In this document: positions 1 through 64,000 of the stretch, piece after piece
How positions within the stretch are numbered: the first letter of the stretch is position 1
Layout: the number at the start of each line of letters is the position of its first letter
DNA from: an uncultured Bacteroidales bacterium
Lineage (GTDB): Bacteria > Bacteroidota > Bacteroidia > Bacteroidales > VadinHA17
Assembly (NCBI GenBank): GCA_963843635.1
Contig: CAWJLF010000007.1
Span: forward strand, 65,570-129,569
Direction of reading: 5' to 3'
DNA length: 64,000 nt
Translations under genes and position numbers: made by a program
Notes under the pieces: generated by a model
Told to the model about the DNA's origin: nothing
Databases searched by the model: none
What the model saw: only the letters and a program-made list of their open reading frames with translations

Positions 1-2
1 GT

Positions 3-164
3 GAAAATAATCTTTCATATTCACCCCCGGCACTGATTGTATCGACCTATTACAGGATAATCGCTACTGATGGAGGTACGCCTTCCTGCGGGACTGTTTA
101 CAGCGAAACGGTATTGATTTCAGTCAACCAGCTGCCAGCTACATCTCCAATTTATCACCGATAG
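3..164 (+). CDS. 3' end of a secreted Ig/PKD-like repeat protein (5' partial)
   Basis: The open frame from the window edge translates to ...YYRIIATDGGTPSCGTVYSETVLISVNQLPATSPIYHR-stop. The cysteine-containing beta-rich module and the tail closely resemble the end of the next ORF. Confidence 0.45.
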   Translation, partial: ENNLSYSPPALIVSTYYRIIATDGGTPSCGTVYSETVLISVNQLPATSPIYHR

Positions 165-201
165 ATCTAAACCAAAATAGTAACCAAATAACTATTAAAT
201 C

Positions 202-891
202 ATGACTACAAAAAAGCAATTAAAAGGAAAAACCAGCATGCATAGCAGAAGCAATGGTCAGATGTTCAATTTATTGATCAAATTGACGATTCTGTTACTA
301 ATTTTAACAGATGCGCAAGAAATAAAGGCTCAGAGCGATCCAAGTCCGACGCAGACAGTAGGTACAGGAAATGAACCATACCTGGTAACAGCTACTCCCG
401 GGTCAACATATACCTGGACAATTTCCCCCGGCATGTCAGGTAACGAATGGAGCATTAATGGAACCGGTAACAATATTTCAGTAGACTGGAACATTACCGG
501 AGTGTATACTCTGTCGGTTGTTGAAAGAAATGCCCAGGGATGCATCGGCGATCCTGTGCAAGTTGTAGTTACGGTAAATGAGATGCCTGTTGTAACGGCA
601 ACTCCTTCTTCAGAAGCTATCTGCAGTGGCTCTGCTACCGGTATCTCATTATCAAGTAATTTAGGAAACACTACCTTCACATGGACAGCTACTCTGACAA
701 GCGGAACAGTATCAGGGTTCTCTGACGGAACAGGTCCGGCAATTTCCCAGACACTTACCAACACTTCAGGAGTTCCGGCAACTGTTACCTACACGGTTAC
801 TCCTACTGCAAATTCAATTACTGGAAATCCGATCACAGTTGTAGTAACTGTTAATCCATTGCCATCAACATCACCCATTTATCATAACTAG
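202..891 (+). CDS. secreted PKD-like/Ig-like repeat protein
   Basis: 229-aa ORF with a hydrophobic N-terminal signal (FNLLIKLTILLLILTDAQEIKAQ). It has two Thr/Ser/Gly-rich beta modules (PGSTYTWTI...GC.G..V.V.V and ICSGSATGISL...TVTYTVTP), as seen in Bacteroidota surface adhesins. It ends in LPSTSPIYHN. Confidence 0.6.
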   Translation: MTTKKQLKGKTSMHSRSNGQMFNLLIKLTILLLILTDAQEIKAQSDPSPTQTVGTGNEPYLVTATPGSTYTWTISPGMSGNEWSINGTGNNISVDWNITGVYTLSVVERNAQGCIGDPVQVVVTVNEMPVVTATPSSEAICSGSATGISLSSNLGNTTFTWTATLTSGTVSGFSDGTGPAISQTLTNTSGVPATVTYTVTPTANSITGNPITVVVTVNPLPSTSPIYHN

Positions 892-910
892 ATGGAAAGT
901 CTTTAACCAG

Positions 911-1493
911 ATGTTTAAAAGGCACCCTTGCATATTATTATTCGGTATAGTCCTGCTCATCGTGCATGACATGTCAGGTCAGGCAACTATGCCGGATAAT
1001 GTATGTACTGGACAGATCAGACATTATTATGTTAATTATAATCCGGGTTCAACTTATATGTGGTGGATTGATGGGGTAATTCAGCAAAGTTTTAATACCA
1101 GCGAATTTGTTCATACCTGGAACGCCTCAAAAATTTATTTACTTGAGGTACAGGAGCGTTCAGCATATGGTTGCCTGGGACCTGTCAGATCCGTACATGT
1201 AGTAGTTACCGGTCCGGAACAACCTGATCTTATATATTCCTGAAGCTTTTTCACCCAACGCGGATCTTATTAATGACGTCTGGAATATTGATAACATAGA
1301 GGCATACCCGAATGTTACGGTCACCATTTATAACAGATGGGGCCAGACAGTCTGGAGATCGGATAATGGCTACACTCATCCATGGGATGGAAAAAGCAAA
1401 GGCGCTGACTTGCCAATGAACTCATATCATTATGTGATTGATTTGCATAACGGATCAAAACCCATTGTCGGAGAAATAACAATAGTAAGATGA
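911..1493 (+). pseudogene. T9SS type B sorting-domain (gliding-motility C-terminal domain) protein, reading frame broken near 1238
   Basis: ORF 911..1243 has a signal peptide plus the same PGSTY.W...GC.G module. A second frame from about 1236 reads (I)PEAFSPNADLINDVWNIDNIEAYPNVTVTIYNRWGQTVW...YHYVIDL...GEITIVR-stop. This matches the IPNAFTPNGDGINDxF type B CTD signature. A single-base change joins the two parts. Confidence 0.7.
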
Positions 1494-2512
1494 AAAAGAG
1501 CATTTTGGTAACTGCTAAAAGACTGGTCTGTATCTTGTTATTTGTTGATACAGGACAGAGCTCATTGGCCCAGCAACTACCTTTATATGACCAGTATCTT
1601 TATAACAAGTTTCTGATCAACCCGGCGCATGCAGGCAGTGACGGGTTTACAAGTTTTAACATGACGGCTCGTGAGCAATGGGTTGGCTATTCAGGTGCTC
1701 CCAGGACCTATTCCATAAGCTGGCAGACAAGGATTCTGAAAAAAGGCTATAAAATCAGGAAGAATATTTTTAACCGGACTGACTTTAAACCAAAAAATGA
1801 TGGCAGGGTAGGTTTGGGAGCATATATTTTCAGCGACAGGAACGGCCTTATTAAAAGAACAGGGGTTCAGGCAGCTTATTCATATCACATGTGGCTCCAT
1901 AAATCCACTCAATTATCTATGGGACTTGCTTTTACCGGGTATCATTTTATTATCAATGCTGATGAACTGAGTTTTGAAGACTCAAATGAACCATGGTTAA
2001 ATGATAATTTACGAAAAGGCATCTTTGTTCCGGATGTTGATTTCGGAATATATCTTTTAAATCGCAGATTCGACTTTGGGTTTTCCGCTCTTCAATTATT
2101 TGGTGCTGCTGTCAAAACAGGTGATTATGCATACAGAAATTTCAGAATGTATAGGCACTTTTATACCTTTGGATCGTATCATATTTCTGCCGGAAGCAGA
2201 ACTGAAATCGAACCTTCTGTACTTTTCAAAATATCCGAACAGCTTAAGCCACAATCTGATATTGGTATTACATTTATATATGACGATAAATTGTGGTCGG
2301 GATTGACTTACAGAACAGGAGGAGGACTGTTAGCCAATATACGGTTAAGATATATACCTGGCCATTCCAAATGGACTGCCATGTATTTTGGATATGCTAT
2401 TGATTTCACTCTCAATGAGATTCAGAGTGTTACCTATGGAACTCATGAATTGACCATAGCACTGAAGCTAGGCGACAGTACAAGAAGATACAGATGGCTG
2501 GAAAGATATTAA
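1490..2512 (+). CDS. PorP/SprF family type IX secretion membrane protein
   Basis: 340-aa ORF. The N-terminus QQLPLYDQYLYNKFLINPAHAGS and the beta-barrel-like remainder are hallmarks of PorP/SprF. Its start overlaps the upstream stop as ATGA. Confidence 0.85.
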   Translation: MKKSILVTAKRLVCILLFVDTGQSSLAQQLPLYDQYLYNKFLINPAHAGSDGFTSFNMTAREQWVGYSGAPRTYSISWQTRILKKGYKIRKNIFNRTDFKPKNDGRVGLGAYIFSDRNGLIKRTGVQAAYSYHMWLHKSTQLSMGLAFTGYHFIINADELSFEDSNEPWLNDNLRKGIFVPDVDFGIYLLNRRFDFGFSALQLFGAAVKTGDYAYRNFRMYRHFYTFGSYHISAGSRTEIEPSVLFKISEQLKPQSDIGITFIYDDKLWSGLTYRTGGGLLANIRLRYIPGHSKWTAMYFGYAIDFTLNEIQSVTYGTHELTIALKLGDSTRRYRWLERY

Positions 2513-2705
2513 TAAGATTATCTGCCTTTCTTTAAATATTCTTTTTTTTGAAATATCTTTACATCACAAAATCTTCAGTTAAGATCTTTTCTTTGTAGAG
2601 ATTAGCTCACCAGGTCTTTTATTCAAAATAGTAACAGACTCTGTTTTCTTAATAAATTTTAATCTGTTTAAAGCTCTGAGTCCAAATTTCAAATATCTAT
2701 TAAAA

Positions 2706-4406
2706 ATGCCCGGAAAAAATATTTCTCTTTACTGTTTTGCGATTCTTTTACAGATTCCAGTACCGTTTACATATGGTCAGACGGACAATTTAAAAGATCC
2801 TTCATATGAATCAGTTTATGTACAAACTGATCGTTCAATATATTTTGCAGACGAGCCCATTCTTTTTAATGCCTTCATTTTAAATGATTTATCAAGCCAT
2901 TACAAGACAATGAGCGACACACTTCTTATTGCTGTGATAGACCAGGATGGACTGGAAGTGGCCTCAGGAGAATTCCCTGTTTCGAATTACGCAACTACAG
3001 GGGATATAATGCTTTCAAAATACCTCACTGATGGAAATTATGTTCTCATCGCAGGTACAAAGCGCATGAAAGATCTTACCCCTGATAAGATTTTTTCAAA
3101 AATAGTTGAGATCCGGGTTCCAAGGAAACAGGATGAGATTTTCCTGGTTAAGCTTAACAATGATAAATATATAGCCGGCGAAGAACTGACAGCTAACATA
3201 TTTATCAAGGATAAAATGAATAAGCCTGTGTCAACATCCTTCTCCTGGGTTCTCACCGGGCCAAAAGGAGAGATAACAGATGGGAAAGGCAAAACTGATG
3301 AAGATGGAAAAACTATATTACAAACAAAGCTGCCTGACCTTCAAAATAATGAATCATACAAACTTATATTTACTTCATCGGGCAAAGGGGACAAAATCAG
3401 ATTCGGGGTTGTCATCCCGACTGGCGACCATACTGGTATGAGGAACCAGGCTGATAAAACCAAAATCAATAATCCTTTGAATATAACCTTAAGTACAGAT
3501 CAAGAACAGTATACCAAAAATGAAGAAACCACTTGCTATATAGCTGTAACTGATGAACAAGGAAAGCCGTTGTATGCTGATCTCTCAGTGTCTGCATCGG
3601 ATTTTTTCCCTCTTTATTTTCCGCTGAACAGGGATAATATTATAACTTGTTCAAATCTTAAAACTTCTGAAAGCGGATTAAGTTCAGAATGGGCATCAGT
3701 ACTGGATAATATAAACAGGAACCCTATACATGAAATAATAAATTATAAAGTATCGGATGGTAATCTTTTCAATAGTGACCTGGCCAGTTCTTTCGGTCTT
3801 GCCCTTTCGCAATTTGTTCAAACACCCGGACAGACGTATTTTGTTCAGGAGAAAAATGATCTGAAGAAAATCAGGAAAAAACAGGCATCTCAAGAAAAAG
3901 AAAAAACGGTCGGTTACTCAGCTGACAGGAATATATATGATATTATCCGGAGAATAAAACCCTACCAGATCGTAGATGGTAAAATAATGTTCTCAAATGC
4001 AGGTAACTTCTCTGTAAATTTTCAAAATGGAGCATTAATTGTTGTTGACGGTGTCAAGATGGGGACAGATGTTACAATACTTAATAACCTGCCTGTTACT
4101 GAAATTGCACGGATCACGGCAACAACTAACCCCTCTGAGCTTCAGAGATATTCAGCACTTAACAGCTCGGGTCTAATTGAGATAACAATGAAGAAGGGCA
4201 ACTCCCTGGTTGACAAAATGCGTGCTGCGGAGAAGAGGCTCAATAGTTCAATCCTGTGGAAGCCCGATCTGACCACTGATACATCCGGCAAAGCAAAAAT
4301 ATCATTCTCAAACGATGATAGTTCCGGGAGGATCATACTTACTGTTCAGGGTGTTACATCCGATGGGCTTACAGCGAATTGTTCCATTCAGTATGAAGTG
4401 AAGTAA
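2706..4406 (+). CDS. secreted hypothetical protein with an MG2-like N-terminal region and a plug-like C-terminal region
   Basis: 566-aa ORF with a signal peptide. VYVQTDRSIYFADEPILF resembles macroglobulin MG2 domains. IVVDGVKMGTD...TEIARI...SSGLIEITMKKG resembles a TonB-receptor plug segment. No firm family assignment. Confidence 0.4.
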   Translation: MPGKNISLYCFAILLQIPVPFTYGQTDNLKDPSYESVYVQTDRSIYFADEPILFNAFILNDLSSHYKTMSDTLLIAVIDQDGLEVASGEFPVSNYATTGDIMLSKYLTDGNYVLIAGTKRMKDLTPDKIFSKIVEIRVPRKQDEIFLVKLNNDKYIAGEELTANIFIKDKMNKPVSTSFSWVLTGPKGEITDGKGKTDEDGKTILQTKLPDLQNNESYKLIFTSSGKGDKIRFGVVIPTGDHTGMRNQADKTKINNPLNITLSTDQEQYTKNEETTCYIAVTDEQGKPLYADLSVSASDFFPLYFPLNRDNIITCSNLKTSESGLSSEWASVLDNINRNPIHEIINYKVSDGNLFNSDLASSFGLALSQFVQTPGQTYFVQEKNDLKKIRKKQASQEKEKTVGYSADRNIYDIIRRIKPYQIVDGKIMFSNAGNFSVNFQNGALIVVDGVKMGTDVTILNNLPVTEIARITATTNPSELQRYSALNSSGLIEITMKKGNSLVDKMRAAEKRLNSSILWKPDLTTDTSGKAKISFSNDDSSGRIILTVQGVTSDGLTANCSIQYEVK

Positions 4407-4424
4407 AACCTGATCATTTGTTGA

Positions 4425-4690
4425 TCCCTCACTTCGTTCAGGATGACAGGTCATCCTTTTGGGTATAAGGGGGTGTTGAAAAAGTCAAAATGCATTAACC
4501 GCAAAGGTCGCAAAGTATTTACGTGAAGATCGCAAAGATCTTAATTTGTGTTTTTTATCTTTGCGTACTTGGCGTCTTTATTACCCACCGTAGCTGTGCG
4601 GAGGTGGGCTTAGTGTTCTTTGCGGTTAAAAAGACACTGTCATGCCGGATGAAGCCAAGCGAAACAAGGAACCGAGTCTCTGTTTACGGG
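4425..4690. repeat. structured intergenic repeat element with nested inverted repeats, flanked by copies of the dispersed gtcatcc/gcgag family
   Basis: A 12-bp inverted repeat pairs ttaaccgcaaag (4496-4507) with ctttgcggttaa (4618-4629). An inner inverted repeat pairs cgcaaagat with atctttgcg. A cccacc...ggtggg hairpin is also present. The segment 4633-4665 matches 33597-33630 in inverse orientation (28/33 by hand alignment). Confidence 0.5.
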
Positions 4691-4732
4691 GAGGAGTTCA
4701 CCGAAAGTAATCTTCTAAAAAAATTATCAACA

Positions 4733-6019
4733 TCAGTTTATCAGGGCAGCCAGAGCAGCACCAACAAGGCTGGACTGCTTAACTTCAGTGAATTCATAAT
4801 AACGTTGTCTCTCACCAGTTAAATATTCATCCAGGTATTTTTCAAAATATTCTCTGAGTTTATGCATTTTATAAAATGTAGTCCCTTCAACGGTGATGAG
4901 AATCGGATGATCAGGTGATTTACCCTTGTTCGTTTTCAGAATAATTGCTGCCATACTTACAGCGACAAGCTTCGCTGCCCTGTCTATGATATTGATCATG
5001 ATATTAACACAATTTTCCCTGTCGGTATCATCGGATATAAATAAGTGTAATGGTGTCTTTCCCGAAACGGGATTATCCAGGAAATTACTGACTTCTTCAG
5101 ATGTCAGGTTATCAAGAGATAATAGATATGAAGATGTTGTTGATGAGAAGACACCTTCCTTTGCAGCTGTTTTTAATGTTAAGAGGCTAAGACCTCCCAG
5201 GTATCCCCCTGCTATCATTTTCTCAAGGATATGCTCACCCGGATTTGTTGTAGTTTTGTCGTACGCATTGTCTATATCTGCCTGTGCGATCTTTCCAAAA
5301 TTTCCAGACTCAATATTAATTATCTGGCTCTTGTTCCCGTCAAGTTCTGGTTTTGTAAGTATATTACGGTTGCTCTCAATATAGCATCCATTGGTTCCGG
5401 TACCAAGAATATAACCAATAAACGAATCATATTTTTTGGTCACAGAGGCAGATTTGCCAGCGAGTAATGTTGCAACTGTATCATTCAGCAGTACTATCTG
5501 TTTTTCAGTCATTCCCAATGTTTCCAAAAGGTTTTTCCCAATGAGTTGTCCGATTACACCAGGTGCCTGTACCTCTTTACAGAATTTAATGAGGACCCCA
5601 TCCTTACTTGGAAGTATCTCCGATGGATAGGAGAAACAGAATCCAATTCTTTCCGTTATCTGTGCAATAGGTCTTATATATCCTGCAATCGTTTCAAAGA
5701 ATTGTTCTTTTGATATCTCTCCTTCCAATCCAGGCATCTTATCATTTATTACATCGCTTATTTTTAGCAAATTATCGGTATCGAACATTACTTTTGCGGC
5801 CCTGAAATTGGTACCTCCGGCATCAATGGCCAATACAGGCAATCCTGTCAGGAAGTTATTATCAGCCTCTATATATGTTGGTATCATCCGAAGGGAGCTT
5901 GCAAGGTTTCCTGCCAGACCTTCCATCATCTCAGAGGTAAAGATATCAACCAGCTCCTGTATGTCATAGTTAGAAGCTTTCATTTTATGTTCTGTCAGGA
6001 ACTCATCGCTCTTTTTCAT
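4733..6019 (-). CDS. hexokinase family sugar kinase
   Basis: 428-aa ORF. LAIDAGGTNFRAAKV matches the hexokinase phosphate-1 motif LxLDLGGTNFR. The length and downstream GTGTNGCY motif are consistent. Confidence 0.8.
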   Translation of the reverse strand: MKKSDEFLTEHKMKASNYDIQELVDIFTSEMMEGLAGNLASSLRMIPTYIEADNNFLTGLPVLAIDAGGTNFRAAKVMFDTDNLLKISDVINDKMPGLEGEISKEQFFETIAGYIRPIAQITERIGFCFSYPSEILPSKDGVLIKFCKEVQAPGVIGQLIGKNLLETLGMTEKQIVLLNDTVATLLAGKSASVTKKYDSFIGYILGTGTNGCYIESNRNILTKPELDGNKSQIINIESGNFGKIAQADIDNAYDKTTTNPGEHILEKMIAGGYLGGLSLLTLKTAAKEGVFSSTTSSYLLSLDNLTSEEVSNFLDNPVSGKTPLHLFISDDTDRENCVNIMINIIDRAAKLVAVSMAAIILKTNKGKSPDHPILITVEGTTFYKMHKLREYFEKYLDEYLTGERQRYYEFTEVKQSSLVGAALAALIN

Positions 6020-6316
6020 ATAAGTTTTGATATGTTTACAATTATACGACCAGGTTTAAAATATTTCGGGAATAAAAGTAAAGAAATATTCTATTTTCAC
6101 AATCCAAAATCACAATTTCATCGTTATATGATTTCCCGTTATTGGATTTAATTACGGTCTCATCTTTTCTTACAGGGGCCATCAAACAACTTGTTTATAA
6201 CGATTATATCCCTGTTTATCATTCGATTTTTCTGAGGAAGGCTCTGATTATCGGTCCAATTAATTATTTTTATAGGGGAATAATTTCCTGAACCTTACAA
6301 ATTCAATAATAGAGAT

Positions 6317-8725
6317 ATGCGTATTAAGTCAGTATTTATCGTTCTGATGCTCGTATATGGCAGCCTTTCAGCGCAGAAAGTGCAACAGCTTCCCATACAG
6401 AGCATCAATCCGGATCTGTTTATAAGCCGTTGGAGTGCACGTTGGATATCTCATCCTTCTGCCTCCCTTCTTGACTATGGGGTTTATCATTTCCGAAAGG
6501 AATTTAACCTCCCTGAGAAGCCAGGGGAATTTATAATTAATATTTCGGCTGATAATCGTTACAGGCTGTTTGTAAATGGAACAGCAGTTTGTTTTGGACC
6601 AGCCCGCTCAGACCTTGAACACTGGTCATTTGAGACTATTGATATAGCCCCATTCCTTCAGCCTGGAAAAAACCTGCTTGCTGCTGAGGTCTGGAATTTC
6701 GGGGATCTGAGACCATGGGCCCAGTTCACTATAAAGACTGCATTTATTGTTCAGGGAAACACCGGCAATGAAAAGGTTGTGAATACCGATGCCTCATGGA
6801 AAGTTTTAAAAGATGAGGCCTATACCCCAGCCTCAGCATCCTCAAAAGAGACCCAGGGGGCCTTCATTGTTGTCGGACCGTGCGAAAGGGTCGAAGCATC
6901 TCTTTATCCCTGGGATTGGGAACAACCCGGCTATGATGATAGTGCCTGGCTTACCCCGCGGACACTTGATGCAGCTCACTCCCATGGTTATGGTTCGGAT
7001 ATTAACTGGGAGTTATCACCAAGAACAATACCACTGATGGAAGAGAGAGAACAAAAGTTTTCTGCAGTTCGCCGTATTTCAGGTGGAGTTATACCTGCAG
7101 GATTTACTGAAGGTAAAGAGAAATGGATTATACCCGCAAATAGCAGGATAACTGCTTTGTTTGACCAGTCTGTTCTGACAACCGGATACCCTGAGCTTCT
7201 TGTGTCTGAAGGTAAAGGGAGTACCATCAGACTGACCTATGCTGAATCATTATTCGACTCCACAGGCTCTAAAGGAAACAGGAATGATATTGAAGGCAAG
7301 TCCATACTTGGATATTCAGACTATTTTCTTCCGGACGGTTCTCAGAACAGGCTTTTCAGTCCTCTCTGGTTCCGCACCTGGCGATATCTCCAGGTAGAGA
7401 TACAAACTGGAAAAGAACCCATGGTTATTAACAAATTTTCAAGCCGTTTTGCTGCATACCCACTTAAAGAAAAGGCTGCCTTTGATTCTGACCAGCCGGC
7501 CCTGAAACAAATATGGGATGTAGGCTGGAGGACTGCCCGGCTTTGCGCGAACGAGACCTATTTTGACTGTCCTTATTATGAACAACTGCAATATATCGGA
7601 GACACAAGAATCCAGGCTCTTATTTCTCTCTATGTGTCAGGAGATGACCGCCTGGTAAGAAATGCAATCAAAAATTTTAACCAGTCCCGGTTTTATGAAG
7701 GTCTGACAAGGAGCCGGTATCCGTCAGCCAGCCCCCAGATCATTCCACCCTTCTCGCTTTACTGGGTCGATATGGTGAATGATTACTGGACACTCAGAGA
7801 CGATTCTCAATTTGTTAAAAGTTTCCTTCCGGGAATTGAAAATGTACTTGGCTGGTTCAGCAGGAGGGTCGATACTGAAACAGGAATGCTGGGCAGTGTA
7901 GAATACTGGAATTTTGTAGACTGGGCAGTTGAGTGGCCATGGAATAATGAAACAGGCTTTGGTGGAGTTCCCAAAGGAGCTTCCATGGATGGGAATTCAT
8001 CTGTTCTGACAATGCAGTTTGCATACGCAGCTCAGAAAGCCTCTGAATTATTCAGATATTTCGGCATAAATGACAAGGCAGAGCAATACTCTAAGCTAGC
8101 CAATGAGCTGACCGGTGCTGTATATGATAAATGCTGGGATGATAATAGAGGTTACCTTGCTGATACACCTGAAAAGGAAGAATTCAGTATGCATGCACAG
8201 ATATTTGGAGTGCTTACAAATACAATTCCCCAGGACCGGCAAAAGGATTTTATAAAACGGTTCCTTAATGATAAGACCTTAATCCAACCGACCATGTATT
8301 TCCGCTTTTATCTTACCCAGGCACTGAAAAAAACCGGTCTTGCTGATCTCTATACAGAGACACTGGGACTATGGTACGATATGCTTGACAAAGGGCTGAC
8401 TACCTTCGCTGAAAATCCCGATCCTGCCAGGTCCGATTGCCATGCATGGAGCGCCAGCCCTGATTATGACTTTCTTGCAACAGTTGCCGGCATACGTCCG
8501 GCTTCACCAGGTTTTAAAACTGTTGAGGTTAAGCCGGCACTTGGCAAACTTAATTTTATTAAGGGACAAATGCCTCATCCAGCGGGAACAATAAGCTTTG
8601 ACCTGAAGAGGAAAGGGACAATGGGACTGAGTGGTGTTATTGTATTACCAGAAGGTTTGACAGGGAATTTTATTTGGAATAACAGGACAATACCACTTAA
8701 AGGCAAAACTACCATTGATTTATGA
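6317..8725 (+). CDS. alpha-L-rhamnosidase-like (GH78-type) six-hairpin glycosidase
   Basis: 802-aa ORF with a signal peptide. It has an N-terminal beta-sandwich (RYRLFVNG) and a central YFDCPYYEQLQYIGDTRIQAL motif typical of rhamnosidase-related (alpha/alpha)6 proteins. Assigned from memory of the family. Confidence 0.55.
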   Translation: MRIKSVFIVLMLVYGSLSAQKVQQLPIQSINPDLFISRWSARWISHPSASLLDYGVYHFRKEFNLPEKPGEFIINISADNRYRLFVNGTAVCFGPARSDLEHWSFETIDIAPFLQPGKNLLAAEVWNFGDLRPWAQFTIKTAFIVQGNTGNEKVVNTDASWKVLKDEAYTPASASSKETQGAFIVVGPCERVEASLYPWDWEQPGYDDSAWLTPRTLDAAHSHGYGSDINWELSPRTIPLMEEREQKFSAVRRISGGVIPAGFTEGKEKWIIPANSRITALFDQSVLTTGYPELLVSEGKGSTIRLTYAESLFDSTGSKGNRNDIEGKSILGYSDYFLPDGSQNRLFSPLWFRTWRYLQVEIQTGKEPMVINKFSSRFAAYPLKEKAAFDSDQPALKQIWDVGWRTARLCANETYFDCPYYEQLQYIGDTRIQALISLYVSGDDRLVRNAIKNFNQSRFYEGLTRSRYPSASPQIIPPFSLYWVDMVNDYWTLRDDSQFVKSFLPGIENVLGWFSRRVDTETGMLGSVEYWNFVDWAVEWPWNNETGFGGVPKGASMDGNSSVLTMQFAYAAQKASELFRYFGINDKAEQYSKLANELTGAVYDKCWDDNRGYLADTPEKEEFSMHAQIFGVLTNTIPQDRQKDFIKRFLNDKTLIQPTMYFRFYLTQALKKTGLADLYTETLGLWYDMLDKGLTTFAENPDPARSDCHAWSASPDYDFLATVAGIRPASPGFKTVEVKPALGKLNFIKGQMPHPAGTISFDLKRKGTMGLSGVIVLPEGLTGNFIWNNRTIPLKGKTTIDL

Positions 8726-8880
8726 CGATCGAGTATATCTTATTAAAATCATTGTCGATGTAGTATGTTCCGCTTCCTGCTTTGAAAGTCCGACAGTTTA
8801 TTAGCTGTTAAGCCGGATTGTATTCATTGATTTTAATCGTAACTTGCAATTATCAGACATTTTTTATAAAAAGACAAGAC

Positions 8881-9540
8881 ATGAAAAGAATAATGTTAAT
8901 AGCTTTCTGTTTGATGGTTTTTGGTCCTGGAGAAGCGAAGCTGTTAGCTCAAAAGGACACTGCTATATATGTCAATACTGAATTTGAGATGGGGAAAGTG
9001 AAATTGAAGAATGGAAGAACTGAGACAGCTCTCATGGATTACAATACCGTATCACAGGAGATGATATTCTATAAAAATGGAGCTATGCTGGCTCTAGACA
9101 GTCTGCAGAATATAGATACTGTTTATATTGGACAACGTATTTTCATCCCCTATGAAAAGGTTTTCTATGAGCTTCTTGTTAAAGGTCCTGTGTCTCTTTT
9201 TGTTCAGCACAAGAATAATGCAGTAGCCGGGGGCACTCCTTCAGGCTATGGTGGATCAACTGAGACAGGTGCGACTTCCAACTACGCTTCTCTTACTAAT
9301 TCTGTACACAATTATAAGCTAAAACTACCTGACAAATACCATTTAATCAATGCAACACTGTTCTGGGTCAGATGGAACAATAAATTCCACAAGGCAAATA
9401 GCAGTCCCCAGATTAAGAAGATCTTTCCTGAGAAAGCCAAGGAAATAAAACAATTTATCAATCAAAACAATATTGATACAAAGAAAAATGAGGATCTGGT
9501 GAAACTTATAGTTAAGTGCAATGAATTGGTCCAAAGATGA
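8881..9540 (+). CDS. secreted hypothetical protein
   Basis: The ORF track gives 8818..9540. The internal Met at 8881 begins a clean signal peptide, MKRIMLIAFCLMVFGPGEA. No recognisable family. Confidence 0.5.
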   Translation: MKRIMLIAFCLMVFGPGEAKLLAQKDTAIYVNTEFEMGKVKLKNGRTETALMDYNTVSQEMIFYKNGAMLALDSLQNIDTVYIGQRIFIPYEKVFYELLVKGPVSLFVQHKNNAVAGGTPSGYGGSTETGATSNYASLTNSVHNYKLKLPDKYHLINATLFWVRWNNKFHKANSSPQIKKIFPEKAKEIKQFINQNNIDTKKNEDLVKLIVKCNELVQR

Positions 9541-9586
9541 CCTCCATTACAATTCTATAACATAGGGGAGACCATTTTTTATTCCC

Positions 9587-9757
9587 TCATTTCTTTTCAG
9601 GAGCAGGTGCAACATATATGACATCCTCTTTCATCTTCACCATATGCTTATGCCGGTTAGAGAGCAGAATGCCTGCGAGAATAAGGACTGCCAGAATTAA
9701 AAGTAACAGGAAAGGGCCACTCCTGAAAAGTTCAAAAATAAAGTAGTCTTTTTTCAT
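9587..9757 (-). CDS. small single-pass membrane protein (56 aa, below the ORF-track cutoff)
   Basis: Hand translation gives MKKDYFIFELFRSGPFLLLLILAVLILAGILLSNRHKHMVKMKEDVIYVAPAPEKK, with one clear TM helix. There is no homology support. Confidence 0.3.
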   Translation of the reverse strand: MKKDYFIFELFRSGPFLLLLILAVLILAGILLSNRHKHMVKMKEDVIYVAPAPEKK

Positions 9758-10000
9758 GCCAGACTATTTTAAGTGTGCAAGTTGAATCGTTTTAAAGCAT
9801 AACCGGTCATAGAGTTAATATCCTGACTTGTATACCAAAGTTAATAAATTCTTTTAAGATTGATCGAAATAACAAATCTAAATGAGACAGCAAAGAAAGT
9901 ACAAGGGATTGATAAAAAGATACTATTAGATTGGGAAGGCTCTCAGGTTCCCTTTTCCAAGTTAGCTGGATCATCCTGTGATCCGGTTATTCTTTACTGA

Positions 10001-11108
10001 TCACGTCATACTATACGACAACCTGAACCAATCGGAAGATGATGTTTCCATGTTTTCAGATACCGGATTCTTCCAGATAAGCTGATCATTGATATTATCA
10101 CTTAACCTGTAATGCTTTCTGTGATTCTCTATCGATTCACCCAGTATATTTATTTTACTCAGGTCAGCCGTTCCAGGGACCAGTCTGGTTACAAAAGTTC
10201 AGGTAGCCTATATTGGCAAAGTCGATACCCATCAGTTCAATACCCACACGGTCGGCCGATAACCAGTCGGTGCCAACAACACAAACACGATGATCCACTG
10301 GTGTTCCCTTGGTCGGCCCATTGCCTTCCATCCCCTCAAAACCATCAATTACAGAGAGATGAGGATGAAGCTGGCGTGACATTGCATATAGATTATAATT
10401 TATTCCACGAAAGCCACTTCCATGCAGAATTGGCTTATCGCTGCTTGTACCGGCCTTTCGCGAAGAGCTGAAAGTGAATCCCATATCTTTTATAGGAGCT
10501 CCAAGAACAATATTCTTCAGGGAGAGTGTTGCCAGAACCCGGTCATGTGTTTTCATGCGTGCCACCGACACAATATAAGAATCCGGATCAAGCATCAGGT
10601 GAGAAATCCTCACAGGATGTGGCCTGACGTCTTTCTCATCAAATACCCAAATTGTGTCAAAGGGCTGCTGATCAAGATCAAGTAATTTGACGTTGTATTT
10701 TGTTGCCAGCCTTAAATATCCGAAGTTTTCAAAGCCGTCAAAAGTGGGGCCATTGGCAGCTGACTCGGCAATAATTACATTGTCAAGCCTGTTAATTGAT
10801 TTGAAAAACTCGAGTATACCTTCCAGAGTGTCAGCATGAGTCGAAGCGAGCTGCTCATTAATACTGACATTATTGGGCTTAAGGATAACACGCTTTTTGC
10901 CAACGGCTTGTGCAATCTCATCAGAGAACGGCTGAAGAGCCCGGAAAGCCATATCGGCCCTGTTATTGCCTGAAGTAATAGCTACCCTGGATGAATATTT
11001 ATCCTGGTTCCCAATTGCAGCAAATGTGCTGAACGGATGGACTAAGGTAGTTGCTACTCCCCCTATAATGGAGGTTTTAATGAAGTTACGTCGGGTAAAT
11101 TCTGTCAT
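10001..11108 (-). pseudogene. TAT-signal DUF362 domain protein, frame broken near 10170
   Basis: The N-terminus MTEFTRRNFIKTSIIGG is a twin-arginine signal. VILKPNNV and the rest fit DUF362. After ...IGYLNFCNQTG the ORF stops, but a shifted frame continues GTADLSKINILGESIENHRKHYRL... to a stop at 10001. This matches the usual DUF362 C-terminus. Confidence 0.6.
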
Positions 11109-11345
11109 AGTCGTTAGGTTTTAGCATTAACAAACTTAATAAAATATGATTAGTATCAAATAACTGTTGCAGGTTAATTATCTATATTGTTAAGAAGCCG
11201 CTTATACTCACTGTGTATTCATGTTGATACCAGAGTCAGCCAGACATACAAATGTAATATTTTCACACACATGACTGTCTAATTTATTGACACATTACAA
11301 AAGGCAGTTTTTCATATATCCCTGATTAATTACGTTTTAACAATT

Positions 11346-11363
11346 TGGCATATTCTTTGGCAT
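11346..11363 (+). promoter_or_regulatory. candidate sigma-54 -24/-12-like element, also a tttggcata direct repeat
   Basis: The sequence TGGCATattctTTGGCAT lies about 70 nt upstream of the TolC start. It resembles TGGCAC-N5-TTGCW, but the GG-to-GC spacing is one nucleotide too long. A sigma-54-dependent regulator is encoded in the same cluster. Confidence 0.25.
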
Positions 11364-11431
11364 AACAGGATACAGATATTGAATTACGGATCAGAAAAAA
11401 GATATTAGGAATCTGAAATAAAGACTAAACA

Positions 11432-12764
11432 ATGGGAAAATTTAAATGGATATTATCACTTTCATTAATCCTGTGTTTCGGGGAGATATCCGCTCAGGAA
11501 AAAAAATGGACACTTGAAGATTGTGTAAACTATGCAGTGATCAATAATATAGGACTTCAGAGACAACGGCTTCAAACCCAGACTGCTGAAGTAAACCTGC
11601 TCAAATCAAAAATGGATATTTTGCCCTCCCTCAATGCTGGATCAGATATGAGTATTCAATATGGAAGGTCTATCGATCCAATTACAAACGGCGTTACCTT
11701 CCTTCAAAACTTCAGGAACGGTTATCAATTGACTTCAGGACTTACCTTATTCAATGGTTTTACTACTATTAATACAATTTCCGCCAATAAATTTATGCTT
11801 AAAGCCGGTCTGGAAAGTGAGAAGATAGTGAGAAACACTTTAATAGTAGATATTATGGGGCAGTACTACCAATTTTTGTACTCCAAAGGACTTGAGAATG
11901 CCTCAAGAATGCAACTTGAGCTTTCAGAGAAGCAGCTTTTCAGGATCAAGAAAATGGTGGAGACAGGGAGAGAAGCATTATCAAAGGAATATGAAATGGA
12001 GAGCCAGGTTTCAGCTGACCGACTATCCTATACAGTTGCTCAGAACTCAGCAAGCCAGGCTCTTACAACATTAAAACATACACTTCAACTGGCTCCTGGT
12101 ACTGAATTTGATCTGGCTATGCCCGATATGGATAACATACTTATTGTTGATAATAATTTCAGTACTGATAGTGTTTATAACCTGGCATCACAAAACCTGC
12201 CACGACTGAAAGAAATTGAGTTTGAACTTAAAGCTTCAAAAAAACAGGTTGCAGCAGCAAGGGGAAAACTTTCTCCTGATCTGACTATTGGAGGGCAGCT
12301 TTTTACTGGATACTATACACTGCTTAATGATACCTCGGCTCATAGCTCATTCTCAACTCAGATGAGAAACAACTTTGGGCAGGCAGTTGGCGTTTCGATC
12401 AATATCCCGATATTCAATAATTTTTCAACAGCAAGAAATATCAAACTTGCCAAGATCAGAAAAAATGATATGGAGCTCAGGCTTGAACAGGAGAAAAACA
12501 ACTTATACACAGATATTGAAAATGCATGTCTTAACTATAACAGAGGCAAAGATGAATTTGCGGCTGCCAATTCAAATTATGAATACAATATCAAATCATT
12601 TGAAGCAGTACAAAAGAAGTTTGAAACAGGTCTTATAGACGTAACAGACTATTCTGCTTGCAAAAACAACTTTATTTAAAGCGGAAACAGAAGCACTCAG
12701 AACAAAGCTTCAACTTGTAATAAGGAAACTGACGATACAATTTTACTCAAGCGGAGAATTATGA
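11432..12764 (+). pseudogene. TolC family outer membrane efflux protein, frame broken near 12658
   Basis: The 415-aa ORF has a signal peptide and TolC-like repeats (WTLEDCVNYAVINNIGLQ). After ...TDYSA the frame shifts by one base and continues ...LFKAETEALRTKLQLVIRKLTIQFYSSGEL-stop, a typical TolC C-terminus. Confidence 0.8.
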
Positions 12765-12872
12765 AACACCTTGAAATGAAAACAATTACTCATCCCACTG
12801 GATTTGACACAGAAGCTCCGGTAAATTAAATGTATAACAATATAAATCACTAATTAATAATAGAAAGTTAAA

Positions 12873-14168
12873 ATGGATAATCCTCGTGAAACAATGGAAA
12901 AGCGATTCCAAAGAAAACAGGCCTTCAGAAGAAGCATTTCGGTTATGCCGGTGCTAGGCCTGGCAATGCTTGTTCTGATTTATATGGCTTTTTTTGCCGA
13001 CCGAACATCAACATATAAAGTTGATAAGGATAAACTGATTATTGAGACATCACTGAAGGCCAGTTTAATGATTATATCACAGTACCGGGAACAGTTGAAC
13101 CGATAAGTACTATTTACCTTGACGCCCAGGAAGGTGGACAGGGTTGAGGAAAAACTTGTGGAAGAGGGATCAATGGTTAAAGAAAGGTGAAGTTATTTTA
13201 CGCCTCTCCAATCCCGATCTCTATCTAAATATTCTAAACAGCGAAGGCCAGCTTGCAGAAAAGGAGAACTTCCTGAGGAATACTCAGATCACTATGGAAC
13301 AGGAAAAACTGCAGATCAGAGCGGGAACTGGTTAACCTTAAATATGATATTGAACGAAAAGACCGTAATTTCAAGCAGAACGAGATCCTCATTAAAGATA
13401 ACCTCATCTCCGAGGAGGAATACTTGCAGATCAAAAGAGGATCTGGACATGGCACTGAAATCGAGAGAGCTTTTCATTGAAAGGCAGAAACAGGATTCAC
13501 TGTTCCGCACTGTTAACGTGGAGACTATAAAGAGCGACCTTATTAATATGAGAAGAAACCTGGCAATGGTAAGGGAGAGGGTAAAGAACCTTGATGTGAC
13601 TGCTCCGGTGGACGGTGAACTTGGTCTTCTGACACCTGAGATCGGTCAGTCAATAGCACGTGGAGAAAACATGGGTCAGATAAATGTACTGACCGCATAT
13701 AAGGTGACTGCCCAGATCGACGAGCACTATATCGACAGGGTAGGAGCGCAGCTCACCGGCACACTTGACCGGCAGGGTAAGAATTATAATCTGATTGTAA
13801 GAAGGGTATATCCCGAGGTAAGGAATGGTACCTTCAAAATAGACATGATATTCCGCGATACGATGCCTAATAATATAAGAACAGGTCAGACATATTATAT
13901 AAGTCTGCAGCTGGGACAACCCAAGGTGTCAGTACTTGTACCTATTGGCGGATTCTTCCAGGAGACAGGAGGCCAGTGGATATACGTCCTCGATCCTACC
14001 GAATCGTATGCAACAAAACGAGATATCTCAATAGGAAGGAAGAATCCAAAATACTATGAAGTCCTTTCAGGACTGAAACCGGGCGAGAAGGTAATAGTAT
14101 CAGGATATGAGACATTCGGTAAAAATGAGAAACTAATATTGAAGAAAATCAAAATAACTAGTAAATAA
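12873..14168 (+). pseudogene. efflux periplasmic adaptor (HlyD/MacA family), about five frame breaks
   Basis: Fragments 12873..13106, 13144..13335 and 13344..14168, plus shifted stretches, read through as one adaptor: ...GQFNDYITVPGTVEPISTIYLDAQEGG..VEEKLVEEGSMVKKGEVILRLSNPDL...LQIRAELVNLKYDIERK...QIKEDLDMALKS.... Breaks lie near 13057, 13141, 13185, 13324 and 13436. Confidence 0.8.
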
Positions 14169-14176
14169 TTAAAATC

Positions 14177-14853
14177 ATGATTAAAACTAATTCTTTAACA
14201 AAGGTCTTCAGAACTGAAGAAGTTGAGACGACGGCACTCAACAAAGTTAACTCTCGAAGTAAAAGAAGGAGAATATGTTGCAGTGATGGGTCCGTCAGGT
14301 TGCGGAAAATCAACTCTTCTTAATATTCTGGGGCTGCTTGACAACCCTTCAGCCGGGTAGCTACATCTTCAACGGAACAGAGGTAGCAAACCTTAAGGAA
14401 CGTGACAGGACAATTTTCCGTAAAGGGAATATCGGCTTTGTCTTTCAGAGTTTTAACCTGATTGATGAGCTAAATGTTTATGAAAATGTTGAACTACCGC
14501 TTATTTACCTTAAGATGAAAGCCGGGGAGAGAAAAAAGATGGTGGAAGATGTCCTGGAAAGAATGAAGATCGGTCACAGGGCCAAGCATTTCCCTCAGCA
14601 GCTATCCGGTGGGCAGCAGCAAAGAGTGGCTATAGCCAGGGCTGTCGTGGCTAATCCGAAGCTTATTCTCGCCGATGAGCCAACAGGTAACCTCGACTCA
14701 AAGAATGGTATTGAGGTTATAAATCTGCTGACTGAACTCAATAAGGAGGGAACGACAATCATCATGGTAACTCACTCTGACAGGGATGCAGGATATGCAC
14801 ACAGGGTGGTTAATCTCTTCGACGGCCAGGTTGTAACTGAAAAAATGGCCTGA
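14177..14853 (+). pseudogene. ABC transporter ATP-binding protein (MacB/LolD-type), two frame breaks
   Basis: The start [25 protein letters not shown] shifts to [35 protein letters not shown] (Walker A). It then shifts into ORF 14338..14853, which carries LSGGQQQRVAIARA and LILADEPTGNLD. Breaks lie near 14250 and 14358. Confidence 0.85.
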
Positions 14854-14991
14854 TCAAAAGGTGACCTGAAATATTCAGGGGTCGCTGAAAAAATGTTACA
14901 ATGGAATTTACCTTTCTGTGTCCCCGGGTGATACTCTGATATCGCCCGGGCTTTACAAGGGTATCCGGTGACTTTTTAAGCGACTTTTTTT

Positions 14992-16363
14992 TTATAGGCC
15001 GAATTTCTTCATTTTATTATAAAGGGTCTGCCTTGTAATCCCAAGCTTTTAAGATACCACGCTTAGGTTATTTCCATACCTCCTCAGGTTGTCTGTTATT
15101 AGTTTCTGTTCCATATCCTCAATAGTCATCTCACCATTCAGCACATTTCGTGTTGATGTTGTAAAGACAAAATCGGAGGGTTTTAAGAATCTGCGAATCA
15201 CTCATTATAACAGCTTTCTCAATCGAATGCTGTAGTTCACTTACATTTCCCGGCCAGTCGTGATTGGCCAGTTTTTCCTGGGCATGTGTGCTTATTTTCA
15301 AATCCGGATTTACCGTAACTGCTCACTATGCATCCTGAGAAAATGATTTGCCAGTATAGGAATATCATCAACCCTGTCACGTAAGGGGAGGTACCTCTAA
15401 TAAGTATAGTATTTATCCTGTAAACAAGATCCTCACTGAAACTTACCTCCTTCTACCATTTCCATAAGGTCACAATTTGTTGCACATATAAGCCTTATAT
15501 CGACGGGTATCTCCTTGTTTGAACCTACCCTTACCACGTTTCTGTTCTGAAGTACACTCAGGAGCTTCGACTGCGCCTGAAGGGAGAGGTTGCCAATTTC
15601 ATCAAGAAAAAGAGTGCTTTTATTTGCCTGTTCAAACTTTCCTTTACGGTCATCCCTTGCATCTGTAAAAGCTCCTTTCACATGTCCAAACAGCTCACTT
15701 TCAAAGAGAGATTCGGTTATTGAACCCATATCAACACTTACCATCAGTTCTCCGGCCCTGTTTGAAAGCCTGTGTATTTCCCTGGCCACTAGCTCCTTCC
15801 CTGTCCCATTCTCTCCTGTAATAAGAACATTTGCGTCTGTTCCGGCCACTTTACGGACAATATTCATTACATTGATCATGGTAGGAGAAGCACCAAGAAC
15901 TATTTTTTCGCCTCCCTTATTTATCTCACTCTTAAGTAGCTGATTGTCTTTTTTAAGGTTTGCTGCTTCAAGTCGCGACAATCTTAGTTTCCATGCAACA
16001 TTGATTGTAGCAAGAAGTTTGGACTCATTCCAGGGCTTCATAATAAAATCAACGGCTCCTTCCCTGATGGCTTTAACAGCCAGCTCCACATCACCATAAG
16101 GCAGTAACAATCACAATACTTATATTACTGTCATATGTAAAGATCTCACTCATCCAGTATAAGTCCCTCATTGCCATTATTCATACCTGCTTTGAAATTC
16201 ATGTCAAGCATCACAATATCAATATCATTACTTTTAATACGTATGAATACGATTTGGATCGGTAAGTCGTTATAACCTTCTCAAACTCATTTTGCATGAT
16301 CAGTTCAAGGGCTTTGAGCAGGCCTTTATTGTCATCAACTACAAGTAAAGTGCCTTTTGTCAT
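14992..16363 (-). pseudogene. sigma-54-dependent response regulator (NtrC/Fis family), heavily frame-broken
   Basis: The receiver N-terminus is MTKGTLLVVDDNKGLL...DIVMLDMNF. The AAA+ core lies in ORF 15433..16110 (VLITGENGTGKELVAREIH, ESELFGHVKGAFT). Shifted frames give FREDLxYRINTIL..PPLRDR, WPGNV.EL and the C-terminal HTH LGITRQTLYNKMKKFGL-stop. Many single-base frame breaks are present. Confidence 0.8.
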
Positions 16364-16400
16364 AATATACTTTTTATCAAAAGACTGGAATAAAAAATAA

Positions 16401-16437
16401 AATGTGTCAAAAAAATAGACATTTTTTTTGACACATT
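16401..16437 (-). terminator. perfect 15-bp A/T-rich inverted repeat (hairpin) between the DUF1080 gene and the regulator gene
   Basis: aatgtgtcaaaaaaa (16401-16415) and tttttttgacacatt (16423-16437) are separated by a 7-nt loop. The T-rich flank on the minus strand suggests a terminator for the upstream minus-strand gene. An operator role is also possible. Confidence 0.3.
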
Positions 16438-16488
16438 CAAGAATAATCGAAACTTAAATTCAGTGATATTTGCTAATTTGCGGAATCA

Positions 16489-17357
16489 TCAACTAATCAA
16501 TCCGGTACCTGCTTCTTTCATAATATCCTCAGGGATATTATCAATAGCGTATTATCTTATATCTCTGAAAAATATCTCCGACCCCTCCGATTCAATCTGA
16601 ATTTTGCCCCTTGTAAGCGGTATATGCTGTCTCCCTCAGCTGACGTGAATTATGGAGTATCATATTCACAACTCCGTTCATCATATGCACGCTTGTGTTC
16701 CAAAACAGTACAGATCGACAGTATTCCATTCCCCTGCCGGTTTTTCGGCGTCCGGATATTTAATGCAGTGACGTCCATCAGGACTTTCAGTGCTGAAGGT
16801 ATACAGGTTGCCGTCTTTATTATATATATATGTGCTGTCATTTCCCTTATTAGCATGCACGTCGAAAATTGCCCCGGCACAAGCCCAGTAATCACCGCAG
16901 TCTCCCTGTTCAATCTGAAACTCATGGGACCGGAGCCAGAAGCCTCCATCAGCGCCCTGGGGACCGACACCATAGTACATAAGTCCGGCGTCTTTTATTC
17001 CGGTGCTATTGGGAGGCCATTGAAGATTGCCCCATTTGAATTGCAGCTGAAGATGAAAATTCTCATATTCCCCTGTTGTGGAAATGCCTCCATACTGTTC
17101 ACCGGAAATTCTAAGGACTTTTTCACCGACAGATCAACCACACTAAAAACGTTAAGAGGGTCAACATTCAGTCCGACAGGTATAGTATCCCATTTATTCT
17201 GAACGGTATCATAACGTGGCCCCAGAAAGGTATCCCAACCAGTAAGGTCTTTACCATTGAGAAGAGGCTGCCATTTAATATTTTCCGATGAATGGTTCAT
17301 GCAACCGCTTAGAATTAGTGCCAATAATAATGTGTAAAATAAGTTTTTGAGATTCAT
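16489..17357 (-). pseudogene. DUF1080 (3-keto-disaccharide hydrolase-like) lipoprotein, several frame breaks
   Basis: The N-terminus is MNLKNLFYTLLLALILSGC...WQPLLNGKDLTGW. The middle part is HEFQIEQGDCGDYWA...AGEWNTVDLYCFG. The shifted C-terminus is ...MNGVVNMILHNS...GKIQIESEGSEIFFRDIRII. These are the canonical DUF1080 motifs, spread over at least four frames. Confidence 0.7.
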
Positions 17358-17561
17358 TTGGATATATTTTAAAATTAGATCATTCAGGTACATCAAAGCT
17401 ACTAAGACTTTTGTTACGAATCAGTATTTAGCCGGCTAATTTTTGGAAAGAAATTAAAATCATTCCAACTAAGAAAAAAAAAATTATTATCCTGCAACAA
17501 ATTGTTTACTCATCCGTCTTTATATTGAAAGTTCGGATGATGAACAAATATAACCAAAGCC

Positions 17562-17874
17562 ATGACTGTAAAATTAAATGCAAACGAAGTTGTCCTGAAA
17601 GCCGGAGATACAAACCAGGTAATCGACAACAATACTGTTGAAGGGAAACTTATAGTAACGAATCAGAGACTATATTTTAAAACCATGAATGCTGAAACGC
17701 GAAAAATTCAATCTTGAAATATTGTTCGATAATATTCTGGAAGTGATTTATTTCAGCAAAGGGATGCTTTTTGGAGTCAAAGGACTCAATGTAGTCACCA
17801 GGGATGGTAAATCGCATTCGTTCCCGCTTAAGAAAAGAGATGAGATAGGACAATTAATAAATAAAATGTACTGA
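17562..17874 (+). pseudogene. small GRAM/PH-like domain protein, one frame break near 17690
   Basis: MTVKLNANEVVLKAGDTNQ...GKLIVTNQRLYFKT continues after a one-base shift into ORF 17689..17874 (...FNLEILFDNILEVIYFSKG...). The xLxxTNxRLxF motif is typical of bacterial GRAM/PH-like domains. Confidence 0.45.
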
Positions 17875-17912
17875 TACTTATCAATCTATATATATTCCGT
17901 CTTATAATTAAA

Positions 17913-17946
17913 AAAATATCTGCCCGAAAGGCAGATATTTTTATTT
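17913..17946 (+). terminator. rho-independent terminator
   Basis: An 11-bp stem pairs aaatatctgcc with ggcagatattt around the loop cgaaa. It is followed by a T-rich run, 39 nt after the stop at 17874. Confidence 0.7.
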
Positions 17947-18330
17947 TATGTGACCCTGTCTCCCCAAGTGCTTTTTACCCCCCATCCCCCCCAAGGGGGG
18001 GCCAATACAACCCCCTCGCCCTTCGGGGGGCTAATGCTTTGGTTCCCCTCCTGGGAGAGCCTGCCACGCTTAGCGTGGGGCCAGGGGTGGGTTTAGGTTC
18101 TTTTACTTGCCCACGCAATACAACTCGCTCATTTCATTCGCTCAAACAGTATTGCTTACTAAAGGCCCTCCGCAGCAAGCCTCAAAACATTCGCTTTACC
18201 CCAAAATTCTCTGAGGCCGGATGAAATCCAGAAAAATATTAAATATCCTGTGGATTAGCCTCCCCCCTGAAGGGGGAGAAATGCTCTGCAACCGAGTGAA
18301 ATTACACTTATATACAGAGAATTAGTCGGG
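17947..18330. repeat. GC-rich non-coding block made of several short strong hairpins
   Basis: Hairpins seen: cccccccaagggggggg, ccccctcgcccttcgggggg, ccacgcttagcgtgg, gcaatac..gtattgc and ctcccccctgaagggggag. The block lies between convergent genes. Its composition contrasts sharply with the AT-rich flanks. Confidence 0.4.
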
Positions 18331-20706
18331 TCACTCATACCTCAGTGAATCTACCGGATTCTTCATTGCAGCTCGGAATATTTTAAATATTAAGGTAAAA
18401 GTAGTGGCCGAACACATGATCAGGACTGCCAGCAATAGCATACCGGGTCCGATTTTCACATAATAATCCCAAATGCTGTCAAGAAGCATATCAGACATGT
18501 AATAACCGCCGGCACATCCCAGTATTGATGAAACGGCAAGGACAATCAGGAATTTCCTGCTGACAAGAAACATTATAAGAGGGACCGGAGCACCCTGAAT
18601 CTTCCTTATACCAATTTCTTTCGTCCTTCTTATAATATCAAGTGAGACGAGATTATACATTCCTATCAAAGACAATAGCGTAGCTACAATAGCAAGAAAT
18701 AAATTTACCTTCAGTATGCTTCCATTTATGTCTTTTTCCTCCTGCATAATATCCTCCTGAAGTAATCCTCTAAAAACATCATTAATAGCCAGGCTTTTCC
18801 ATTTAAGTCTTATAAAATCAAGTATACCTGGCAGATCTTCCGATTTAGCTTTCACAACGAGAATGCCATATTGATCTGACCCTGAAATTCTTAACATTGT
18901 CGGCTCAATTTTATTCCAGACTCCATTGGTATAAAAATCTTTCACAACCCCAACAACGGTCAGCCTGGTAGTGTCATAAAGGGTAATTGTTTTCCCTATC
19001 GGATCATTCCATCCAAAATCATCAACCAGCTTTTGATTCACAATGATAGATCCACTTGACCTGTCTGCTGCCAGCCTATCCTCATTAAAGAGACGTCCCT
19101 CAACAAGGTGCAGGCCCATCGTCTGTGCATAACCAGGCCCGATATCCAGTACATCAACCTCAAGAGGCCTGTCCTCATCCTTTATCGGTCTGCGATAAGC
19201 TCCGAATCCAATATGTTGTTGAGTGCCTTCTGCTGAAATTACTTTTGGATCAGTCAATACTTCATTGCGCAGGGATGTGAAATTCTCCGGGGGTACAGGA
19301 ACAACTATCAATTGATTTTTGTTATATCCCAGGTCAATAGTCTTCTGGAAGTTTGCATTTTTTGCAAATACAATACCCATCACCAGTGCCATAACAGAAA
19401 TTGAAAACTGTAATGCAAGAAGAATAATTGAAAGTTTTCCTGAACCTTTTACATCAGAGTCACCTTTCAGAACATTCACCGGGTTGAAACCGCTAACATA
19501 CAAAGCAGGATAAACACCCGCAATAAAACCTGTAATAACAAGAAGCAGTATAATAAAGATCCAGAAGAATGCATACCTGGTAAGTGTAAGGGTAATGGTC
19601 ATATATGCCCATAAATTGCTGTAAGCCGGTACCAGGAATTCAGCAATTACAATACCCGTTATAAGAGCCAGGAAACAGATAATAAATGTTTCGAGCATAA
19701 ATTGAGAAACAAGCTGTCTCCTCTGCCCTCCAAAAGTTTTCCTTAATCCTATTTCTTTAAGCCTCTTACTAAACGTCGCCCGTGATGTATTGGCAAAATT
19801 AAAACAGGCAATGAGAAGAATGAAGAGTGCCATAACAGGCGGGGCAACAACAGCAGCAGGGTGAAGGGAAGGGAAAAGTCCGGAGGACCAAATATTCCTG
19901 GAACTTTTTCCAACATCTTTCAACGGAACAAGATTAAACCTGTTGATTTTAAAATCTTCCCTGGCCCGGTTCTGTACCGGGAGGTAATTCTTCATCGACT
20001 GTGTTATGGAAGAAAGAGCTGATTTATCAGGAACCATTATAAATAGTGCTGTAACCCACATTTTCCAGTCTGTGTCATTAAATTCGCGGAGTAAAGGCAG
20101 ATTATCGAAGTTGGCCAGGATATCTATTCTGAAGCTTGAATTGTCCGGCAGATCTTTAAAAACAGCCCCCACTGTAAAGGTGAATTCCTTGCCTTTATCA
20201 TTGATAAGTGATATTGCTTTGCCCACCGGATAATCCTTTCCGAAAAGCCTATTGGCCGTTTTCGCACTTATAAGTACATTACCTTGTCCTTCAATTGATT
20301 TCATATTCCCATTTATTACAGGGAAAGTGAATATGTCAAGAAATTCAGGATCAATAAAAGAGATATCCATTGAAAAAAGATCATCCCCTTTCTTTACCGG
20401 AAAACCGGCCCGCGCTAATCTTGCTGATTTCTCTATTCCCGGAATATCCTTTTTTATCTGAAGACCAAGTGTAGCAGGCACAATACCATATTCCTGTTCC
20501 CTGTTTTCCATGTCACGAAAACTGGTGACCCGGTAAATTTTGTCGAAATTTAAATTTGTCCTGTCAAACTCATAGTTAAACATGTGGTTGAAAAATGCAA
20601 CTATACAAACTGACAGGGCGATACCCAGCCCAATAATATTTATCAGGGTAAATAATTTGTTCTTTATCAGGTTTCTGAAAGTAACAAGCAGGTAATTTCT
20701 AAACAT
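18331..20706 (-). CDS. ABC transporter permease, MacB-like with two FtsX domains
   Basis: 791 aa. It has an N-terminal TM, a large periplasmic domain, an FtsX 3-TM block, a second periplasmic domain and a second FtsX block. The C-terminus NPVDSLRYE is typical of this Bacteroidota family. Confidence 0.85.
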   Translation of the reverse strand: MFRNYLLVTFRNLIKNKLFTLINIIGLGIALSVCIVAFFNHMFNYEFDRTNLNFDKIYRVTSFRDMENREQEYGIVPATLGLQIKKDIPGIEKSARLARAGFPVKKGDDLFSMDISFIDPEFLDIFTFPVINGNMKSIEGQGNVLISAKTANRLFGKDYPVGKAISLINDKGKEFTFTVGAVFKDLPDNSSFRIDILANFDNLPLLREFNDTDWKMWVTALFIMVPDKSALSSITQSMKNYLPVQNRAREDFKINRFNLVPLKDVGKSSRNIWSSGLFPSLHPAAVVAPPVMALFILLIACFNFANTSRATFSKRLKEIGLRKTFGGQRRQLVSQFMLETFIICFLALITGIVIAEFLVPAYSNLWAYMTITLTLTRYAFFWIFIILLLVITGFIAGVYPALYVSGFNPVNVLKGDSDVKGSGKLSIILLALQFSISVMALVMGIVFAKNANFQKTIDLGYNKNQLIVVPVPPENFTSLRNEVLTDPKVISAEGTQQHIGFGAYRRPIKDEDRPLEVDVLDIGPGYAQTMGLHLVEGRLFNEDRLAADRSSGSIIVNQKLVDDFGWNDPIGKTITLYDTTRLTVVGVVKDFYTNGVWNKIEPTMLRISGSDQYGILVVKAKSEDLPGILDFIRLKWKSLAINDVFRGLLQEDIMQEEKDINGSILKVNLFLAIVATLLSLIGMYNLVSLDIIRRTKEIGIRKIQGAPVPLIMFLVSRKFLIVLAVSSILGCAGGYYMSDMLLDSIWDYYVKIGPGMLLLAVLIMCSATTFTLIFKIFRAAMKNPVDSLRYE

Positions 20707-20720
20707 TCTTTACAATTTCA

Positions 20721-23141
20721 TTATTCATACTTAAGTGACTGTGCCGGGTTGACATGTGCTGCCCTAATGATACGATAACTTATTGTTAGTAAGGCAATAC
20801 CCAGAGCAACAGACAGGCCGGCTACAAAACTGAATACACCAATATTTATCCTGTAATAAAAATTCTCTAACCACTTACCCGAAATATAATAAATTATTGG
20901 AGTTGCAATAATGGCTGAAATTGATACAAGTAAAATTATTTCTTTTGAAACTTCATAATAAATTCCGGCTATAGAGGAACCCATGGCTTTTCTTACTCCT
21001 ATCTCCTTTGTTCGCTGCTCAACAGTAAATGAGGTTAGTCCGAATAGGCCAATTGATGCAATGAAGATTGCCAGTATTGAAAAAATAACAGCCATTTGTG
21101 CGTTCTGCTTTTCCTGAATGTACATCTTCTCAAAATCCTGGTCAACAAAATAATATTGCAATGGACTATTGGCAGTAAACTCTTTCCATATATTTTCAAT
21201 CTGGTCGATTGTTTGTGAATAATTCTTTTCTGAAAGCTTTACAGACAAATAACCCCATAAAAAATTATCGGTTTTAAACCGTAGTATACATGGATCAATA
21301 GGATTACGCAGTGATTTGAAATTGAAATTCTTCACAACCCCAATTATTGGGATATAATTAACTTTGCCTGAGTCCTGTGGTTGCATGAATCTTACTTTTT
21401 CAATGTCGGTAATGCCAAAATCCTTAATTGCAGCCTCGTTGACTAGGCAAGCTTGCTCATCAGTGGAATAAAGTTTATTAAAAGAGCGACCCGAAGCGAG
21501 TGTCATGCCATAAGTATCCAGGTAGTCATAATCGATCCATGTTGTCATCATAAGGAATGTCTCATCTTTTCGTCCTTCAAGCATATAAGCGTTATTATTG
21601 TTTGTACGACCAGGAACAGCAGTCGAACTTGATATATTTATCACACCCGGTATCTCCTTAACTGCCGCTTTAAATGACTTCACTTTACTTCCCAGTGCTT
21701 CTGCCCGGTTTATAACTATAACCTGCTCCTTATTGAAGCCAACATCTTTGTTAAGCATATATTTTATCTGACGGTACATAATCATTGTACCAATTATTAG
21801 TAAAATTGATACAGTAAACTGAAAAACAACAAGTACCCTCCTCATGCGGCCATTCTTCATGCTATTTTTAATATTTCCTTTAAGTACCTCATAAGGACTG
21901 AAAGATGAAAGAAAAAGTGCAGGATAGCTTCCTGCAAGAAATCCAACAAAAACAGAAAAGAGTATCAGCACAGGAACTGTAAACATATTAGAAAACAAAC
22001 TAAGCCTGAGATTAGAACCAAGTAAATTATTAAAATACGGAAGAGTCAACTTAATTAGGATTAAGGCGAGTATAAGAGCCGTAAATGAAAGGATAAAGGA
22101 TTCTGATAGAAACTGTACCATAAGCATGCCTCTTGATGAACCTCCGATTTTTTTTATTCCAACTTCTTTAGCTCTCCTTGAAGCCTGGGCGGTTGACAGG
22201 TTCATAAAATTAATTGAGGCTATCAGAACGATAAGGATGGCGATACTTCCAAAAATTATCAGGTATTTCGGATCAGTTGATGATTTAAATTCCTGATCTA
22301 CAGATGTATCAAGATGAATATTGGTAAGCTTTTGCAGATAGAACCTGTATTTATTTCCCTGGGACTCGAATTCACTTATAGATATTCCCATATATTTTTG
22401 TAATTCTGGTCCAACATATTTTTCAATTAAGCCGGGGAATTTTGCATCGACATTCCTATAATCTGAGTTCGGTTTTAGGAGAAGGTAAGTACTGAAACTA
22501 TTGTTTGTCCATGCACTATTTCTAGACCTTGGGTTTGTCATAAATGAAGCAATAATATTTGCTTTAAAATGCGAATTTTCCGGAATATCTGCCATAACGC
22601 CGGAAACTGTGTAGAGTACTGAATCTGATCCCACTTTGAGCCTTTTGTCAACTGGGTCTTCATCTCCGAATATTCTTTTTGCAGTTGATTCAGACAGAAC
22701 AAGTTTTCGTGGGGCATTTAGCAAATTATCCTTATCGCCCTTTATCACTGGTATTGAGAAGAAATTAAAGAATGAGGAGTCCACTTCAATCAGATGTTCC
22801 TCTGTAAAAGACTGTTTATTGTGTTCAATAATAGTAGGCCCCCATCCATTCATTCTAAGAAAGTCCTCAACTTCAGGAAATTCCTCCAGAACTGTCGGCC
22901 CGATAATTGCCGCTGTTGATGAAGCTGTAACTTCCTGTCCACCAATTTTACCATTAAGGATAAGCCGAAAAATCCTGTCTTTTTTAACATTATACCTGTC
23001 ATAGCTTACTTCATTAATTACAAAAAGCGCTATTAGTAAACTGCAGGCAATTCCTATTGAAAGACCAAGAATATTAATTATGATATAAGATCGTTGCCTC
23101 TTAAAAGATCTCAGACTATGTTTAATTAAATTGCCAATCAT
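20721..23141 (-). CDS. ABC transporter permease, MacB-like double-FtsX (paralog group A)
   Basis: 806 aa. N-terminus MIGNLIKHSLRSFKRQRSYIIINILGLSIGIACSL; C-terminus NPAQSLKYE. It is very similar to the next two genes. Confidence 0.85.
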   Translation of the reverse strand: MIGNLIKHSLRSFKRQRSYIIINILGLSIGIACSLLIALFVINEVSYDRYNVKKDRIFRLILNGKIGGQEVTASSTAAIIGPTVLEEFPEVEDFLRMNGWGPTIIEHNKQSFTEEHLIEVDSSFFNFFSIPVIKGDKDNLLNAPRKLVLSESTAKRIFGDEDPVDKRLKVGSDSVLYTVSGVMADIPENSHFKANIIASFMTNPRSRNSAWTNNSFSTYLLLKPNSDYRNVDAKFPGLIEKYVGPELQKYMGISISEFESQGNKYRFYLQKLTNIHLDTSVDQEFKSSTDPKYLIIFGSIAILIVLIASINFMNLSTAQASRRAKEVGIKKIGGSSRGMLMVQFLSESFILSFTALILALILIKLTLPYFNNLLGSNLRLSLFSNMFTVPVLILFSVFVGFLAGSYPALFLSSFSPYEVLKGNIKNSMKNGRMRRVLVVFQFTVSILLIIGTMIMYRQIKYMLNKDVGFNKEQVIVINRAEALGSKVKSFKAAVKEIPGVINISSSTAVPGRTNNNNAYMLEGRKDETFLMMTTWIDYDYLDTYGMTLASGRSFNKLYSTDEQACLVNEAAIKDFGITDIEKVRFMQPQDSGKVNYIPIIGVVKNFNFKSLRNPIDPCILRFKTDNFLWGYLSVKLSEKNYSQTIDQIENIWKEFTANSPLQYYFVDQDFEKMYIQEKQNAQMAVIFSILAIFIASIGLFGLTSFTVEQRTKEIGVRKAMGSSIAGIYYEVSKEIILLVSISAIIATPIIYYISGKWLENFYYRINIGVFSFVAGLSVALGIALLTISYRIIRAAHVNPAQSLKYE

Positions 23142-23177
23142 ATAATGTGATTCAGACTATGATAATTCATCCTCTTT

Positions 23178-25598
23178 CTATTCATATTTAAGTGACTGCG
23201 CAGGATTAACCCGTGCTGCCTTCAGGACACGGTAACTGATTGTCAGTATGGCAATCCCCAGGGCAATCAACATACCGGCCAGGAAGCTGAATACTCCGAG
23301 GTTTATCTTATAATAGAAGTTTTCCAGCCATTTGTTTGCAATATAGTAAATGACAGGCCAGGCTATAAGGGCTGAAACAGAGACCAGGGTCACTATCTCT
23401 TTTGATATCTCAACATATATTCCTGCTATTGATGATCCCATTGCCTTCCTTACACCTATCTCTTTTGTTCGTTGCTCCACCGTGAATGATGTAAGTCCGA
23501 ATAAACCCAGTGATGCAATTAAGATTGCAAGTATTGAGAAAATAACGGCCATCTGTGCATTTCTTTTTTCCTGTATATACATCTTCTCAAAATCCTGATC
23601 AAGAAAGTAATACTGCATCGGGTTATTCTGCACGAATCCTTTCCATTGTGTCTCTATCTCGCTTATTGTCTTTGCATAGGTATTGGCATTCAATCTCACA
23701 GTTACATATCCCCAAAGCATGCCATCATTCTGGAATTTAAATATATAGGGCGACACAGGGTTACGAAGTGATTCAAAATTAAAATTGCTGACCACTCCTA
23801 TTATAGGAAGATAGTTTACCTTACCGGAATCTTGTGGGTCCATAATCCGTGTTGTACTGAAATCTGTTATTCCAAAGTTCTTTATTGCACTCTCATTGAG
23901 AATACATGCATCTTTGTCAGTTGAATAACTTTCGTTAAAAAATCTTCCCGAATCGAGCTTTATGCCATATGTATCAAGAAAATTATAATCACACCAGTTG
24001 GTCACCATAATAAAGCTTTCATCTTCCCTGCCTTCTATCCTGTATCCGTTGGTATTATTGACCCTTCCCGGAACCATCGTAGAACTTGTAATATTGATCA
24101 CACCGGGTATTTTTCGTACCACTTCCTTGAATGCCTTCATTTTTGGTCCAAGTGCTCCAGCCCTGTTTATGACAATCAGCTGTTCCTTATTGAATCCCAC
24201 ATCTTTGTTCAGCATATAGTTAATCTGGCGGTACATTATCATGGTACCAATAATCAGAAGGATTGACACCGCAAACTGGAAGACTACAAGCACCCTTCTC
24301 AGGCGTCCGTTCTTCATGCTGTTCTTTACACTTCCCTTTAATACTTCATAAGGACTGAAAGACGATAAGAAAATCGACGGATAACTTCCGGCCAACAAAC
24401 CTACCACAATCGAAAACAACAGAAGTAACGGCACTGTAAACCATCTGGCAAAAAGTTGCAAGTTGAGATCAGTACCCAGAAGGTTGTTAAAAAATGGAAG
24501 AGAAACCTTTATGAGTATTATTGCCAGTACGAGAGAGACAAAAGAAAGAATGAATGATTCGGAAAGAAACTGGGTGATCAACATGCCTCGGGAAGATCCC
24601 CCTATTTTCTTAATTCCTACTTCTTTGGCTCTTTTAGCAGCCTGTGCGGTGGACAGGTTCATGAAATTAATAGCAGCTATCAGAACGATCAGTATCGCAA
24701 TACTACCAAAAATTATAAGAAACTTTGGATCACTGGCTGCCTTAAACTCCTGCTGTATTGAATTATCGAGATGGATGTCTTTTAGATTCTGAAAGAAGAA
24801 CCTGTATTTATTTCCCTGTTTCTCCATATCCTCCATCGACAGACCCATATATTGTTTAAGTTCAGGTCCTACATACTTTTTCAGTAGCTCAGGCATCTTA
24901 TCCTCAACAGTTTTGTAACTGGTATTGGGCTTTAGTAAAAGGTATGTGCTGAAGCTGTTATTTAGCCAGATAGGGCTATTGGACCGCGGATTAGTCATGA
25001 AAGAGGTAATGATATTAGCCTTAAAATGTGTGTTTTCAGGAATATCAGCCATTACACCGGACATTACATACCTCATGTGTCGCTGCCTATCTTAATAGTT
25101 TTGTCTATAGGGATTCTCATCCCCGAATATCCTTTTGGCCGTAGAGGCTGACAGTACAGCTTTGTGGGGAGCATTCAGAAGATTATCCGGATCTCCTTTG
25201 AGTACAGGTATAGAGAAGAAATTAAAGAAGGAGGAGTCGGCCTGAATCAGGTCTTCCTCAGTAAAAGTCTTGTTATTATAATCTATGATAGTCGGTCCCT
25301 GTCCTGTCATTCTCAGGAAATCCTCAACCTCGGGAAATTCTCTCAGTAATGTTGGCCCCATAATTGCTGGTGAGGTAGCAATCGTCAACTCCTGGCCCCC
25401 GATCTTTCCATTCAAAATTGCCCTGAATATCCTGTCTTTCTTTACATTATATTTATCATAACTAGACTCATTTATGACAAACAAGGCTATAACGAGGCTG
25501 CAGGCTATGCCAATAGAAAGGCCAAGTATGTTAATTAAAACATATCCTCTCTGTCTTTTAAAAGATCTTAGACTGTGTTTTATAAGATTACGTAACAT
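23178..25598 (-). pseudogene. ABC transporter permease, MacB-like double-FtsX (paralog group A), interrupted by an in-frame stop
   Basis: ORFs 25092..25598 and 23178..25076 are in the same frame and together align with both neighbours. The junction reads NPYRQNY-stop-DRQRHMRY, where the paralogs have NPIDxxIKxGxDTxxY. A shifted frame gives IDKTIKIGSDT. Confidence 0.8.
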
Positions 25599-25701
25599 GA
25601 TAATTTTCTTTTAAAAAAAGGTAAATAATTGTCTTTCGTGTTATAAAAAGGTATGTTTCCCTGTTTCGGTTGATCAGACCTTCAGGAAATCACCCTGATA
25701 T

Positions 25702-28122
25702 CTATTCATATTTCAGTGACTGAGCCGGGTTGGTTCTGGCCGCCCTGAGAATTCGGTAGCTGATTGTAATCACAGCTATTCCAAGAGCAATTGACAGCCC
25801 CGCAATAAAAGTGAATATTCCCAGGCTTATACGGTAATAGAAATTCTCAAGCCATCTCCCTGCTACATAGTAAATTAATGGGCAGGCAATAAGAGCGGAA
25901 ACCGATACAAGTATTATTATCTCTTTTGAGATGGCAATATAAATACCTGCAACCGTAGACCCCATAGCCTTTCTTACTCCGATCTCCTTGGTTTTCTGCT
26001 CAACTGTGAATGATGTCAGTCCGAATAAACCCAGTGATGCAATAAATATAGCAAGTGCTGAAAACAGCACTGACAGCGTTGCATTTTGTTTCTCCTGGTT
26101 ATACATCTGTTCAAAATCGGCATCAACAAAATAATATTGGAGTGGGGTATTTGCAGTAAATTCCTTCCATTTGCTTTCAATACCGGTGATAGTTTTCTTA
26201 AAATCCTGTGCCGTCAGCCTGACAGTAAGATACCCGAAGTTTATATAGTCATTCTTGAACATAAAAATATAGGGATGTATTGGATTCCTGAGTGATTCGA
26301 AGTTGAAATTTTCTACTTCTCCAATAACATGCAAAATCTGTCCTTTTTCAGAACCATCGGGTCTGATGAAGTGTGTCTGGGTCAGGTCTGTTATTCCAAA
26401 ATCCTTCACAGCAGCCTCGTTCAACAGGCAGGCATCTGCATCAGTGGAAAACGACTGATCAAACCCTCTTCCTGAAACCAGTTTCATACCGTAAGTTTCC
26501 AGATAGTCATAGTCAATGAAGTTTGTTTGCATAAGAAAGCTCTCATCCTTTCGGCCCTCCATCCCATAACCGTTATTATTATTGTTTCTTCCCGGAACAG
26601 CTGATGAGCTGGCAATACTGATAACCCCCGGGACTCCTTTCACTGCATCCTTAAACGACTTGATCCTGTTCCCAAGAGCTTCTGCCCTGTTTATTACCAG
26701 CAGTTGTTCCTTATTGAAACCGACATTCTTGTTAAGCATATATTTTATCTGCCTGTACATTATCAGGGTTCCGACGATAAGCAGAATCGATATTGTAAAC
26801 TGGAAGACAACCAGCACTCTTCTTAATTTGCCGTTCTTCATGTTGTTTCTCATTTCTCCTTTCAATACCTCGTAAGGGTTAAAGGAAGAAAGATAAAACG
26901 CCGGATAACTGCCTGCAAGAAAACCCACAAAGATGGAGAAAATCAGAAGTACAGGCATGACATACCATGAAGATAACAGATTAATAGTAAGATCAGTACC
27001 CAGCATGTTATTAAAATATGGTAAGAGAAGTCTTATGATTATAAGGGCGATAATAAGAGAAATAAATGAAAGGATAAATGATTCTGAAAGAAACTGAGTA
27101 ACAAGTGCGCCTCTTGAAGAACCACCGATCTTTTTAATTCCTACCTCTTTGGCTCTTTTTGCAGCCTGCGCTGTGGAAAGATTCATGAAATTGATTGCAG
27201 CTATTATTAAAATTAATATTGCTATGCTTCCAAAAATTATCAGATACTTGGGATCGCTTGCAGGTTTGAACACTTGCTGGATAAGCGGATTAAGATGTAT
27301 ATCAGTAAGTTCCTGGCAATAATAACCGTAGCTGTTACCCTGCTTTAAGAAATTATCCAGGGATATTCCCATGTATCTCTGAACCTGGGGACCGACATAT
27401 TTCTTAATCATTTCCGGTATCTTATCATTAACACTCTTCATGCTTGAATTGGGCTTAAGCAGAAGGTATGTACTGTAGCTGTTGCTCAGCCATATAGGGT
27501 TAGCTGAACCAGGATCAGTCATAAAAGAAGATATCATGCTGGCCTCAAAATGCGACTTTGCAGGAACATCACCCATGACACCCGAAACAATATAGTGTAC
27601 TGTGTCTGTACCCAACTTTATTGCTCTATCAATCGGGTTTTCAGTTCCAAATATTTTCCTGGCTGTCGACTCCGATAGTACTACCCTGTGCGGGGCATTA
27701 AGCAGATTTTGGGGATCGCCTTTTAAAACAGGTATAGAAAAGAAATTAAAAAATGAAGAGTCAGCTTCCACGAGATGATCCTCAGTGAATGTCTGGTTAT
27801 TATACTCTACAACTGTTGGGCCGGTACCTGTCATTCTCAGAAAATCTTCCACTTCAGGGAATTCTTTTACCATGGTGGGTCCCATAGGAGCACAGGTGTA
27901 TGCTCCGACAATTTCCTGCCCTCCAATCTTACCGTTGAGGATCAGTCTTACAATTCTGTCTTTTTTTACATTGAACTTATCATAACTTGATTCGTTGATA
28001 ACATAAAGTGCTATAAGCAAACTGCAGGCTATGCCTATCGATAGCCCCAGAACATTTATTACTATGTAAGCACGTTGCCTTTTAAAGGATCTTAAACTGT
28101 GTTTGAGAAGATTAGTGAACAT
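25702..28122 (-). CDS. ABC transporter permease, MacB-like double-FtsX (paralog group A)
   Basis: The ORF track gives 25702..28176. The Met at 28122 (MFTNLLKHSLRSFKRQRAY...) aligns with the paralog starts. Confidence 0.85.
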   Translation of the reverse strand: MFTNLLKHSLRSFKRQRAYIVINVLGLSIGIACSLLIALYVINESSYDKFNVKKDRIVRLILNGKIGGQEIVGAYTCAPMGPTMVKEFPEVEDFLRMTGTGPTVVEYNNQTFTEDHLVEADSSFFNFFSIPVLKGDPQNLLNAPHRVVLSESTARKIFGTENPIDRAIKLGTDTVHYIVSGVMGDVPAKSHFEASMISSFMTDPGSANPIWLSNSYSTYLLLKPNSSMKSVNDKIPEMIKKYVGPQVQRYMGISLDNFLKQGNSYGYYCQELTDIHLNPLIQQVFKPASDPKYLIIFGSIAILILIIAAINFMNLSTAQAAKRAKEVGIKKIGGSSRGALVTQFLSESFILSFISLIIALIIIRLLLPYFNNMLGTDLTINLLSSWYVMPVLLIFSIFVGFLAGSYPAFYLSSFNPYEVLKGEMRNNMKNGKLRRVLVVFQFTISILLIVGTLIMYRQIKYMLNKNVGFNKEQLLVINRAEALGNRIKSFKDAVKGVPGVISIASSSAVPGRNNNNNGYGMEGRKDESFLMQTNFIDYDYLETYGMKLVSGRGFDQSFSTDADACLLNEAAVKDFGITDLTQTHFIRPDGSEKGQILHVIGEVENFNFESLRNPIHPYIFMFKNDYINFGYLTVRLTAQDFKKTITGIESKWKEFTANTPLQYYFVDADFEQMYNQEKQNATLSVLFSALAIFIASLGLFGLTSFTVEQKTKEIGVRKAMGSTVAGIYIAISKEIIILVSVSALIACPLIYYVAGRWLENFYYRISLGIFTFIAGLSIALGIAVITISYRILRAARTNPAQSLKYE

Positions 28123-28186
28123 TATTTTAAGTTTTTTTAACATTTCATAGACGGAACAAAAACACCTTTGCTGCATCTAAAAAAAA

Positions 28187-30556
28187 TTATTCAACCTTAA
28201 GAGCCTCGGCAGGATTAGTTGTAGATGCCTTATAAGCCTGAAAACTAACGGTTATCAATGCTATTAAAATTGCACCCAAAGCTATTCCTGCAAATACCAG
28301 CACGCTTAAGTCGATCCGGTATGCAAACTGTTTAAGTAGTTTTTCTACAATTAACCAGCCCAGTGGAAATGCAATAATGATTGAAATGATGACCAGGACC
28401 AGAAACTCACTTGACAGTGTATACATAACAGTAATGGAACCGGCTCCCATAACTTTCCTTATACCTACTTCATTTGTTCTTCGTTCAGATGAATATGACG
28501 ATAATCCATAAAGCCCAAGACAGGCAATTATTATTGCAAGAATGGTAAAGTACTTTAGCAAGCCTGTGAGGCGCATCTCCGACCTGAACAGTTTATCATA
28601 ATCCTGATCAACAAATGTGTACTCAAGAGGATATTCAGGGATAACCTCATGCCATGTCTTTTCCAGAGATTTGAGTGATGCAGGGATATTCCCAGTCAAC
28701 CTGACAAGAATTACATTTAGAAAATTCATGTCTGCCAATGCAAATGCGAGTGGTTCAATTGGCTGATCTGCCCCTTTAAAATGGAAATTTTTCATTACTC
28801 CTACAATCTTACCGTTCAAGCCCATAAACCTGAAGTTCTTACCTACCGGGTCTCCAATATCCATGATCTTGGCAACCTCCTCGTTGATAAGGAAGTTACC
28901 CGTTGTATCGCGGGCCATATCTGCAGGAAAGTCTCTCGAAAAGTCACGACCGGAAACAAGTTCTATCTTCATTGTCTTCAGGTAATCATAATCAACACCG
29001 CAGTTACCTATAAGTACCTGTTTATCAGGATCTTTACCGTCCCAACTGGCGCCTCCTGAATTACTCCCTATATTTACAGGATTCCAGGTTGAGGCGGTCA
29101 CACCTGCAATAAGGGTTTCTTTCTTAAGTTCTGTCTTGAGGGAATAATACTTGTCTTTCATGGAATCACTCATTGGGATACAAACCAGTTTCTCCTTATC
29201 GAAGCCCAGATCTTTGTTCTGTAAATATTTGAGCTCCTTATACAGGAATACAGCACAAACGGCGATGAGTATCGATAGTGAAAACTGGATGATCACAAGT
29301 GCCTGCCTGAACCTGACGCTGCCTCTTCCTGAAACGGCCTCTCCTTTGAGAACGGCAACGGGTTTGAATGATGACAAATATAAAGCAGGATAGATGCCTG
29401 AAATAATACCGGCAATAAATCCAGTCACAAGGAAACTGATAATAAACCGAGTGTGCAAAAGATCTGAGATAATAAAACTTTTGCCTGAAACGCTATTAAA
29501 GATATTGAGCGATAATCCAACCAGCATGATGGCAATCACCATGGACAGAGCCACCAGTAACATAGATTCCATCATGAATTGGAAGATCATTCTCCCCTTG
29601 TCAGCCCCGGCAACTTTCTTTATACCTATCTCCTTGCTACGTCCTGAAGCTTTGGCGGTTGACAGGTTTATGAAATTAATGCATGCTATCAGTAAGATGA
29701 ATATTGCAATTAGTGAAAAGATAGTCACTGCAAGAACAGGACCCTTTGTTTCAAAAAATCCAAACTGGCCATGTAGATGAATATCCAGAAGAGGAAATAG
29801 CGAATATTTTGTAGTGCTCTCAGGATTATGCTCAAGTACCACATCCGTAAGTTTTTTATCAACATCCTTTATATCAGCGCCTTTTTGAATAAGCACAAAA
29901 GTAAAGATGGAATTATTACCCCATGAATCGCTAGTTGCGCCAATACTCTTCAGGAATGAATAGGGTAATATACCCTCAAATCGCAACATAGAATTCCTGG
30001 GAGGGTCTTTTAACAGACCGGTGACAGTAAACTGGATATTATTCTCAGCAGTTAATACTTTCCCAACAGGATTTTCATCACCAAAATATTTCTTTGCGAG
30101 TTTCTGTGTAAGGACTATTGAATTGGGAGAGCTTAGGGCAGTCAAGGGATCACCTGCCAGCATGGGCAATGTGAATATCCTTAAGAATCCTGAATCAGCT
30201 GCTACAATGGAGGATTCAAAAAATACTTTATCCTCATACCTGAATAAAGTACGTGGGAGACCGTTGTAACGGGTCTGTTCCTTAATCTCCGGTATTTTCT
30301 GCATCCATTCAGGTCCACTCGGATAAGGTGTGACTGTAACATGATATCGTCGGCCTGAATAGAACTGATCTTCCTCAACACGGTATATACTACCCGCGTC
30401 CCTGTTGAATTTCTCAAAGCTCATCTCATCCTGTACCCATAATAAGATAAGCAAAGAAGCAGCCAGACCAATAGCCAGTCCGGAAACATTAATTAAAGTA
30501 AAAATCTTATGCCGGGAAATATTCCGGAAAGCAATTTTGAAGAAGGTTTTGATCAT
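28187..30556 (-). CDS. ABC transporter permease, MacB-like double-FtsX
   Basis: 789 aa with the same architecture as the others but more divergent. C-terminus NPAEALKVE. Confidence 0.85.
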   Translation of the reverse strand: MIKTFFKIAFRNISRHKIFTLINVSGLAIGLAASLLILLWVQDEMSFEKFNRDAGSIYRVEEDQFYSGRRYHVTVTPYPSGPEWMQKIPEIKEQTRYNGLPRTLFRYEDKVFFESSIVAADSGFLRIFTLPMLAGDPLTALSSPNSIVLTQKLAKKYFGDENPVGKVLTAENNIQFTVTGLLKDPPRNSMLRFEGILPYSFLKSIGATSDSWGNNSIFTFVLIQKGADIKDVDKKLTDVVLEHNPESTTKYSLFPLLDIHLHGQFGFFETKGPVLAVTIFSLIAIFILLIACINFINLSTAKASGRSKEIGIKKVAGADKGRMIFQFMMESMLLVALSMVIAIMLVGLSLNIFNSVSGKSFIISDLLHTRFIISFLVTGFIAGIISGIYPALYLSSFKPVAVLKGEAVSGRGSVRFRQALVIIQFSLSILIAVCAVFLYKELKYLQNKDLGFDKEKLVCIPMSDSMKDKYYSLKTELKKETLIAGVTASTWNPVNIGSNSGGASWDGKDPDKQVLIGNCGVDYDYLKTMKIELVSGRDFSRDFPADMARDTTGNFLINEEVAKIMDIGDPVGKNFRFMGLNGKIVGVMKNFHFKGADQPIEPLAFALADMNFLNVILVRLTGNIPASLKSLEKTWHEVIPEYPLEYTFVDQDYDKLFRSEMRLTGLLKYFTILAIIIACLGLYGLSSYSSERRTNEVGIRKVMGAGSITVMYTLSSEFLVLVIISIIIAFPLGWLIVEKLLKQFAYRIDLSVLVFAGIALGAILIALITVSFQAYKASTTNPAEALKVE

Positions 30557-30565
30557 GGTTTAAAA

Positions 30566-30616
30566 AATTATGTGCAACCAAAAGACGTTCTACATCTTTA
30601 AATGTTGCACATAATT
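30566..30616 (-). terminator. 13-bp perfect inverted repeat between the GH3 stop and the first permease start
   Basis: aattatgtgcaac (30566-30578) and gttgcacataatt (30604-30616) are separated by a 25-nt spacer, with a short T-run after the stem on the minus strand. It could be a terminator or an operator for the permease operon. Confidence 0.35.
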
Positions 30617-30641
30617 CTCAGATCTTACTCTTCTCTGTATC

Positions 30642-33090
30642 CTACATAGAAGGTTTTAATTCATTAATAACTTCTTTAGGCACAAGAGATACTGTTACCT
30701 TTTTCACCTTAAGATCACGTGCCAGAGTAAAAGAAGCGCTCTGCCTGATATCTTCTGATGAAGCCCCTATCTTAACTACATATTTACCTGCTTCTGCCAC
30801 CCAGGTAGATGACGGAGTATCGAATGAAGCCAGACTACGACTGGTAAGAGTGAATGTCATCGTCTGCGATTCACCTGGCTGCAGAAGTTTTGTCTTGGCA
30901 AAACCTTTTAGCTCTTCAGCCGGTTTGTCCAGTTTTGTAGCCGGAGCTGAGAGATAAAGTTCCACAACTTCCTTACCTGTCACACTTCCAGTGTTCTTAA
31001 CATCAACTCTTACAGTCAGGGTTTTACTGAATTTAGTTGAGCTTAGTTTCATGTTGCTATACTCAAAATTGGTATAGGAAAGTCCATAACCAAATTCATA
31101 AGCTGGCTTTACATTGAAGGTCTCATAATAGCGATAGCCAACATAAATACCATCGGTATATGTAACTTCTGCAGGCCTGCTTCTCTGGAAGGCAGCCATT
31201 GGGCCCTGATCGGCTGACTGTTCTGTGGGAAGTTCTTTTCCGGGGAATGAACCTGCCGAAGGAACATCTGCATATTTCATCGGGAAGGTGGTTGCCAGTT
31301 TTCCTGAAGGATCCACTTTACCACTCAGAATGTCTGCAATGGAATTACCTGTTTCCTGTCCACCCTGCCATGCTAAAAGGATAGCATCAGGCAGATCTCT
31401 CCAGCTGGCAGTTTCAACTACACCTCCAACATTCAGGATCACGACAACCTTTTTGTTTTTGGCATGAAAATCAGTAGTTACATCTTTAATAAGTTGTTGT
31501 TCCGCATCGTAAGAAGGAAATCGCCCTTTTCATCTTTACGATCCCTGCCTTCACCTGAATTTCTGCCGATTGTTATTATACCTACATCGGAGACATCAGC
31601 CATCCCATTTATAATATCATTATTCAAGGCCAGTTCATCAATTGGACCTGTACCCATAAATGCCATGAAGCCTCTCCTTGGCGGACGACCTGCCTTGGTC
31701 AGCTTGAGATAATTCTCATAGAGAGAACTAAGATCATCATTTACTTTATATCCTGCGTTTTCAATGCCTTCTATAAGCGAAACAGTGTAAGCTTCATTTA
31801 CATCACCACTACCGGTTCCACCTGAAATAATATCATACGAAGTGTTTCCAAAAGCAGATATATTCTTGATGGCTTTATCAAAAGGAAGTGTTCCTGAAGT
31901 GTTTTTGAGTAATACCATACCTTCTGATGCAGCCTGCCTTGTTACCTGGGCATGCGCATTAAGATCAGGTTTGTCTGAATATTTATAGCCTTTGAACCTT
32001 GGGCTTAAAAGCATGATATTCAGAATTCTGGTGACATTCCTGTCAAGTATCTTCTCATCCAGTTTCCCTTCCTTCACTGCATCAACAATCGTTTTAATCT
32101 GGTTAGGATTACCTGGCATAAGCAAATCATTACCGGCTTTCATCTGCGCAACAGGATCTTTTCCTCCAAACCAGTCGGTCATCACGTAACCCTTGAAACC
32201 CCAGTCTTTTCTCAATATATTGGTAAGCAGATCAGGACTCTCTGATGCATATGTCCCGTTGATCAGGTTGTATGATGACATAACCGTCCAGGGCTGACTT
32301 TCTTCTACCGTAATCCTGAATCCTTCGAGGTAGATCTCACGGAGAGCTCTCTCACTTACAATTGTATTGAGTGTATTCCTGTCTGTCTCAGCATTATTTG
32401 CATCAAAATGTTTAATGGAGGTCCCCACCCCTTCCGATTCCACACCGGTAACCATTGCAGCTCCCATCTTACCTGTAACATACGGATCTTCTGAATAATA
32501 CTCGAAGTTCCTTCCACACAAAGGATTCCGATGAATATTCATGCCTGGACCAAGGAGAACATCTGCTCCATATTCAAGAACCTCATTACCCATTGCCTGG
32601 CCTACTTTCTAACAAGATCCACATCCCATGTAGAAGCAAGCAAAGTACCAACAGGGAATGCTGTACAATAATATGTATTATCGTCACCAGGCCTGGTGGG
32701 ACTTATCCTCACACCAGCAGGCCCGTCTGTGAGGACCATTGGTGTAATGCCAAGTCTTTCAAGGGTAAATGATGTACCTGCAGCTCCGGGCACCAGTGCC
32801 TGTGTTGCTCCGACAACCGGACCTGCGGGAGCATTAGCCTGATTATTTCCCGGGGCGTTACCAGGTGCGTTACCTGGCCGATTGCCCTGACGATTATTGT
32901 TTGAAGATGGTGGCATACCCGGCATTCTCATACCTGTTCCAACAACGAGGCTGGCTTTTTCTTCAAGGGTCATTGCTGCAACAACTTTTGAAACCGGATC
33001 TTTCCCCAGTTTGGGACCACTTGTCTTTTGCGAGATCCCTGTTATACACAGCGAAACTGACAATACAGAAATTAACAAGACTTTTTTCAT
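30642..33090 (-). pseudogene. GH3 beta-glucosidase-like (BglX-type), split into three frames
   Basis: Fragments 32602..33090 (signal peptide, ...VLTDGPAGVR), 31478..32593 (NIHRNPLCGRNFEYYSEDP, GYVMTDW) and 30642..31442 (FGYGLSYTNFEY plus an FnIII-like end) together make a complete GH3. Confidence 0.85.
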
Positions 33091-33596
33091 ACGAATGATA
33101 TTAAATGATATTATAAGTGATTAATAATTGTATCAATAAGATTATTTTAAAAAAGTACAGATTATAAAAGTACTACAATACAATGTTAAGAGTTGTTAAA
33201 TCTTTCATAAAGTTACCGGGGTCTTTACTTATCTTAATATGATACTATAACACCTCTTATCACTGAAATGTTGAAGAGATCAATTTCATCATAAATGTAA
33301 GCTCCTGAACAATCCTGTAAAATTATTATAGAAGAAAAGGGTTGTTTTGTCGATGAACAGGTTCTTTTTACACCCTAATAAATACTTTGACCTTTTAGTA
33401 ATTACTGCCAGAATACTCTTCGATATAATGGGAATGACAACGAGAAGCCATAATCATAAAATATTGCATTTGAGCTGGAGATTTCCTTAGGTGATCTCGT
33501 CCCTGGAAACAGGGTCATGGTTCCTCATTAGGCGTCGCTACTAATGGTATTGACTGTGCAGGATAGGGACGTTGCAGTGCTGCATGGGAGATGCCT

Positions 33597-33668
33597 CATT
33601 CCGCTCTGCTTCATTCGGCATGACAGTGTCATTTATAATAGGGAGAGTGGGCGGGCAATGCCCGCCCA
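33597..33668. repeat. dispersed repeat copy plus a GC hairpin
   Basis: 33597-33630 is the reverse complement of 4633-4665 (28/33). tgggcgggca-a-tgcccgccca (33648-33668) forms a 10-bp-arm palindrome. Confidence 0.5.
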
Positions 33669-33692
33669 TCTTTCCTTATACCACAATGCCCT

Positions 33693-33993
33693 GTCATCCC
33701 GAGCTTTAACGAGCAGATCTCCTACTCCCTTTCAAACCTTAAACAACACTCCCTTACAGGGATCTCCTAGTCCCTCATCAGACCTTTAAAGCAAACATGT
33801 AATCCCGAGCTTTAGCGAGGGATCTCCTACTCCTTATCAGACCTTTGAAGCAAATTCATCCCGAGCTTTAGCGAGGGATCTCCTACTCCCTTATCAACCT
33901 TTGAAAGCACAGTCATCCCGCTTTAGCGAGGGCTCATACTCCCTTACGCTTTGAAAGCAAACATGTCATCCCGAGCTTTAGCGAGGGATCCCC
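33693..33993. repeat. tandem repeat of about six units of 53-58 bp (gtcatcccgagctttagcgagggatctcctactccc...)
   Basis: Units start at 33693, about 33746 (degenerate), 33799, 33857, 33912 and 33965. The whole unit repeats, so there are no unique spacers. Confidence 0.75.
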
Positions 33994-34024
33994 TTATTAC
34001 TTTCAATAAACTTCACGGAGATTT

Positions 34025-35299
34025 TTAGTCGGTGTTTTTACGGTAATAGACGGTGGACATGTTGCGGTCCCTGGCAATTAATACCCCGGACCTATCGATA
34101 AAGAGATCAATCAGGTTCTCATTTTCCCAGTAAGTTTGATAATGAACCAGATCGGACGATTTAAGTATCCCATATCCCGGGATCACGATATAATATGAAT
34201 TACCCCATTTGTTAAAAGTATTGTTAAACGCCGTTCCCCATTGAGGGTAAACAGTATAAACCTTGTCAAAAATGATACCATAATCTGTTGACCGGTATAT
34301 TGTATATCCATTTTCCTGTGTAACAATATAGATATTATCCATATTATCAACATAGAGCTTTACAGACATGCCGGGAGTAGTAATGGATGACCAGGTGGCT
34401 CCATTATCGAATGACCTGTAAAGACTGCAGCAATCGGAACCATGAAAAAGCATGGACCCGTCTTTCAACCTGAAGATATCTCCAAACCCAAAATTTGAAA
34501 TGCTTCCACCGGCATCGGTCCAGCTTGTGCCACCATCATCCGAAAACCTTACAGGGTGATCATAAGCAAAAGCCCAGATATAATTATCATTTGCCACATA
34601 TGTCTTTAAGTAATAATTAAGATCCGGGAACGGTTTCGTACACACATTCCAGGTAATCCCCTTATCAATGCTCTTAAATAAATCACCTGACCAGCTACTT
34701 GCATAAAAAACTCCGTTATGGTCAACATTTATACAATTGAATGAACTATTTGACATATTTATCACTTCCCAGTCAAAATAGTTTTCAGTCTGCCTGTATA
34801 ACATTCCTGAGGAAATCATTATCGTAATATGGTTTATGGTATCTGTTGCCATATCGATAATATTACCATCCGGGCTATTCGAAATGGCATCCCATTCATT
34901 GGTACTGAAACCATATGCAGTCAGATCAGCATAGGAAATGAAATTTTCTTTAGAGTCAAATATACTGGCTCTGAGTATTTGTGAAAAGGAGTCAGTTCCA
35001 AGTGTCCATTTAGTATAAGCTATTCCATTACTATTGGTATATGTTACAGTATGAGAAACACTACCTCCGCCGCTCTCAACCTCAAAAATCACTTTCAACG
35101 ACTCGGCAGTGTTGGCTGTTGTATGTGCCACCCAGAAAGGTATACTGTCGCCAGCTTCTTCACCTGCAAGGAATTTCTGCTGCTGATTGACCTGGTATCC
35201 GAAAGAATAATGATCCAGAAGTTCATAGGCAGGATCATGGTATTTCGTGCATGCCGGAATAATACATATAATAAGAATAAACCAAATTGATCTTCTCAT
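34025..35299 (-). CDS. BNR/Asp-box beta-propeller lipoprotein
   Basis: 424 aa with a lipoprotein signal (FILIICIIPAC). It carries repeated SxDxGxTW Asp-boxes: SIDKGITW, SDDGGTSW, SFDNGATW and STDYGIIF. Confidence 0.65.
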   Translation of the reverse strand: MRRSIWFILIICIIPACTKYHDPAYELLDHYSFGYQVNQQQKFLAGEEAGDSIPFWVAHTTANTAESLKVIFEVESGGGSVSHTVTYTNSNGIAYTKWTLGTDSFSQILRASIFDSKENFISYADLTAYGFSTNEWDAISNSPDGNIIDMATDTINHITIMISSGMLYRQTENYFDWEVINMSNSSFNCINVDHNGVFYASSWSGDLFKSIDKGITWNVCTKPFPDLNYYLKTYVANDNYIWAFAYDHPVRFSDDGGTSWTDAGGSISNFGFGDIFRLKDGSMLFHGSDCCSLYRSFDNGATWSSITTPGMSVKLYVDNMDNIYIVTQENGYTIYRSTDYGIIFDKVYTVYPQWGTAFNNTFNKWGNSYYIVIPGYGILKSSDLVHYQTYWENENLIDLFIDRSGVLIARDRNMSTVYYRKNTD

Positions 35300-35311
35300 A
35301 GTAAAAATCTG

Positions 35312-36700
35312 TTAAATACCTCGTGGAGGAAAAGTAATACCTAAAACCAGAGAGACGGTCCTGTTACGTATGGAGTGCTCTTCATATTGAGGGTGCTGTT
35401 GTTCAGATAAAGAAGGAGCATTAAAAATGTCCCTGAACCCTGTTGCATACTTCAAGGCAATACTTAATTCAGATGAACCCGGGAAAGGCAGAGTAAAACC
35501 TGAACTGAACAACCATCCGGTCTCATTGCTTTTTATAAGCCTGCTTAAATCATCATTAATATCAGTTTTTTGATAGCTATAATCACTGGCTGACCTGGTT
35601 TTGGTATAAGCTACCCCGGCGTTCCTGGCATTTAATCTTAAAGCCAGATACGGACCTGTATTAATGAAGATCCTTTGAGATTTCCCAACAGGCACATTTA
35701 TCAGAAGAGGAATTACCGCGTAATCAGTCTGTACCATGGCTTTGACATAAGACATCTGATATTCACTAACCTGATGCCGGTAAAACGATGAACTTGAATC
35801 CCTCATTGAATAGCCTTTCCTCTCAAATGTTGTACCAGTAATTAGAGATACTCCCCGGCCAAGCGGAAAATTCAAGGAAAAGCCAATTGAGGCACCTGTC
35901 ACAGGATAATACCTGTTCCCTTCAGAAGAGAATCCGTTCCAGGAAATATTCATCCCGGCTAAATAGGTTACTGTTACCTTACTGGTAGTACTGTCTTTAA
36001 CAATGCCTTGCGCATTTGTCTTTTTATTGGTGAAATTATAGTCAATGCCAAGCAAAAACTCACTATAGCCGTTCCTTAACTTATAGTTTTCAAGAAAAGT
36101 TTTCCTGCCGGCAATGTAATTCAAATCTATCCGGGCATTAAGGTTGTTTGTCACCTGATATTCCAGCCCTGAAGAAAAAAGATAACCGAAATCGATCTTT
36201 TTTGGTTTAATATCGTAGGGATAATAAGAGCTGTTTATTGAATTATCTTTTAAGAAGGAATAATATATGCCAGTCCGGATATTGAAATTTACCACTGAAG
36301 GTATTGTAATAGAGAACAATATAGGCAGTCTGACATAACCTATATTCATTATATACTGAGGATTATAATAAAAAGGAGCAATTGAATAATAAGATGGAAC
36401 TAAGGGATTAATATCGTAAAAATAAGGATAGTAGACCGGGTAGGTATATGTCTTGTATTCATAATAAACAGATGAATATCCCAGTCCCGTTTCAATGGTT
36501 ATGGTTTTATTAAAAGAGTATCCAAAAGATAATCCTGTTGAGGCCCCCGGTTTATGACTCCACTTACCACCAAAATCTTGCCCGTGGATATCAGAAATAT
36601 TAATTCCATTCCTAACACCTATTGTAAAATACTGAGAATAAGCAACTTTATTACTACACAAGAAAAGCAGTAAAGAACAAAGCAGAGTAATTGTTTTCAT
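35312..36700 (-). CDS. outer membrane beta-barrel protein
   Basis: 462 aa with a signal peptide. It has Tyr/Gly/Ser-rich alternating beta-strand patterning and a C-terminal aromatic-rich end. It lies 12 nt downstream of the propeller gene. Confidence 0.55.
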   Translation of the reverse strand: MKTITLLCSLLLFLCSNKVAYSQYFTIGVRNGINISDIHGQDFGGKWSHKPGASTGLSFGYSFNKTITIETGLGYSSVYYEYKTYTYPVYYPYFYDINPLVPSYYSIAPFYYNPQYIMNIGYVRLPILFSITIPSVVNFNIRTGIYYSFLKDNSINSSYYPYDIKPKKIDFGYLFSSGLEYQVTNNLNARIDLNYIAGRKTFLENYKLRNGYSEFLLGIDYNFTNKKTNAQGIVKDSTTSKVTVTYLAGMNISWNGFSSEGNRYYPVTGASIGFSLNFPLGRGVSLITGTTFERKGYSMRDSSSSFYRHQVSEYQMSYVKAMVQTDYAVIPLLINVPVGKSQRIFINTGPYLALRLNARNAGVAYTKTRSASDYSYQKTDINDDLSRLIKSNETGWLFSSGFTLPFPGSSELSIALKYATGFRDIFNAPSLSEQQHPQYEEHSIRNRTVSLVLGITFPPRGI

Positions 36701-36857
36701 TCAGGTTAGCAGGTTTTATCCTGTTTTAATATCAAAAATCATGCCGGATCAATCCGAAATAAACCAGGTTGAGATAAAAATTATCCGGTAAGCGGTATCA
36801 TGAATAAATGGATTACCGTTGATGGATCCATAATTAGTATTGCAATTCGAAGAATCG

Positions 36858-38297
36858 TCAGGCTTTACTCAATTCTGCATTGAGATTACGCTTATAGAGG
36901 ACGAACATGATAAGTGATGCAACAGAAGCTCCGATACCTGCAGAATAGGCTATTTCCTTTGACAGGGAAAAGCCTTCCGGGGCAAAGAGGATATAAGTTG
37001 TTATAACTGCAGTCATAAAAAGTGCCGGGATAAGGGTTATCCAGAAAGGCTTGTTTGCCTTAGTCAGATAGACTGTAATAGCCCATAGTACTACCATTGC
37101 GAGTGTCTGGTTTGCCCAGGCAAAATATCTCCATATAATACTGAAGTCTATTCTTGTAAGCAGGTAACCTATAGCGAACAAAGGTATACTGACAGCCAGC
37201 CTGTTCTTAATCGGACCCTGCCTGAAATTAAGAAAATCAGCTACGATCAGCCTCCCGCTTCTGAATGCTGTATCTCCTGAGGTAATGGGTGCTGCAACCA
37301 CACCCAACAGAGCGAGCGCCCCTCCAAGTTTCCCTAATAAAGAATTGGATATTTCATTAACAATATAGGCAGCATTACCCTGATTAGCGGTCATAACATC
37401 ATTCAGTCCATTTATGCTTCCATAGAAACTCATTCCTATAGCTGCCCAGATCAGAGCTACGACTCCTTCTGTGATCATTGCTCCATAAAAGACCCTTCTG
37501 CCTAATTTTTCATTTGTAATACAACGGGCCATCAGGGGTGACTGTGTGGAATGAAATCCCGAGATCGCTCCACATGCAATGGTAATGAAAAGCATGGGAA
37601 AAATCGGAAAATCATTACTTTCCGTGTGAAAATTCCTGAAGTTGGCAATATTTAATTCCGGAATGTGATAGCCTTTTATAAACAAAGCAATAATCAGTCC
37701 AAGGGCCATAAAGAAAAGGGCAAAACCAAACAGGGGATAGAGTTTCCCGATTATCTTGTCTATAGGTAACATTGTTGCAAGTACGTAATAGCCGAACACT
37801 ACCCATACCCAGAAGGTCATTGTTGCAAATGACGGGGTCATCCCTGCAAGAATCTTTGCCGGTCCCATTATAAATACTGCGCCCACAATTACCATGAGTA
37901 ATACTGTGAAGCCTCTCATGAACTGTTTAGTCCCTCGCCCGAGATAGATCCCTACAATCTCGGTTATGCTTAAACCATTATGTCGGATTGATAACATACC
38001 GGAAAAATAGTCATGCACAGCTCCCGCAAAAACTGAACCCAGCACTATCCAGAGAAAGGCAACAGGTCCCCACATTGCTCCGGCAATTGCACCAAATATA
38101 GGTCCAAGTCCTGCAATATTTAAGAACTGTATCAGGAAAACCCTCCACCATGGCATTGGTACATAATCCACCCCGTCATTCATCTTATAAGCAGGAGTCT
38201 GGCGACCAGGATCAATGCCTTCAATACGCTCAATATATTTTGAGTAGATAAAATATCCCAGAAGCAATATTAATATGGATACAAAGAAAGTGATCAT
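36858..38297 (-). CDS. cstA: carbon starvation protein A family transporter
   Basis: 479 aa and polytopic. GPIFGAIAGAMWGPVAFLWIVLGSVFAGAVHDYFSGMLSIRHNG matches the conserved CstA N-terminal block. Confidence 0.8.
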   Translation of the reverse strand: MITFFVSILILLLGYFIYSKYIERIEGIDPGRQTPAYKMNDGVDYVPMPWWRVFLIQFLNIAGLGPIFGAIAGAMWGPVAFLWIVLGSVFAGAVHDYFSGMLSIRHNGLSITEIVGIYLGRGTKQFMRGFTVLLMVIVGAVFIMGPAKILAGMTPSFATMTFWVWVVFGYYVLATMLPIDKIIGKLYPLFGFALFFMALGLIIALFIKGYHIPELNIANFRNFHTESNDFPIFPMLFITIACGAISGFHSTQSPLMARCITNEKLGRRVFYGAMITEGVVALIWAAIGMSFYGSINGLNDVMTANQGNAAYIVNEISNSLLGKLGGALALLGVVAAPITSGDTAFRSGRLIVADFLNFRQGPIKNRLAVSIPLFAIGYLLTRIDFSIIWRYFAWANQTLAMVVLWAITVYLTKANKPFWITLIPALFMTAVITTYILFAPEGFSLSKEIAYSAGIGASVASLIMFVLYKRNLNAELSKA

Positions 38298-38421
38298 TTA
38301 GTATGCTATAATTTACTTTTTTAAAATTACTATCAATAAGCTCAAAAAAATGAGTTTCAAATCAAAATTGCTAAATCTGCATATAAGTTTTAAAAAAGTC
38401 AATATATTATCTAATTCAAAA

Positions 38422-39855
38422 TCAGTTTGCCGAAATGATTATTTCATTACCAGGCTGAAGTGAAACTTCAGTATATGTAGTAACTCTGCCAGAGGGTCCA
38501 TATTCATAGGTAACAGGTAGTTTTTCATTCTCATTAAATAAAAAAGGAAATTGTCCGCTGAATCCTGCTTTAAGCCTGATAGAACGTGATCCTGAATTAT
38601 GAAAAACAGCTTTACCAGATCCTTCATAGGAAATGTCGAGATAGGTACCGAGCACAGGTAAATTTCTCAGCGCAGCACTATCAATATCAGTGGAATGGAA
38701 TAATGAAGTTACCACCCTGTTGTATCCGTCACAAGATATGCCCATTAAACCTTCAACAATTCCCTCAACGACACCAAATGACACCTCCGGATAATCTCTT
38801 CTTTTAGTGGACGGATCTGAACAGTAAAGGAGATAATGGTAAGCTTCCTTCCAGTATCCGTTTTTGTATAAAAGAAGTGGAAAATAAGATGTGTTTTCAA
38901 TATTCCACATACCTGAAGTCAGGTTCCTGATTACTGATTCTTTCTTTGATCCATTTTTTAATATATCAAACCAAAGCAAATAGACCTCGCCCTCGCCTTT
39001 TCCGAAGTTACCGTTAAATGAATACCATGTGTTAAACAGACATGCTTTACGATCCCACCAATCAGTATCAAGGGTCCTGAAGTATTTCTCAGCTAAAGTT
39101 CTGTAAATTGAGCTCTTCCCTATCAGGCCATTGGCATATAATATTTTTGAGTAGGAAATATTTCCCTGGTACAAAGCTGCAATCAGGTCAGCACTCATGA
39201 TGAGTCCGGGAACATTCTCCGCATATGAAGGTAACCCATAACCCTGATTGAATTTCTTTTGCAGAACTTTGCTGTTGTTAAGTGATTCCGGTCTTTCCAG
39301 CAATGAGTCCGGTTCAAGTTTCCATTTAGAAATATACTGGTTGAGTGATCTGTCAAAAAAATTAAGAAATCCCGGATCACTGATAAAGTACCTGTCACCG
39401 GTCCAGTTAAACAGACGCCAGCACGCATAAATAACATCACAATTAGCATCCAGATTATACCAGAAATCTTTGTCATTATTGTAGTCAACAGGAGCTGGCT
39501 TATTATATTTATTTATTTCCCAGTAAGTACACCAGTTCTTTGATTCGGAAATATTGGAAACGAATTTCGAAAACATATTTTTGTTTTCATTTTGCATGCC
39601 GAGAATCTCAGCTCCAATACATTGGTGCGATATGTCGCGGATGCAGAATGCGTCTCTTCCGGGAAGAGATCCTTCATACCACGGTCCGACGGGATCATCA
39701 TTACTCCTTCTGTATGAAAGAGCCTGCCTCTTGGCCCACAAGAAAGCTCTGTTAAGTATTGAATCGGATGAACTGAATGACAATTCAGGTACCTGACCTA
39801 TTGACAGGCAATCAAGAAGAAATATTATGACAACTAAAGAAAGAAGTCTTTTCAT
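38422..39855 (-). CDS. secreted hypothetical protein, possibly (alpha/alpha)6 glycosidase-like
   Basis: 477 aa with a signal peptide. It is Trp/Tyr-rich with helical-repeat character (PGRDAFCIRD, FWYNLDANCDVIYACWRLF) and a C-terminal beta domain. No confident family match from memory. Confidence 0.35.
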   Translation of the reverse strand: MKRLLSLVVIIFLLDCLSIGQVPELSFSSSDSILNRAFLWAKRQALSYRRSNDDPVGPWYEGSLPGRDAFCIRDISHQCIGAEILGMQNENKNMFSKFVSNISESKNWCTYWEINKYNKPAPVDYNNDKDFWYNLDANCDVIYACWRLFNWTGDRYFISDPGFLNFFDRSLNQYISKWKLEPDSLLERPESLNNSKVLQKKFNQGYGLPSYAENVPGLIMSADLIAALYQGNISYSKILYANGLIGKSSIYRTLAEKYFRTLDTDWWDRKACLFNTWYSFNGNFGKGEGEVYLLWFDILKNGSKKESVIRNLTSGMWNIENTSYFPLLLYKNGYWKEAYHYLLYCSDPSTKRRDYPEVSFGVVEGIVEGLMGISCDGYNRVVTSLFHSTDIDSAALRNLPVLGTYLDISYEGSGKAVFHNSGSRSIRLKAGFSGQFPFLFNENEKLPVTYEYGPSGRVTTYTEVSLQPGNEIIISAN

Positions 39856-39871
39856 CCCATTTTAAAACTTG

Positions 39872-40927
39872 CTATTTATATTTTTTTCTGAATTCCTCTG
39901 CATATTGATTGATTTCTGCTGGAGTAAGAAAGCCTCCTGAATTAATTAAAATCCTGTATCTGAACTTAGCCTTCTTCTTTGGAGGGATAGTAAAATTAAA
40001 TTCCTTTTCTCCGTTAGTGAAGTCGTACCAACCAAATGGATTTAAAGCAAACAATCCATATCCCCTGGCGTGCCAGTATGCAGGATAGCCGGGATTCTTC
40101 GGATGATCACATATAGCTATTGATACCTGTTCCGTCCCAATTATGCCCGTCAGGTTCATCCACCTTGCACGCGTCCCCCATACTTTCTCCCCTGTAATTC
40201 CTTCACTGCTTATGTAATTGCCTGTAACGCCTGAGTTTAAACTATCCTTTAGGTCCGAGGGTTTGCCATCAGCACCAAGAAGATTGATCCCTTCTTTTGA
40301 TGGCAGTTCCAGCTGGCGTGCAACCCTGATTGCAAAAAAACCTTCTTTGGTGTCTTTGAACAAAACAGCGGTATCGCCAGCATTAAGTGTTGTTATCCTG
40401 TCTATTATTCTAATAGATCCTCTGGCTGTAAAATGGTATTCCGACTTCTCATCCAGAATTCTTTTTCCATCGGGGCCCAGCCATTTTTCATCTGATACAA
40501 AATAACCTTCTCCGTTACTGCTGGATAATCTTTCTATCCTGAGATGTTTAATTACGCCCCCGTCAGGCTCTTTCATATTTCTGTAACCGTTTCCCCAGAA
40601 GTCAACACCATTAACATTACCATAATTCAACCAGATACCGGTCTGGTGGATATGATCAAACCTTTCTCCTGGCCGGGGATCCAGCGGAAATCCCCTTGTT
40701 ATCACTGTGCCGGCTGAAGTGTAAACAGGGTACAGGATCGGTTTATAAACACTGTCGGGCCAGCAAAACGATGTAAAAAGCTTACCATCAACAAGAACAT
40801 CAAGCTTCTTTTCAGTTTGCCGGTTAATAAAATCAATTTGTGCTGCTGACTCCCCGCCGTTTTTATTATGACAGGATGGGAATAGCCCCAGACCAATAAG
40901 TATTATGATAAATGTCCTTAATCTCAT
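39872..40927 (-). CDS. PmoA-family (DUF6807) lipoprotein
   Basis: The likely start MRLRTFIIILIGLGLFPSC is a lipobox. KPILYPVYTSAGTVITRGFPLDPRPGERFDHIHQTGIWLNYGNVNGVDFW matches the DUF6807/PmoA-like core. It is adjacent to a Gfo/Idh/MocA gene, as is usual for this family. Confidence 0.65.
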   Translation of the reverse strand: MRLRTFIIILIGLGLFPSCHNKNGGESAAQIDFINRQTEKKLDVLVDGKLFTSFCWPDSVYKPILYPVYTSAGTVITRGFPLDPRPGERFDHIHQTGIWLNYGNVNGVDFWGNGYRNMKEPDGGVIKHLRIERLSSSNGEGYFVSDEKWLGPDGKRILDEKSEYHFTARGSIRIIDRITTLNAGDTAVLFKDTKEGFFAIRVARQLELPSKEGINLLGADGKPSDLKDSLNSGVTGNYISSEGITGEKVWGTRARWMNLTGIIGTEQVSIAICDHPKNPGYPAYWHARGYGLFALNPFGWYDFTNGEKEFNFTIPPKKKAKFRYRILINSGGFLTPAEINQYAEEFRKKYK

Positions 40928-41090
40928 TGATATAAAATATTCATGTCGGACAAAAATGCAGCAGGTATGGTTCGCGATAAGTGGAGACGGGTTCAATGTC
41001 CCGGGTCATGGAAAGAAATACCGCAAAATCAGAGTACAAACTGCAACTTCACTTAATTATTACTAAGAGCAAACTGAAAAGGCACCATAT

Positions 41091-42461
41091 TTAGACGCTT
41101 TCAGGCACCACATATGGTTCTCTGTACACCCTGGTAAGCATTTTGTCGGCTTCCGGATCATTTATGAACTTCTCCTTCTCACCATCAAACTTCAGTTCAC
41201 GACCTATACGGTAAGAAATGTTTGCCAGCAGAGGCAAAGCAGAGGAACGGAATCCTTCACTTATATCACTATGAAGAGAATCGTTATTACCTGACCTTAT
41301 AGCATCGATGAAATTAGCATAGTGTTCCGTTCCGCCCGGTGCTGCAAGATAATTTGAAGCGACATCTTGCTTTTCAATTGTAGCAGAACCTGTAAAAGGC
41401 TCCTTTTCGCGTTGTCGGAAAGCTTTCCATGTTTCTGCATTCAGTTCAAGATATCCTTCGGTGCCATAGAAGATATTGCCGATTCTTATGCCCAGGCTCG
41501 ATTCATCATTTGTATAACGACCTCTGGTCTCAAATTCAAGTATTTTCCCGTCGCTGTACTTAAATAATGATGTCTGAGTATTTGGTGTCTCCTGTTCACA
41601 TTCGGCGGGATCAATACCATAGAGACCGCCCGTTGAAAATACAGAAACGGGATGTTCATTTTTATTTAGTCCCCATCGTGCTATGTCAAACTGGTGAGGT
41701 CCCTGATTACCGGTATCACCGTTTCCGGTTGCCCAAAACCAGTGCCAGTTATAATGAACATGTTTTTCATTATAAGGCCTGTAAGGAGCCGGGCCGAGCC
41801 ATCTGTCATAATGCAGGGTTTCAGGTGGATTACTGTCCTTTGCTATCCCAAATGAATCCCTTGGCTTATAGCACAAGCCTTTTGCCATGAAGACATCACC
41901 TATACCTCCATCGTGCAAAAACTTCATAGCCTGGATTACATTACTTATTGAGCGGTTCTGGAAACCGGTCTGAACACGCACATTATATTTCCGTGAAGCC
42001 TCAACCATTTTTCTGCCTTCAGCAATCTCATGGCTGGCAGGTTTCTCGACATATACATGTTTCCCCGCCTGGCAGGCCCAGATTGTGGCCAGTGCGTGCC
42101 AGTGATTTGGAATTGCGAACGACACGGCGTCAATGTCTTTATCTTCTAACACTTTTCTCATATCCCATTCTTTAATCGGATCAAGCCCGGTCTTTTCGAG
42201 GATCAACCTGGCTTTGTCTGCAAAATATTGCTCATCAACATCACAAATGGTTTTTAACCTTACATTTCTGTTATCCTTCAACGCACACCAGTTATTTATA
42301 TGGGTACCTCCCTGACCGCGTATTCCTGTAACGGCAAGAGTTATCCTTTCATTGGATCCTATTATGGAACCATATGAACGTGCACTAAAACCCATTCCTC
42401 CTATGGCAATGCCTGCAGTTCCTAAAATGCTTTTTTTGATAAATTCTCTTCTTTTTGTCAT
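41091..42461 (-). CDS. TAT-exported Gfo/Idh/MocA family oxidoreductase
   Basis: 456 aa. It has the twin-arginine signal MTKRREFIKKSILGTAGIAIGG, a Rossmann N-terminal domain (ITLAVTGIRGQGG) and the EKP motif (YVEKPASH). Confidence 0.85.
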   Translation of the reverse strand: MTKRREFIKKSILGTAGIAIGGMGFSARSYGSIIGSNERITLAVTGIRGQGGTHINNWCALKDNRNVRLKTICDVDEQYFADKARLILEKTGLDPIKEWDMRKVLEDKDIDAVSFAIPNHWHALATIWACQAGKHVYVEKPASHEIAEGRKMVEASRKYNVRVQTGFQNRSISNVIQAMKFLHDGGIGDVFMAKGLCYKPRDSFGIAKDSNPPETLHYDRWLGPAPYRPYNEKHVHYNWHWFWATGNGDTGNQGPHQFDIARWGLNKNEHPVSVFSTGGLYGIDPAECEQETPNTQTSLFKYSDGKILEFETRGRYTNDESSLGIRIGNIFYGTEGYLELNAETWKAFRQREKEPFTGSATIEKQDVASNYLAAPGGTEHYANFIDAIRSGNNDSLHSDISEGFRSSALPLLANISYRIGRELKFDGEKEKFINDPEADKMLTRVYREPYVVPESV

Positions 42462-42619
42462 TTCGAGTGAATTAATATTTATAATCTTCTTGACTAATTA
42501 CATAACGAGCAGGATAATTCATTATATTAATAGCATAAATTTAAGGATTTTTAAGATATAATATTAATAGTGTTGATTCGTTTATTAAATTAATAGTCTG
42601 TAAAGTTTCATCTAACCAT

Positions 42620-43237
42620 ATGGAAGTTATGTATAAATCAATTACCAAATTAGCATTTACGTTTATAATCCTGGTTATGGCAGTTTTGAAAGGGAACTGC
42701 CAGTCATCCCTTCCCGAAGATCTGATCAATAACCCCATACCTGATCAGTTGAAATATCTTGAAGAAAAAACCAGAATTTATGAAAACTACAGGGCCATCA
42801 GGGAGGATATGTTCCAGAAAATTAAGCAGAATGTTATCGATACAGTGAAATCTGCACACAAGGACATCAGAGCATTGCACTCTGAGGTAAAAGGTTTAAA
42901 CATTAAAATTGATTCTCTCAACAATTCCCTTGCCTCCACAAAAGAGAAACTTGAAGAAATAAGCATCACAAAAAACAGCATGAAGGTACTTGGTATGGAG
43001 GTTAACAAGGCTTCATACAATGCCTTAATGTGGACAATAATTGCAGTACTTGTATGCCTGTTGGTTTTCGGATTTATTGCCTTTAAAAGCAATGTGGCTA
43101 TTACTCAGAAAACCAGGAGAGAACTGGAGGAGCTAAAAGATGAATTTGAAGAGTACCGAAAGACATCTCGTGAAGCCCGTGAAAAAATGTCGATGGATCA
43201 TTTTAACGAGCTTAGGAGACTTCGAGGTGGAGGGTGA
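42620..43237 (+). CDS. hypothetical membrane-anchored coiled-coil protein
   Basis: 205 aa with a signal or anchor, a heptad-like central region, a TM helix (WTIIAVLVCLLVFGFIAF) and a charged tail. Confidence 0.5.
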   Translation: MEVMYKSITKLAFTFIILVMAVLKGNCQSSLPEDLINNPIPDQLKYLEEKTRIYENYRAIREDMFQKIKQNVIDTVKSAHKDIRALHSEVKGLNIKIDSLNNSLASTKEKLEEISITKNSMKVLGMEVNKASYNALMWTIIAVLVCLLVFGFIAFKSNVAITQKTRRELEELKDEFEEYRKTSREAREKMSMDHFNELRRLRGGG

Positions 43238-43328
43238 TTCACCTTCATAGTATTTTACTAGTCATTAGACTGACAAACAGGATGCTAATGATTTACCGGG
43301 TAAACTCCAGATATTATTTTATCCAGTT

Positions 43329-44848
43329 CTAATTTTTAAACTCAATCTTAAACCCGATTACCTGCCATTGAGGCATATGCACAGGCTTTTTAATTACCAG
43401 TGCCATTGCATTTTGTTTCCATATGACCTTTGCCTCACTACCCACCATCTTTACTGAAGCCACAGGTTTATTTGCCAGTTTGGTAGTTTTTGAAAGTGAT
43501 TTGATTAAAATATCTGCCTCCGGCTTACCTAAACAGAAAGCGTAGAGAGTCTTCCCTTTTGTTGTAAACCGTATATCTCCTGAAGTGAATCCGAAGTTCT
43601 CATCAAATCGCCCTAGTTTCTTTTCCGGTTTATTTTCAGGTTTTTCTCCGTAATATTTTCCACGGCCGGAACCATATATTCCTTCCCCATTGGCAGAGGT
43701 CCATATTCCGATTTCATCAAGAATCTTAAGCATGTCCGGCTCAAGATCACCTTCAGGTGTCTGTACGACATTGATCAGTAGGTTACCGTTCTTGCTCACA
43801 ATATCAACCAGCATCTGTATTATTTCTGTTGAAGTCTTATATTTCTGCCCTGTCCTGTAATACCAGTCACCTATTGATGTATCAGTCTGCCATGGAATAT
43901 TGACTCACAGTGTCCTTGATCCCACGTTCAAGATCTTCCACCCACATTCCCCCGGACTCCTGTTTACAAGTATACACAGCTTCAAGATGCCCGTTATTCT
44001 TTTCAATATCCTGATTATAAAAATGTGAAATAAGAGTTCTTCCAACATTTTCAAAAGGCATTTTACTGTCTGAATAAAGAAGATCGGGGTGATAATTATC
44101 AATCAGTTCTTTAATACACCTGTACCATTCAAGCTGAAAAGCAGGGTTATTTGTCAGCCATTCTTTATCACCAGGCATAGTTTTAGCATGATAAAGATCC
44201 TGGTAATCGAGGTTGGCTCCATCATAAGGAACACCAGCCATAGGTCCCTCTTTATCAGAACCATGAGCCGCCTGGAACCAGGTATAGCTGGCTCCCAGAT
44301 GTTCCGATACTCCAAACTTCAATACCCTGTTTTTTTGCAGCCTGTTGCCATATACCAACTACATCTTTCTTCGGTCCCATATTAACGGCATTCCACCTGT
44401 TGATCTTTGAATTCCAAAGGAAGAAATTATCATGATGTGTGCCCATACTGACAAAATATTTTGCTCCGGCTTTTTTATAAAGAGCCATGAGTTTATCAGG
44501 ATCCCATCTCTCTGCTTTCCAGAGTGGAATAATATCCTTGTAACCAAACACTGACGGATGACCATAATGTTCCAGATGATACTTATAGGCAGGATCATTT
44601 TCCTGGTACATTCTCCTGGCATACCAGTCGCCCTGCCGAGGTACGGCCTGTGGACCCCAATGTGCCCATATACCAAATTTTGCATCACGAAACCATTCAG
44701 GACAACTGTACTGCTTAAGCGATTCATCAGTAGGCTTGAACGGGCCTTCTGCAACAGGTGGTTTTTGCTGCTGTGCAAAAGAAGAAAATATTAAAACAAC
44801 AACCAGCAAACCTGATAGAATACTGTGTTTCATAGGATTGGTTTTCAT
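43329..44848 (-). pseudogene. GH29 alpha-L-fucosidase, split into three frames
   Basis: The first fragment has a signal peptide plus WFRDAKFGIWAHWGPQAVP...YFVSMGTHHDNFFLWNS. The second is ...GVSEHLGASYTWF...YHPDLLYSD. The third is ...NGNLLINVVQTPEGDL. The pieces are contiguous in homology across 44255..44848, 43882..44358 and 43329..43814. Confidence 0.85.
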
Positions 44849-44888
44849 GTTTTAAGATTTATTATTGATTATCAAACAATGGTTCTTT

Positions 44889-45905
44889 TCACTTTTTACG
44901 CAGAATCGATTTTCTCCAAAGGAATTCCTCTTCGATATAAATTTTATTTCTGCCTCTGTTAATTTTTTTTTCAATTTCATTAATAAGTAGCTTGCAGGCT
45001 TCAATACCCATTCTTCTTGGATCCTGATTAATGACTGTTAATTGAGGATCAAAGAAATCAGTAATTTCATTGAATCCATAAGCAAAGATTCCGATATCTT
45101 CTGGTATTCTGAGTCCGGCTTCCTTTGCAGCTTTGTACGCTCCCAGGGCAACTCTGTCATTTACTGCAAAAACAAGCTCAGGAAGGATTCCCGCACTATT
45201 TAATTTTTTAAAAGAGTCGTAACCATCGTTAAGTTCAAAACCACCCTCTATAATCCATTCTTTTCTCACAGGGAGTTTGTGACTGGTAAGTGTATCTGTA
45301 AAACCTTCAAGTCGTTCTTTCCCTATATTGGTTTTTGAATATCCCGAAAAATTTGCTATTCTCGTATAACCTTCAAGGATAATCCGGTTTAGGGAATTCA
45401 CAGCTCCCGGTTTATCATTAAACACAACCCTTGAAAATTTCATATTCTCAAAAGCACGGTCAAAAAACACCAGAGGGATATTCATTTTGCTTACTTTCGT
45501 ATACACCTGTCTGTCTGTCGTTTCCTGGGAAAGACAAACTAAAAGGCCATCAACCCTCATGCCGATCAGGTTCTCGATATTCTGTTTTTCGATGCTTTCC
45601 TTCTCGCGGGAAACAGTAAGTATAACATAATAATTATGCTCAGTGGCATAATCTATCATGCTGTCAACAATATATGAAAAGAAGCTGTTTTCGAGGTCAG
45701 GAACAACAATCCCTATTGTAAATGTCCGTCGTGAATTCAACTGACGTGCGATCAGGTTCGGAACATATCCCATTTTTCCGGCAGTCTCAATAATCTTCTT
45801 CTTCATCGACCGTGAAATATCAGGATGATCGCGTAATGCTTTGGAGACAGTGACCCTTGAAATATTGAGTTCCTTAGCAATATCAGATTGTCTAATATTA
45901 ACCAT
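44889..45905 (-). CDS. LacI family transcriptional regulator
   Basis: The HTH IRQSDIAKELNISRVTVSKALRD is followed by a periplasmic-binding-protein-like sugar-binding fold. The start is chosen at the Met that aligns with LacI N-termini. Confidence 0.85.
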   Translation of the reverse strand: MVNIRQSDIAKELNISRVTVSKALRDHPDISRSMKKKIIETAGKMGYVPNLIARQLNSRRTFTIGIVVPDLENSFFSYIVDSMIDYATEHNYYVILTVSREKESIEKQNIENLIGMRVDGLLVCLSQETTDRQVYTKVSKMNIPLVFFDRAFENMKFSRVVFNDKPGAVNSLNRIILEGYTRIANFSGYSKTNIGKERLEGFTDTLTSHKLPVRKEWIIEGGFELNDGYDSFKKLNSAGILPELVFAVNDRVALGAYKAAKEAGLRIPEDIGIFAYGFNEITDFFDPQLTVINQDPRRMGIEACKLLINEIEKKINRGRNKIYIEEEFLWRKSILRKK

Positions 45906-45958
45906 CTTTTCCCACGGATTCAAATTTATATTTAAAAATAGTCAAAAAAAGGATCCTC

Positions 45959-47095
45959 TTAATACCGCACTTTAATCCTGATCTCACCCGGTACTTCGTT
46001 TTCTGAGACAACAATGACATAACCTCCACCGCAACCTGAAGTAATCGCACCCGGGTAATTCGAAAAATAGACTGTTTCCATTTCTCCCATGATATCATCT
46101 GGTACAGTCAGTGGTAATATCTTCTTCCACGATATAAGGGTATCGGATAATGATTTACCAAAGCCTTTTATATCTTTTTTAATAATGCTTTCCCAACATC
46201 TGTCACCAGCTTCTCCAAGGTCCCTGATTAAATGTTTTTCAAGATGCATCTCTTTTAACGGATCATATCCCTCAGGTCGTGGATTAAGAGGCACCAGATG
46301 AATTACATCTGTAAGCCAGTCACATATATCTTTATCTACGGAAGAATGAATGTAATCAGGCCAGTATTCTCCATTATAGTGAAGCCTGTTCACCCCGGGC
46401 ATAAGTAAACCAAGATGGTCCTGAGAGCCTGCAACATATTGCGTTCCCGGAGGGTTCTCCGCTCCGAATAATATCTTTGCATTTTCTATCGGATCTCCGT
46501 CAGGATAGCTGTCTCCCCATATCTTTATGCCAAAATCGCGTGAACTGGTAGCAAGCCCTGATCTGCTGTTGAAATCCATTGTAGGCCAGATCTGGGCCAC
46601 AACGACAGAACCATGATGTATTTTTGATACCCATGGCTGGTCAATCCAGCCGCCAGCCAGACATAACCTGTAGGGAAACCTCATATTCTTTTTTGTCCCT
46701 GAACTGGAACGTGGTGGCAGACCTGGTTCAGGAAGACGGTCAAGAATAAGATATTCCATTCCCAGCTCATTACACAATTTCTCTTTTTCAGGAGTATGTC
46801 CGTCAGCATTAACTATAAAAATATCGGGACTGATCCTTTTCATTTCGGGCAAGAAATCAAGCAAACCCGTTCCGGTTGCGATAAAGGCATCATGTACATA
46901 ACGTATTGATCTGACTATGTACATACGTTCATCTTCCGAGAATACAGGCCGCGTTCCTTTCAGCATCTTTATGTTTTCATCGCTTCCCAGGCTGACATAC
47001 AGATCACCATAGGCTGCAGCCGTCTTGAAGAAAGCAATATGTCCTCCATGGAGGAGGTCATAACAGCCGCTTACCAGAACTTTTTTGCGTTTCAT
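45959..47095 (-). CDS. fusion protein: N-terminal cytidylyltransferase-fold nucleotidyltransferase plus C-terminal GHMP-type sugar kinase
   Basis: The N-terminus KVLVSGCYDLLHGGHIAFF carries an HxGH motif as in TagD or HldE domain II. The C-terminal half has RLCLAGGWIDQPW, NSRSGLATSS, GSQD and TSGCGGGYVIVV. These correspond to GHMP kinase motifs of the fucokinase/HddA subgroup. Confidence 0.65.
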   Translation of the reverse strand: MKRKKVLVSGCYDLLHGGHIAFFKTAAAYGDLYVSLGSDENIKMLKGTRPVFSEDERMYIVRSIRYVHDAFIATGTGLLDFLPEMKRISPDIFIVNADGHTPEKEKLCNELGMEYLILDRLPEPGLPPRSSSGTKKNMRFPYRLCLAGGWIDQPWVSKIHHGSVVVAQIWPTMDFNSRSGLATSSRDFGIKIWGDSYPDGDPIENAKILFGAENPPGTQYVAGSQDHLGLLMPGVNRLHYNGEYWPDYIHSSVDKDICDWLTDVIHLVPLNPRPEGYDPLKEMHLEKHLIRDLGEAGDRCWESIIKKDIKGFGKSLSDTLISWKKILPLTVPDDIMGEMETVYFSNYPGAITSGCGGGYVIVVSENEVPGEIRIKVRY

Positions 47096-47108
47096 TCAAT
47101 GAAAAAAC

Positions 47109-48110
47109 TTATTTATTGAACCGATTAGCTCCTTTTTTTCTTCTGCTCTCCCCAACAAGCTGTTCACTTATCCAGTCATATGTTTTTTTGATCCCTTCCC
47201 TCAGAGGAATTGAAGGTTCCCAGCCCAGATATTTTCTAATCAGAGTATTTTCCGAATTGCGGCCTCTTACACCTTTAGGAGCTTTGAGATCATAAGTCCT
47301 TTTAAGTTTATATCCTGCTATATTCTCAACTATATCGACGAGCTGATTTATCGAAACCATCTCACTGCTCCCAAGATTTAACGGCTCTTCAATATCACTG
47401 TACATAATATCCTGAATTCCTTTAATGCAATCATCAATATACATAAAGCTCCTGGTCTGATTACCGTCACCCCAGATCACAATCTCTTTTTTTCCTGTAA
47501 TACCAGCCTCGATTACCTTCCTGCAAATGGCAGCAGGAGCCTTTTCCCTACCCCCGTCAAATGTGCCATAGGGACCATATACATTATGAAACCTGGCCAC
47601 CCTTGTGATAATACCATAGTCTTCCCTGAAATGCCGGCACATTCTCTCGCTAAACAGTTTTTCCCATCCGTATCCGTCTTCGGCCAGTGCCGGGTAAGCA
47701 TCAGATTCCTTTAATCCGGGATTATCGGGGTCAGTCTGTTTTTCAGCATTATAAACACAGGCAGATGAGGCGTAAAAAAACCTTTCAATACCACAATCCC
47801 TGGCTGCCAAAAGAAGATGTGTGTTTATAAGGACACTGATCATACAGGCCGCTTTATTATTTTCAATAAAACCCATACCGCCCATATCTGCAGCAAGGTT
47901 AAAAACTTCGTTAAAGCCATTTACTGCCTGATAACAATTTTCTCTCAGACGCAAATCCAGCACAAGATTATCGGCATTGCCTGAAACCTGATACCATTCA
48001 TTCAATGGTTTTAAATCGACTGCTCTCACAATGTGACCTTCTTTAACCAGTTCTTTTACGAGATACCCGCCAATAAAACCACCTGCACCTGCTACAACAA
48101 TCTTTTTCAT
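47109..48110 (-). CDS. extended SDR epimerase resembling GDP-mannose 3,5-epimerase
   Basis: GAGGFIGGYL is followed by FNLAADMGGMGFI, RFFYASSACVY, GREKAPAAICRK and GVRGRNSEN. These blocks match what I recall as characteristic of GME rather than GalE or RmlB. Confidence 0.7.
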   Translation of the reverse strand: MKKIVVAGAGGFIGGYLVKELVKEGHIVRAVDLKPLNEWYQVSGNADNLVLDLRLRENCYQAVNGFNEVFNLAADMGGMGFIENNKAACMISVLINTHLLLAARDCGIERFFYASSACVYNAEKQTDPDNPGLKESDAYPALAEDGYGWEKLFSERMCRHFREDYGIITRVARFHNVYGPYGTFDGGREKAPAAICRKVIEAGITGKKEIVIWGDGNQTRSFMYIDDCIKGIQDIMYSDIEEPLNLGSSEMVSINQLVDIVENIAGYKLKRTYDLKAPKGVRGRNSENTLIRKYLGWEPSIPLREGIKKTYDWISEQLVGESRRKKGANRFNK

Positions 48111-48328
48111 AATTATTAATTTTAATCCTTACTTACACGGTAACTTTCGCGATTACTTTACAACATAAATTTAATATTATTATTCCGAATACAGAATTTT
48201 TCGGAGATAAATTTCATTATAAACTTCTCATTGTGCGGGACTCTATGACCCTCTGGTTGCAATTTTGTCCGGCTAATTAACCGGATATATCGTTTCCATC
48301 TTGCCCAAATGGGACAAACAAAGTCATA

Positions 48329-48547
48329 TTATTGTTTTTTCCAGGGTCTGAAACTAATAAAAAATAACAAGCCTACCAGTATTAACAGCACTCCCCAATA
48401 GATTCCAAAGTTAAGTTCTTTTAAAACAATATGAATATTTGATGAGGGAGCAACTGCTTCATAAATGCTTGCTATTAAAATGATTACCCCATAAAGAAAA
48501 AGAAGAGAGCCGATAAAAAACCATATGGAAATAAAACGTTTTTGCAT
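48329..48547 (-). CDS. small two-TM membrane protein downstream of the symporter
   Basis: 72 aa with two hydrophobic helices. Its start lies 9 nt after the stop of the SSS transporter gene, which suggests co-translation. Confidence 0.45.
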   Translation of the reverse strand: MQKRFISIWFFIGSLLFLYGVIILIASIYEAVAPSSNIHIVLKELNFGIYWGVLLILVGLLFFISFRPWKKQ

Positions 48548-48556
48548 TGTAACCTC

Positions 48557-50302
48557 CTACCAGAATATTATGTTAAGTGCTATGAAAACAATAAGTACAA
48601 TTACAGCCCAGAAAATCGGGCGTTGATGCAAACGCAGATCACCCTCGGATGGCAAAGGGGAGCAACCTCTCACTAATCCAACTAACTGAGATTCCGGTTT
48701 TGGTTTTGTCAAAAGGCTCACAATTACAGTCACGGCCACGGTAATAATCCAGCACCATAATGCCCTGTACATGTTTTCAGCCATATCCTTGGCATTCGCC
48801 GAAAGTGCAATTATCTTAAGTGCGCCTGGATCAATCCTTACCCAGAGCCACATGCCGACTGAAGAAACTATGCCGGCAAGCAATCCCCAGAAACCGCCCG
48901 CAGCTGTAGTGCGCTTCCACAGCATTCCAAAAATTACTGTTCCGAACAATGGCGCCACAAAGAAGCTGAATAATGCCTGGACATAATCCATTATACTTTC
49001 AAATTGCTGAACGAGATAAGCAGTACCGATACTTATCAATACTCCAATGATGGTACACCATCTGCCAATTTTAACATAGTGAGCATCAGAGCCTTCATTT
49101 TTTTTCAAAGCCAAATGAATCGGCTTATAAATATCGTAAGTCCATACAGTTGCAAAAGCACTTACATTACCGGCCATACCGGACATGAATCCTGCAATAA
49201 GCGCAGTTACTCCAAGTCCCAGCAACCCGGGTCCCGCATATCGTGCTAACATTAAAGGAAGAACTTCATTATAACTATGTGCCCCGGTCGCTACGGCCTC
49301 ACTCTGTCCGACTAAACCTGGGATAACTGCTAATCCTAAAAGTCCGGGAAGAATAACTATAAGAGGCACAAACATTTTGAATGAAGCACCGATAATAGGA
49401 GCCATTTTTGCCGATCGCAAATCTTTTGCAGAAAGAACTCTTTGTACAACCAGGAAGTCGGTCGTCCAGTATGAAAAAGAAATTACAAAACCCAATCCGA
49501 AAACAATTCCGGTCCAGTGAATGCCCATAGGGTTATCCTGGAAAGAACCAAGTGTATGCCAGAGATGGGTATAATCTCCCACGGGAAAATTTTGTTGTAT
49601 CCTTTCAACCATTCCACTCCATCCTCCTACTTCAACCAGACCAACTATAGGGATTATCAAAGCACCAAACCAGATCAACATAAACTGCAGTACCTCATTA
49701 AAAATTGCAGAAAGCAATCCGCCTAATACAACATATATCATGACAGTAAGCGAGGAAACCCAGATACTGAAATGAATATCCCAGCCCAGTACAACTTTCA
49801 TTACGAGTGCCATAGCATACATGTTTATTCCGCTCATAAGGACTGTCATAAATCCAAATGAAACAGCAGCAAGCATACTGGAATTTTCTCCAAATCTTAA
49901 TTTTAAATATCCGGGGACGGAATGTGTCTTGGAAACATAATAAAATGGCATCATAATTATTCCAAGGAAAAGCATCGCAGGAATGGCGCCAATCCAGTAC
50001 CAGTGCGTTGCAAGTATTCCGTATTGATACGATGCGGCAGCCCATCCCATTAATTCAAGGGAACCAAGATTAGCCGCAACAAAAGAAAGGCCAGCAATCC
50101 ATTTTGTCATACTTCTGCCGGCGAGGAAGAAATCAACACCTGTTTTGGTAAACCGGAGCAGGTAATATCCTATCCCCAAAACAAATGCGAAATAAAGGAC
50201 AATTATTATGGAATCAACCCAGTTTAGAGAGACTATTCTTGAAGTGTTGATCAATAATAAATTAGTGTGCGGTAGCAATGTCCTAAGCAGAATTTTACTC
50301 AT
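48557..50302 (-). CDS. sodium:solute symporter (SSS/SGLT family)
   Basis: 581 aa with about 14 TM segments. N-terminus LNWVDSIIIVLYFAFVLGIGYYL...FFLAGRSM; the rest has SGLT-like topology. Confidence 0.85.
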   Translation of the reverse strand: MSKILLRTLLPHTNLLLINTSRIVSLNWVDSIIIVLYFAFVLGIGYYLLRFTKTGVDFFLAGRSMTKWIAGLSFVAANLGSLELMGWAAASYQYGILATHWYWIGAIPAMLFLGIIMMPFYYVSKTHSVPGYLKLRFGENSSMLAAVSFGFMTVLMSGINMYAMALVMKVVLGWDIHFSIWVSSLTVMIYVVLGGLLSAIFNEVLQFMLIWFGALIIPIVGLVEVGGWSGMVERIQQNFPVGDYTHLWHTLGSFQDNPMGIHWTGIVFGLGFVISFSYWTTDFLVVQRVLSAKDLRSAKMAPIIGASFKMFVPLIVILPGLLGLAVIPGLVGQSEAVATGAHSYNEVLPLMLARYAGPGLLGLGVTALIAGFMSGMAGNVSAFATVWTYDIYKPIHLALKKNEGSDAHYVKIGRWCTIIGVLISIGTAYLVQQFESIMDYVQALFSFFVAPLFGTVIFGMLWKRTTAAGGFWGLLAGIVSSVGMWLWVRIDPGALKIIALSANAKDMAENMYRALWCWIITVAVTVIVSLLTKPKPESQLVGLVRGCSPLPSEGDLRLHQRPIFWAVIVLIVFIALNIIFW

Positions 50303-50640
50303 AGGTCACATTATTAATACTTTATTTCAAATTTTCTGATGCAGATATTTATATTCCATAACATATATAAATTATCTGTCCAACGCAGAATCAATTTTAC
50401 AAAATTTTAATATTATTCTCAATACCATATATATTATTTCCTAAAAAGGTTTTTATTTACCTTAACAGTATTGAATAAACTATCGGATTGAATCAGCCCA
50501 TATCTTAGATTCCTTTTCAGAAGGATGGCAATAATCCAAAGCTATGCCGGGAAGGAAAGTGCCATCTGGCGTCAGCATTCCGGGGCCAATGTCAACCTAT
50601 ATACAAGAATCAATCTAAATCCAAGCAGGTTAACTTAATT

Positions 50641-52626
50641 TTATTTTAAAACTTTAATACGAATAACGGAAAATGAATATCCTGCCAGTACGCGACTTAA
50701 ATTTTTCCCTTTAAGTGCAATTTCACTGTCAACCGGACTTATCAGGGTTGGTTGCTCCAGCGAATTGACCATATTAGGGTCTTCACTTTTCAAAACTTCC
50801 ATTTTAGCCAAAGTTCCCAGCTTTTCAGAGCTTTTAAAAACGATATCAACGTGTTGAGCTTTTTGACCCGTATTGACCAGTTTAAGGATAATCTCATTTG
50901 AATCATTATCGATGGCAGCTGTTGCATAAATCCCGTTCTGTCCGGTAAGAGGTGCATTATTCAGGGTCATATTCAATACACTACTTCCCCTGTTTGTGGA
51001 GAACATCTTCTGAACATAGTAATTTGGAGTGCCGAAAGAAGTAAGGTTATTAAACCATATCAGGTCAGGCGTCCACTGCCATGCATCGATATTAGCAAAT
51101 AACGGAGCATAAGAACACATATAAACCACATCGGCATTCCGCTCAAGTCCAGTCATTAAAGCTGCCTCTGAAAGGGCACATTCCCAGGTGTTTTTATTTT
51201 CAGGACTGCCTGTATATTTACTCTGGGCCGCATATTCTCCGGCAAATACTTTATAACCATTACGGTCATATGAGTCATACCTTGTCGCATTTTCACGAAA
51301 CCATGAAGGAGAGCTGTAGTAATGTTCATCAACAACATAAGGGTTCAATCCTTTCAAAGCCTCCTGCGCATAATCAAACAGATCACCATCAGGCGAAGGG
51401 CCTGTTCCGGAAACCAGCCTGATTTCCGGGTATTTCTCTCTTATAGCTTTTTCAAACAGCACATATCTTTCAAAATATTGAGGGCCCCACTGCTCATTTC
51501 CTATGCCAAGATATTTCATATTAAATGGTTCCGGATGTCCCATCTGAGATCTTATCTTGCCCCATTTTGTGTCGGGAGCTCCATTGGCAAACTCCACCAG
51601 GTCAAGTGCATCCTGAATATAAGGATCGATTTCATCAATTTCTGCTACCTCCGCACTGTTAAACTGGCAGGCCATGCCACAATTCAATACAGGAAGCGGT
51701 TCTGCACCAATGTCTTCTGCCAGTTGAAAGTATTCAAAAAAACCAAGTCCAAAGGACTGGTAATAATCAGGAGTGAGGCGATGTGCAAATTCAGTATTCC
51801 ACCTGTTAATGATGGTTTTACGGGAGTCAACATCTCCAATAGTTTTCTTCCACTGGTAACGAAGATCAAGGTTATAACCCTCAACAATACAACCACCGGG
51901 AAACCTTATGAAACCCGGTTTCATATCAGCAAGCAGTTGTACCAGGTCGGCCCGCAACCCGTTTGGACGACCTTTCCAGATATCTTCCGGAAACAGAGAG
52001 ACCATGTCAATGTCTATTGAACCGGATCCTTCAAACCAAATCCTCAGGGAACCCTTAAAATCCGATTCTGAAGATAAAAAAGAGGTAGTATACTTTCTCC
52101 ACTCTTTTCCCCCTGGCACTATTTCAGCTCCTCCTGTCTTTTCTCCTTTCTGATTAAGAAGTTCAACCTTAATTGTGATATTGCTGCCTTCACGAAGAGA
52201 TGCCTGTATTGAGAAGTTATACTTATTGTTCTGTTTGATTCCCATACCCCTGAAGCCATAGTTTGTTATTGAGAACTTTTTGATTCCTGGTTCAAGAGTT
52301 ACCCGGGCAAAACGAGGGTTATCAGGATTTTCATCTTTCCTGTTATGGATGACAAAATGGGATGAATCGCTGCTTGCAACGTCCACTTTCCAGCCAGCTA
52401 ATGGCTTGTAGAATTCAAATGACCGATTTTTTACCATCTCAGCATACAGGCCTCCATCAGCGCCAAAATTGATATCTTCAAAGAAGATTCCCCACATTGT
52501 CGGTTGGATAGACGACAAAGGCTTATCCACATCTACAATAATTGGCTTGTCATTCTGTGCACTCCCTGTTAAAGAGAGGAAAAGCAATGCAAGAAGCAAC
52601 AGGTCAGGAATAAGTTTGTTTTTCAT
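50641..52626 (-). CDS. GH51-type alpha-L-arabinofuranosidase
   Basis: 661 aa with a signal peptide. It has MWGIFFEDINFGADGGLYAEMVKNRSFEF, RFPGGCIVEG, GIGNEQWG (acid/base Glu context) and a C-terminal beta-sandwich. Confidence 0.7.
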   Translation of the reverse strand: MKNKLIPDLLLLALLFLSLTGSAQNDKPIIVDVDKPLSSIQPTMWGIFFEDINFGADGGLYAEMVKNRSFEFYKPLAGWKVDVASSDSSHFVIHNRKDENPDNPRFARVTLEPGIKKFSITNYGFRGMGIKQNNKYNFSIQASLREGSNITIKVELLNQKGEKTGGAEIVPGGKEWRKYTTSFLSSESDFKGSLRIWFEGSGSIDIDMVSLFPEDIWKGRPNGLRADLVQLLADMKPGFIRFPGGCIVEGYNLDLRYQWKKTIGDVDSRKTIINRWNTEFAHRLTPDYYQSFGLGFFEYFQLAEDIGAEPLPVLNCGMACQFNSAEVAEIDEIDPYIQDALDLVEFANGAPDTKWGKIRSQMGHPEPFNMKYLGIGNEQWGPQYFERYVLFEKAIREKYPEIRLVSGTGPSPDGDLFDYAQEALKGLNPYVVDEHYYSSPSWFRENATRYDSYDRNGYKVFAGEYAAQSKYTGSPENKNTWECALSEAALMTGLERNADVVYMCSYAPLFANIDAWQWTPDLIWFNNLTSFGTPNYYVQKMFSTNRGSSVLNMTLNNAPLTGQNGIYATAAIDNDSNEIILKLVNTGQKAQHVDIVFKSSEKLGTLAKMEVLKSEDPNMVNSLEQPTLISPVDSEIALKGKNLSRVLAGYSFSVIRIKVLK

Positions 52627-52636
52627 TGCTTAAGCA

Positions 52637-54010
52637 TTAGTGTATCCTGTATAATCCGGCTCCATGCAGACCGATAGTCCTGACAAGTGAGTCCTTGAAA
52701 TTTCCCAGGTTCTCGCCAGTCCAAAGGTCATTTACCGAATGTGTCCCCATTAATCCAAGTTGCTTAAATTTAACTGAAATATCAGCTGATCCGGATGAAT
52801 CACGGGCATTAAACAGTGCCAGGTATTTGTCACCTGTCAGCGGGTCATCGGCTGTCCATGCAATAAGGTCATTCTCCCTGAAAAGCTGTTTGCCGTTAAT
52901 ACTATGCTGATTCACTTCCAGAACATTTTTATTGGTGATAAGCGATAAAGTAAAATCATCGTTTCCCGGCAGGTCGCCACCAAACATGAGAGGTGAACGG
53001 AATATAGCAAACAGGGTCATTAAGGTATATTGTTCGTCTCGTGTAAAATTGCTCATCCTGTCTGATCCTCTTTCAGCCCTTATTCCTATATGACCAAAAG
53101 GCAACATATCACCATCAGGCCACGTACCTCGTGCAACATAAGGTGACCATTTTTCCAGTACTGAAAACTCTTCCTTCAGTTGTGGCCAGTTGTCCCACAG
53201 ATCCCCGACAGTTCGCCACATGTTAGCATTCTTTCTGATATGATCTACTTCATCAATTGGTGTGGGTCCCGGGGAAGTACTAAGAACCATCTTCCTCCCT
53301 GTGTTATCAATAGCCTTGCGAATCATTTCTATCTCTTCGGCATGATAAGGGGATGACAGATCATCAATTTTCAGGAAATCGACACCCCAGGAGGCATAAA
53401 GATTCATTATTGAATTATAGTAATCCTGTGCTCCTTTTTTTAAATAATCTACCGTGTACATATCTTTCAGCCACCTGCACTGACCATCCGGTGAATAAAT
53501 ATCTTTGGCAGTGATATGTGTACCCAAAACCGGAAGGCTGTCCCTTACTGCAATGACCGGGACTCCCCGCATAACGTGGATCCCGAATTTGAGGCCTTTA
53601 CTATGAATGTAATCTGCAATGGGCTTGAAACCTTTTCCATCAGCTGATGAGGGGAAACGGTTTACAGCAGGCAAAAATCGTCCATAATTATCAATATTGT
53701 AAACCGGATCCTTTTCGTTGTAACCTCCTGATTTATCGTTTGCCACATACCACCTTATATCCACCACTATATATTGCCATCCAAAATCTTTCAGATGCTC
53801 AGCCATATAATCGGCATTAGCTTTTACCTCCGATTCAACAATAGTTGGACCATAACAATCCCAGCTGTTCCATCCCATGGGGGGGGTGTTCGCCCAGCTA
53901 TAAAATGGAAATCCCGTTTCAGAAGTAATACCAGAAGATTTTTTTGGCTTACACCCGGTTAAAAAGAGCATTAAGATCAAAAGAACAGTCAGGTTTTTCA
54001 TATCTGGCAT
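52637..54010 (-). CDS. GH27 alpha-galactosidase
   Basis: It has a lipoprotein signal, then PPMGWNSWDCYG, YIVVDIRW and FLKIDD, which are classic GH27 blocks. Confidence 0.85.
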   Translation of the reverse strand: MPDMKNLTVLLILMLFLTGCKPKKSSGITSETGFPFYSWANTPPMGWNSWDCYGPTIVESEVKANADYMAEHLKDFGWQYIVVDIRWYVANDKSGGYNEKDPVYNIDNYGRFLPAVNRFPSSADGKGFKPIADYIHSKGLKFGIHVMRGVPVIAVRDSLPVLGTHITAKDIYSPDGQCRWLKDMYTVDYLKKGAQDYYNSIMNLYASWGVDFLKIDDLSSPYHAEEIEMIRKAIDNTGRKMVLSTSPGPTPIDEVDHIRKNANMWRTVGDLWDNWPQLKEEFSVLEKWSPYVARGTWPDGDMLPFGHIGIRAERGSDRMSNFTRDEQYTLMTLFAIFRSPLMFGGDLPGNDDFTLSLITNKNVLEVNQHSINGKQLFRENDLIAWTADDPLTGDKYLALFNARDSSGSADISVKFKQLGLMGTHSVNDLWTGENLGNFKDSLVRTIGLHGAGLYRIH

Positions 54011-54094
54011 AAGTTATTTTTAATTTATAAAAGAAGAACTAAGCCCTTCGGGTAGACTGTTGAAAAAAATCAACGTTAAGGTCTCAAGGATTAA

Positions 54095-55174
54095 CTAATT
54101 CAAAGGAAGTCTATACCACTTTTCAGCATTCTTAAAATATATTTTATCGATTACCTCTTTGGGCAGCTGTAATCCTTCAAAATCACCTTTAAATGCATCT
54201 GTTGTCAATACATCTTTCGTTGTGAAATATTTCCAGTCCTCAAGCCAAGTCCTGTGTATATAATCTGATGTTCCAATGGAATCGCTGTTTTCTCCTACAC
54301 TCAGATCAGTACCGTATAACAGCCTGTCCTGGTATTTAATACAGAAATTACGGACTCGTTCCCTGTCTAAAGCCGACTGGTATTGCAGGTGACAGATACG
54401 TGCCGCCATATCAACTGCCATATTAGGATACCTGTCAAGGCGAATGGCCAGTGAATCAACATTCCATTCAAGGCTCCCCAGATGGCACCCGATAAAAGAC
54501 AGGTCCGGATGATTTTGCAGCATATGATCCCGTGCATTGATCTGGTCTTCATAGCTTGGATATTCCGGATGAAGAAACATGTGATACTGTGGATTCTCCG
54601 CAAAATAACTACTGTCTCCTCTCACTGTCATCTCACTTAATGGAAGCCAGCAGTTGCGGGGCTCGCCAAGATGACCTGTGACAGGCAGCCCTCTGTTTAC
54701 AATAAAATCTATTACAGGGTCCAGTCCGGGATCATCGACCATAATGAACCTGCCATTTCTGTCTCTTTCAGTCATCCCGATATTCTTCCATATCTTAACA
54801 GTAACGGCTCCTCCTTTTATCGCATTTTCAAGGTTCAGAATCACTTTTTTAGCCCAGTTATCTGTTCCCCAGCCTGTTGTATCGAAGTAAAAGGTTGCAC
54901 CATAAAAGACTCTGCCAGGGTATTTCCTAATAGAGACCAATGACTCTTCAAGCTGTTTTTCCACGGCTAAAGAATCGGAATGATCCACGTTAAGTGTCAA
55001 CAAAATAAAATTATCCTTAATAGCCTGGTTTTCAAATATTCCGTTTTCACTATTAATATGGACATGAGAATCTACTTTTTTAATGGTACGAAAATCATTA
55101 AGAGTATAATAATTACTATTGCATCCGCTTGTAACGAGCACTGTGCAAAACAGGTAAAAGAGCTTCTTGATCAT
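54095..55174 (-). CDS. exported amidohydrolase-superfamily protein (amidohydrolase-2-like)
   Basis: It has a lipoprotein signal (LFCTVLVTSGC), KVDSHVHIN metal-binding His residues and a later GCHLG...D pattern. Confidence 0.55.
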   Translation of the reverse strand: MIKKLFYLFCTVLVTSGCNSNYYTLNDFRTIKKVDSHVHINSENGIFENQAIKDNFILLTLNVDHSDSLAVEKQLEESLVSIRKYPGRVFYGATFYFDTTGWGTDNWAKKVILNLENAIKGGAVTVKIWKNIGMTERDRNGRFIMVDDPGLDPVIDFIVNRGLPVTGHLGEPRNCWLPLSEMTVRGDSSYFAENPQYHMFLHPEYPSYEDQINARDHMLQNHPDLSFIGCHLGSLEWNVDSLAIRLDRYPNMAVDMAARICHLQYQSALDRERVRNFCIKYQDRLLYGTDLSVGENSDSIGTSDYIHRTWLEDWKYFTTKDVLTTDAFKGDFEGLQLPKEVIDKIYFKNAEKWYRLPLN

Positions 55175-55280
55175 TGTATCTGATTTGATTGACAGTCATA
55201 AATATACAATAATAAAAGAGATCGCAAAAATTAGTTCTGCGATCTCTTATTAAAAAAATAAAAATTATAATTAACTGATT

Positions 55281-56162
55281 TTACTCAGTTTTTGGCATTA
55301 CCACATAAGGTGCATTATTGAGAAATTCCAGGCTCTGCTGGCAGCTTGTGAACTCATCAGTAGTGTATTCTTCAACCTCTACCACTCCGTATTTCATTCC
55401 TGACTTTTCTGCTCCGGCCCAGATGGCTTTCCAGTCCATCATAGTACCTTCACCACCAACTTCATATTTATCTTTAATATGCCATAGTTCAAAACGACCA
55501 GGATATTTATTGAAATAATCTATCGGGTTAGCGCCTCCCATTACAGTCCAATAAAGGTCCATTTCAAAAGTCACTTTTGAGGGATCTGTATTCTCAAGCA
55601 TAACATCATATATTGTCTGACCGTCAAGCTTCGTAGAGAATTCCATGTCATGATTATGATAGCCAAAACGTATACCTTTTGCATTGCATTTATCTCCGAT
55701 TGCATTAAAATAATTACAATAGAGCATTAGGGTATCAAGGCTTCTGTAAGCTTCCGCACCCATGAATGGCTGAATAATGAACTTTGCCCCAGCCTGGGCA
55801 TGAGCATCAATGCATGTGTCCCACCAGGCCATTACTTCATCCCAATGAGCAGAATCAGGGAGTGCCTGGCCTGTATGTGAGCTAATCATTGGTAAATTGT
55901 TCTTATCGAGGAGAGCTTTGAAATCAGCAGGTTCCATACCATAGAATTTCCCATTATTGTAACCGGCTGGTTCCACAAACTTGTAACCCATTTCGCCAAC
56001 CTTAGCAATCGCTCCTGGAACATCTCTCATAATGGAATCACGTATGGAATACAATTGTAATCCAATGAATTTACTGGAAGGTTTACATGAATAGAATGTA
56101 GTTGATACAAATCCTGCAACTACCAGCAACAGGACAATTGAAATGATGCTTCTTTTTTTCAT
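55281..56162 (-). CDS. exported xylose-isomerase-like TIM-barrel protein (sugar phosphate isomerase/epimerase family)
   Basis: It has a signal peptide, then IGLQLYSIRD, GYKFVEPAG, FGYHNHDMEF and ELWHIKD, typical of the AP-endonuclease-2/xylose-isomerase-like fold. Confidence 0.8.
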   Translation of the reverse strand: MKKRSIISIVLLLVVAGFVSTTFYSCKPSSKFIGLQLYSIRDSIMRDVPGAIAKVGEMGYKFVEPAGYNNGKFYGMEPADFKALLDKNNLPMISSHTGQALPDSAHWDEVMAWWDTCIDAHAQAGAKFIIQPFMGAEAYRSLDTLMLYCNYFNAIGDKCNAKGIRFGYHNHDMEFSTKLDGQTIYDVMLENTDPSKVTFEMDLYWTVMGGANPIDYFNKYPGRFELWHIKDKYEVGGEGTMMDWKAIWAGAEKSGMKYGVVEVEEYTTDEFTSCQQSLEFLNNAPYVVMPKTE

Positions 56163-56338
56163 TTTTGATCAGGTTTAAAATTATATGATTAAGTATAAAT
56201 AGGATTTAAAATATTCAGTATCAGTATTCCCCGGAATTATGCCAGATTTCCTGTAAAAGTAAGAATTATTTCATTCCATCCAAAAGGCAGGTCTTAATAC
56301 GTTTTCATCTCTCATCCATATTGCCAGAATAATATGTT

Positions 56339-59300
56339 TTACTCGGCAAGAAACTTAAGTTCCGGTATAAGGATCGGCTTATTTCTTTCAGCCCTGAAGA
56401 CAGGTTTATTGGTCTGATTATCATGCCTGTCATCTATTTGTCCTGTGGCTTTTACCTGGACAACATACGGATTCATCTTGCTTATGAATGTAAGTGCTCG
56501 TTGCTTTGCCACATCAGAAAACGTTTTATAAACAGGATAGACAAGTGCTATCAGTTCCGTAAGGTCGTTGCTTTTTGAAGTTTTGGTTCCCTTCGGGTAA
56601 GATTCATTGGTATTTAAGACTGAATATACCACTGTACCACCTGACGGAATCCAGTTTAACCAGTTCATTTCATCACCTGCATCCTTTTCACTTCCATTCT
56701 TTATTACAGCCTCAGCATAATACTTCCTTAAACCTTCCTTGAACGGATCTGGTAACTTTGTGCTGCTAATATAGCTGAGAATCAACCTGCATTTATTAAA
56801 ATGATCAACATTATAATTATAATCATCAAAACTGATCCTCCCTTTATTATTAAGCAACTGCCTTGTCATAATATTAACAAGCGCTTTTAGTTCAATAGAG
56901 CTTGAGTCAACTGAAGGATTATTAATTAATAGATACTCTCTTATCTTTTGACTATACTCTTTAATTCCACCTTTGCCAAAATCAATGTTTTCTGATGAGA
57001 TTTTTATCTCACGCCGTGTCTCTTCCACCCTGTCTGATTTTATTACCAGCCGGTCCACCTCATTTCGACCTTCCGCATCAAGAAGTGGCTCTGATAAAAA
57101 AGAGGTATCAGGACTGACCTCCAGGGCTTCAATATCAACCGCACCGGAAGCCAGACCACTTGAATAAACAGTCACATGAATTATTCCGGGTTTTCCTGTT
57201 GATCTTATCACATTTGATACCGGCATACCTATATAACCTATCCCTTCAATTTTGTTTGTTTTATCTATTTCTGATTCATATACCGGCGGTCCCACAAGTG
57301 TACCCGGACCGGTTATTTCCCATTTTACAATATTATCAGCTCCGCGGACATGATTATCAGAACTGTCTGTAATATCTGCCGTGATAATTGCAATAGAAGC
57401 TCTGTCTGCAGGAAATTTTGAGTGTGAAGAGGAGACCCTGACCCTTGCAGGTTCTCCTTCCATGAAAACTTTATCAGTGATTGAATTACCTTTTTTTGTG
57501 CCCGTGGCTGAGAGGATGCCCTTACTAATAGTTATATCCTTAAAGATGACACGATGCATGTTTGCATCATTGGGTACCTTAGAAGCAAGAATATTACCGT
57601 CGACCATTAACTCAACCTTATCACAATTTGAATATACGACAATGTCCCTTTTCTGTCCCAGGTACTTTGACTGCCAGTAATGAGGCTCTGTAAATACCAT
57701 GGGTTTATCAGTAAAGTTAGCCTGCCAGAAATAATAAGCATATTTTGGAACCCTGTACATGTCAATCAGGCCTGAAGGATCGACATGCTGAAGGGTGGAA
57801 TTACGGAAAATCTGTCCTGAACCATAATCTTCATAGGCCCGTATACACTGATTATCAGTGAGTTTAAAGCCTCTGGCCATCATGCATTGAGGCTGATAAT
57901 TTTCAGGTATGCAGGACCGATAACTTAAGGAATCTTCCCCAGGATCATCACTGGCAATCCACCCCCTGATAGCACGGCAGGAAAGGCTGTCAAAAGACAT
58001 ATTTTTCTCAGTGATTTTTACTAAATCACCCAATGAACTACCTGTTACTGACTGGGAGGCAATAATCCTTGTATTATCTTCAGCCTCAACGATTTTGGAA
58101 TTAACAGCATGATCACTGTTATTTCCAATGCTCCAGAAAATGATACAGGGATGATTCCTGTCACGCCTTACCATCTCCTTCGTCTGCAATTCCTGTATAT
58201 CAGTTCCGAATGCCTGGTTATTGATACAAGGAGATTCTTCCACTACTACGAGTCCGTATTTGTCTGCCAGATCATAAACATCTTTATTCCCGGGATAATA
58301 AGAGGTCCTGAGAAAATTAAAGTTCAGCTTACCCGAAAGGTCACTTATATCCTTTTCAGTAATCCACTTGCTTACAGCTCCTCCAATCCAGGGGTATTCG
58401 CCAATGTATCCACCGCCATGAAGATTGATTTTATTTCCATTTAACAACAGGCTGTTGTCTTTATAATCCCAGCTGTACCATCTGAATCCAAATTTGCTTA
58501 TATATCGGTCAACAACTTTCCTGTCAATCATAACCTCAGATGATACCGTATATAAATAAGGACTATCAGGCGACCACAGATTTGGTTTTCTCACTGGTCT
58601 CAGGAGCTGATCATATTCATAAATATCACCGGGTGCAATTGTTTCGGTATTTCTGACGATCTGAATTATCTTACCTGAAGCTTCGTAAAGTGTTGTTTGA
58701 AGTGTACAGCCTTTACTTTCTTTACCATCATTCTTAACCCATGTTTTAATCCTGGCAATCCCCTCTTTTTCAGATACGGAAGGGGTAGTTATAAAAGTAC
58801 CTCCCTCATGTGAGGCAGATCCCTGCATTGGTATATAAACGTTATTACACAGTTTAAGCGTAACATCACGGTAAATACCTCCGTAAATATCAAAATTCCC
58901 CGGAACCATTGGCGGAATATTATACTTATCGTTCTGCAGATTGTTTACAGCCACGGCAATAACATTATCCCCGTTTCTTTTTAGATATGGGGTCAGATCA
59001 AAATCGAAAGCCCCGTAGCCACCTTTATGATCACCAAGGTAATTGCCATTAATCCAAATTTTGCAATATTTCTGAACACCATCAAACTGAATAAACACTT
59101 TTCTGTCTGCTATATCCCTTTCTATTTTAAAGTGTTTACGGTACCATCCCCAGCCAATCCACCAGTATGGATTATCACTCTCAGAAGCATTTCCTATGAA
59201 TGGATGCAATTCACCGGTGGTCTCATAAGTATTCCATGTATGTGGAATACTTACGACAGGCCAGGCTGAATCATCAAACCCGGGCGATTCATACCCATCA

Positions 59301-59461
59301 TCAGCTGTTTCACCGGGAAAATAATTGAAAGTCCACTGCGAATTAATAATCTGTTCCGGCCTCTGATCTTCCAGGCCCTGAGCCGACAAGTTTTGATCAT
59401 TGACTATATAAAAAATACAAGCAGAAAAAACAAAAAGAATCAACACTCTTATTTTCAGCAT
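56339..59461 (-). CDS. GH2 family glycosidase (beta-galactosidase/glucuronidase-like) with a long C-terminal extension
   Basis: 1040 aa. It has a GH2 sugar-binding N-terminal domain (FDDSAWPVVSIPHTWN), an Ig-like domain and a TIM barrel (NHPCIIFWSIGNN). About 350 further residues are of unknown function. Confidence 0.75.
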   Translation of the reverse strand: MLKIRVLILFVFSACIFYIVNDQNLSAQGLEDQRPEQIINSQWTFNYFPGETADDGYESPGFDDSAWPVVSIPHTWNTYETTGELHPFIGNASESDNPYWWIGWGWYRKHFKIERDIADRKVFIQFDGVQKYCKIWINGNYLGDHKGGYGAFDFDLTPYLKRNGDNVIAVAVNNLQNDKYNIPPMVPGNFDIYGGIYRDVTLKLCNNVYIPMQGSASHEGGTFITTPSVSEKEGIARIKTWVKNDGKESKGCTLQTTLYEASGKIIQIVRNTETIAPGDIYEYDQLLRPVRKPNLWSPDSPYLYTVSSEVMIDRKVVDRYISKFGFRWYSWDYKDNSLLLNGNKINLHGGGYIGEYPWIGGAVSKWITEKDISDLSGKLNFNFLRTSYYPGNKDVYDLADKYGLVVVEESPCINNQAFGTDIQELQTKEMVRRDRNHPCIIFWSIGNNSDHAVNSKIVEAEDNTRIIASQSVTGSSLGDLVKITEKNMSFDSLSCRAIRGWIASDDPGEDSLSYRSCIPENYQPQCMMARGFKLTDNQCIRAYEDYGSGQIFRNSTLQHVDPSGLIDMYRVPKYAYYFWQANFTDKPMVFTEPHYWQSKYLGQKRDIVVYSNCDKVELMVDGNILASKVPNDANMHRVIFKDITISKGILSATGTKKGNSITDKVFMEGEPARVRVSSSHSKFPADRASIAIITADITDSSDNHVRGADNIVKWEITGPGTLVGPPVYESEIDKTNKIEGIGYIGMPVSNVIRSTGKPGIIHVTVYSSGLASGAVDIEALEVSPDTSFLSEPLLDAEGRNEVDRLVIKSDRVEETRREIKISSENIDFGKGGIKEYSQKIREYLLINNPSVDSSSIELKALVNIMTRQLLNNKGRISFDDYNYNVDHFNKCRLILSYISSTKLPDPFKEGLRKYYAEAVIKNGSEKDAGDEMNWLNWIPSGGTVVYSVLNTNESYPKGTKTSKSNDLTELIALVYPVYKTFSDVAKQRALTFISKMNPYVVQVKATGQIDDRHDNQTNKPVFRAERNKPILIPELKFLAE

Positions 59462-59709
59462 ATTATGAAATTTGTTTATTTAGTACTAATATATGAAATT
59501 ATTGTTATATGCTGGTACTGACAGGGAATTTTACGCATATTTTAAAACATTTAAGGGTTAAAAAAAAGATTTACATATTTTTGAAATTCAAAGACGATCA
59601 AAGTCGTGGATACTTTTTGTATGGCATTGCCTGCTAACAGCAGTTTTCTTAAATTAGGGGATAAATTTATACCCTGGAGATCCAGTACATATTTTTAAAA
59701 TATATATTA

Positions 59710-62160
59710 ATGAAAAAACTCGTCAAATCATCACTTTTTATCCTGCTTATCTGTCAGTTGACTTCTCCCTTTATGATGGCACAGGGACATAAGAAGTACG
59801 ATCCTTACTCCAACCCGGATATTTATAAAAAGGGATGGATCGATTTTAATAAAAACGGGAAAAAAGACCTTTATGAAGATTCCAACGCCGACATTGAGGC
59901 CCGTATAAATGATCTTCTTAATCAAATGACCATAGATGAAAAAACATGTCAGCTGGTAACTCTGTATGGTTTTCCAAAGGTTTTAATGGATTCACTCCCT
60001 ACACCGGAATGGAAGAATAAAATATGGATAGACGGAATTGCCAACATTGATGAACATCTCAACGGTTATAGATCAGCAGCCCTTTCATCACCTCCTTCCC
60101 TTCACGCCAGGGCAATGAATACGGTTCAAAAATGGTTCATAGAAGAGACCCGGCTGGGTATACCCGTTGATTTCACCAATGAAGGTATTTATGGAGCCTG
60201 TTTCCCTGCGGCAACACTTTTTCCGGCACAGGTAGGTGTGGGCTCGTCCTGGGATAAATCGCTGGTATCAGATATTGGGGCTATTACATCTGCCGAGACT
60301 AAAGCCGCCGGATTCACAAACGTATATTCTCCTATTCTGGATGAAGCCCGTGATCCTCGTTGGGGACGTGCTGTTGAAAGTTACGGTGAGGACCCGTACC
60401 TCGTATCACAACTTGGACTACGACAGGTACTGGCGATTCAGAAAGACCATACTGTTGTTTCCACGCCCAAACATTTTGCGGCTTACAGTATTCCTATCGG
60501 TGGAAGAGATGGAGAAACAAGAACAGATCCCCAGATAGCCCCGCATGAGATGCAGACACTTCTGCTGGCTCCCTTCCGGGTTGCTTTCACCAAAGGTCAT
60601 GCTCATGGAACAATGGCGTCCTATAATGATTATGATGGGGTACCTGTTGCAGGATCCTCATGGTTCCTGACCGATTTGCTTCGCCGAGAGTGGGGCTTTA
60701 AGGGTTATGTAGTTTCTGACAGTGAAGCACTGGAGTTCCTGTGGTCCAAACACCATGTGGCACCTGATTATAAAGATGCCGTGAAACAGGCACTTGAAGC
60801 CGGATTAAACGTCAGGACTACCTTCAGGAGTCCTGACTCATACCTGATTCCTCTCCGCGAATTGATAAAAGAGGGTGCTATTTCAACTGAGCTCCTGAAC
60901 AGCAGGGTACACGACGTTCTATGGGTTAAGTTCTGGCTGGGTTTATTCGATAAGCCATATATAGATAATCCGGATGAATCAGACAAGATTTTTGCGAATC
61001 CTGAATATGAAAAAGTATCCAGAAAAGCTTCATATGAAGCAATGATACTCCTGAAAAACAAGGATAATTTCCTTCCTCTCGAGAAAGAAAAGGTGGGCAC
61101 CATGCTCATTGCCGGTCCCAATGCCGATAGTAAGGTCCTGTCGCTTTCGAGGTATGGTCCCAAGAATATTAATTACAAATCTGTACTAGAGGCTTTCAGG
61201 GCAAAGCTGGGTAAGAGCATAAATATTCTGTATTCCGAGGGATGTAAGATAACAGATCCGGGTTGGCCTGAAAGCGAGATAATACCAACAGAACCGAACA
61301 CAGAAGAAATGAAAGGCATAAATGATGCAGTGGAAAAAGCAGAAAAATCTGATGTAGTCCTGCTCGTACTGGGCGAAGACAATAATATAGTTGGTGAATC
61401 AAAGTCCAGAACTGATCTTAACCTGGCCGGCCATCAGCAATACCTCCTGAACAGGATCTGCGAAACAGGAAAACCTGTTATCCTGGTATTAATGAACGGA
61501 AGGGCAATAACTATAAATGAGGCAGATAAGAAATGTAACGCTATCATTGAAGCATGGTTCCCGGGAAAATACGGTGGAGAAGCAATAGCAGACATAGTGT
61601 TTGGTGATTACAATCCCGGAGGGAAACTCCCTGTTACCTTTCCCAAATCTGTCGGTCAGATACCTATGTGCTTCCCTTATAAACCCTCTGCCCAGGCGGG
61701 AGCGGCAACTACTGTCAATGGTGTTCTCTATCCTTTCGGATTCGGGCTCAGCTATACAACTTTTGAATATTCAAATCTCACTATAACTCCTGAAAAACAA
61801 TTAGAGGAAGGTATCGTAGATGTGGCTGTCGATATTAAAAATACCGGTAAAAGAACAGGAGACGAAGTGGTTCAGCTCTACATTAACGATGAGGTCAGTT
61901 CGGTAATTAGATTCGAAAAGGAACTACGAGGCTTTGAAAGAATAACACTTGAACCAGGAGAATCCAGGACAATACATTTCATGCTTTCCCCAGATGATTT
62001 GATGATGCTCGACAGGGATATGAAATGGATAGTTGAACCTGGGTGGTTCAAGGTAATGGTTGGAAGCTCATCAGCTGACATAAGGCAAGAGGGCAGGTTC
62101 GAGATCATGACAACAGACAGACTCAGTAAACCATACGATACACATAGGCTGGGCCGATGA
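59710..62160 (+). CDS. GH3 beta-glucosidase (BglX-type), intact
   Basis: 816 aa with RDPRWGRAVESYGEDP, KHFAAYS, GYVVSDSEA, FGFGLSYTTFEY and a C-terminal FnIII-like domain. Confidence 0.9.
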   Translation: MKKLVKSSLFILLICQLTSPFMMAQGHKKYDPYSNPDIYKKGWIDFNKNGKKDLYEDSNADIEARINDLLNQMTIDEKTCQLVTLYGFPKVLMDSLPTPEWKNKIWIDGIANIDEHLNGYRSAALSSPPSLHARAMNTVQKWFIEETRLGIPVDFTNEGIYGACFPAATLFPAQVGVGSSWDKSLVSDIGAITSAETKAAGFTNVYSPILDEARDPRWGRAVESYGEDPYLVSQLGLRQVLAIQKDHTVVSTPKHFAAYSIPIGGRDGETRTDPQIAPHEMQTLLLAPFRVAFTKGHAHGTMASYNDYDGVPVAGSSWFLTDLLRREWGFKGYVVSDSEALEFLWSKHHVAPDYKDAVKQALEAGLNVRTTFRSPDSYLIPLRELIKEGAISTELLNSRVHDVLWVKFWLGLFDKPYIDNPDESDKIFANPEYEKVSRKASYEAMILLKNKDNFLPLEKEKVGTMLIAGPNADSKVLSLSRYGPKNINYKSVLEAFRAKLGKSINILYSEGCKITDPGWPESEIIPTEPNTEEMKGINDAVEKAEKSDVVLLVLGEDNNIVGESKSRTDLNLAGHQQYLLNRICETGKPVILVLMNGRAITINEADKKCNAIIEAWFPGKYGGEAIADIVFGDYNPGGKLPVTFPKSVGQIPMCFPYKPSAQAGAATTVNGVLYPFGFGLSYTTFEYSNLTITPEKQLEEGIVDVAVDIKNTGKRTGDEVVQLYINDEVSSVIRFEKELRGFERITLEPGESRTIHFMLSPDDLMMLDRDMKWIVEPGWFKVMVGSSSADIRQEGRFEIMTTDRLSKPYDTHRLGR

Positions 62161-62320
62161 AATGAAACGGGAACCTATAAAAAACGATAAAGCAATAATA
62201 TATATCATAATCTGTAATGTTGAAAGAGTAACGCAATGAATTACAGCATGATATAATGACCCATATTTGGAGACCAGGCCTGAAACAACTATTTATTAAG
62301 AAGAAAAATTGTGCTTTTTC

Positions 62321-62350
62321 TTTGATATATTAAAATAAATGGTACATTTG
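62321..62350 (+). promoter_or_regulatory. Bacteroidota-type promoter (-33 TTTG, -7 TAcaTTTG)
   Basis: TTTG at 62321-62324 and TACATTTG at 62343-62350 are separated by 18 nt. The -7 box lies 22 nt upstream of the leader ATG. Confidence 0.45.
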
Positions 62351-62371
62351 TCGCTCATTTTATAACTAAAA

Positions 62372-62431
62372 ATGAAATTATCTTTAATCCATATTATTGT
62401 CATCCTTCTCATTATTGTCAAGTGCGTTTGA
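62372..62431 (+). CDS. branched-chain amino acid leader peptide (19 aa)
   Basis: MKLSLIHIIVILLIIVKCV-stop. 13 of 19 residues are Ile/Leu/Val, including an uninterrupted run of nine. It sits directly upstream of a terminator and ilvD. Confidence 0.55.
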   Translation: MKLSLIHIIVILLIIVKCV

Positions 62432-62463
62432 CCGGGAATAATATGTAGTTATTAAATATACAG

Positions 62464-62494
62464 AAGCTTTCCGGGGAACCGGAAAGCTTTTTTT
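62464..62494 (+). terminator. intrinsic terminator (attenuator) upstream of ilvD
   Basis: An 11-bp perfect stem pairs aagctttccgg with ccggaaagctt around the loop ggaa, followed by five T. It ends 18 nt before the ilvD ATG. Confidence 0.7.
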
Positions 62495-62512
62495 ATAATA
62501 ATTATTCAAGTG

Positions 62513-64000
62513 ATGAAGAACGAGTTAAGAAGTTCAAAAACAAGGACAGGAAGAAACATGGCTGGAGCCAGGAGTCTCTGGCGGGCCAACGGTATGACTG
62601 AGGAGCAGATGGATAAACCTGTTATAGCCATTGTCAATTCTTTCTCGCAGTTTGTTCCGGGACATGTTCATCTCCATGAAATTGGCCAGCTGGTAAAAAG
62701 GGAAATAGAAAAGAGGGGCTGTTTTGCTGCCGAATTCAACACGATCGCCATCGATGACGGGATCGCAATGGGTCATGCAGGTATGCTATATTCACTGCCA
62801 TCACGTGAGTTGATTGCTGATAGCGTAGAATATGTTGTAAATGCGCACCTTGCTGATGCAATGGTATGTATTAGTAACTGTGACAAGATCACACCGGGAA
62901 TGATGATGGCAGCAATGAGACTTAACATCCCTGTTGTGTTCGTGTCGGGCGGTCCCATGGAAGCCGGCCTGTTTAAGAACAAGTCGCTTGACCTCGTTGA
63001 TGCAATGGTCGCAGCTGCTGATACCAGCGTGAGTGACAGTGATCTCTATGAAATAGAAAAATCTGCCTGTCCAACCTGCGGATCCTGTTCAGGCATGTTT
63101 ACTGCAAATTCAATGAACTGTCTTACTGAGGCCCTGGGACTATCACTTCCCGGAAACGGGACAGTTGTTGCCACTCATGTTAACAGGGTTGCCCTGTTTG
63201 AAAAAGCGGCACAGTTGATTGTTGATATAACAAACAGGTATTACTATGAAGGAGATGATTCAGTGCTACCCCGGTCAATTGCTACCAAACAGGCTTTTAT
63301 GAATTCCATGTCGCTCGATATAGCAATGGGAGGTTCTACCAACACAGTGCTTCATCTTCTTGCCATAGCCAGCGAAGCCGGAGTTGATTTTACAATGAAA
63401 GATATAGATGATCTTTCCCGCAAAGTACCTAATATATGCAAGGTTGCTCCAAGCTCGAACTATCATGTTCAGGATGTGAACAGGGCTGGCGGTATCCTGG
63501 GTATAATGGGTGAACTTGAACGCGGCAATCTAATAGACAACACAGTTAACAGAATCGACTATCCTTCGCTGCGTGAAGCAATTGCAGATTGGGACATTAT
63601 GGGCGGAACAACCAGTGAAGCAGCATTCAACACATACAGAAGTGGTCCGTCGCTGGTTAGAAACATTAAAATGGGATCACAGGATACTATGTACAGGGAG
63701 TTGGATACCGACAGGAAATCTGGATGTATAAGGTCTGTTCAGCATCCTTACAACAAAGATGGGGGGCTGGCTGTTCTTTATGGTAACATAGCCAGGAAAG
63801 GGTGTATTGTGAAAACCGCCGGAATTGATCCGTCAGTTTTTTCATTTACAGGTACCGCCAGGATATTTGAATCACAGGATGAAGCTGCTGACGGAATTTT
63901 GAATGGTGAAGTCAGGGAAGGTGATGTCGTTGTAATCAGGTACGAGGGCCCCAAGGGTGGACCGGGTATGCAAGAGATGCTTTACCCGACATCATATATC
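62513..64000 (+). CDS. ilvD: dihydroxy-acid dehydratase (3' partial, runs off the window)
   Basis: Hand translation gives [64 protein letters not shown] and [19 protein letters not shown]. The frame is open for all 496 codons to the window end. It is absent from the ORF track because no stop falls inside the window. Confidence 0.95.

Follow-up and report, generated by a model that had tools for sequence, protein, structure and literature searches.

The locus described here places five duplicated MacB/FtsX permeases beside a single operon for a TolC-family outer-membrane factor, a periplasmic adaptor and an ABC ATPase. This layout is real and conserved, but the permease family is not new: the proteins belong to the ADOP-like family, a huge, very common and already catalogued group of "orphan permeases". 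The reading we favour, with confidence slightly above even, is that of a type VII (MacB-superfamily) ABC efflux module of the DarBCD or MacAB-TolC kind, whose membrane part would have been relocated into a family of interchangeable permeases and in which the broken frames of the operon would be consensus errors. DarBCD is an exporter made up of permease, adaptor and ATPase (PMC8442675). In the module proposed here the plus-strand operon would provide the TolC-family duct, one adaptor, one stand-alone ATPase and no permease, and the array would provide five permeases, each a covalent pseudo-dimer. Each permease would bind two ATPase copies, as E. coli YbbP binds two YbbA, and at least the P2 type may hand its substrate into the adaptor-TolC duct.

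Organization of the locus

The window, i.e. the whole stretch of 64,000 nucleotides that was analysed, is part of contig CAWJLF010000007.1 of an uncultured Bacteroidales bacterium (assembly GCA_963843635.1). The features of the locus, in window coordinates, are:

11346..11362, plus: sigma-54-like -24/-12 element TGGCAT-N5-TTGGCA, 70 nt upstream of the TolC start
11432..12679, plus: TolC-family outer-membrane factor, 415 aa (Pfam OEP 1.4e-39, two stretches)
~12873..14168, plus: periplasmic adaptor (HlyD/MFP, DarC-like); ~8 single-base indels, fragments in three frames
~14180..14853, plus: stand-alone MacB/LolD/DarD-type ABC ATPase; two single-base insertions near 14247 and 14352
~15100..16363, minus: NtrC-type sigma-54 response regulator (REC, AAA+, HTH_8; PF00158 204 bits); ~10 single-base indels
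16684..17357, minus: gene for a DUF1080 / 3-keto-disaccharide-hydrolase-like lipoprotein (PF06439 1.3e-13); two overlapping frames, broken
17494..17518, plus: ECF-type promoter motif GCAAC-N16-CGTC before the GRAM-like gene; same place in six congeners
17562..17874, plus: gene for a GRAM/PH-like protein of ~102 aa, frameshift-split; weak Pfam GRAM match (E 0.009, below cut-off)
17912..17942, no strand assigned: hairpin resembling a bidirectional terminator, separating the GRAM-like gene from the end of P1
18331..20706, minus: P1, 791 aa, duplicated MacB/FtsX permease of the most divergent type
20721..23141, minus: P2, 806 aa, duplicated permease, P2 type
23178..25598, minus: P3, 806 codons, P2 type; in-frame TAA at 25092-25094
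25702..28122, minus: P4, 806 aa counted from the second ATG, P2 type
28150..28174, minus: ECF-type promoter motif GCAGC-N16-CGTC before P4
28187..30556, minus: P5, 789 aa, duplicated permease, first gene of the array
30584..30608, minus: ECF-type promoter motif GCAAC-N16-CGTC, 27 nt upstream of the P5 start

The nearest curated models for the proteins of the locus are ADOP, DarB, DarC and DarD. Homologues of TolC, adaptor and ATPase follow each other on the plus strand as given in the initial annotation, but the adaptor and ATPase frames are broken and TolC is shortened. The intact form of TolC has 448 aa on the conspecific contig L018; in the window its C-terminus is lost where a divergent, indel-rich block starts (~12.6 kb). 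The indels of the adaptor were mapped against seven congeners. The intact conspecific adaptor (P0122, 419 aa) matches TIGR01730 RND_mfp with 140 bits (cut-off 94.9) and DarC with 190 bits, below the cut-off of 450. The 188-aa fragment of the window ATPase reaches 209.7 bits with DarD, and the intact conspecific ATPase (224 aa) 279.7 bits with DarD, 221.7 with LolD and 201.8 with YbbA. The regulator between the two gene sets, first annotated as a sigma-54 type, is indeed NtrC-like, but its frame is broken; the intact orthologue in another species (G007) has the architecture REC, Sigma54_activat, HTH_8. The DUF1080-type gene is probably a neighbour outside the pump. Intact GRAM-like orthologues of 101-103 aa lie between regulator and P1 in six congeners.

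Permease array

Five adjoining open reading frames of 789-806 aa fill positions 18331-30556 of the minus strand, convergent to the TolC-adaptor-ATPase operon. Their initial description as fused double-FtsX proteins with two periplasmic domains agrees with all three lines of evidence. Pfam finds two FtsX stretches and MacB_PCD in each protein, eight hydrophobic helices in a 1+3+1+3 pattern are arranged around two periplasmic domains of ~230-250 aa, and the AF2 model of P5 (pLDDT 88.9, pTM 0.82) shows eight TM helices together with a pair of coupling helices and both periplasmic domains. The whole-chain fold of this predicted model is closest to YbbP (Foldseek, 9ge6_A, E 1.7e-19, full length), followed by MacB (5gko), LolCDE and the P. 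gingivalis periplasmic domain 3is6 (TM 0.76-0.80). YbbP binds two YbbA via coupling helices after TM2 and TM8 and is no TolC pump (PMC12646458). The TAA of P3 lies within an out-of-frame patch of ~12 codons. The open frame of P4 extends to 28176, but the start at 28122 is favoured because the promoter motif falls inside the longer frame.

The three central copies had been described as very similar, with largely identical ends. They share only 69-73% protein and 67-70% DNA identity, the longest stretch without a mismatch measures 26 nt, and dS has reached saturation; as judged from these values P2, P3 and P4 are old paralogs. The outer copies are more divergent, as had been noted, with ~34% (P5) and ~26% (P1) identity to P2-P4. 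The array is not a recent amplification: it combines three orthologous types of ancient origin, namely P5, P1 and the P2 type, the last in three copies. P1 forms a clade with its orthologues from G007, G010 and G016 (SH-aLRT 100%, identity 71-73%), P3 groups with two copies from G008 (SH-aLRT 95), and P2 is 99.87% identical in DNA to the conspecific contig L017. Identity between species is 94-96% for the ATPase (G007 and G010 orthologues), 84-86% for the adaptor, 77% for TolC and 71-77% for the permeases. All three permease types are retained throughout the genus, with purifying selection acting on them; the P2 type varies in copy number.

Divergence had been expected to concentrate in the periplasmic domains. 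Over 24 intact paralogs these are the least conserved parts and the cytoplasmic coupling helices the best conserved, the top stretches being RTKEIGVRKAMG, a coupling helix, and NPAxSLKYE at the C-terminus. Among P2, P3 and P4, however, periplasmic divergence is only ~1.5-fold higher (65-70% identity, where the membrane parts keep 77-82%), which we count against the module reading. The dN/dS comparison proposed for these three copies is uninformative because dS is saturated. The periplasmic domains of the P1, P5 and P2 types are only ~25-35% identical; that one adaptor would need to dock on such different surfaces is also counted against the module.

Copy numbers in the genome and the genus

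The ratio of one TolC, one adaptor and one ATPase to five permeases holds only locally. The genome as a whole has 28 duplicated permeases, one adaptor of the DarC-like type and 13 MacB/LolD-type ATPases, three of which adjoin duplicated permeases; most of the remaining ATPases have single-FtsX genes next to them or in their vicinity, and one stands alone. An ATPase or adaptor dedicated to each permease was looked for elsewhere in the genome, and none was found in the assembly (completeness 73.8%); by these counts all 28 permeases would have to draw on three associated ATPases and a single adaptor. Each of 12 congeners likewise has one copy of the adaptor, with 5-32 permease matches and 5-10 ATPase matches per genome. 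Beyond the genus, permease and ATPase (at least 60% identity) occur together in four genomes, the adaptor in three of the four, and all three proteins are absent from four other genomes. These data support an ATPase shared among permeases; for TolC, sharing is indicated only by gene context.

Of eight species compared, five have no permease gene within the TolC operon: the one described here (G000), G007, G018, G006 and G008. In G014 the ATPase is immediately followed by a P2-type permease, in G010 and G016 by a permease of another type; this operon layout is counted for the module. P5, the P2 copies and P1 remain beside it in most congeners examined. Contigs C1 and C17 of the genome carry ATPase-linked permease clusters with no TolC or adaptor nearby. 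The TolC duct thus does not serve the permease family as a whole, and the two clusters are counted against the module. The proposal of one common scaffold stands as far as dedicated partners are lacking; a duct common to all five permeases of the array is putative.

A division of functions, in which only P2-type permeases would use adaptor and TolC while P1, P5 and the majority of the remaining 20-odd paralogs would work with a shared ATPase but no TolC, is a possible but rather doubtful alternative. It fits the C1 and C17 clusters and the fold match to YbbP, as well as the short operon of G014, where a P2-type protein is the only permease directly behind the ATPase; in its favour, too, the ADOP cluster of Psychroflexus includes an acyl-CoA thioesterase gene reminiscent of TesA (PMC3914696). 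It is at odds with the TolC operons of G010 and G016, where the ATPase is followed by another, non-P2 permease type, and with the permanence of all three types beside the operon in most congeners examined. Also against it, no TesA-like, LolA-like or other candidate periplasmic partner gene was identified next to the array.

Frame breaks in the operon block

Relative to its relatives the locus shows ~40 one-base indels, all located in 12.6-17.9 kb and affecting the adaptor, ATPase, regulator, DUF1080-type and GRAM-like genes. Over P1-P3 the window aligns to conspecific contigs without a single gap and at 99.87% identity, whereas across the block identities drop to 95.6% (19 gaps) and 87.4% (39 gaps). 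About 90% of the substitutions there are synonymous (90 synonymous versus 11 nonsynonymous in the adaptor, 46 versus 1 in the ATPase), and the breaks in adaptor, ATPase and regulator are therefore probably consensus errors. A diverged block flanked by 99.9% identity further argues that sequence of a second strain was woven into the consensus. The broken frames thus most likely stem from errors in a block that varies between strains, rather than from gene loss.

True decay, with adaptor, ATPase, regulator and neighbours as pseudogenes and the permeases served, if at all, by the ATPase of contig C1, is improbable. The confinement of the indels to one 5-kb block, next to 12 kb of permease genes with one defect, would suit it, and contig C1 offers an intact ATPase with 78% identity to that beside the array; the conspecific regulator, moreover, has an 11-nt deletion of its own (L018). 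A long-dead gene with eight frameshifts would not, however, be expected to differ by mostly synonymous substitutions, and the block has the character of a different allele, 5-13% diverged. The genes are intact in 12 of 12 congeners, and adaptor and ATPase also in the conspecific assembly. Scattered frame breaks in GH3, P3 and other window genes likewise speak against decay, as does the incompleteness of a genome in only 19 contigs. The genome also has patchy regions without long open reading frames.

Promoter motifs and regulation

Upstream of the TolC orthologue the element TGGCAY-N5-TTGGCA recurs in the conspecific contig and five further species, with a spacing one base longer than the sigma-54 consensus; in a seventh TolC-upstream sequence (L008) the spacing is canonical. 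On contig C1 a canonical TGGCAT-N5-TTGCT precedes the paralogous ATPase operon, and five of the eight sigma-54 activator genes of the genome adjoin FtsX clusters. The aberrant spacing and the disruption of the regulator in both available assemblies are counted against the module reading.

BceB informs BceS, but itself requires BceA. That the duplicated permeases act in a comparable way without any ATPase, as passive sensors or signalling scaffolds for ECF or two-component systems, is very unlikely. It would suit the orphan state of most paralogs, which lack a neighbouring ATPase, the regulator genes that adjoin many clusters, and the ADOP relatives of Acidobacteria, which come with PadR/HAAS signalling modules by fusion or linkage (bioRxiv 10.1101/2020.09.24.301986). 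Against it, the best-conserved segments of all the paralogs are the two coupling helices, which contact the NBD in MacB, LolCDE and YbbP (PMC12646458), and the ATPase subfamily and the permease family co-occur across genomes.

For the module favoured here, expression appears two-tiered, with a sigma-54-type promoter for the operon and ECF-type promoters for individual permease genes, the sigma factors being those predicted from the motifs. Because the motifs differ, the array and the TolC operon need not be co-expressed, a further point counted against the module. The ECF-type motif upstream of P5 is conserved in six of the seven congeners with a P5 orthologue (L009, L010, L011, L013, L014 and L015). 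In the loci of relatives GCA[AG]C-N16-[CTA]GTC occurs 29 times versus ~4 expected, 17 times directly upstream of permease genes. ECF-type promoters at individual permease genes suggest induction by envelope stress. The same motif also precedes an ECF sigma gene on contig C3.

Organization and architecture of the permease array

The genome under study, of an uncultured Bacteroidales bacterium (3.87 Mb in 19 contigs, 40% GC, completeness rating 73.8%), carries in the window five consecutive long open reading frames, P1 to P5, all on the minus strand. Convergent to them lies the plus-strand TolC-adaptor-ATPase operon, here called the chassis, with a gene for an NtrC-type sigma-54 regulator in between.

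Features of the chassis operon and the permease array (window positions)
11346-11362, element TGGCAT-N5-TTGGCA upstream of TolC, conserved across species
11432-12679, plus strand, TolC, open frame, PF02321 (OEP) in two stretches
18331-20706, minus strand, P1, 791 aa
20721-23141, minus strand, P2, 806 aa
23178-25598, minus strand, P3, 806 codons with an in-frame TAA at 25092-25094
25702-28122, minus strand, P4, 806 aa, open frame extending to 28176
28187-30556, minus strand, P5, 789 aa

Pfam places two FtsX stretches and MacB_PCD in every one of P1-P5, and hydropathy analysis gives eight hydrophobic helices in each. The layout is TM1, a first periplasmic domain of ~250 aa, TM2-4, a cytoplasmic linker of ~30 residues joining the halves, TM5, a second periplasmic domain of ~230 aa, and TM6-8. 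The proteins begin at TM1 with no nucleotide-binding domain fused to them; the ATPase is a separate gene of 224 aa. A confident AlphaFold2 model of P5 (pLDDT 88.9, pTM 0.82), built on an alignment of 64 diverse sequences, has the same layout as the hydropathy profile and shows short helices after TM2 and after TM6, where coupling helices belong. It supersedes an earlier model of P2 from a shallow alignment (pLDDT 62), which served as a pointer only. The top Foldseek match of the P5 model is Escherichia coli YbbP (9ge6_A; E 1.7e-19) over the whole chain (~890 aligned columns), followed by MacB (5gko, 5lil, 5nik; E 1e-12 to 1e-14), Spr0694-0695 (5xu1), LolCDE and BceAB. For the single periplasmic domains the nearest structure is a Porphyromonas gingivalis domain (3is6; TM 0.76-0.80), and 3ftj also matches. 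Each half has the elements of the type VII (MacB) fold, namely four TM helices, a periplasmic domain and a coupling helix after TM2. Pfam, hydropathy, the P5 model and Foldseek therefore bear out the initial annotation, in which each protein was described as a fused double-FtsX pseudo-dimer with two periplasmic domains.

The names of homologues go no further than 'ABC transporter permease' or 'FtsX-like permease family protein', and the sequences originate from uncultured Bacteroidales. The spacer between a terminator hairpin (17912-17942) and the end of P1 (17947-18330, ~390 nt) is GC-rich; an Rfam scan of window 10.5-31.5 kb, which includes it, gave no match.

Divergence of the five copies

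The three central copies had been described as very similar and the outer two as much more divergent. The latter holds, with protein identities to the central copies of ~34% for P5 and ~26% for P1, but P2, P3 and P4 share only 69-73% among themselves. The genes of these three have 67-70% DNA identity and share no run longer than 26 nt. The proposed comparison of dN/dS among them was uninformative: dS is saturated (values undefined or >1.6), and where dN/dS could be computed it does not exceed ~0.12. Divergence is focused on the periplasmic domains (65-70% identity vs 77-82% in the membrane parts; ~1.5-fold excess of dN), as had been anticipated, but the concentration is modest rather than striking.

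In a quick maximum-likelihood tree of 54 permeases (IQ-TREE; deep branches among divergent paralogs are unreliable) the P1, P2 and P5 types form separate clades, each with 100% SH-aLRT. The P2-type clade, to which P2, P3 and P4 belong, has one to three copies per genome, and P3 clusters with two copies of another species (SH-aLRT 95). P5-type and P2-type permeases occur in all or nearly all of eight congener loci, the P1 type in half of them. Recent tandem amplification or gene conversion is rejected by the DNA identities, the short longest run and the grouping of P3 across species; judged from these comparisons, the array is an old, maintained set. Two 'extra' permeases within the array of three relatives (G003, G007, G018) have their orthologues in the genome under study on other contigs (C1:73986 and C9:49567); members of the array therefore move between loci.

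Chassis operon and frame breaks

A plus-strand operon of TolC, adaptor and ATPase had been annotated. Seven congener loci (L002-L008) and L018, a contig of the conspecific assembly GCA_964463235.1, have the same gene order, but in the window the adaptor and ATPase frames are broken: the adaptor reading is spread across three frames and the first 40 codons of the ATPase are out of frame. The NtrC-type regulator is broken into four or more pieces, and two further genes, one DUF1080-type and one small and GRAM-like, are also split. Alignment with seven congeners places ~8 one-base indels in the adaptor and two in the ATPase; the regulator has ~10. Elsewhere in the window, frame breaks comprise a GH3 gene in three pieces and an out-of-frame patch of ~12 codons in P3.

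Exact-protein look-ups of TolC and P1 gave no match; near-identical proteins (P0002, P0122) were found in another assembly. The conspecific contig L017 is 99.87% identical to window 18842-23529 with zero gaps, and L018 is essentially identical from 10595 to ~12500. From ~12.6 kb the identity to L018 is 95.6% with 19 gaps, and over 14.99-16.6 kb it is 87.4% with 39 gaps; TolC (448 aa), adaptor (419 aa) and ATPase (224 aa) are intact in L018. The block at 12600-17900 has sharp edges, differs by 5-13% from the conspecific assembly between flanks that are 99.9% identical, and holds nearly all frame breaks. Its substitutions are mostly third-position and synonymous (90 synonymous vs 11 nonsynonymous in the adaptor, 46 vs 1 in the ATPase), and the block is therefore a genuinely different allele shaped by purifying selection. 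Its appearance is that of either another allele of the adaptor-ATPase-regulator segment present in the population or a second strain drawn into the assembly.

The frame breaks are probably consensus errors from a low-coverage second strain threaded into the assembly, because the synonymous excess clashes with a long-dead gene, the breaks are scattered, and completeness is low for 19 contigs; ORF-poor regions are patchy over the genome. Real decay of the adaptor, ATPase and regulator is improbable, as indels beside overwhelmingly synonymous substitutions are not expected of a gene long out of use. In L018 (CAYXDH010000189.1, 4340-5693) the sigma-54 regulator carries an 11-nt deletion which shifts the frame before the HTH domain; the regulator may thus be defective in the species, however good or poor the window consensus is.

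Copy numbers of permeases, ATPases and adaptor

The 1:1:1:5 ratio of TolC, adaptor, ATPase and permeases put forward earlier is correct locally, but genome-wide there are 28 duplicated permeases and three permease-linked ATPases, with one window-type adaptor per congener. Nineteen of the 28 permeases belong to three clusters (window, C1, C17), each with a single ATPase gene inside it or, in the window, beside it; the remaining nine have no ATPase within several kb. Altogether 13 MacB/LolD-type ATPase genes were counted; most of those outside the three clusters have a single-FtsX gene of 400-480 aa beside them or nearby, and one, on C4, stands alone. The C17 array (324483-361024), larger than that of the window, contains twelve duplicated permeases (at 324-357 kb; four split), one ATPase in the middle, one single-FtsX gene and a divergent pair of sigma-54 regulator and kinase. 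No TolC-family gene was found on C1 or at the C17 array, and no adaptor near the latter.

Among 12 congeners, permease matches number 5-32 per genome and ATPase matches 5-10, and a search with the adaptor protein as query returned exactly one window-type adaptor in each. In eight genomes from other families of the order, permease and ATPase (>=60% identity) co-occur in four, three of which also have the adaptor; all three proteins are absent from the other four. Identity between species is 94-96% for the ATPase, 84-86% for the adaptor, 77% for TolC and 71-77% for the permeases. Over the 24 intact paralogs of the genome, conservation is highest in the second coupling helix (RTKEIGVRKAMG) and in the NPAxSLKYE helix at the C terminus, and lowest in the periplasmic domains. 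The chassis operon is without a permease in this genome and in four relatives (G006, G007, G008, G018); directly after the ATPase there is a P2-type permease in G014 and another permease type in G010 and G016.

A single-copy adaptor and a near-invariant ATPase that co-occur with the permease family, and must serve many permeases, provide a comparative argument on partners. Provided that the permeases are driven by ATP, copy numbers, conservation and operon contents leave hardly any alternative to a shared ATPase. The P2 type, at least, appears tied to the TolC chassis; for P1 and P5, use of the TolC duct is a candidate role suggested by conserved proximity. Overall, a shared motor is reasonably supported by the comparative counts and the operon logic.

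Relation to known transport systems

Scores against family models in bits, with the model cut-off in brackets
ADOP (TIGR03434): P1 224.1, P2 277.4, P4 287.3, P5 303.4 (622.3)
DarB, second-best model for the permeases, full length: up to 170.8 (700)
DarC, best named model for the adaptor: 190 (450)
DarD, best named model for the ATPase: 279.7 (375)
MacA, adaptor: 44.8 (342)
TIGR01730 (HlyD/MFP), adaptor: 140.4 (94.9)
LolD, ATPase: 221.7 (307.75)
LolE: 18.6 (540)

All ADOP and Dar scores are below the cut-offs, so the window proteins are relatives and not members of these families. ADOP proteins share with P1-P5 the length of ~800 aa and the order MacB_PCD-FtsX-MacB_PCD-FtsX, and the ADOP model aligns end to end (positions 6-803). 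Both groups are large paralogous families, as the copy numbers in this genome and its congeners attest, with tandem arrays and most copies lacking an adjacent ATPase. To our knowledge ADOP genes, called 'orphan' in the family description, are essentially never adjacent to an ABC ATPase gene. Three clusters of this genome have one, in one case beside adaptor and TolC. P1-P5 are without a PadR or prefix domain and, unlike the ADOP of Acidobacteria, belong to a Bacteroidales lineage. About half of the best 150 listed relatives of P5 (P0244, P0248, P0252 and others) have an N-terminal extension of ~74 residues that is absent from P1-P5; they probably represent the family's 'permease prefix' or PadR-linked form. 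The family comprises 21,883 clusters at 50% identity (E <= 1e-30), and ADOP-like double permeases are one of the largest uncharacterised transporter families. ADOP arrays are known from Acidobacteria and from the flavobacterium Psychroflexus torquis, whose cluster of ten highly translated paralogs is a precedent in Bacteroidota with high protein abundance (PMC3914696). Literature searches yielded no functional study of such Bacteroidota arrays, in agreement with the earlier statement that they have no defined substrate or mechanism.

The darobactin exporter DarBCD of Photorhabdus (NF038008/NF038010/NF038007) likewise combines a permease of double length with a membrane-fusion adaptor and an ATPase encoded on its own, and shows that these three can make an exporter (PMC8442675). 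DarBCD belongs to a RiPP gene cluster with a precursor and a radical-SAM enzyme, whereas no such genes are among the ORFs listed for window 6-33 kb; the identified neighbors are a rhamnosidase, DUF362, the DUF1080-type gene and GH3, and the flanking ORF at 8818-9540 has no Pfam match. The window further differs in having five permeases instead of one, outside the ATPase operon, and in encoding TolC within that operon.

YbbAP-TesA of E. coli (9GE6-9GE8; PMC12646458) is the best whole-chain structural match of the P5 model. YbbP, a single-chain pseudo-dimer, has two coupling helices and two periplasmic domains of the Porter/Sabre type; this fused permease binds two copies of a separately encoded ATPase (2:1) and operates by mechanotransmission (PMC12646458). 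The window permeases also have two coupling helices, which are highly conserved, and by analogy with YbbP each permease is predicted to bind two ATPase copies. YbbP differs in having ten TM helices, of which TM5-6 link the halves, against eight and a short cytoplasmic linker in P1-P5; the two extra linking helices are also present in BceB, and a 2018 review of MacB lists only 10-TM fusions (PMC5985334). Sequence identity between YbbP and the window permeases is ~12%, YbbP is single-copy, and the partner of YbbAP is a periplasmic esterase and not an adaptor with TolC.

MacAB-TolC (5NIK, 5GKO, 5LIL; PMC5985334) resembles the locus in the MacB fold of each half, the HlyD-type adaptor (the adaptor scores above the TIGR01730 cut-off) and the TolC-family duct, which in the window operon is encoded together with adaptor and ATPase; mechanotransmission is presumably the common mechanism. 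MacB forms a homodimer and carries its nucleotide-binding domain fused at the N terminus, whereas the window permeases have fused halves and a separate, shared nucleotide-binding protein. By this analogy, the permease, an adaptor hexamer and the duct are predicted to assemble physically, and efflux to depend on TolC. In LolCDE, two diverged FtsX permeases form a heterodimer that works with two copies of LolD. It is the non-fused equivalent of the pseudo-dimer, and 9rlc and 7arh are among the fold matches of the P5 model; unlike the chassis, LolCDE works without adaptor or TolC, and no LolA-type partner was identified at the window locus.

Promoter motifs and regulation

A generic search of the window for the sigma-54 consensus gave 46 sites vs 44 expected, i.e. 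chance level, and only the conserved site upstream of TolC was retained. Five other species and the conspecific contig retain this element; in one further species (L008) it has canonical spacing. On C1 the paralogous ATPase-permease operon has a canonical sigma-54 promoter of the form TGGCAT-N5-TTGCT (TGGCATAAGCCTTGCT; 69408-69423, minus strand) ~180 nt upstream, divergent from genes for an NtrC-type regulator and a histidine kinase. Of the eight sigma-54 activator genes in the genome, five adjoin FtsX-type clusters.

The permease genes carry a motif unlike the TolC upstream element, GCA[AG]C-N16-[CTA]GTC, which lies 27 nt upstream of P5, before P4, before the small GRAM-like gene and before two orphan permeases (C1:73986, C17:436896). 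In the loci of eight congeners (159 kb) it occurs 29 times vs ~4 expected from the genome-wide density, and in 17 of these cases a permease gene follows directly. The form of the motif (AAC at -35, CGT at -10) we take to be that of ECF sigma promoters. The same motif (GCAGC-N16-CGTC) precedes an ECF sigma gene on C3 (10033-10593, 186 aa), whose product is a candidate regulator of the permease genes. The C3 region 7030-10684 (minus strand) holds this gene; after it come a gene for a putative anti-sigma protein with one TM helix and genes for two secreted, beta-rich proteins, and one of these two has a further copy of the motif. The sigma factors of both promoter classes are those we infer from the motifs.

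Particular to the locus are a chassis operon free of permeases, an array that is convergent and not co-operonic, and two putative promoter classes. Under the proposed mechanism, a sigma-54 two-component system would switch on one strongly conserved ATPase-adaptor-TolC chassis, which would then take whichever double-permease 'head' is induced by an ECF envelope-stress sigma factor; by picking among 5-30 permeases, the cell could alter the substrate range of its one trans-envelope pump. Such a plug-in efflux machine is a tentative proposal that we hold to be possible rather than probable. If the shared-chassis model is right, it would be a new way to diversify efflux specificity in environmental and gut-related Bacteroidota. 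The permease-less chassis operon, the three conserved permease types and the two candidate promoter classes offer experimental handles.

The GRAM/PH-like gene (~102 aa; window 17494-17874, plus strand), which has its own ECF-type promoter motif and is frameshifted in the window, occupies the position between regulator and P1 in six congeners; it may share a regulon with the permeases. The GH3 beta-glycosidase gene at 30642-33090 (minus strand) is read as three ORFs of 266, 371 and 162 aa; in three congeners (L009, L010, L012) its orthologues are intact, ~800 aa long, and adjoin the P5 orthologue or lie near the array.

Follow-up and report, generated by a model that had tools for sequence, protein, structure and literature searches.

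Gene content of the locus

In the window, that is, the whole 64-kb stretch of DNA analysed here, a set of co-directional genes lies on the minus strand. It begins with an SSS-family sodium:solute symporter of 581 aa (48557..50302; PF00474 at 197 bits, TIGR00813) and a protein of 72 aa that is predicted to span the membrane twice, for which profile searches gave no family match (48329..48547). After a gap of 218 nt comes an SDR of 333 aa (47109..48110) and, 13 nt further, a 378-aa fusion protein (45959..47095) that joins an HxGH nucleotidyltransferase to a predicted shortened GHMP kinase. A LacI-family repressor of 344 aa inside the operon (44889..45923; PF00356 plus Peripla_BP_1/3) and a GH29 glycosidase with a signal peptide (43329..44848) follow. 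These ORFs and gaps, taken from the window ORF list, are as described in an earlier note on the same DNA. The motifs that it quoted (FNLAADMGGMGFI, GREKAPAA, GVRGRNS, LLHGGH, LAGGWID, SGLATSS, GSQD and SGCGGGY) were every one found in the translations, and its domain calls were reproduced, with PF01467 on the fusion, a match of the SDR to GME (GDP-mannose 3,5-epimerase), and clear SSF, LacI and Alpha_L_fucos matches.

The locus was compared with 60 related MAG loci (61 loci are counted in presence tallies). The fusion-bearing loci, 58 in number, come from different species-level MAGs, and the carriers are uncultured Bacteroidales represented by soil, fen, lake and sediment MAGs.

The GME gene and its linkage to the fusion

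The SDR matches the Arabidopsis GME (PDB 2c59) with E=9e-99 and 50% identity over 317 columns, and the AtGME residues S143, C145, Y174, K178, N203, K217, R243 and R306 are all kept in the alignment (residue set from PMC8787198). Its relatives are annotated as GDP-D-mannose 3',5'-epimerase by JGI. Judged by sequence and by all of these diagnostic residues, the SDR is a GME, in keeping with the resemblance first pointed out from conserved blocks. Grouping with a known LPS or capsule enzyme had been named beforehand as counter-evidence; the SDR is not an LPS heptose epimerase (HldD), as the heptose_epim model gives it 64 bits where 275 are required.

GME was found in 55 of the 61 loci. In 54 of the 58 fusion-bearing loci it is the gene next to the fusion on the upstream side, with a gap of 10-18 nt in 42 of these 54. 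Seen in different species-level MAGs, this goes far beyond what chance would produce. In a single locus, L004, the fusion occurs but GME does not. The pair is usually accompanied by GH29 (47/61 loci), and it adjoins a GH95 gene in L041. Fuller operons add a FucP permease (12 loci; TIGR00885 above cut-off), a RhaM-type mutarotase (8 loci) and ManC (9 loci), which where present share one operon with the GME-fusion pair. These three genes are absent from the operon of the window and from most loci, and neither PMM nor PMI is encoded in the vicinity. The neighbour genes that were scanned, a minority of the neighbour clusters, are catabolic (GH2, GH3, GH27, GH51, LacI), with no glycosyltransferase, flippase or polymerase among them. 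The pair is kept beside regulators, transporters and glycosidases releasing L-fucose or L-galactose; for its trio, the earlier note had asked for conservation next to transporters or regulators.

The two halves of the fusion

The N-terminal domain (aa 1-135; 46691..47095, minus strand) has the cytidylyltransferase fold. PF01467 spans residues 8-102 at 47 bits (cut-off 21), and Foldseek retrieves 3glv, HldC (5xf2) and TagD (2b7l) with TM-scores of 0.72-0.86 on target. It carries HxGH and RSST motifs, and across 118 homologues there is no variation at H16, G18, H19, K46, R129 and S130. HldC, among the nearest of these structures, is a sugar-1-phosphate adenylyltransferase. Taken together, these features point to a predicted sugar-1-phosphate nucleotidylyltransferase, for which GTP would be the nucleotide. 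The nearest sugar-1-phosphate enzymes of the HxGH fold use ATP and we know of no sugar-1-phosphate guanylyltransferase of this fold, which counts against GTP.

The assignment of a domain to each half held in Pfam searches for the N-terminal half (PF01467) and not for the C-terminal half (aa 136-378; 45959..46690, minus strand), for which a Pfam search with the window protein gives no hit of its own, to GHMP families or otherwise. GHMP_kinases_C matches do occur in its relatives, and a family profile of this half searched against the PDB finds the Fkp fucokinase best (9iip/5yys, E=5e-16), followed by the HddA-like 3k85 (1e-11) and then WcbL and mevalonate kinase. Furthermore, the AF2 model (pLDDT 88) has a predicted GHMP fold, matched by Foldseek at probability 1.0 to 3k85, 9iit, 9iip and 4usm, with TM-scores of only about 0.5. 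The profiles and the predicted structure uphold the view that the fusion combines a nucleotidyltransferase of the cytidylyltransferase fold with a GHMP kinase of the fucokinase/HddA clade.

Among solved structures, the kinase half is most closely related to the fucokinase domain of Bacteroides Fkp. Fkp is the sole match of its motif I, with the stacking Trp, and of the seven residues that make sugar contacts or act in catalysis in Fkp, six are kept. Fkp R592, W599, D601, Q761 and D762 correspond to R143, W150, D152, Q225 and D226, all invariant in the 118 homologues. In Fkp, D762 is the catalytic base, W599 stacks, and D601 and Q761 bind OH-3/OH-4 of fucose; L-galactose is also accepted (PMC11982464). 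We predict from these alignments that the C-terminal half is an L-galactose (and/or L-fucose) 1-kinase, and we infer that the system prefers L-galactose.

Compared with Fkp, the kinase half is missing some 85 N-lobe residues, which in Fkp separate motif I from the P-loop, and its P-loop is degenerate (RSGLATSS vs GSGLGSS). With the missing Pfam match and the low TM-scores, this could mean that it is a non-kinase, sugar(-phosphate)-binding or regulatory domain carried by the nucleotidyltransferase, phosphorylation taking place elsewhere. These traits do weigh against our prediction, but we hold such a role to be very improbable. The 118 homologues and 26 stand-alone members show little or no variation in the catalytic Asp and Arg, in the Ser/Thr of the P-loop and in motif III (GGGGY), the pattern expected of an active enzyme. 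Many genomes, moreover, encode this domain by itself, in a protein of about 240 aa.

A different sugar and nucleotide can also be considered. The fusion could be an HldE analogue built like HddA plus HldC, making an ADP- or CDP-linked heptose or mannose-type sugar, in which case the neighbouring GME would reflect envelope glycan synthesis unrelated to L-galactose. The transferase half does score best against the heptose-1-phosphate adenylyltransferase model (TIGR02199 rfaE_dom_II, E=3e-15) and HldC structures, the kinase profile also matches the HddA and WcbL heptokinases, and P0122, a double-CT relative, has a GT9 heptosyltransferase and lipid A genes as neighbours. We nonetheless find this very improbable: all these scores fall far short of the family cut-offs (56 vs 181 bits), motif I fits Fkp and not heptokinases, the partner SDR is a GME and not HldD, FucP, RhaM, GH29 and GH95 all indicate L-fucose or L-galactose, and neither GmhA nor GmhB was noticed close by.

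In the wider family, a GDP-mannose 4,6-dehydratase (Gmd)-kinase fusion exists, and a RhaM-CT-kinase fusion adjoins an MFS sugar transporter.

GH29, regulation and transport

The GH29 gene of the window is broken by two single-base frameshifts, PF01120 matching all three fragments; in L001 and L002 it is an intact 506-aa ORF. The intact copy matches the exo-alpha-L-galactosidase BpGH29 (7snk, 7ljj) at 330-334 bits with 40% identity, while no fucosidase scores above 194 bits, and the O6-binding Asp327 motif WQTDTS is kept, including in the shifted frame of the window. The GH29 neighbour of the earlier note is thus present, but as a frameshifted copy whose closest solved relative is an exo-alpha-L-galactosidase rather than a fucosidase. 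We regard the operon GH29 as a predicted exo-alpha-L-galactosidase/fucosidase.

The LacI repressor occurs in 30 of the 61 loci at variable positions and reaches the cut-off of no equivalog model. A 27-bp element with two 12-nt direct half-repeats, AAGTAATCGCGAAAGTTACCGTGTAAG (48132..48158, minus strand), lies 21 nt upstream of the GME start. It is unique within the window, appears in none of 100 shuffles, has no Rfam match, and is found at the same place, upstream of GME or of the first operon gene, in at least 22 of the 60 loci. We regard it as a candidate operator or promoter for these genes.

The symporter gene lies upstream of this element and is found only in the window, L002 and L008; other loci have instead FucP (12) or a DMT sugar transporter (3). 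Outside the window the 72-aa protein is found only in L001, L002 and L008, and in L001 without the SSS gene. As the two genes are confined to three or four closely related loci, they are not part of the operon core. Of the gene set first proposed as one system, the linkage of GME and fusion stands and these two genes drop out; the symporter is possibly an accessory importer in this lineage.

A proposed GDP-linked route for L-galactose

The folds, catalytic residues and gene linkage found computationally can be read as a system for L-galactose use. A periplasmic GH29 of the BpGH29 type would act on glycans of plants or algae and free L-galactose, probably along with some L-fucose. In many relatives FucP would be the importer, a task that may fall to the SSS symporter in the window, and the RhaM-type mutarotase, where encoded, would supply the beta-anomer. 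The C-terminal mini-GHMP kinase would then phosphorylate C1 to give beta-L-Gal-1-P, which the N-terminal domain would convert with GTP to GDP-beta-L-galactose and PPi. GME would epimerise C3 and C5 to yield GDP-alpha-D-mannose, from which a ManC-type pyrophosphorylase, operon-encoded in some relatives and presumably encoded elsewhere in the genome of the window, would give back GTP and release mannose-1-P. Housekeeping PMM and PMI would lead on to fructose-6-P. The net cost would be one ATP per sugar, GTP and PPi being recycled, and LacI, probably acting at the 27-bp element, would render the operon sugar-inducible.

We give about even odds that the core operon GME-fusion-(LacI)-GH29 serves L-galactose use through GDP-sugars in these Bacteroidales, and we consider the catabolic sequence L-galactose, L-Gal-1-P, GDP-L-Gal, GDP-Man, Man-1-P the best reading. 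The two-domain enzyme is uncharacterised, and probably takes part in converting L-galactose to mannose phosphate via GDP-sugars; we found no publication on this fusion or this route in the literature. The hedged proposal from which we started is supported on each checkable element, and its idea of a Leloir-like L-galactose pathway fits FucP, RhaM and ManC in fuller operons and the L-galactosidase-like GH29. Counting against the route are the absence of ManC, FucP and RhaM from most loci, the lack of PMM/PMI nearby, the rarity of L-galactose (L-fucose being the more obvious GH29 product), and L004.

The main rival, which we think possible though clearly less probable, is salvage for glycan synthesis in the manner of Fkp. 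L-Fucose and/or L-galactose would become GDP-L-Fuc/GDP-L-Gal, donors for surface polysaccharide or glycoprotein, GME (with ManC) would form a de novo branch turning GDP-Man into GDP-L-Gal or balance pools, and the end point would be glycosylation, not carbon and energy. The first-step enzymology is identical, PMM and PMI are missing nearby, salvage of the Fkp type is familiar from Bacteroides (PMC11982464), and bacterial GMEs have so far been tied to LPS or antibiotic biosynthesis (PMC6678494, PMC8787198). Other fusion subfamilies, some of them fused to Gmd or GT2, are located in LPS(-core)/polysaccharide biosynthesis clusters, so the ancestral role of the family may be anabolic, which also weighs against the catabolic route. 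On the other hand, the scanned neighbours are glycoside hydrolases, transporters and LacI, an L-galactosidase-type GH29 goes with the operon in 47 loci, and it would be odd to co-induce de novo and salvage branches in one sugar-regulated operon. Furthermore, GDP-L-Gal is disfavoured by the GME equilibrium, about 80:15:5 in favour of GDP-Man (PMC6678494).

Comparison with known systems

The closest solved relative of the operon GH29, BpGH29 from the Bacteroides plebeius porphyran PUL (PMC9774334, PMC12316285), shares with it the O6-binding Asp327, H68, E80 and W335. Its context is marine or gut porphyran with sulfatases, whereas the operon GH29, with its predicted activity, is found in MAGs from soil, fens and lakes, among glycosidases of the plant-wall type.

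Like the fusion, Fkp places an anomeric GHMP kinase and the next-step nucleotidyltransferase on one polypeptide, with homologous kinase halves, common sugar-contact and catalytic residues, and acceptance of L-galactose by Fkp (PMC11982464). The transferase is N-terminal in both, but the folds are unrelated, HxGH Rossmann-like in the fusion and GlmU-like with a beta-helix in Fkp, a difference already recognized in the earlier note. The fusion is also shorter (378 vs 949 aa), lacks the segment between motif I and the P-loop, and shares a sugar-regulated operon with GME.

With HldE or HldC plus HddA (ADP-/GDP-heptose synthesis) the fusion shares the transferase fold, closest to RfaE domain II/HldC, detection of HddA and WcbL by the kinase profile, and the logic of kinase, transferase and SDR epimerase. 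In HldE, as had been noted, the kinase is ribokinase-fold and N-terminal and the CT domain C-terminal, and only HldE residues 341-406 were matched; scores against heptose models are far below cut-off, and here GME replaces HldD in a context of L-Fuc/L-Gal glycosidases and FucP.

The proposed route parallels the Leloir pathway (GalM, GalK, GalT, GalE) and its pyrophosphorylase-based Isselbacher variant: mutarotase, GHMP anomeric kinase and nucleotide activation, then SDR epimerisation of the NDP-sugar, with a common hexose-1-phosphate released and the nucleotide recycled. It would differ in using GDP, not UDP, in epimerising C3 and C5 rather than C4, in starting from an L-sugar, and in having no HIT-family transferase, the HxGH domain and ManC exchanging the nucleotide.

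The sole bacterial L-galactose catabolic route known to us is the oxidative pathway of Bacteroides vulgatus, which Hobbs et al. (2014) reportedly described as L-galactose dehydrogenase, lactonase and L-galactonate dehydrogenase. It shares the presumed substrate and the phylum, but its chemistry is entirely different, without phosphorylated or nucleotide-activated intermediates, and these loci showed none of its enzymes.

Finally, the intermediates Man-1-P, GDP-Man, GDP-L-Gal, L-Gal-1-P and L-Gal are those of the Smirnoff-Wheeler pathway (VTC1/ManC, GME, VTC2, VTC4), and the two routes have orthologues of GME, at 50% identity, and of ManC in common. The predicted direction is opposite, and a kinase and a nucleotidyltransferase stand in place of phosphorylase (VTC2) and phosphatase (VTC4). 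If true, this would be a new galactose-pathway-like route in which steps of plant ascorbate synthesis are run backwards.

Organization and conservation of the operon

The fusion gene (45959-47095, minus strand) encodes a 378-aa protein and lies in a run of minus-strand genes. In order of transcription these specify an SSS symporter (48557-50302; SSF family confirmed with Pfam and NCBIfam), a 72-aa protein with two membrane segments (48329-48547, recognized as an ORF) and, after a gap of 218 nt, a 333-aa SDR of the 'Epimerase' family in Pfam and NCBIfam (47109-48110), a predicted GME (GDP-mannose 3,5-epimerase, see below) separated from the fusion gene by 13 nt. A LacI-family regulator (44889-45923) and a GH29 protein (43329-44848) come last, with LacI and Alpha_L_fucos matches, respectively, in Pfam and NCBIfam. 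Each of the motifs quoted in the earlier note was present in the ORF translations.

We scanned one genome per GTDB species and retrieved 60 related loci, all from MAGs, which were compared with the window by tblastn and all-against-all clustering of ORFs. They belong to Bacteroidales (some labelled Rikenellaceae), Prolixibacteraceae and one unclassified bacterium, and were sampled from fen, peat, soil, lake and sediment. Counting the window, the fusion is found in 58 loci and GME in 55. The GME gene lies directly 5' of the fusion gene, 10-18 nt separating the two in 42 of 54 cases, and L004 is the sole locus that has upstream sequence and no GME. The neighbourhood of the pair, proposed earlier as a check, is conserved as well, GH29 being present in 47 loci and LacI in 30. 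Other families are a xylose-isomerase-like TIM lipoprotein (23 loci), GH27 (21), an Amidohydrolase_2 lipoprotein (20), a FucP-type permease (12), a ManC-type enzyme (9), a RhaM-type mutarotase (8), GH95 (4), the SSS symporter (3) and a DMT sugar transporter (3).

The gene order is GME-fusion-GH29-FucP-RhaM-ManC-LacI in L012 and L014, GME-fusion-FucP-RhaM-ManC-LacI-GH29 in L033 and GH29-GME-fusion-GH95 in L041, while in L049 a divergent LacI gene is followed by GME-fusion-ManC-FucP-RhaM-GH29. The FucP proteins score 416 and 581 bits to the TIGR00885 equivalog, whose cut-off is 280, the RhaM-type proteins (115-134 aa) correspond to PF05336 (rhaM), the ManC-type proteins (359 aa) combine NTP_transferase with the ManC beta-helix and match the part of TIGR01479 that covers GMP with 290-333 bits, and the 830-aa neighbour protein is a GH95. 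L012, L014, L033 and L049 each have an operon that combines all six functions: a transporter, a mutarotase, an anomeric kinase, nucleotidyl transfer, an NDP-sugar epimerase and release of a central hexose-1-phosphate; the window itself has the kinase, the transferase, the epimerase and a possible transporter.

The earlier note had grouped the symporter and the 72-aa protein with the rest of the system. As a conserved two-component transporter this pair did not hold up and was rejected, for it occurs in 3-4 loci only and is not obligate: in L001, a 95%-identical relative (8314-8986, against 48110-50640 of the window), the SSS gene is missing between GH51 and the 72-aa gene, which is kept. Both genes are confined to the window and its nearest relatives and sit 5' of a control region distinct from their own, so we regard them as accessory.

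In the window, GH29 is spread over three ORFs through two single-base insertions; intact 506-aa ORFs are found in L001 and L002. A GH3 gene (30642-32593) is likewise split into adjacent ORFs, and a CstA-like ORF (36858-38297) followed by an ORF without family match (38422-39855) is possibly another split gene. With GH29, GH3 and perhaps this third region all split, indels from assembly and true pseudogenes are equally likely; the single-base insertions in GH29, seen against intact orthologues, suggest assembly errors instead of or besides pseudogenization.

A 27-bp element, AAGTAATCGCGAAAGTTACCGTGTAAG, comprising two 12-nt direct half-repeats, occupies minus-strand positions 48132-48158, with 21 nt between it and the GME start downstream. 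It occurs once in the window and in none of 100 shuffles. At least 22 of the 60 loci carry it at the same site or 5' of the first operon gene, and L037 and L042 have perfect tandem copies of the half-repeat (TTATCGCGTAAG twice). This element is likely an operator for the co-encoded LacI protein, or a promoter element. An Rfam search of the GME leader yielded no RNA family, and a scan for sigma-70 promoters and terminators, which is ill-suited to Bacteroidota, remained at background level.

Upstream of GME, the window encodes a pair of lipoproteins (54095-56162, minus strand), an Amidohydro_2 protein of 359 aa and a xylose-isomerase-like TIM barrel of 293 aa, that is seen again in about 20 related loci, where GH27 often accompanies it. 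A GFO/IDH/MocA oxidoreductase with a twin-arginine-like signal and a DUF6807 protein adjoin (39872-42461, minus strand), and in several relatives (L002, L013, L029, L047) the same two follow the operon. Directly after GH29, and convergent with it, lies the gene of a 205-aa protein with one C-terminal membrane segment and no family match (42620-43237, plus strand), an arrangement kept in 18 related loci. Two proteins with TAT signals are encoded downstream of the operon in relatives and are absent from the window: a GDSL/SGNH hydrolase (~253 aa, 19 loci; cluster 7, for example L003, L008, L016 and L018) and a FAD_oxidored protein (~490 aa, 12 loci; cluster 10, for example L018, L019 and L022). 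The window also contains five paralogous MacB/FtsX-type permease genes in tandem (18331-30556, minus strand, 632-824 aa each) and a 428-aa protein (4733-6019, minus strand) matched by both eukaryote-type hexokinase domains (PF00349, PF03727).

The SDR has the hallmarks of GDP-mannose 3,5-epimerase

Over 317 columns, the SDR aligned to Arabidopsis GME (PDB 2c59) at 50% identity, with E=9e-99. The runner-up family was GDP-fucose synthase, with 104 bits versus 334 for GME, and the ADP-heptose epimerase model scored 64 bits against a cut-off of 275. The diagnostic residues of this enzyme are the S143/Y174/K178 triad, the C145/K217 acid/base pair, the acidifying Arg R306, the diphosphate Arg R243 and the orange-wall Asn N203 (PMC8787198), and eight out of eight are kept in the alignment to 2c59. 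Judged by its sequence, the SDR is a GDP-mannose 3,5-epimerase, and its close relatives carry the JGI name GDP-D-mannose 3',5'-epimerase. The homologue search returned relatives of 84-95% identity only, and does not inform on wider distribution.

The fusion joins an HxGH transferase to a shortened GHMP kinase

Direct Pfam, NCBIfam and PDB searches with the window protein detect the N-terminal domain alone, the C-terminal 240 residues having no Pfam or NCBIfam match of their own, and a family profile was required for the kinase half. We ran a profile built from 26 stand-alone members (A1) against the full set of PDB sequences. The top match was the fucokinase domain of Fkp, the bifunctional fucokinase/pyrophosphorylase, from Bacteroides fragilis (9iip, 5yys; E=5e-16), followed by heptose kinases, HddA-like and WcbL (E=1e-11 to 1e-8), and then by mevalonate kinases. 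AlphaFold needed an alignment of 118 homologues: the single sequence gave an unusable model (pLDDT 31), and the alignment gave two confident domains (AF2, pLDDT 88). Foldseek matched the C-terminal domain of this model to the GHMP kinases 3k85, Fkp 9iit/9iip, WcbL 4usm and 1vis with probability 1.0 and a TM score of only ~0.5, which reflects an N-lobe shortened by about 85 residues. The domain is predicted to adopt the two-lobed GHMP fold.

Motif I, which in sugar kinases reads R-x-x-x-x-G-G-x-x-D, is R143-LCLAGGWID152 in the window, is invariant in the 118 homologues and aligns to R592-IDMAGGWTD601 of Fkp. Motif II is R178-SGLATSS-R186, with S179, G180, S184 and R186 invariant in the same set; its loop is degenerate, the P-loop being RSGLATSS versus GSGLGSS, and PF00288, whose pattern is PxGSGLGSSA, matches neither the window protein nor its relatives. 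Motif III (GAGGGG) appears as SGCGGGY in the window and as GAGGGGY in the family consensus. PF08544 (GHMP_kinases_C) scores above cut-off in relatives (30.9 and 29.1 versus 21), is precomputed in many more and has no match in the window protein itself. From motif I to the P-loop the domain spans ~36 residues, versus ~120 in Fkp.

In the Fkp structure D762 is the catalytic base, R592 stabilises the transition state, W599 stacks on C4-C5-C6 of fucose, and D601, T602 and Q761 bind OH-3 and OH-4, E751 being named as well (PMC11982464). In the A1 profile alignment D762, R592, W599, D601, T602 and Q761 correspond to D226, R143, W150, D152, Q153 and Q225 of the fusion, and are identical save for the change of T602 to Q153; E751 probably corresponds to E213, with a spacing off by 2. 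R143, G148, G149, W150, D152, Q153, Q225 and D226 are invariant in the 118 homologues, and this invariance of the catalytic residues disfavours the reading that the domain is kinase-like and non-catalytic. By profile and model, the C-terminal half is a shortened fucokinase-like GHMP kinase, predicted to phosphorylate beta-L-fucose or L-galactose at C1. The idea that the fusion acts on a heptose or another sugar is also disfavoured, since motif I aligns to Fkp only and not to heptokinases, the partner epimerase is GME and not HldD, and the surroundings contain FucP, RhaM, GH29 and GH95.

The transferase half is matched by PF01467 on residues 8-102 (47.2 bits, cut-off 21) and keeps H16-G-G-H19, K46 and R129-SSS (the RSS(S/T) motif), which vary little or not at all among the 118 homologues. 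Foldseek matched it to the cytidylyltransferase (CT)-fold enzymes 3glv, HldC 5xf2, TagD 2b7l and ECT with probability 1.0. The closest sugar-1-phosphate enzymes of the HxGH fold use ATP. For the domain studied here we infer GTP from its unvarying coupling to GME, from ManC being present and from a Gmd-kinase fusion in a polysaccharide cluster. The earlier note had called the two halves a CT-fold domain and a fucokinase/HddA-like GHMP kinase, a combination distinct from Fkp and from the heptose enzyme HldE, next to a GME-like SDR. These assignments were all borne out; in particular, the fusion scores 42 bits to the HldE model NF008454 (cut-off 521 bits), covering only HldE residues 341-406, and it differs from Fkp in the fold of the transferase and from HldE in kinase fold and domain order.

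An exhaustive search with residues 135-378 returned 552 representative clusters at 50% identity (E<=1e-3). The kinase domain occurs alone (~240 aa), after one CT domain as in the fusion (~380 aa), after a RhaM-mutarotase and a CT domain, after PNP_UDP_1 and a CT domain, and joined to GDP-mannose 4,6-dehydratase or to GT2. Database names of the fusion family are generic ('cytidyltransferase-like', 'adenylyltransferase/cytidyltransferase family', 'FAD synthase'). Two distant fusion members from Anaerolineae (P0277, P0301) have no GME in their otherwise uninformative neighbourhoods, so that the link to GME is specific to the Bacteroidales/Prolixibacteraceae clade. Among the other architectures, a double-CT kinase protein (P0122, L066-L068) lies in a lipid A/LPS-core cluster of Anaerohalosphaeraceae, the Gmd-kinase fusion (P0199, L071) belongs to a polysaccharide cluster with a further gene for a GHMP_N + NTP_transferase protein, and a RhaM-CT-kinase protein (P0362, L063-L065) immediately precedes an MFS sugar transporter in one T9SS-bearing member of the Bacteroidota.

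The GH29 points to L-galactose

For the intact operon GH29 (L002 copy), the best solved relatives were the four entries of BpGH29 (7snk, 7ljj, 7lk7, 7lnp), with 330-334 bits and 40% identity, versus at most 194 bits for any alpha-L-fucosidase. BpGH29 is an exo-alpha-L-galactosidase of the Bacteroides plebeius porphyran PUL (PMC12316285), in which Asp327 fixes O6 of L-galactose, a Thr being found there in the Thermotoga fucosidase (PMC9774334). Of the 47 operon GH29s, 36 carry the Asp327 motif WQTDTS, as does the window copy in a shifted frame; H68, E80 and W335 are likewise kept. We predict that the operon GH29 is an exo-alpha-L-galactosidase of the BpGH29 type.

Fkp phosphorylates and activates L-galactose besides L-fucose (PMC11982464), and the GME equilibrium between GDP-linked mannose, L-galactose and L-gulose is 80:15:5 (PMC6678494), which favours the direction from L-galactose to mannose. 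Both properties, together with the type of GH29, favour L-galactose as substrate, as does the fate of the alternative sugar. GME would convert GDP-L-fucose to GDP-D-rhamnose, a dead end with no outlet via ManC and phosphomannomutase (PMM), and L-fucose was rejected as catabolic substrate. L-galactose is thus the sole sugar that gives every conserved gene a role.

A proposed GDP-sugar route for L-galactose

As a prediction from sequence, an operon for GDP-linked L-galactose is well supported. That environmental Bacteroidales catabolise the sugar by this means, from L-galactose through L-galactose-1-phosphate, GDP-L-galactose and GDP-mannose to mannose-1-phosphate, we propose tentatively, holding it slightly less probable than its negation. 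GH29 would release L-galactose in the periplasm, FucP (in the window possibly the SSS transporter) would import it and RhaM would provide the beta-anomer. The kinase domain of the fusion would then form beta-L-galactose-1-phosphate and its HxGH domain GDP-L-galactose and PPi. GME would convert GDP-L-galactose to GDP-mannose, from which ManC, consuming PPi, would yield mannose-1-phosphate and GTP; housekeeping PMM and phosphomannose isomerase (PMI) would lead on to fructose-6-phosphate.

The strongest rival is that L-galactose or L-fucose is salvaged to GDP-sugars for surface glycans, as by Fkp. Other fusion subfamilies do lie in LPS-core and polysaccharide clusters, the links reported to date for bacterial GMEs are to LPS or antibiotics, and motif searches of all loci and the window found no PMM or PMI. 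Against salvage, however, the scanned neighbours include no glycosyltransferase, the setting is glycosidase-rich and LacI-regulated, and ManC is encoded within the operon.

Novelty and comparison with known systems

Every component has a known fold. What appear undescribed are the architecture of an HxGH transferase with a mini-GHMP kinase, the catabolic use of GME and a GDP-dependent L-galactose route; a full-text literature search returned nothing relevant on the fusion or on such a route in bacteria. L-galactose is found in the RG-II and xyloglucan of plants, in galactans of red algae and in some polymers of microbes. If the catabolic route is true, it would be a second L-galactose pathway, mechanistically unrelated to the known one, and the fusion the first guanylyltransferase for a sugar-1-phosphate to have the HxGH fold, with no homology to the Fkp pyrophosphorylase. 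A widespread family without a functional annotation, which comprises 552 clusters at 50% identity and goes by 'cytidyltransferase-like' or 'FAD synthase', would gain a function, and GH29 'fucosidase' loci of soil and sediment Bacteroidota could be read more sharply. Furthermore, GDP-L-sugars, which are costly glycoengineering reagents, could be made from L-galactose or L-fucose by a single compact enzyme of 378 aa.

Comparison with known enzymes sets the fusion apart: Fkp has a pyrophosphorylase fold unrelated to the HxGH domain, and HldE has a ribokinase-fold kinase at its N terminus and a CT domain at its C terminus, whereas the kinase of the fusion is of the GHMP type and C-terminal. The proposed route would follow the logic of the Leloir pathway, by functional analogy and not homology, with GDP as carrier and two pyrophosphorylases in place of the uridylyltransferase. 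It would also run through the steps of the Smirnoff-Wheeler sequence in reverse, so that the plant ascorbate steps, if the route is true, could operate backwards in a Leloir-like manner.

Follow-up and report, generated by a model that had tools for sequence, protein, structure and literature searches.

Near the end of the window, the 64,000-nt stretch of DNA that was analysed, the gene ilvD is preceded by a very short open reading frame (ORF) rich in Ile, Leu and Val codons and by a hairpin with a T-run. This raises the question of whether the two elements form a switch that adjusts transcription of the genes behind them to the supply of branched-chain amino acids. In the genome, ilvD is the first gene of a nine-gene, same-strand operon (ilvD-ilvB-ilvN-ilvC-leuA-leuC-leuD-cimA-leuB), and the enzymes of the operon serve the synthesis of all three amino acids, in keeping with a leader of mixed Ile/Leu/Val composition. 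We propose, with a probability of roughly 0.88, that the element is a ribosome-mediated leader-peptide transcription attenuator of this operon, predicted from the DNA to follow the availability of charged tRNAs for Ile, Leu and Val. The features are as follows.

62321–62324, + strand: −33 promoter element TTTG (Bacteroidetes type), read from the sequence
62343–62350, + strand: −7 promoter element TACATTTG (TAnnTTTG), read from the sequence
62372–62431, + strand: leader ORF MKLSLIHIIVILLIIVKCV, 19 codons plus TGA, from the sequence and relatives
62390–62398, + strand: region 1 (CAUAUUAUU), 5′ strand of the 1:2 hairpin, within the leader ORF, from folds
62393–62419, + strand: regulatory codons, nine Ile/Leu/Val without interruption (IIVILLIIV), codons 8–16, from the sequence
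62417–62432, + strand: small inner hairpin GUCAA/UUGAC at the ORF end, with the stop codon enclosed, from the fold
62432–62438, + strand: region 2a (CCGGGAA), 5′ strand of the antiterminator, right after the stop codon, from fold and covariation
62437–62445, + strand: region 2b (AAUAAUAUG), 3′ strand of the 1:2 hairpin, from folds
62464–62474, + strand: region 3, terminator left arm AAGCUUUCCGG, of which 62468–62474 doubles as antiterminator partner, from sequence, scan and fold
62479–62494, + strand: region 4, right arm CCGGAAAGCUU (62479–62489) plus T-run (62488–62494), from sequence and scan
62513–64000, + strand: ilvD (dihydroxy-acid dehydratase), first operon gene, running off the window (NCBIfam PRK12448, 1056 bits)

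The preliminary description of this locus had placed a TAnnTTTG-type promoter ahead of a 19-codon ORF with 13 Ile/Leu/Val codons, including a run of nine, and reading of the sequence confirmed both the promoter and the codon count. The −33 TTTG and the −7 box are separated by 18 nt, and the block TTTGATATATTAAAAA...TAnnTTTG is kept in genus relatives. Moreover, 71 of 77 homologous leaders have a TAnnTTTG box 30–190 nt 5′ of their antiterminator strand, compared with 9.2 expected from shuffling. Transcription probably starts at about 62356, a few bases past the TAnnTTTG box, which would leave a 5′ UTR of about 15 nt; the 5′ end of the leader RNA is short and A/U-rich, and only an A-rich stretch, without a Shine-Dalgarno sequence, lies upstream of the ORF (ATG at 62372, TGA at 62429–62431). 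When the 77 automatically scored leaders were pooled, Ile, Leu and Val together accounted for 52% of residues. The peptide sequence varies between families and the ORF ranges from 18 to about 45 codons, while the Ile/Leu/Val-rich composition and the position of the mini-ORF are kept.

A spacer of 32 nt (62432–62463) separates the leader stop codon from a perfect 11-bp stem (AAGCTTTCCGG / CCGGAAAGCTT, 62464–62474 / 62479–62489) closed by the loop GGAA. Five T residues extend beyond the stem (the whole T-run is T7, 62488–62494), and the ilvD ATG (62513) lies 18 nt after the T-run and 23 nt after the end of the stem. The spacing, the hairpin with its T5 tail and the 18-nt distance to ilvD were thus all described accurately at the outset. 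A terminator scan of 61900–62700 returned two sites, compared with 0.4 expected from shuffles, and the second was this stem again, on the opposite strand; hairpin 62464–62489 is the sole convincing terminator in this interval. The hairpin alone has a predicted energy of −18.1 kcal/mol. In addition, 8 of the 9 pairs of the terminator helix are changed on both sides in the cross-family alignment, in which 94.4% of cells are paired.

RNA folding was then considered for the region between the promoter and ilvD, where the leader RNA is more stably folded than shuffled sequence (z = −3.25). Both the minimum-energy fold and the genus consensus fold pair 62390–62398 with 62437–62445, forming the 1:2 hairpin, and 97.8% of the cells of this helix are paired in the genus alignment. 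Inner pairs of the 1:2 structure in the minimum-energy fold take in 62432, 62434 and 62435. The inner hairpin GUCAA/UUGAC shows both-sided changes in 4 of 5 pairs in the genus alignment, and presumably either belongs to the 1:2 structure or serves as an RNA polymerase pause hairpin. With the leader ORF masked, the minimum-energy fold of the nascent RNA is the antiterminator (−11.6 kcal/mol), in which strand 2a pairs with UUUCCGG at 62468–62474 through seven pairs, one of them G-U, and an inner helix joins 62444–62447 to 62459–62462. Since U62444-G62445 are used by both the 1:2 hairpin and this inner helix, the 1:2 and 2:3 structures are mutually exclusive, an exclusion for which the preliminary description had pointed to folding of the leader.

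The energetics of the two states were compared. The full-length RNA strongly favours the 1:2 hairpin plus terminator (−33.5 vs. −17.3 kcal/mol), indicating that the switch must be kinetic. Furthermore, the predicted fold of ribosome-free nascent RNA up to 62478 also includes the antiterminator, so that thermodynamics alone does not ensure a default-off state. The antiterminator had been put forward earlier as a weak candidate, with ccgggaa at 62433–62439 pairing with the left terminator arm. The pairing stands and the strand is shifted by one position, to 62432–62438; its energy in the window is indeed modest (−11.6 vs. −18 to −19 kcal/mol for the terminator hairpin), but its covariation with the terminator arm across families marks it as real.

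This covariation is visible in the sequences themselves, as strand 2a and the terminator left arm change together across families: CCGGGAA/UUUCCGG in this window corresponds in relatives to GAGAAUGG/CCAUUCUC, GAGAAAGG/CCUUUCUC, GAAGAAAGG/CCUUUCUUC, AUCGGAAAGG/CCUUUCCGAU, AAUCGGUAU/AUGCCGAUU and GGAAGGGC/GCCCUUCC. In a swap test with 29 distinct arms, the native antiterminator duplexes summed to −372 kcal/mol, compared with −264 ± 15 kcal/mol for permuted partners, and none of 20,000 permutations was as good as the native pairing. In a MAFFT alignment built without fitting to structure, both sides had changed in 6 of 8 antiterminator pairs, with 18 changed cells against 6.7 ± 2.1 in shuffles (0/500), and slid registers were all worse. 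The 1:2 hairpin likewise gave 0/20,000 in a swap test across families, with a per-locus signal weaker than that for 2:3. Pair counting in the genus alignment showed no covariation of the antiterminator pairs within the genus, because the columns there are nearly invariant; the covariation signal comes from other families.

Conservation of the whole arrangement was assessed in related genomes. Within the same genus, 21 of 22 genomes carry the mini-ORF, the terminator and the antiterminator strand 5′ of ilvD, as do 34 of the 37 genomes from other Bacteroidales families (8/8 and 26/29). An Ile/Leu/Val-rich mini-ORF and hairpin ahead of ilvD, whose conservation the preliminary description had regarded as decisive, are thus shared by the genus and by most other Bacteroidales families. 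Since the same arrangement precedes ilvD in most Bacteroidales examined, the layout is more than chance. Among other named Bacteroidota records, 30 of 55 carry the leader layout 5′ of ilvD; carriers include Bacteroides, Phocaeicola, Alistipes, Muribaculaceae, Paludibacteraceae, Prolixibacteraceae and Azobacteroides, and the leader was not found in Prevotella among the records compared. A phylum-wide ilvD search is of limited use, because most other Bacteroidota have a different IlvD subfamily (34–55% identity) and often do not have ilvD as the first gene. Within this 74%-complete genome, a crude and noisy scan for a mini-ORF plus terminator gave no other clear leader-peptide attenuator.

The distance between the sensing codons and the antiterminator is also conserved. 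From the last codon of the Ile/Leu/Val run to strand 2a there are 12 nt in this window, and the median over the 77 loci is 11 nt (IQR 10–13), wherever the stop codon sits. Given the known size of the ribosome footprint, which was used for this geometry, the spacing is fixed at about the ribosome's leading edge. Moreover, strand 2a starts −3 to +8 nt from the stop codon, abutting or overlapping it, in 60 of the 77 loci.

Conservation, covariation of three helices and codon-to-strand spacing together support the classical layout of ribosome-mediated attenuation that had been claimed for this locus. The sequence features that define the class, namely a codon-enriched ORF, a terminator without a later promoter, the 2:3 and 1:2 helices and the ribosome geometry, were all found. 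The attenuator reading is supported, in that all predictions examined at the sequence level were borne out; the element is real and its mechanism is classical. We infer transcription start, mini-ORF translation, stalling and amino-acid response from this organization, and the switch would be expected to operate in the following way. When Ile, Leu and Val are plentiful, the lead ribosome would reach the UGA at 62429–62431 and its footprint would cover CCGGGAA (62432–62438). After ribosome release, the 1:2 hairpin (62390–62398 with 62437–62445, plus the inner pairs) would sequester the same strand. With CCGGGAA covered or sequestered, the 11-bp terminator (62464–62489 plus T-run) could form, and polymerase would halt 18 nt ahead of ilvD. 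Under scarcity of any one of the amino acids, the ribosome would stall within 62393–62419, keeping region 1 open, and its leading edge would lie just short of 62432, so that CCGGGAA could pair with the nascent UUUCCGG (62468–62474). The antiterminator would thereby occupy the terminator left arm, and polymerase would continue into ilvD.

Several other explanations were weighed against this reading. Conserved and covarying helices are expected of any RNA switch, including one run by an RNA-binding protein, a small ligand or uncharged tRNA, in which the Ile/Leu/Val frame would be incidental; RNA pairing also explains part of the peptide conservation within the genus (the His-Ile-Ile codons CAUAUUAUU). 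Such a switch is nevertheless very unlikely, because the Ile/Leu/Val-rich open frame is kept across families despite differing nucleotide and peptide sequences, the 10–13 nt codon-to-strand distance and the stop codon adjoining 2a have no reason without a ribosome, and the Rfam searches of this leader and of eight relatives matched no riboswitch, T-box or other family. The mini-ORF might instead encode a functional small membrane peptide, co-transcribed with the ilv operon or terminated before it, and not act as a sensor. Its product could, from its hydrophobicity, form a single membrane helix, and a second function of a leader peptide has been reported for Sinorhizobium peTrpL (PMC7298713). 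This explanation is hard to reconcile with the finding that between families only the composition and not the sequence is kept, and with the variable length of the ORF noted above; moreover, the C-terminal residues within the genus vary in step with the RNA hairpin, and the element is always ahead of ilvD. We therefore regard a membrane peptide as very doubtful.

The remaining two explanations concern the hairpin. No other terminator-like site lies between the stop codon of the upstream GH3 gene (62160) and the hairpin, so GH3 read-through would end at the leader hairpin, which could then be seen as a plain GH3 terminator followed by a separate ilvD promoter. The preliminary description had named this arrangement as one that would overturn its proposal. 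However, of about 135 related loci only one, in one other genome, has GH3 as its upstream neighbour, whereas leader and hairpin stay with ilvD, indicating that the hairpin is not a GH3 terminator. A promoter between GH3 and the leader is conserved. In addition, the terminator-to-ilvD distance is short (median 25 nt in relatives, 18 nt from the T-run here) and a promoter box lies within it in only 2 of 77 loci, and no separate ilvD promoter is therefore available. On the neighbour comparison and promoter-box placement, a GH3 terminator is extremely improbable and was ruled out. Control might also act mainly on translation or mRNA stability, with the hairpin hindering ribosome loading on ilvD in a host that does not rely on Shine-Dalgarno pairing. 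The closeness of stem and T-run to the start codon would suit this, as would the T3 or interrupted T-run of a few relatives (L070, L094 and L045). L070 is the locus of Bacteroides graminisolvens DSM 19988, a cultivable carrier. In contrast, the hairpin stays clear of the start-codon region, and most of the 77 loci, for whose selection T4 or more was required, have a canonical intrinsic terminator, with a stem rich in G+C and at least five T after it. Control at this later level is accordingly very improbable, and attenuation of transcription is the preferred reading.

Leader-peptide attenuation requires a ribosome close behind RNA polymerase, and translation initiation in Bacteroidota proceeds largely without Shine-Dalgarno pairing. 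To our knowledge, there is no established case of transcription-translation coupling close enough for this in Bacteroidota. If the attenuator reading is true, the strict codon-to-antiterminator spacing would be direct, testable evidence of a ribosome close behind RNA polymerase in this phylum, and the conserved ruler would offer a simple genetic handle on coupling in a phylum with unusual translation initiation. A single switch is likely to control branched-chain amino-acid synthesis as a whole in these bacteria, the citramalate route to isoleucine included, and a previously unannotated regulatory mini-gene is now annotated. As the mechanism is a textbook one, its presence in Bacteroidales is not surprising, and Vitreschak et al. 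reportedly predicted attenuators in Bacteroidetes/Chlorobi in 2004. A full-text literature search found no published description of a Bacteroidales ilv leader. Ryan et al. (2020; PMC7366714) refer, in general terms only, to short ORFs resembling leader peptides within some long 5′ UTRs of B. thetaiotaomicron, and the supplements of that work that were examined contain no ilvD entry. We consider it possible, at somewhat less than even odds, that an order-wide Bacteroidales ilv leader RNA family, without a matching Rfam family and present in cultivable gut Bacteroides and Phocaeicola, is undescribed. The cross-family alignments could seed a new RNA family and improve the annotation of thousands of genomes.

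The element was compared with known leaders and with Rfam. The only Rfam 15 family matching 61900–62800 with E up to 10 was the enterobacterial pheA leader Phe_leader (RF01859), with a weak full-length match at 62364–62495 (30.1 bits, E = 0.0078). Membership was rejected, because the score is well under the 55-bit gathering threshold; the two have a common layout of 1:2 hairpin then terminator, a likeness of architecture only, and the ilvD leader ORF contains no Phe codons. No Rfam family reached its gathering threshold in eight relatives from different families. Bacteroid-trp is a Trp-codon leader with a terminator. It differs from the ilvD leader in sequence, operon and amino acid, and its model (RF01692; Weinberg et al., 2010; PMC2864571), the nearest curated Bacteroidetes cis-regulatory motif in Rfam, had no match in the window or the whole genome, while a Bacteroides thetaiotaomicron control was found by the same search.

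Leaders of branched-chain operons outside Bacteroidota were also considered. For the Corynebacterium ilvBNC leader/ilvB-II motif, two papers (PMC10272879; PMC11857589) describe control of the operon through an upstream ORF and an attenuator, one of them with a three-hairpin model; the motif is actinobacterial, unrelated in sequence and heads ilvB, not ilvD. The Bacillus subtilis ilv-leu T-box, too, has a terminator/antiterminator choice before a combined ilv-leu operon and senses tRNA charging. It does so by direct binding of uncharged tRNA, however, and lacks a leader ORF; no T-box model matched the ilvD leader in the Rfam search of 61900–62800. In C. glutamicum, leaderless mRNA has been reported, in contrast to the 5′ UTR of about 15 nt expected for the ilvD leader. 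The closest counterparts in design are the multivalent branched-chain attenuators of Escherichia coli, the ilvGMEDA leader (ilvL) and the ilvBN leader (ivbL). Like the ilvD leader, they have a promoter-proximal Ile/Leu/Val-rich mini-ORF, 1:2, 2:3 and 3:4 hairpins and a terminator before the first gene; they respond to several amino acids at once, as the ilvD leader is predicted to do. No sequence or covariance-model similarity could be detected between them and the ilvD leader, whose peptide has 19 codons compared with 32 in E. coli. Unlike the E. coli leaders, the ilvD leader has a Bacteroidetes-type promoter and an A-rich stretch instead of a Shine-Dalgarno sequence, its antiterminator strand begins right at the stop codon, and a single attenuator heads one nine-gene ilv-leu-cimA operon. 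As a minor observation, an in-frame GTG is present at 62510, just before the ilvD ATG.

The leader in front of ilvD is, judging from its sequence, an uncurated representative of a well-known switch type, and it is widespread in Bacteroidales. The following elements were read from the sequence:

62321–62324: −33 promoter element TTTG, Bacteroidetes type
62343–62350: −7 promoter element TACATTTG, Bacteroidetes type
62372 (ATG) to 62429–62431 (TGA): leader ORF MKLSLIHIIVILLIIVKCV, 19 codons
62393–62419: run of nine consecutive Ile/Leu/Val (ILV) codons
62464–62474 / 62479–62489: terminator hairpin, perfect 11 bp, loop GGAA
up to 62494: T-run after the hairpin
62513: ilvD ATG, 18 nt beyond the T-run

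Thirteen of the 19 codons encode Ile, Leu or Val, and a 32-nt spacer separates the ORF from the hairpin. The promoter, the ORF, the nine-codon run, the hairpin and the 18-nt gap of the preliminary description were matched by the sequence almost to the base. A consensus scan of 61900–62700 revealed the leader hairpin as the sole convincing terminator, and the leader fold was better than that of shuffled sequence (z = −3.25). We infer the transcription start, translation of the mini-ORF and a response to amino acids. The ORF opens with ATG in the window and with GTG in many genus relatives (CAGTGAGAAT..., loci L003–L023); in all of these, an A-rich stretch, and in none a Shine–Dalgarno sequence, precedes the start codon.

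DNA upstream of ilvD was compared in 30 relatives, 29 further Bacteroidales families and 80 named records. An automatic test required a mini-ORF rich in ILV codons, a hairpin plus T-run no more than 130 nt from its stop codon, and a left hairpin arm complementary to the region of the stop codon. The expectation that mini-ORF and hairpin are conserved before ilvD in relatives was borne out: 21/22 loci of the same genus were positive, the sole failure having Ns in the leader, as were 8/8 and 26/29 loci in two successive draws from other Bacteroidales families. Among other named Bacteroidota records, 30/55 were positive, including Bacteroides, Phocaeicola, Alistipes, Muribaculaceae, Dysgonomonadaceae, Paludibacteraceae, Prolixibacteraceae, Saccharicrinis, Ancylomarina and Azobacteroides. 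The leader is present in the cultured Bacteroides graminisolvens DSM 19988, where a stricter script (T4 or more) overlooked it because the T-run is short. Proteiniphilum does not have ilvD at the head of its operon. All seven Prevotella records were negative (L112, L117, L126, L128, L131, L133 and L135); in the two loci inspected, a promoter lies immediately before ilvD, with a TAnnTTTG box 65–75 nt upstream and neither mini-ORF nor hairpin, and this lineage appears to have lost the attenuator.

The three-part layout was also found at one locus (L143, genome G722) from another order of the same class, before an IlvD 38% identical to that of the window; the peptide is MNNKQLSVILSIIISVVNIY, and CAGAAAG after the stop codon faces CUUUCUG in the terminator GCCUUUCUG.... 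The remaining nine loci of the sample from that order showed no such leader immediately before ilvD. Of 18 records whose titles name other phyla, one was positive. Several such records, titled Desulfobulbaceae, Spirochaetaceae, Fibrobacter, Acidobacteria and several Proteobacteria (L076, L081, L084, L085, L087, L097, L100, L102, L108, L109, L125 and others), encode IlvD whose N-terminal region (first 200 residues) is 74–80% identical to the Bacteroidales consensus, and the ilv leader is absent from these loci. Possible explanations are gene transfer, mis-binning of the contigs or a strongly conserved IlvD type.

The CCGGGAA strand that the preliminary description offered as a weak antiterminator candidate is present at 62432–62438, one base upstream of where it had been placed. 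Its pairing partner lies in the left terminator arm. When families are compared, this strand, which starts at the stop codon or immediately downstream, co-varies with the arm.

Antiterminator strand / left terminator arm
Genus of the window: CCGGGAA / UUUCCGG
A further form: CCGGGAG / CUUCCCGG
Most frequent form: GAGAAAGG / CCUUUCUC
Other forms:
GAGAAUGG / CCAUUCUC
GAAGAAAGG / CCUUUCUUC
AUCGGAAAGG / CCUUUCCGAU
GUGGAAAGG / CCUUUCCAC
AAUCGGUAU / AUGCCGAUU
GGAAGGGC / GCCCUUCC

In an alignment-free permutation test with fixed windows around the stop codon and the left arm (one locus per distinct arm, n = 29), the summed duplex energy was −372 kcal/mol for native pairs vs. −264 ± 15 kcal/mol for permuted ones, and 0/20,000 permutations were as good. 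Furthermore, 30 diverse leaders aligned with plain MAFFT, without structure fitting, showed changes on both sides in 6/8 antiterminator pairs, with 18 such cells vs. 6.7 ± 2.1 in shuffles (0/500) and 84% of cells paired (slid registers, at most 67%). The terminator in this alignment was paired in 94% of cells and had two-sided changes in 8/9 pairs. Among genus members, the antiterminator columns show almost no variation and therefore give evidence of conservation only, not of covariation. The cross-family covariation argues that the antiterminator is real.

A third structure (1:2) is predicted to pair the early ORF with the stretch after the antiterminator strand. Its outer stem joins CAUAUUAUU (62390–62398, codons His7-Ile8-Ile9) with AAUAAUAUG (62437–62445), and further inner pairs (U62400–C62401 with G62435–G62434) mean that CCGGGAA would be largely sequestered in this state. 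A small inner hairpin, GUCAA/UUGAC (62417–62421 / 62428–62432), surrounds the stop codon; it may act as a pause hairpin for RNA polymerase or simply belong to the 1:2 structure. When 23 sequences of the genus were folded together, RNAalifold arrived at this composite hairpin too, and the outer helix was paired in 97.8% of cells. Of the small hairpin's pairs, 4/5 changed on both sides (genus alignment A2, columns 70–74 with 78–82), and thus the last three or four peptide residues vary freely. Across families, 1:2 pairing reached −463 kcal/mol vs. −362 ± 14 kcal/mol when permuted (0/20,000), although the per-locus signal was weaker than for the antiterminator. Mutually exclusive folds, which the preliminary description had looked to as a check, were found: the inner antiterminator helix (62444–62447 with 62459–62462) has two bases (62444–62445) in common with the 1:2 stem, which keeps the two structures from coexisting.

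The spacing of these elements points to control by a ribosome, whose leading edge reaches about 10–13 nt beyond the A-site codon. The ILV run ends a median of 11 nt (IQR 10–13, 77 loci) before the first paired antiterminator base, and 12 nt before it in the window. Since this gap equals the reach, a ribosome that stalls as late as the final regulatory codon would just leave the antiterminator strand free, and one at the stop codon would cover it. In 60/77 loci the stop codon immediately precedes the strand; elsewhere it lies 16–29 nt past it with the gap still kept, indicating that stop position is less constrained than codon-to-strand spacing. Such read-through ORFs occur in other Bacteroidales families (L033, L034, L036, L042, L043, L051, L052 and L054). 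Folding with the ORF masked and the RNA ending at 62478 gave the antiterminator as the minimum-energy fold (−11.6 kcal/mol), and the terminator formed when the stop-codon region was masked or the full-length RNA was free. Full-length RNA strongly favoured 1:2 plus terminator (−33.5 vs. −17.3 kcal/mol); therefore, the choice must be kinetic and made during transcription, as in classical attenuators.

The hairpin could instead terminate the upstream GH3 gene, with a separate ilvD promoter downstream, a case that the preliminary description had set against its own reading. This arrangement is not supported: of 77 loci, 71 have a TAnnTTTG box ahead of the leader (9.2 expected) and only 2 have one after the terminator, and the median terminator-to-ilvD distance is 25 nt, so ilvD transcripts must pass the hairpin. 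Besides the window, a single locus has GH3 as its upstream neighbour. The terminator scan found no terminator-like site at 62161–62340, after the end of GH3 at 62160, and GH3 read-through would thus face the same ilv switch. A switch operated by a protein or ligand would need neither an open ILV-rich frame, nor a fixed codon-to-strand distance, nor the observed stop-codon placement. The mini-ORF is unlikely to serve mainly as a functional micro-protein, because its composition alone is shared between families. Translational control may contribute, as short T-runs in a few relatives would allow. Ribosome-mediated attenuation, as originally proposed, is supported at every point within reach of sequence analysis.

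The enterobacterial ilvL and ivbL leaders are textbook attenuators, and the window leader matches their switch logic without sequence or model similarity. Vitreschak et al. reportedly predicted attenuators in Bacteroidetes/Chlorobi in 2004. Rfam 15 gave only a sub-threshold Phe_leader hit for the window leader (30.1 vs. 55 bits) and no match for the leaders of eight diverse relatives. Among curated motifs for Bacteroidetes, Bacteroid-trp (RF01692; Weinberg et al., 2010, PMC2864571) is the nearest; it had no match in the source genome, whereas the same search found it in B. thetaiotaomicron. Some long 5′ UTRs of B. thetaiotaomicron contain short ORFs resembling leader peptides (Ryan et al., 2020, PMC7366714); no description of a Bacteroidales ilv leader was found in the literature searched.

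The source assembly (3.87 Mb, 74% complete) carries the window on contig C7. At short intervals on its own strand, ilvD is followed by ilvB, ilvN, ilvC, leuA, leuC, leuD, cimA (citramalate-synthase-like) and leuB; together with ilvD, these genes span about 11.8 kb and extend beyond the window (locus L142, G000:C7:128000-142000). This gene order points to a nine-gene operon for valine, leucine and isoleucine under one leader. The cimA product scored 685 bits against the Leptospira CimA model, below its cut-off of 950; the presence of this gene, between leuD and leuB, suggests that isoleucine is made via citramalate. The mixed Ile/Leu/Val codons of the leader fit an operon making all three amino acids.
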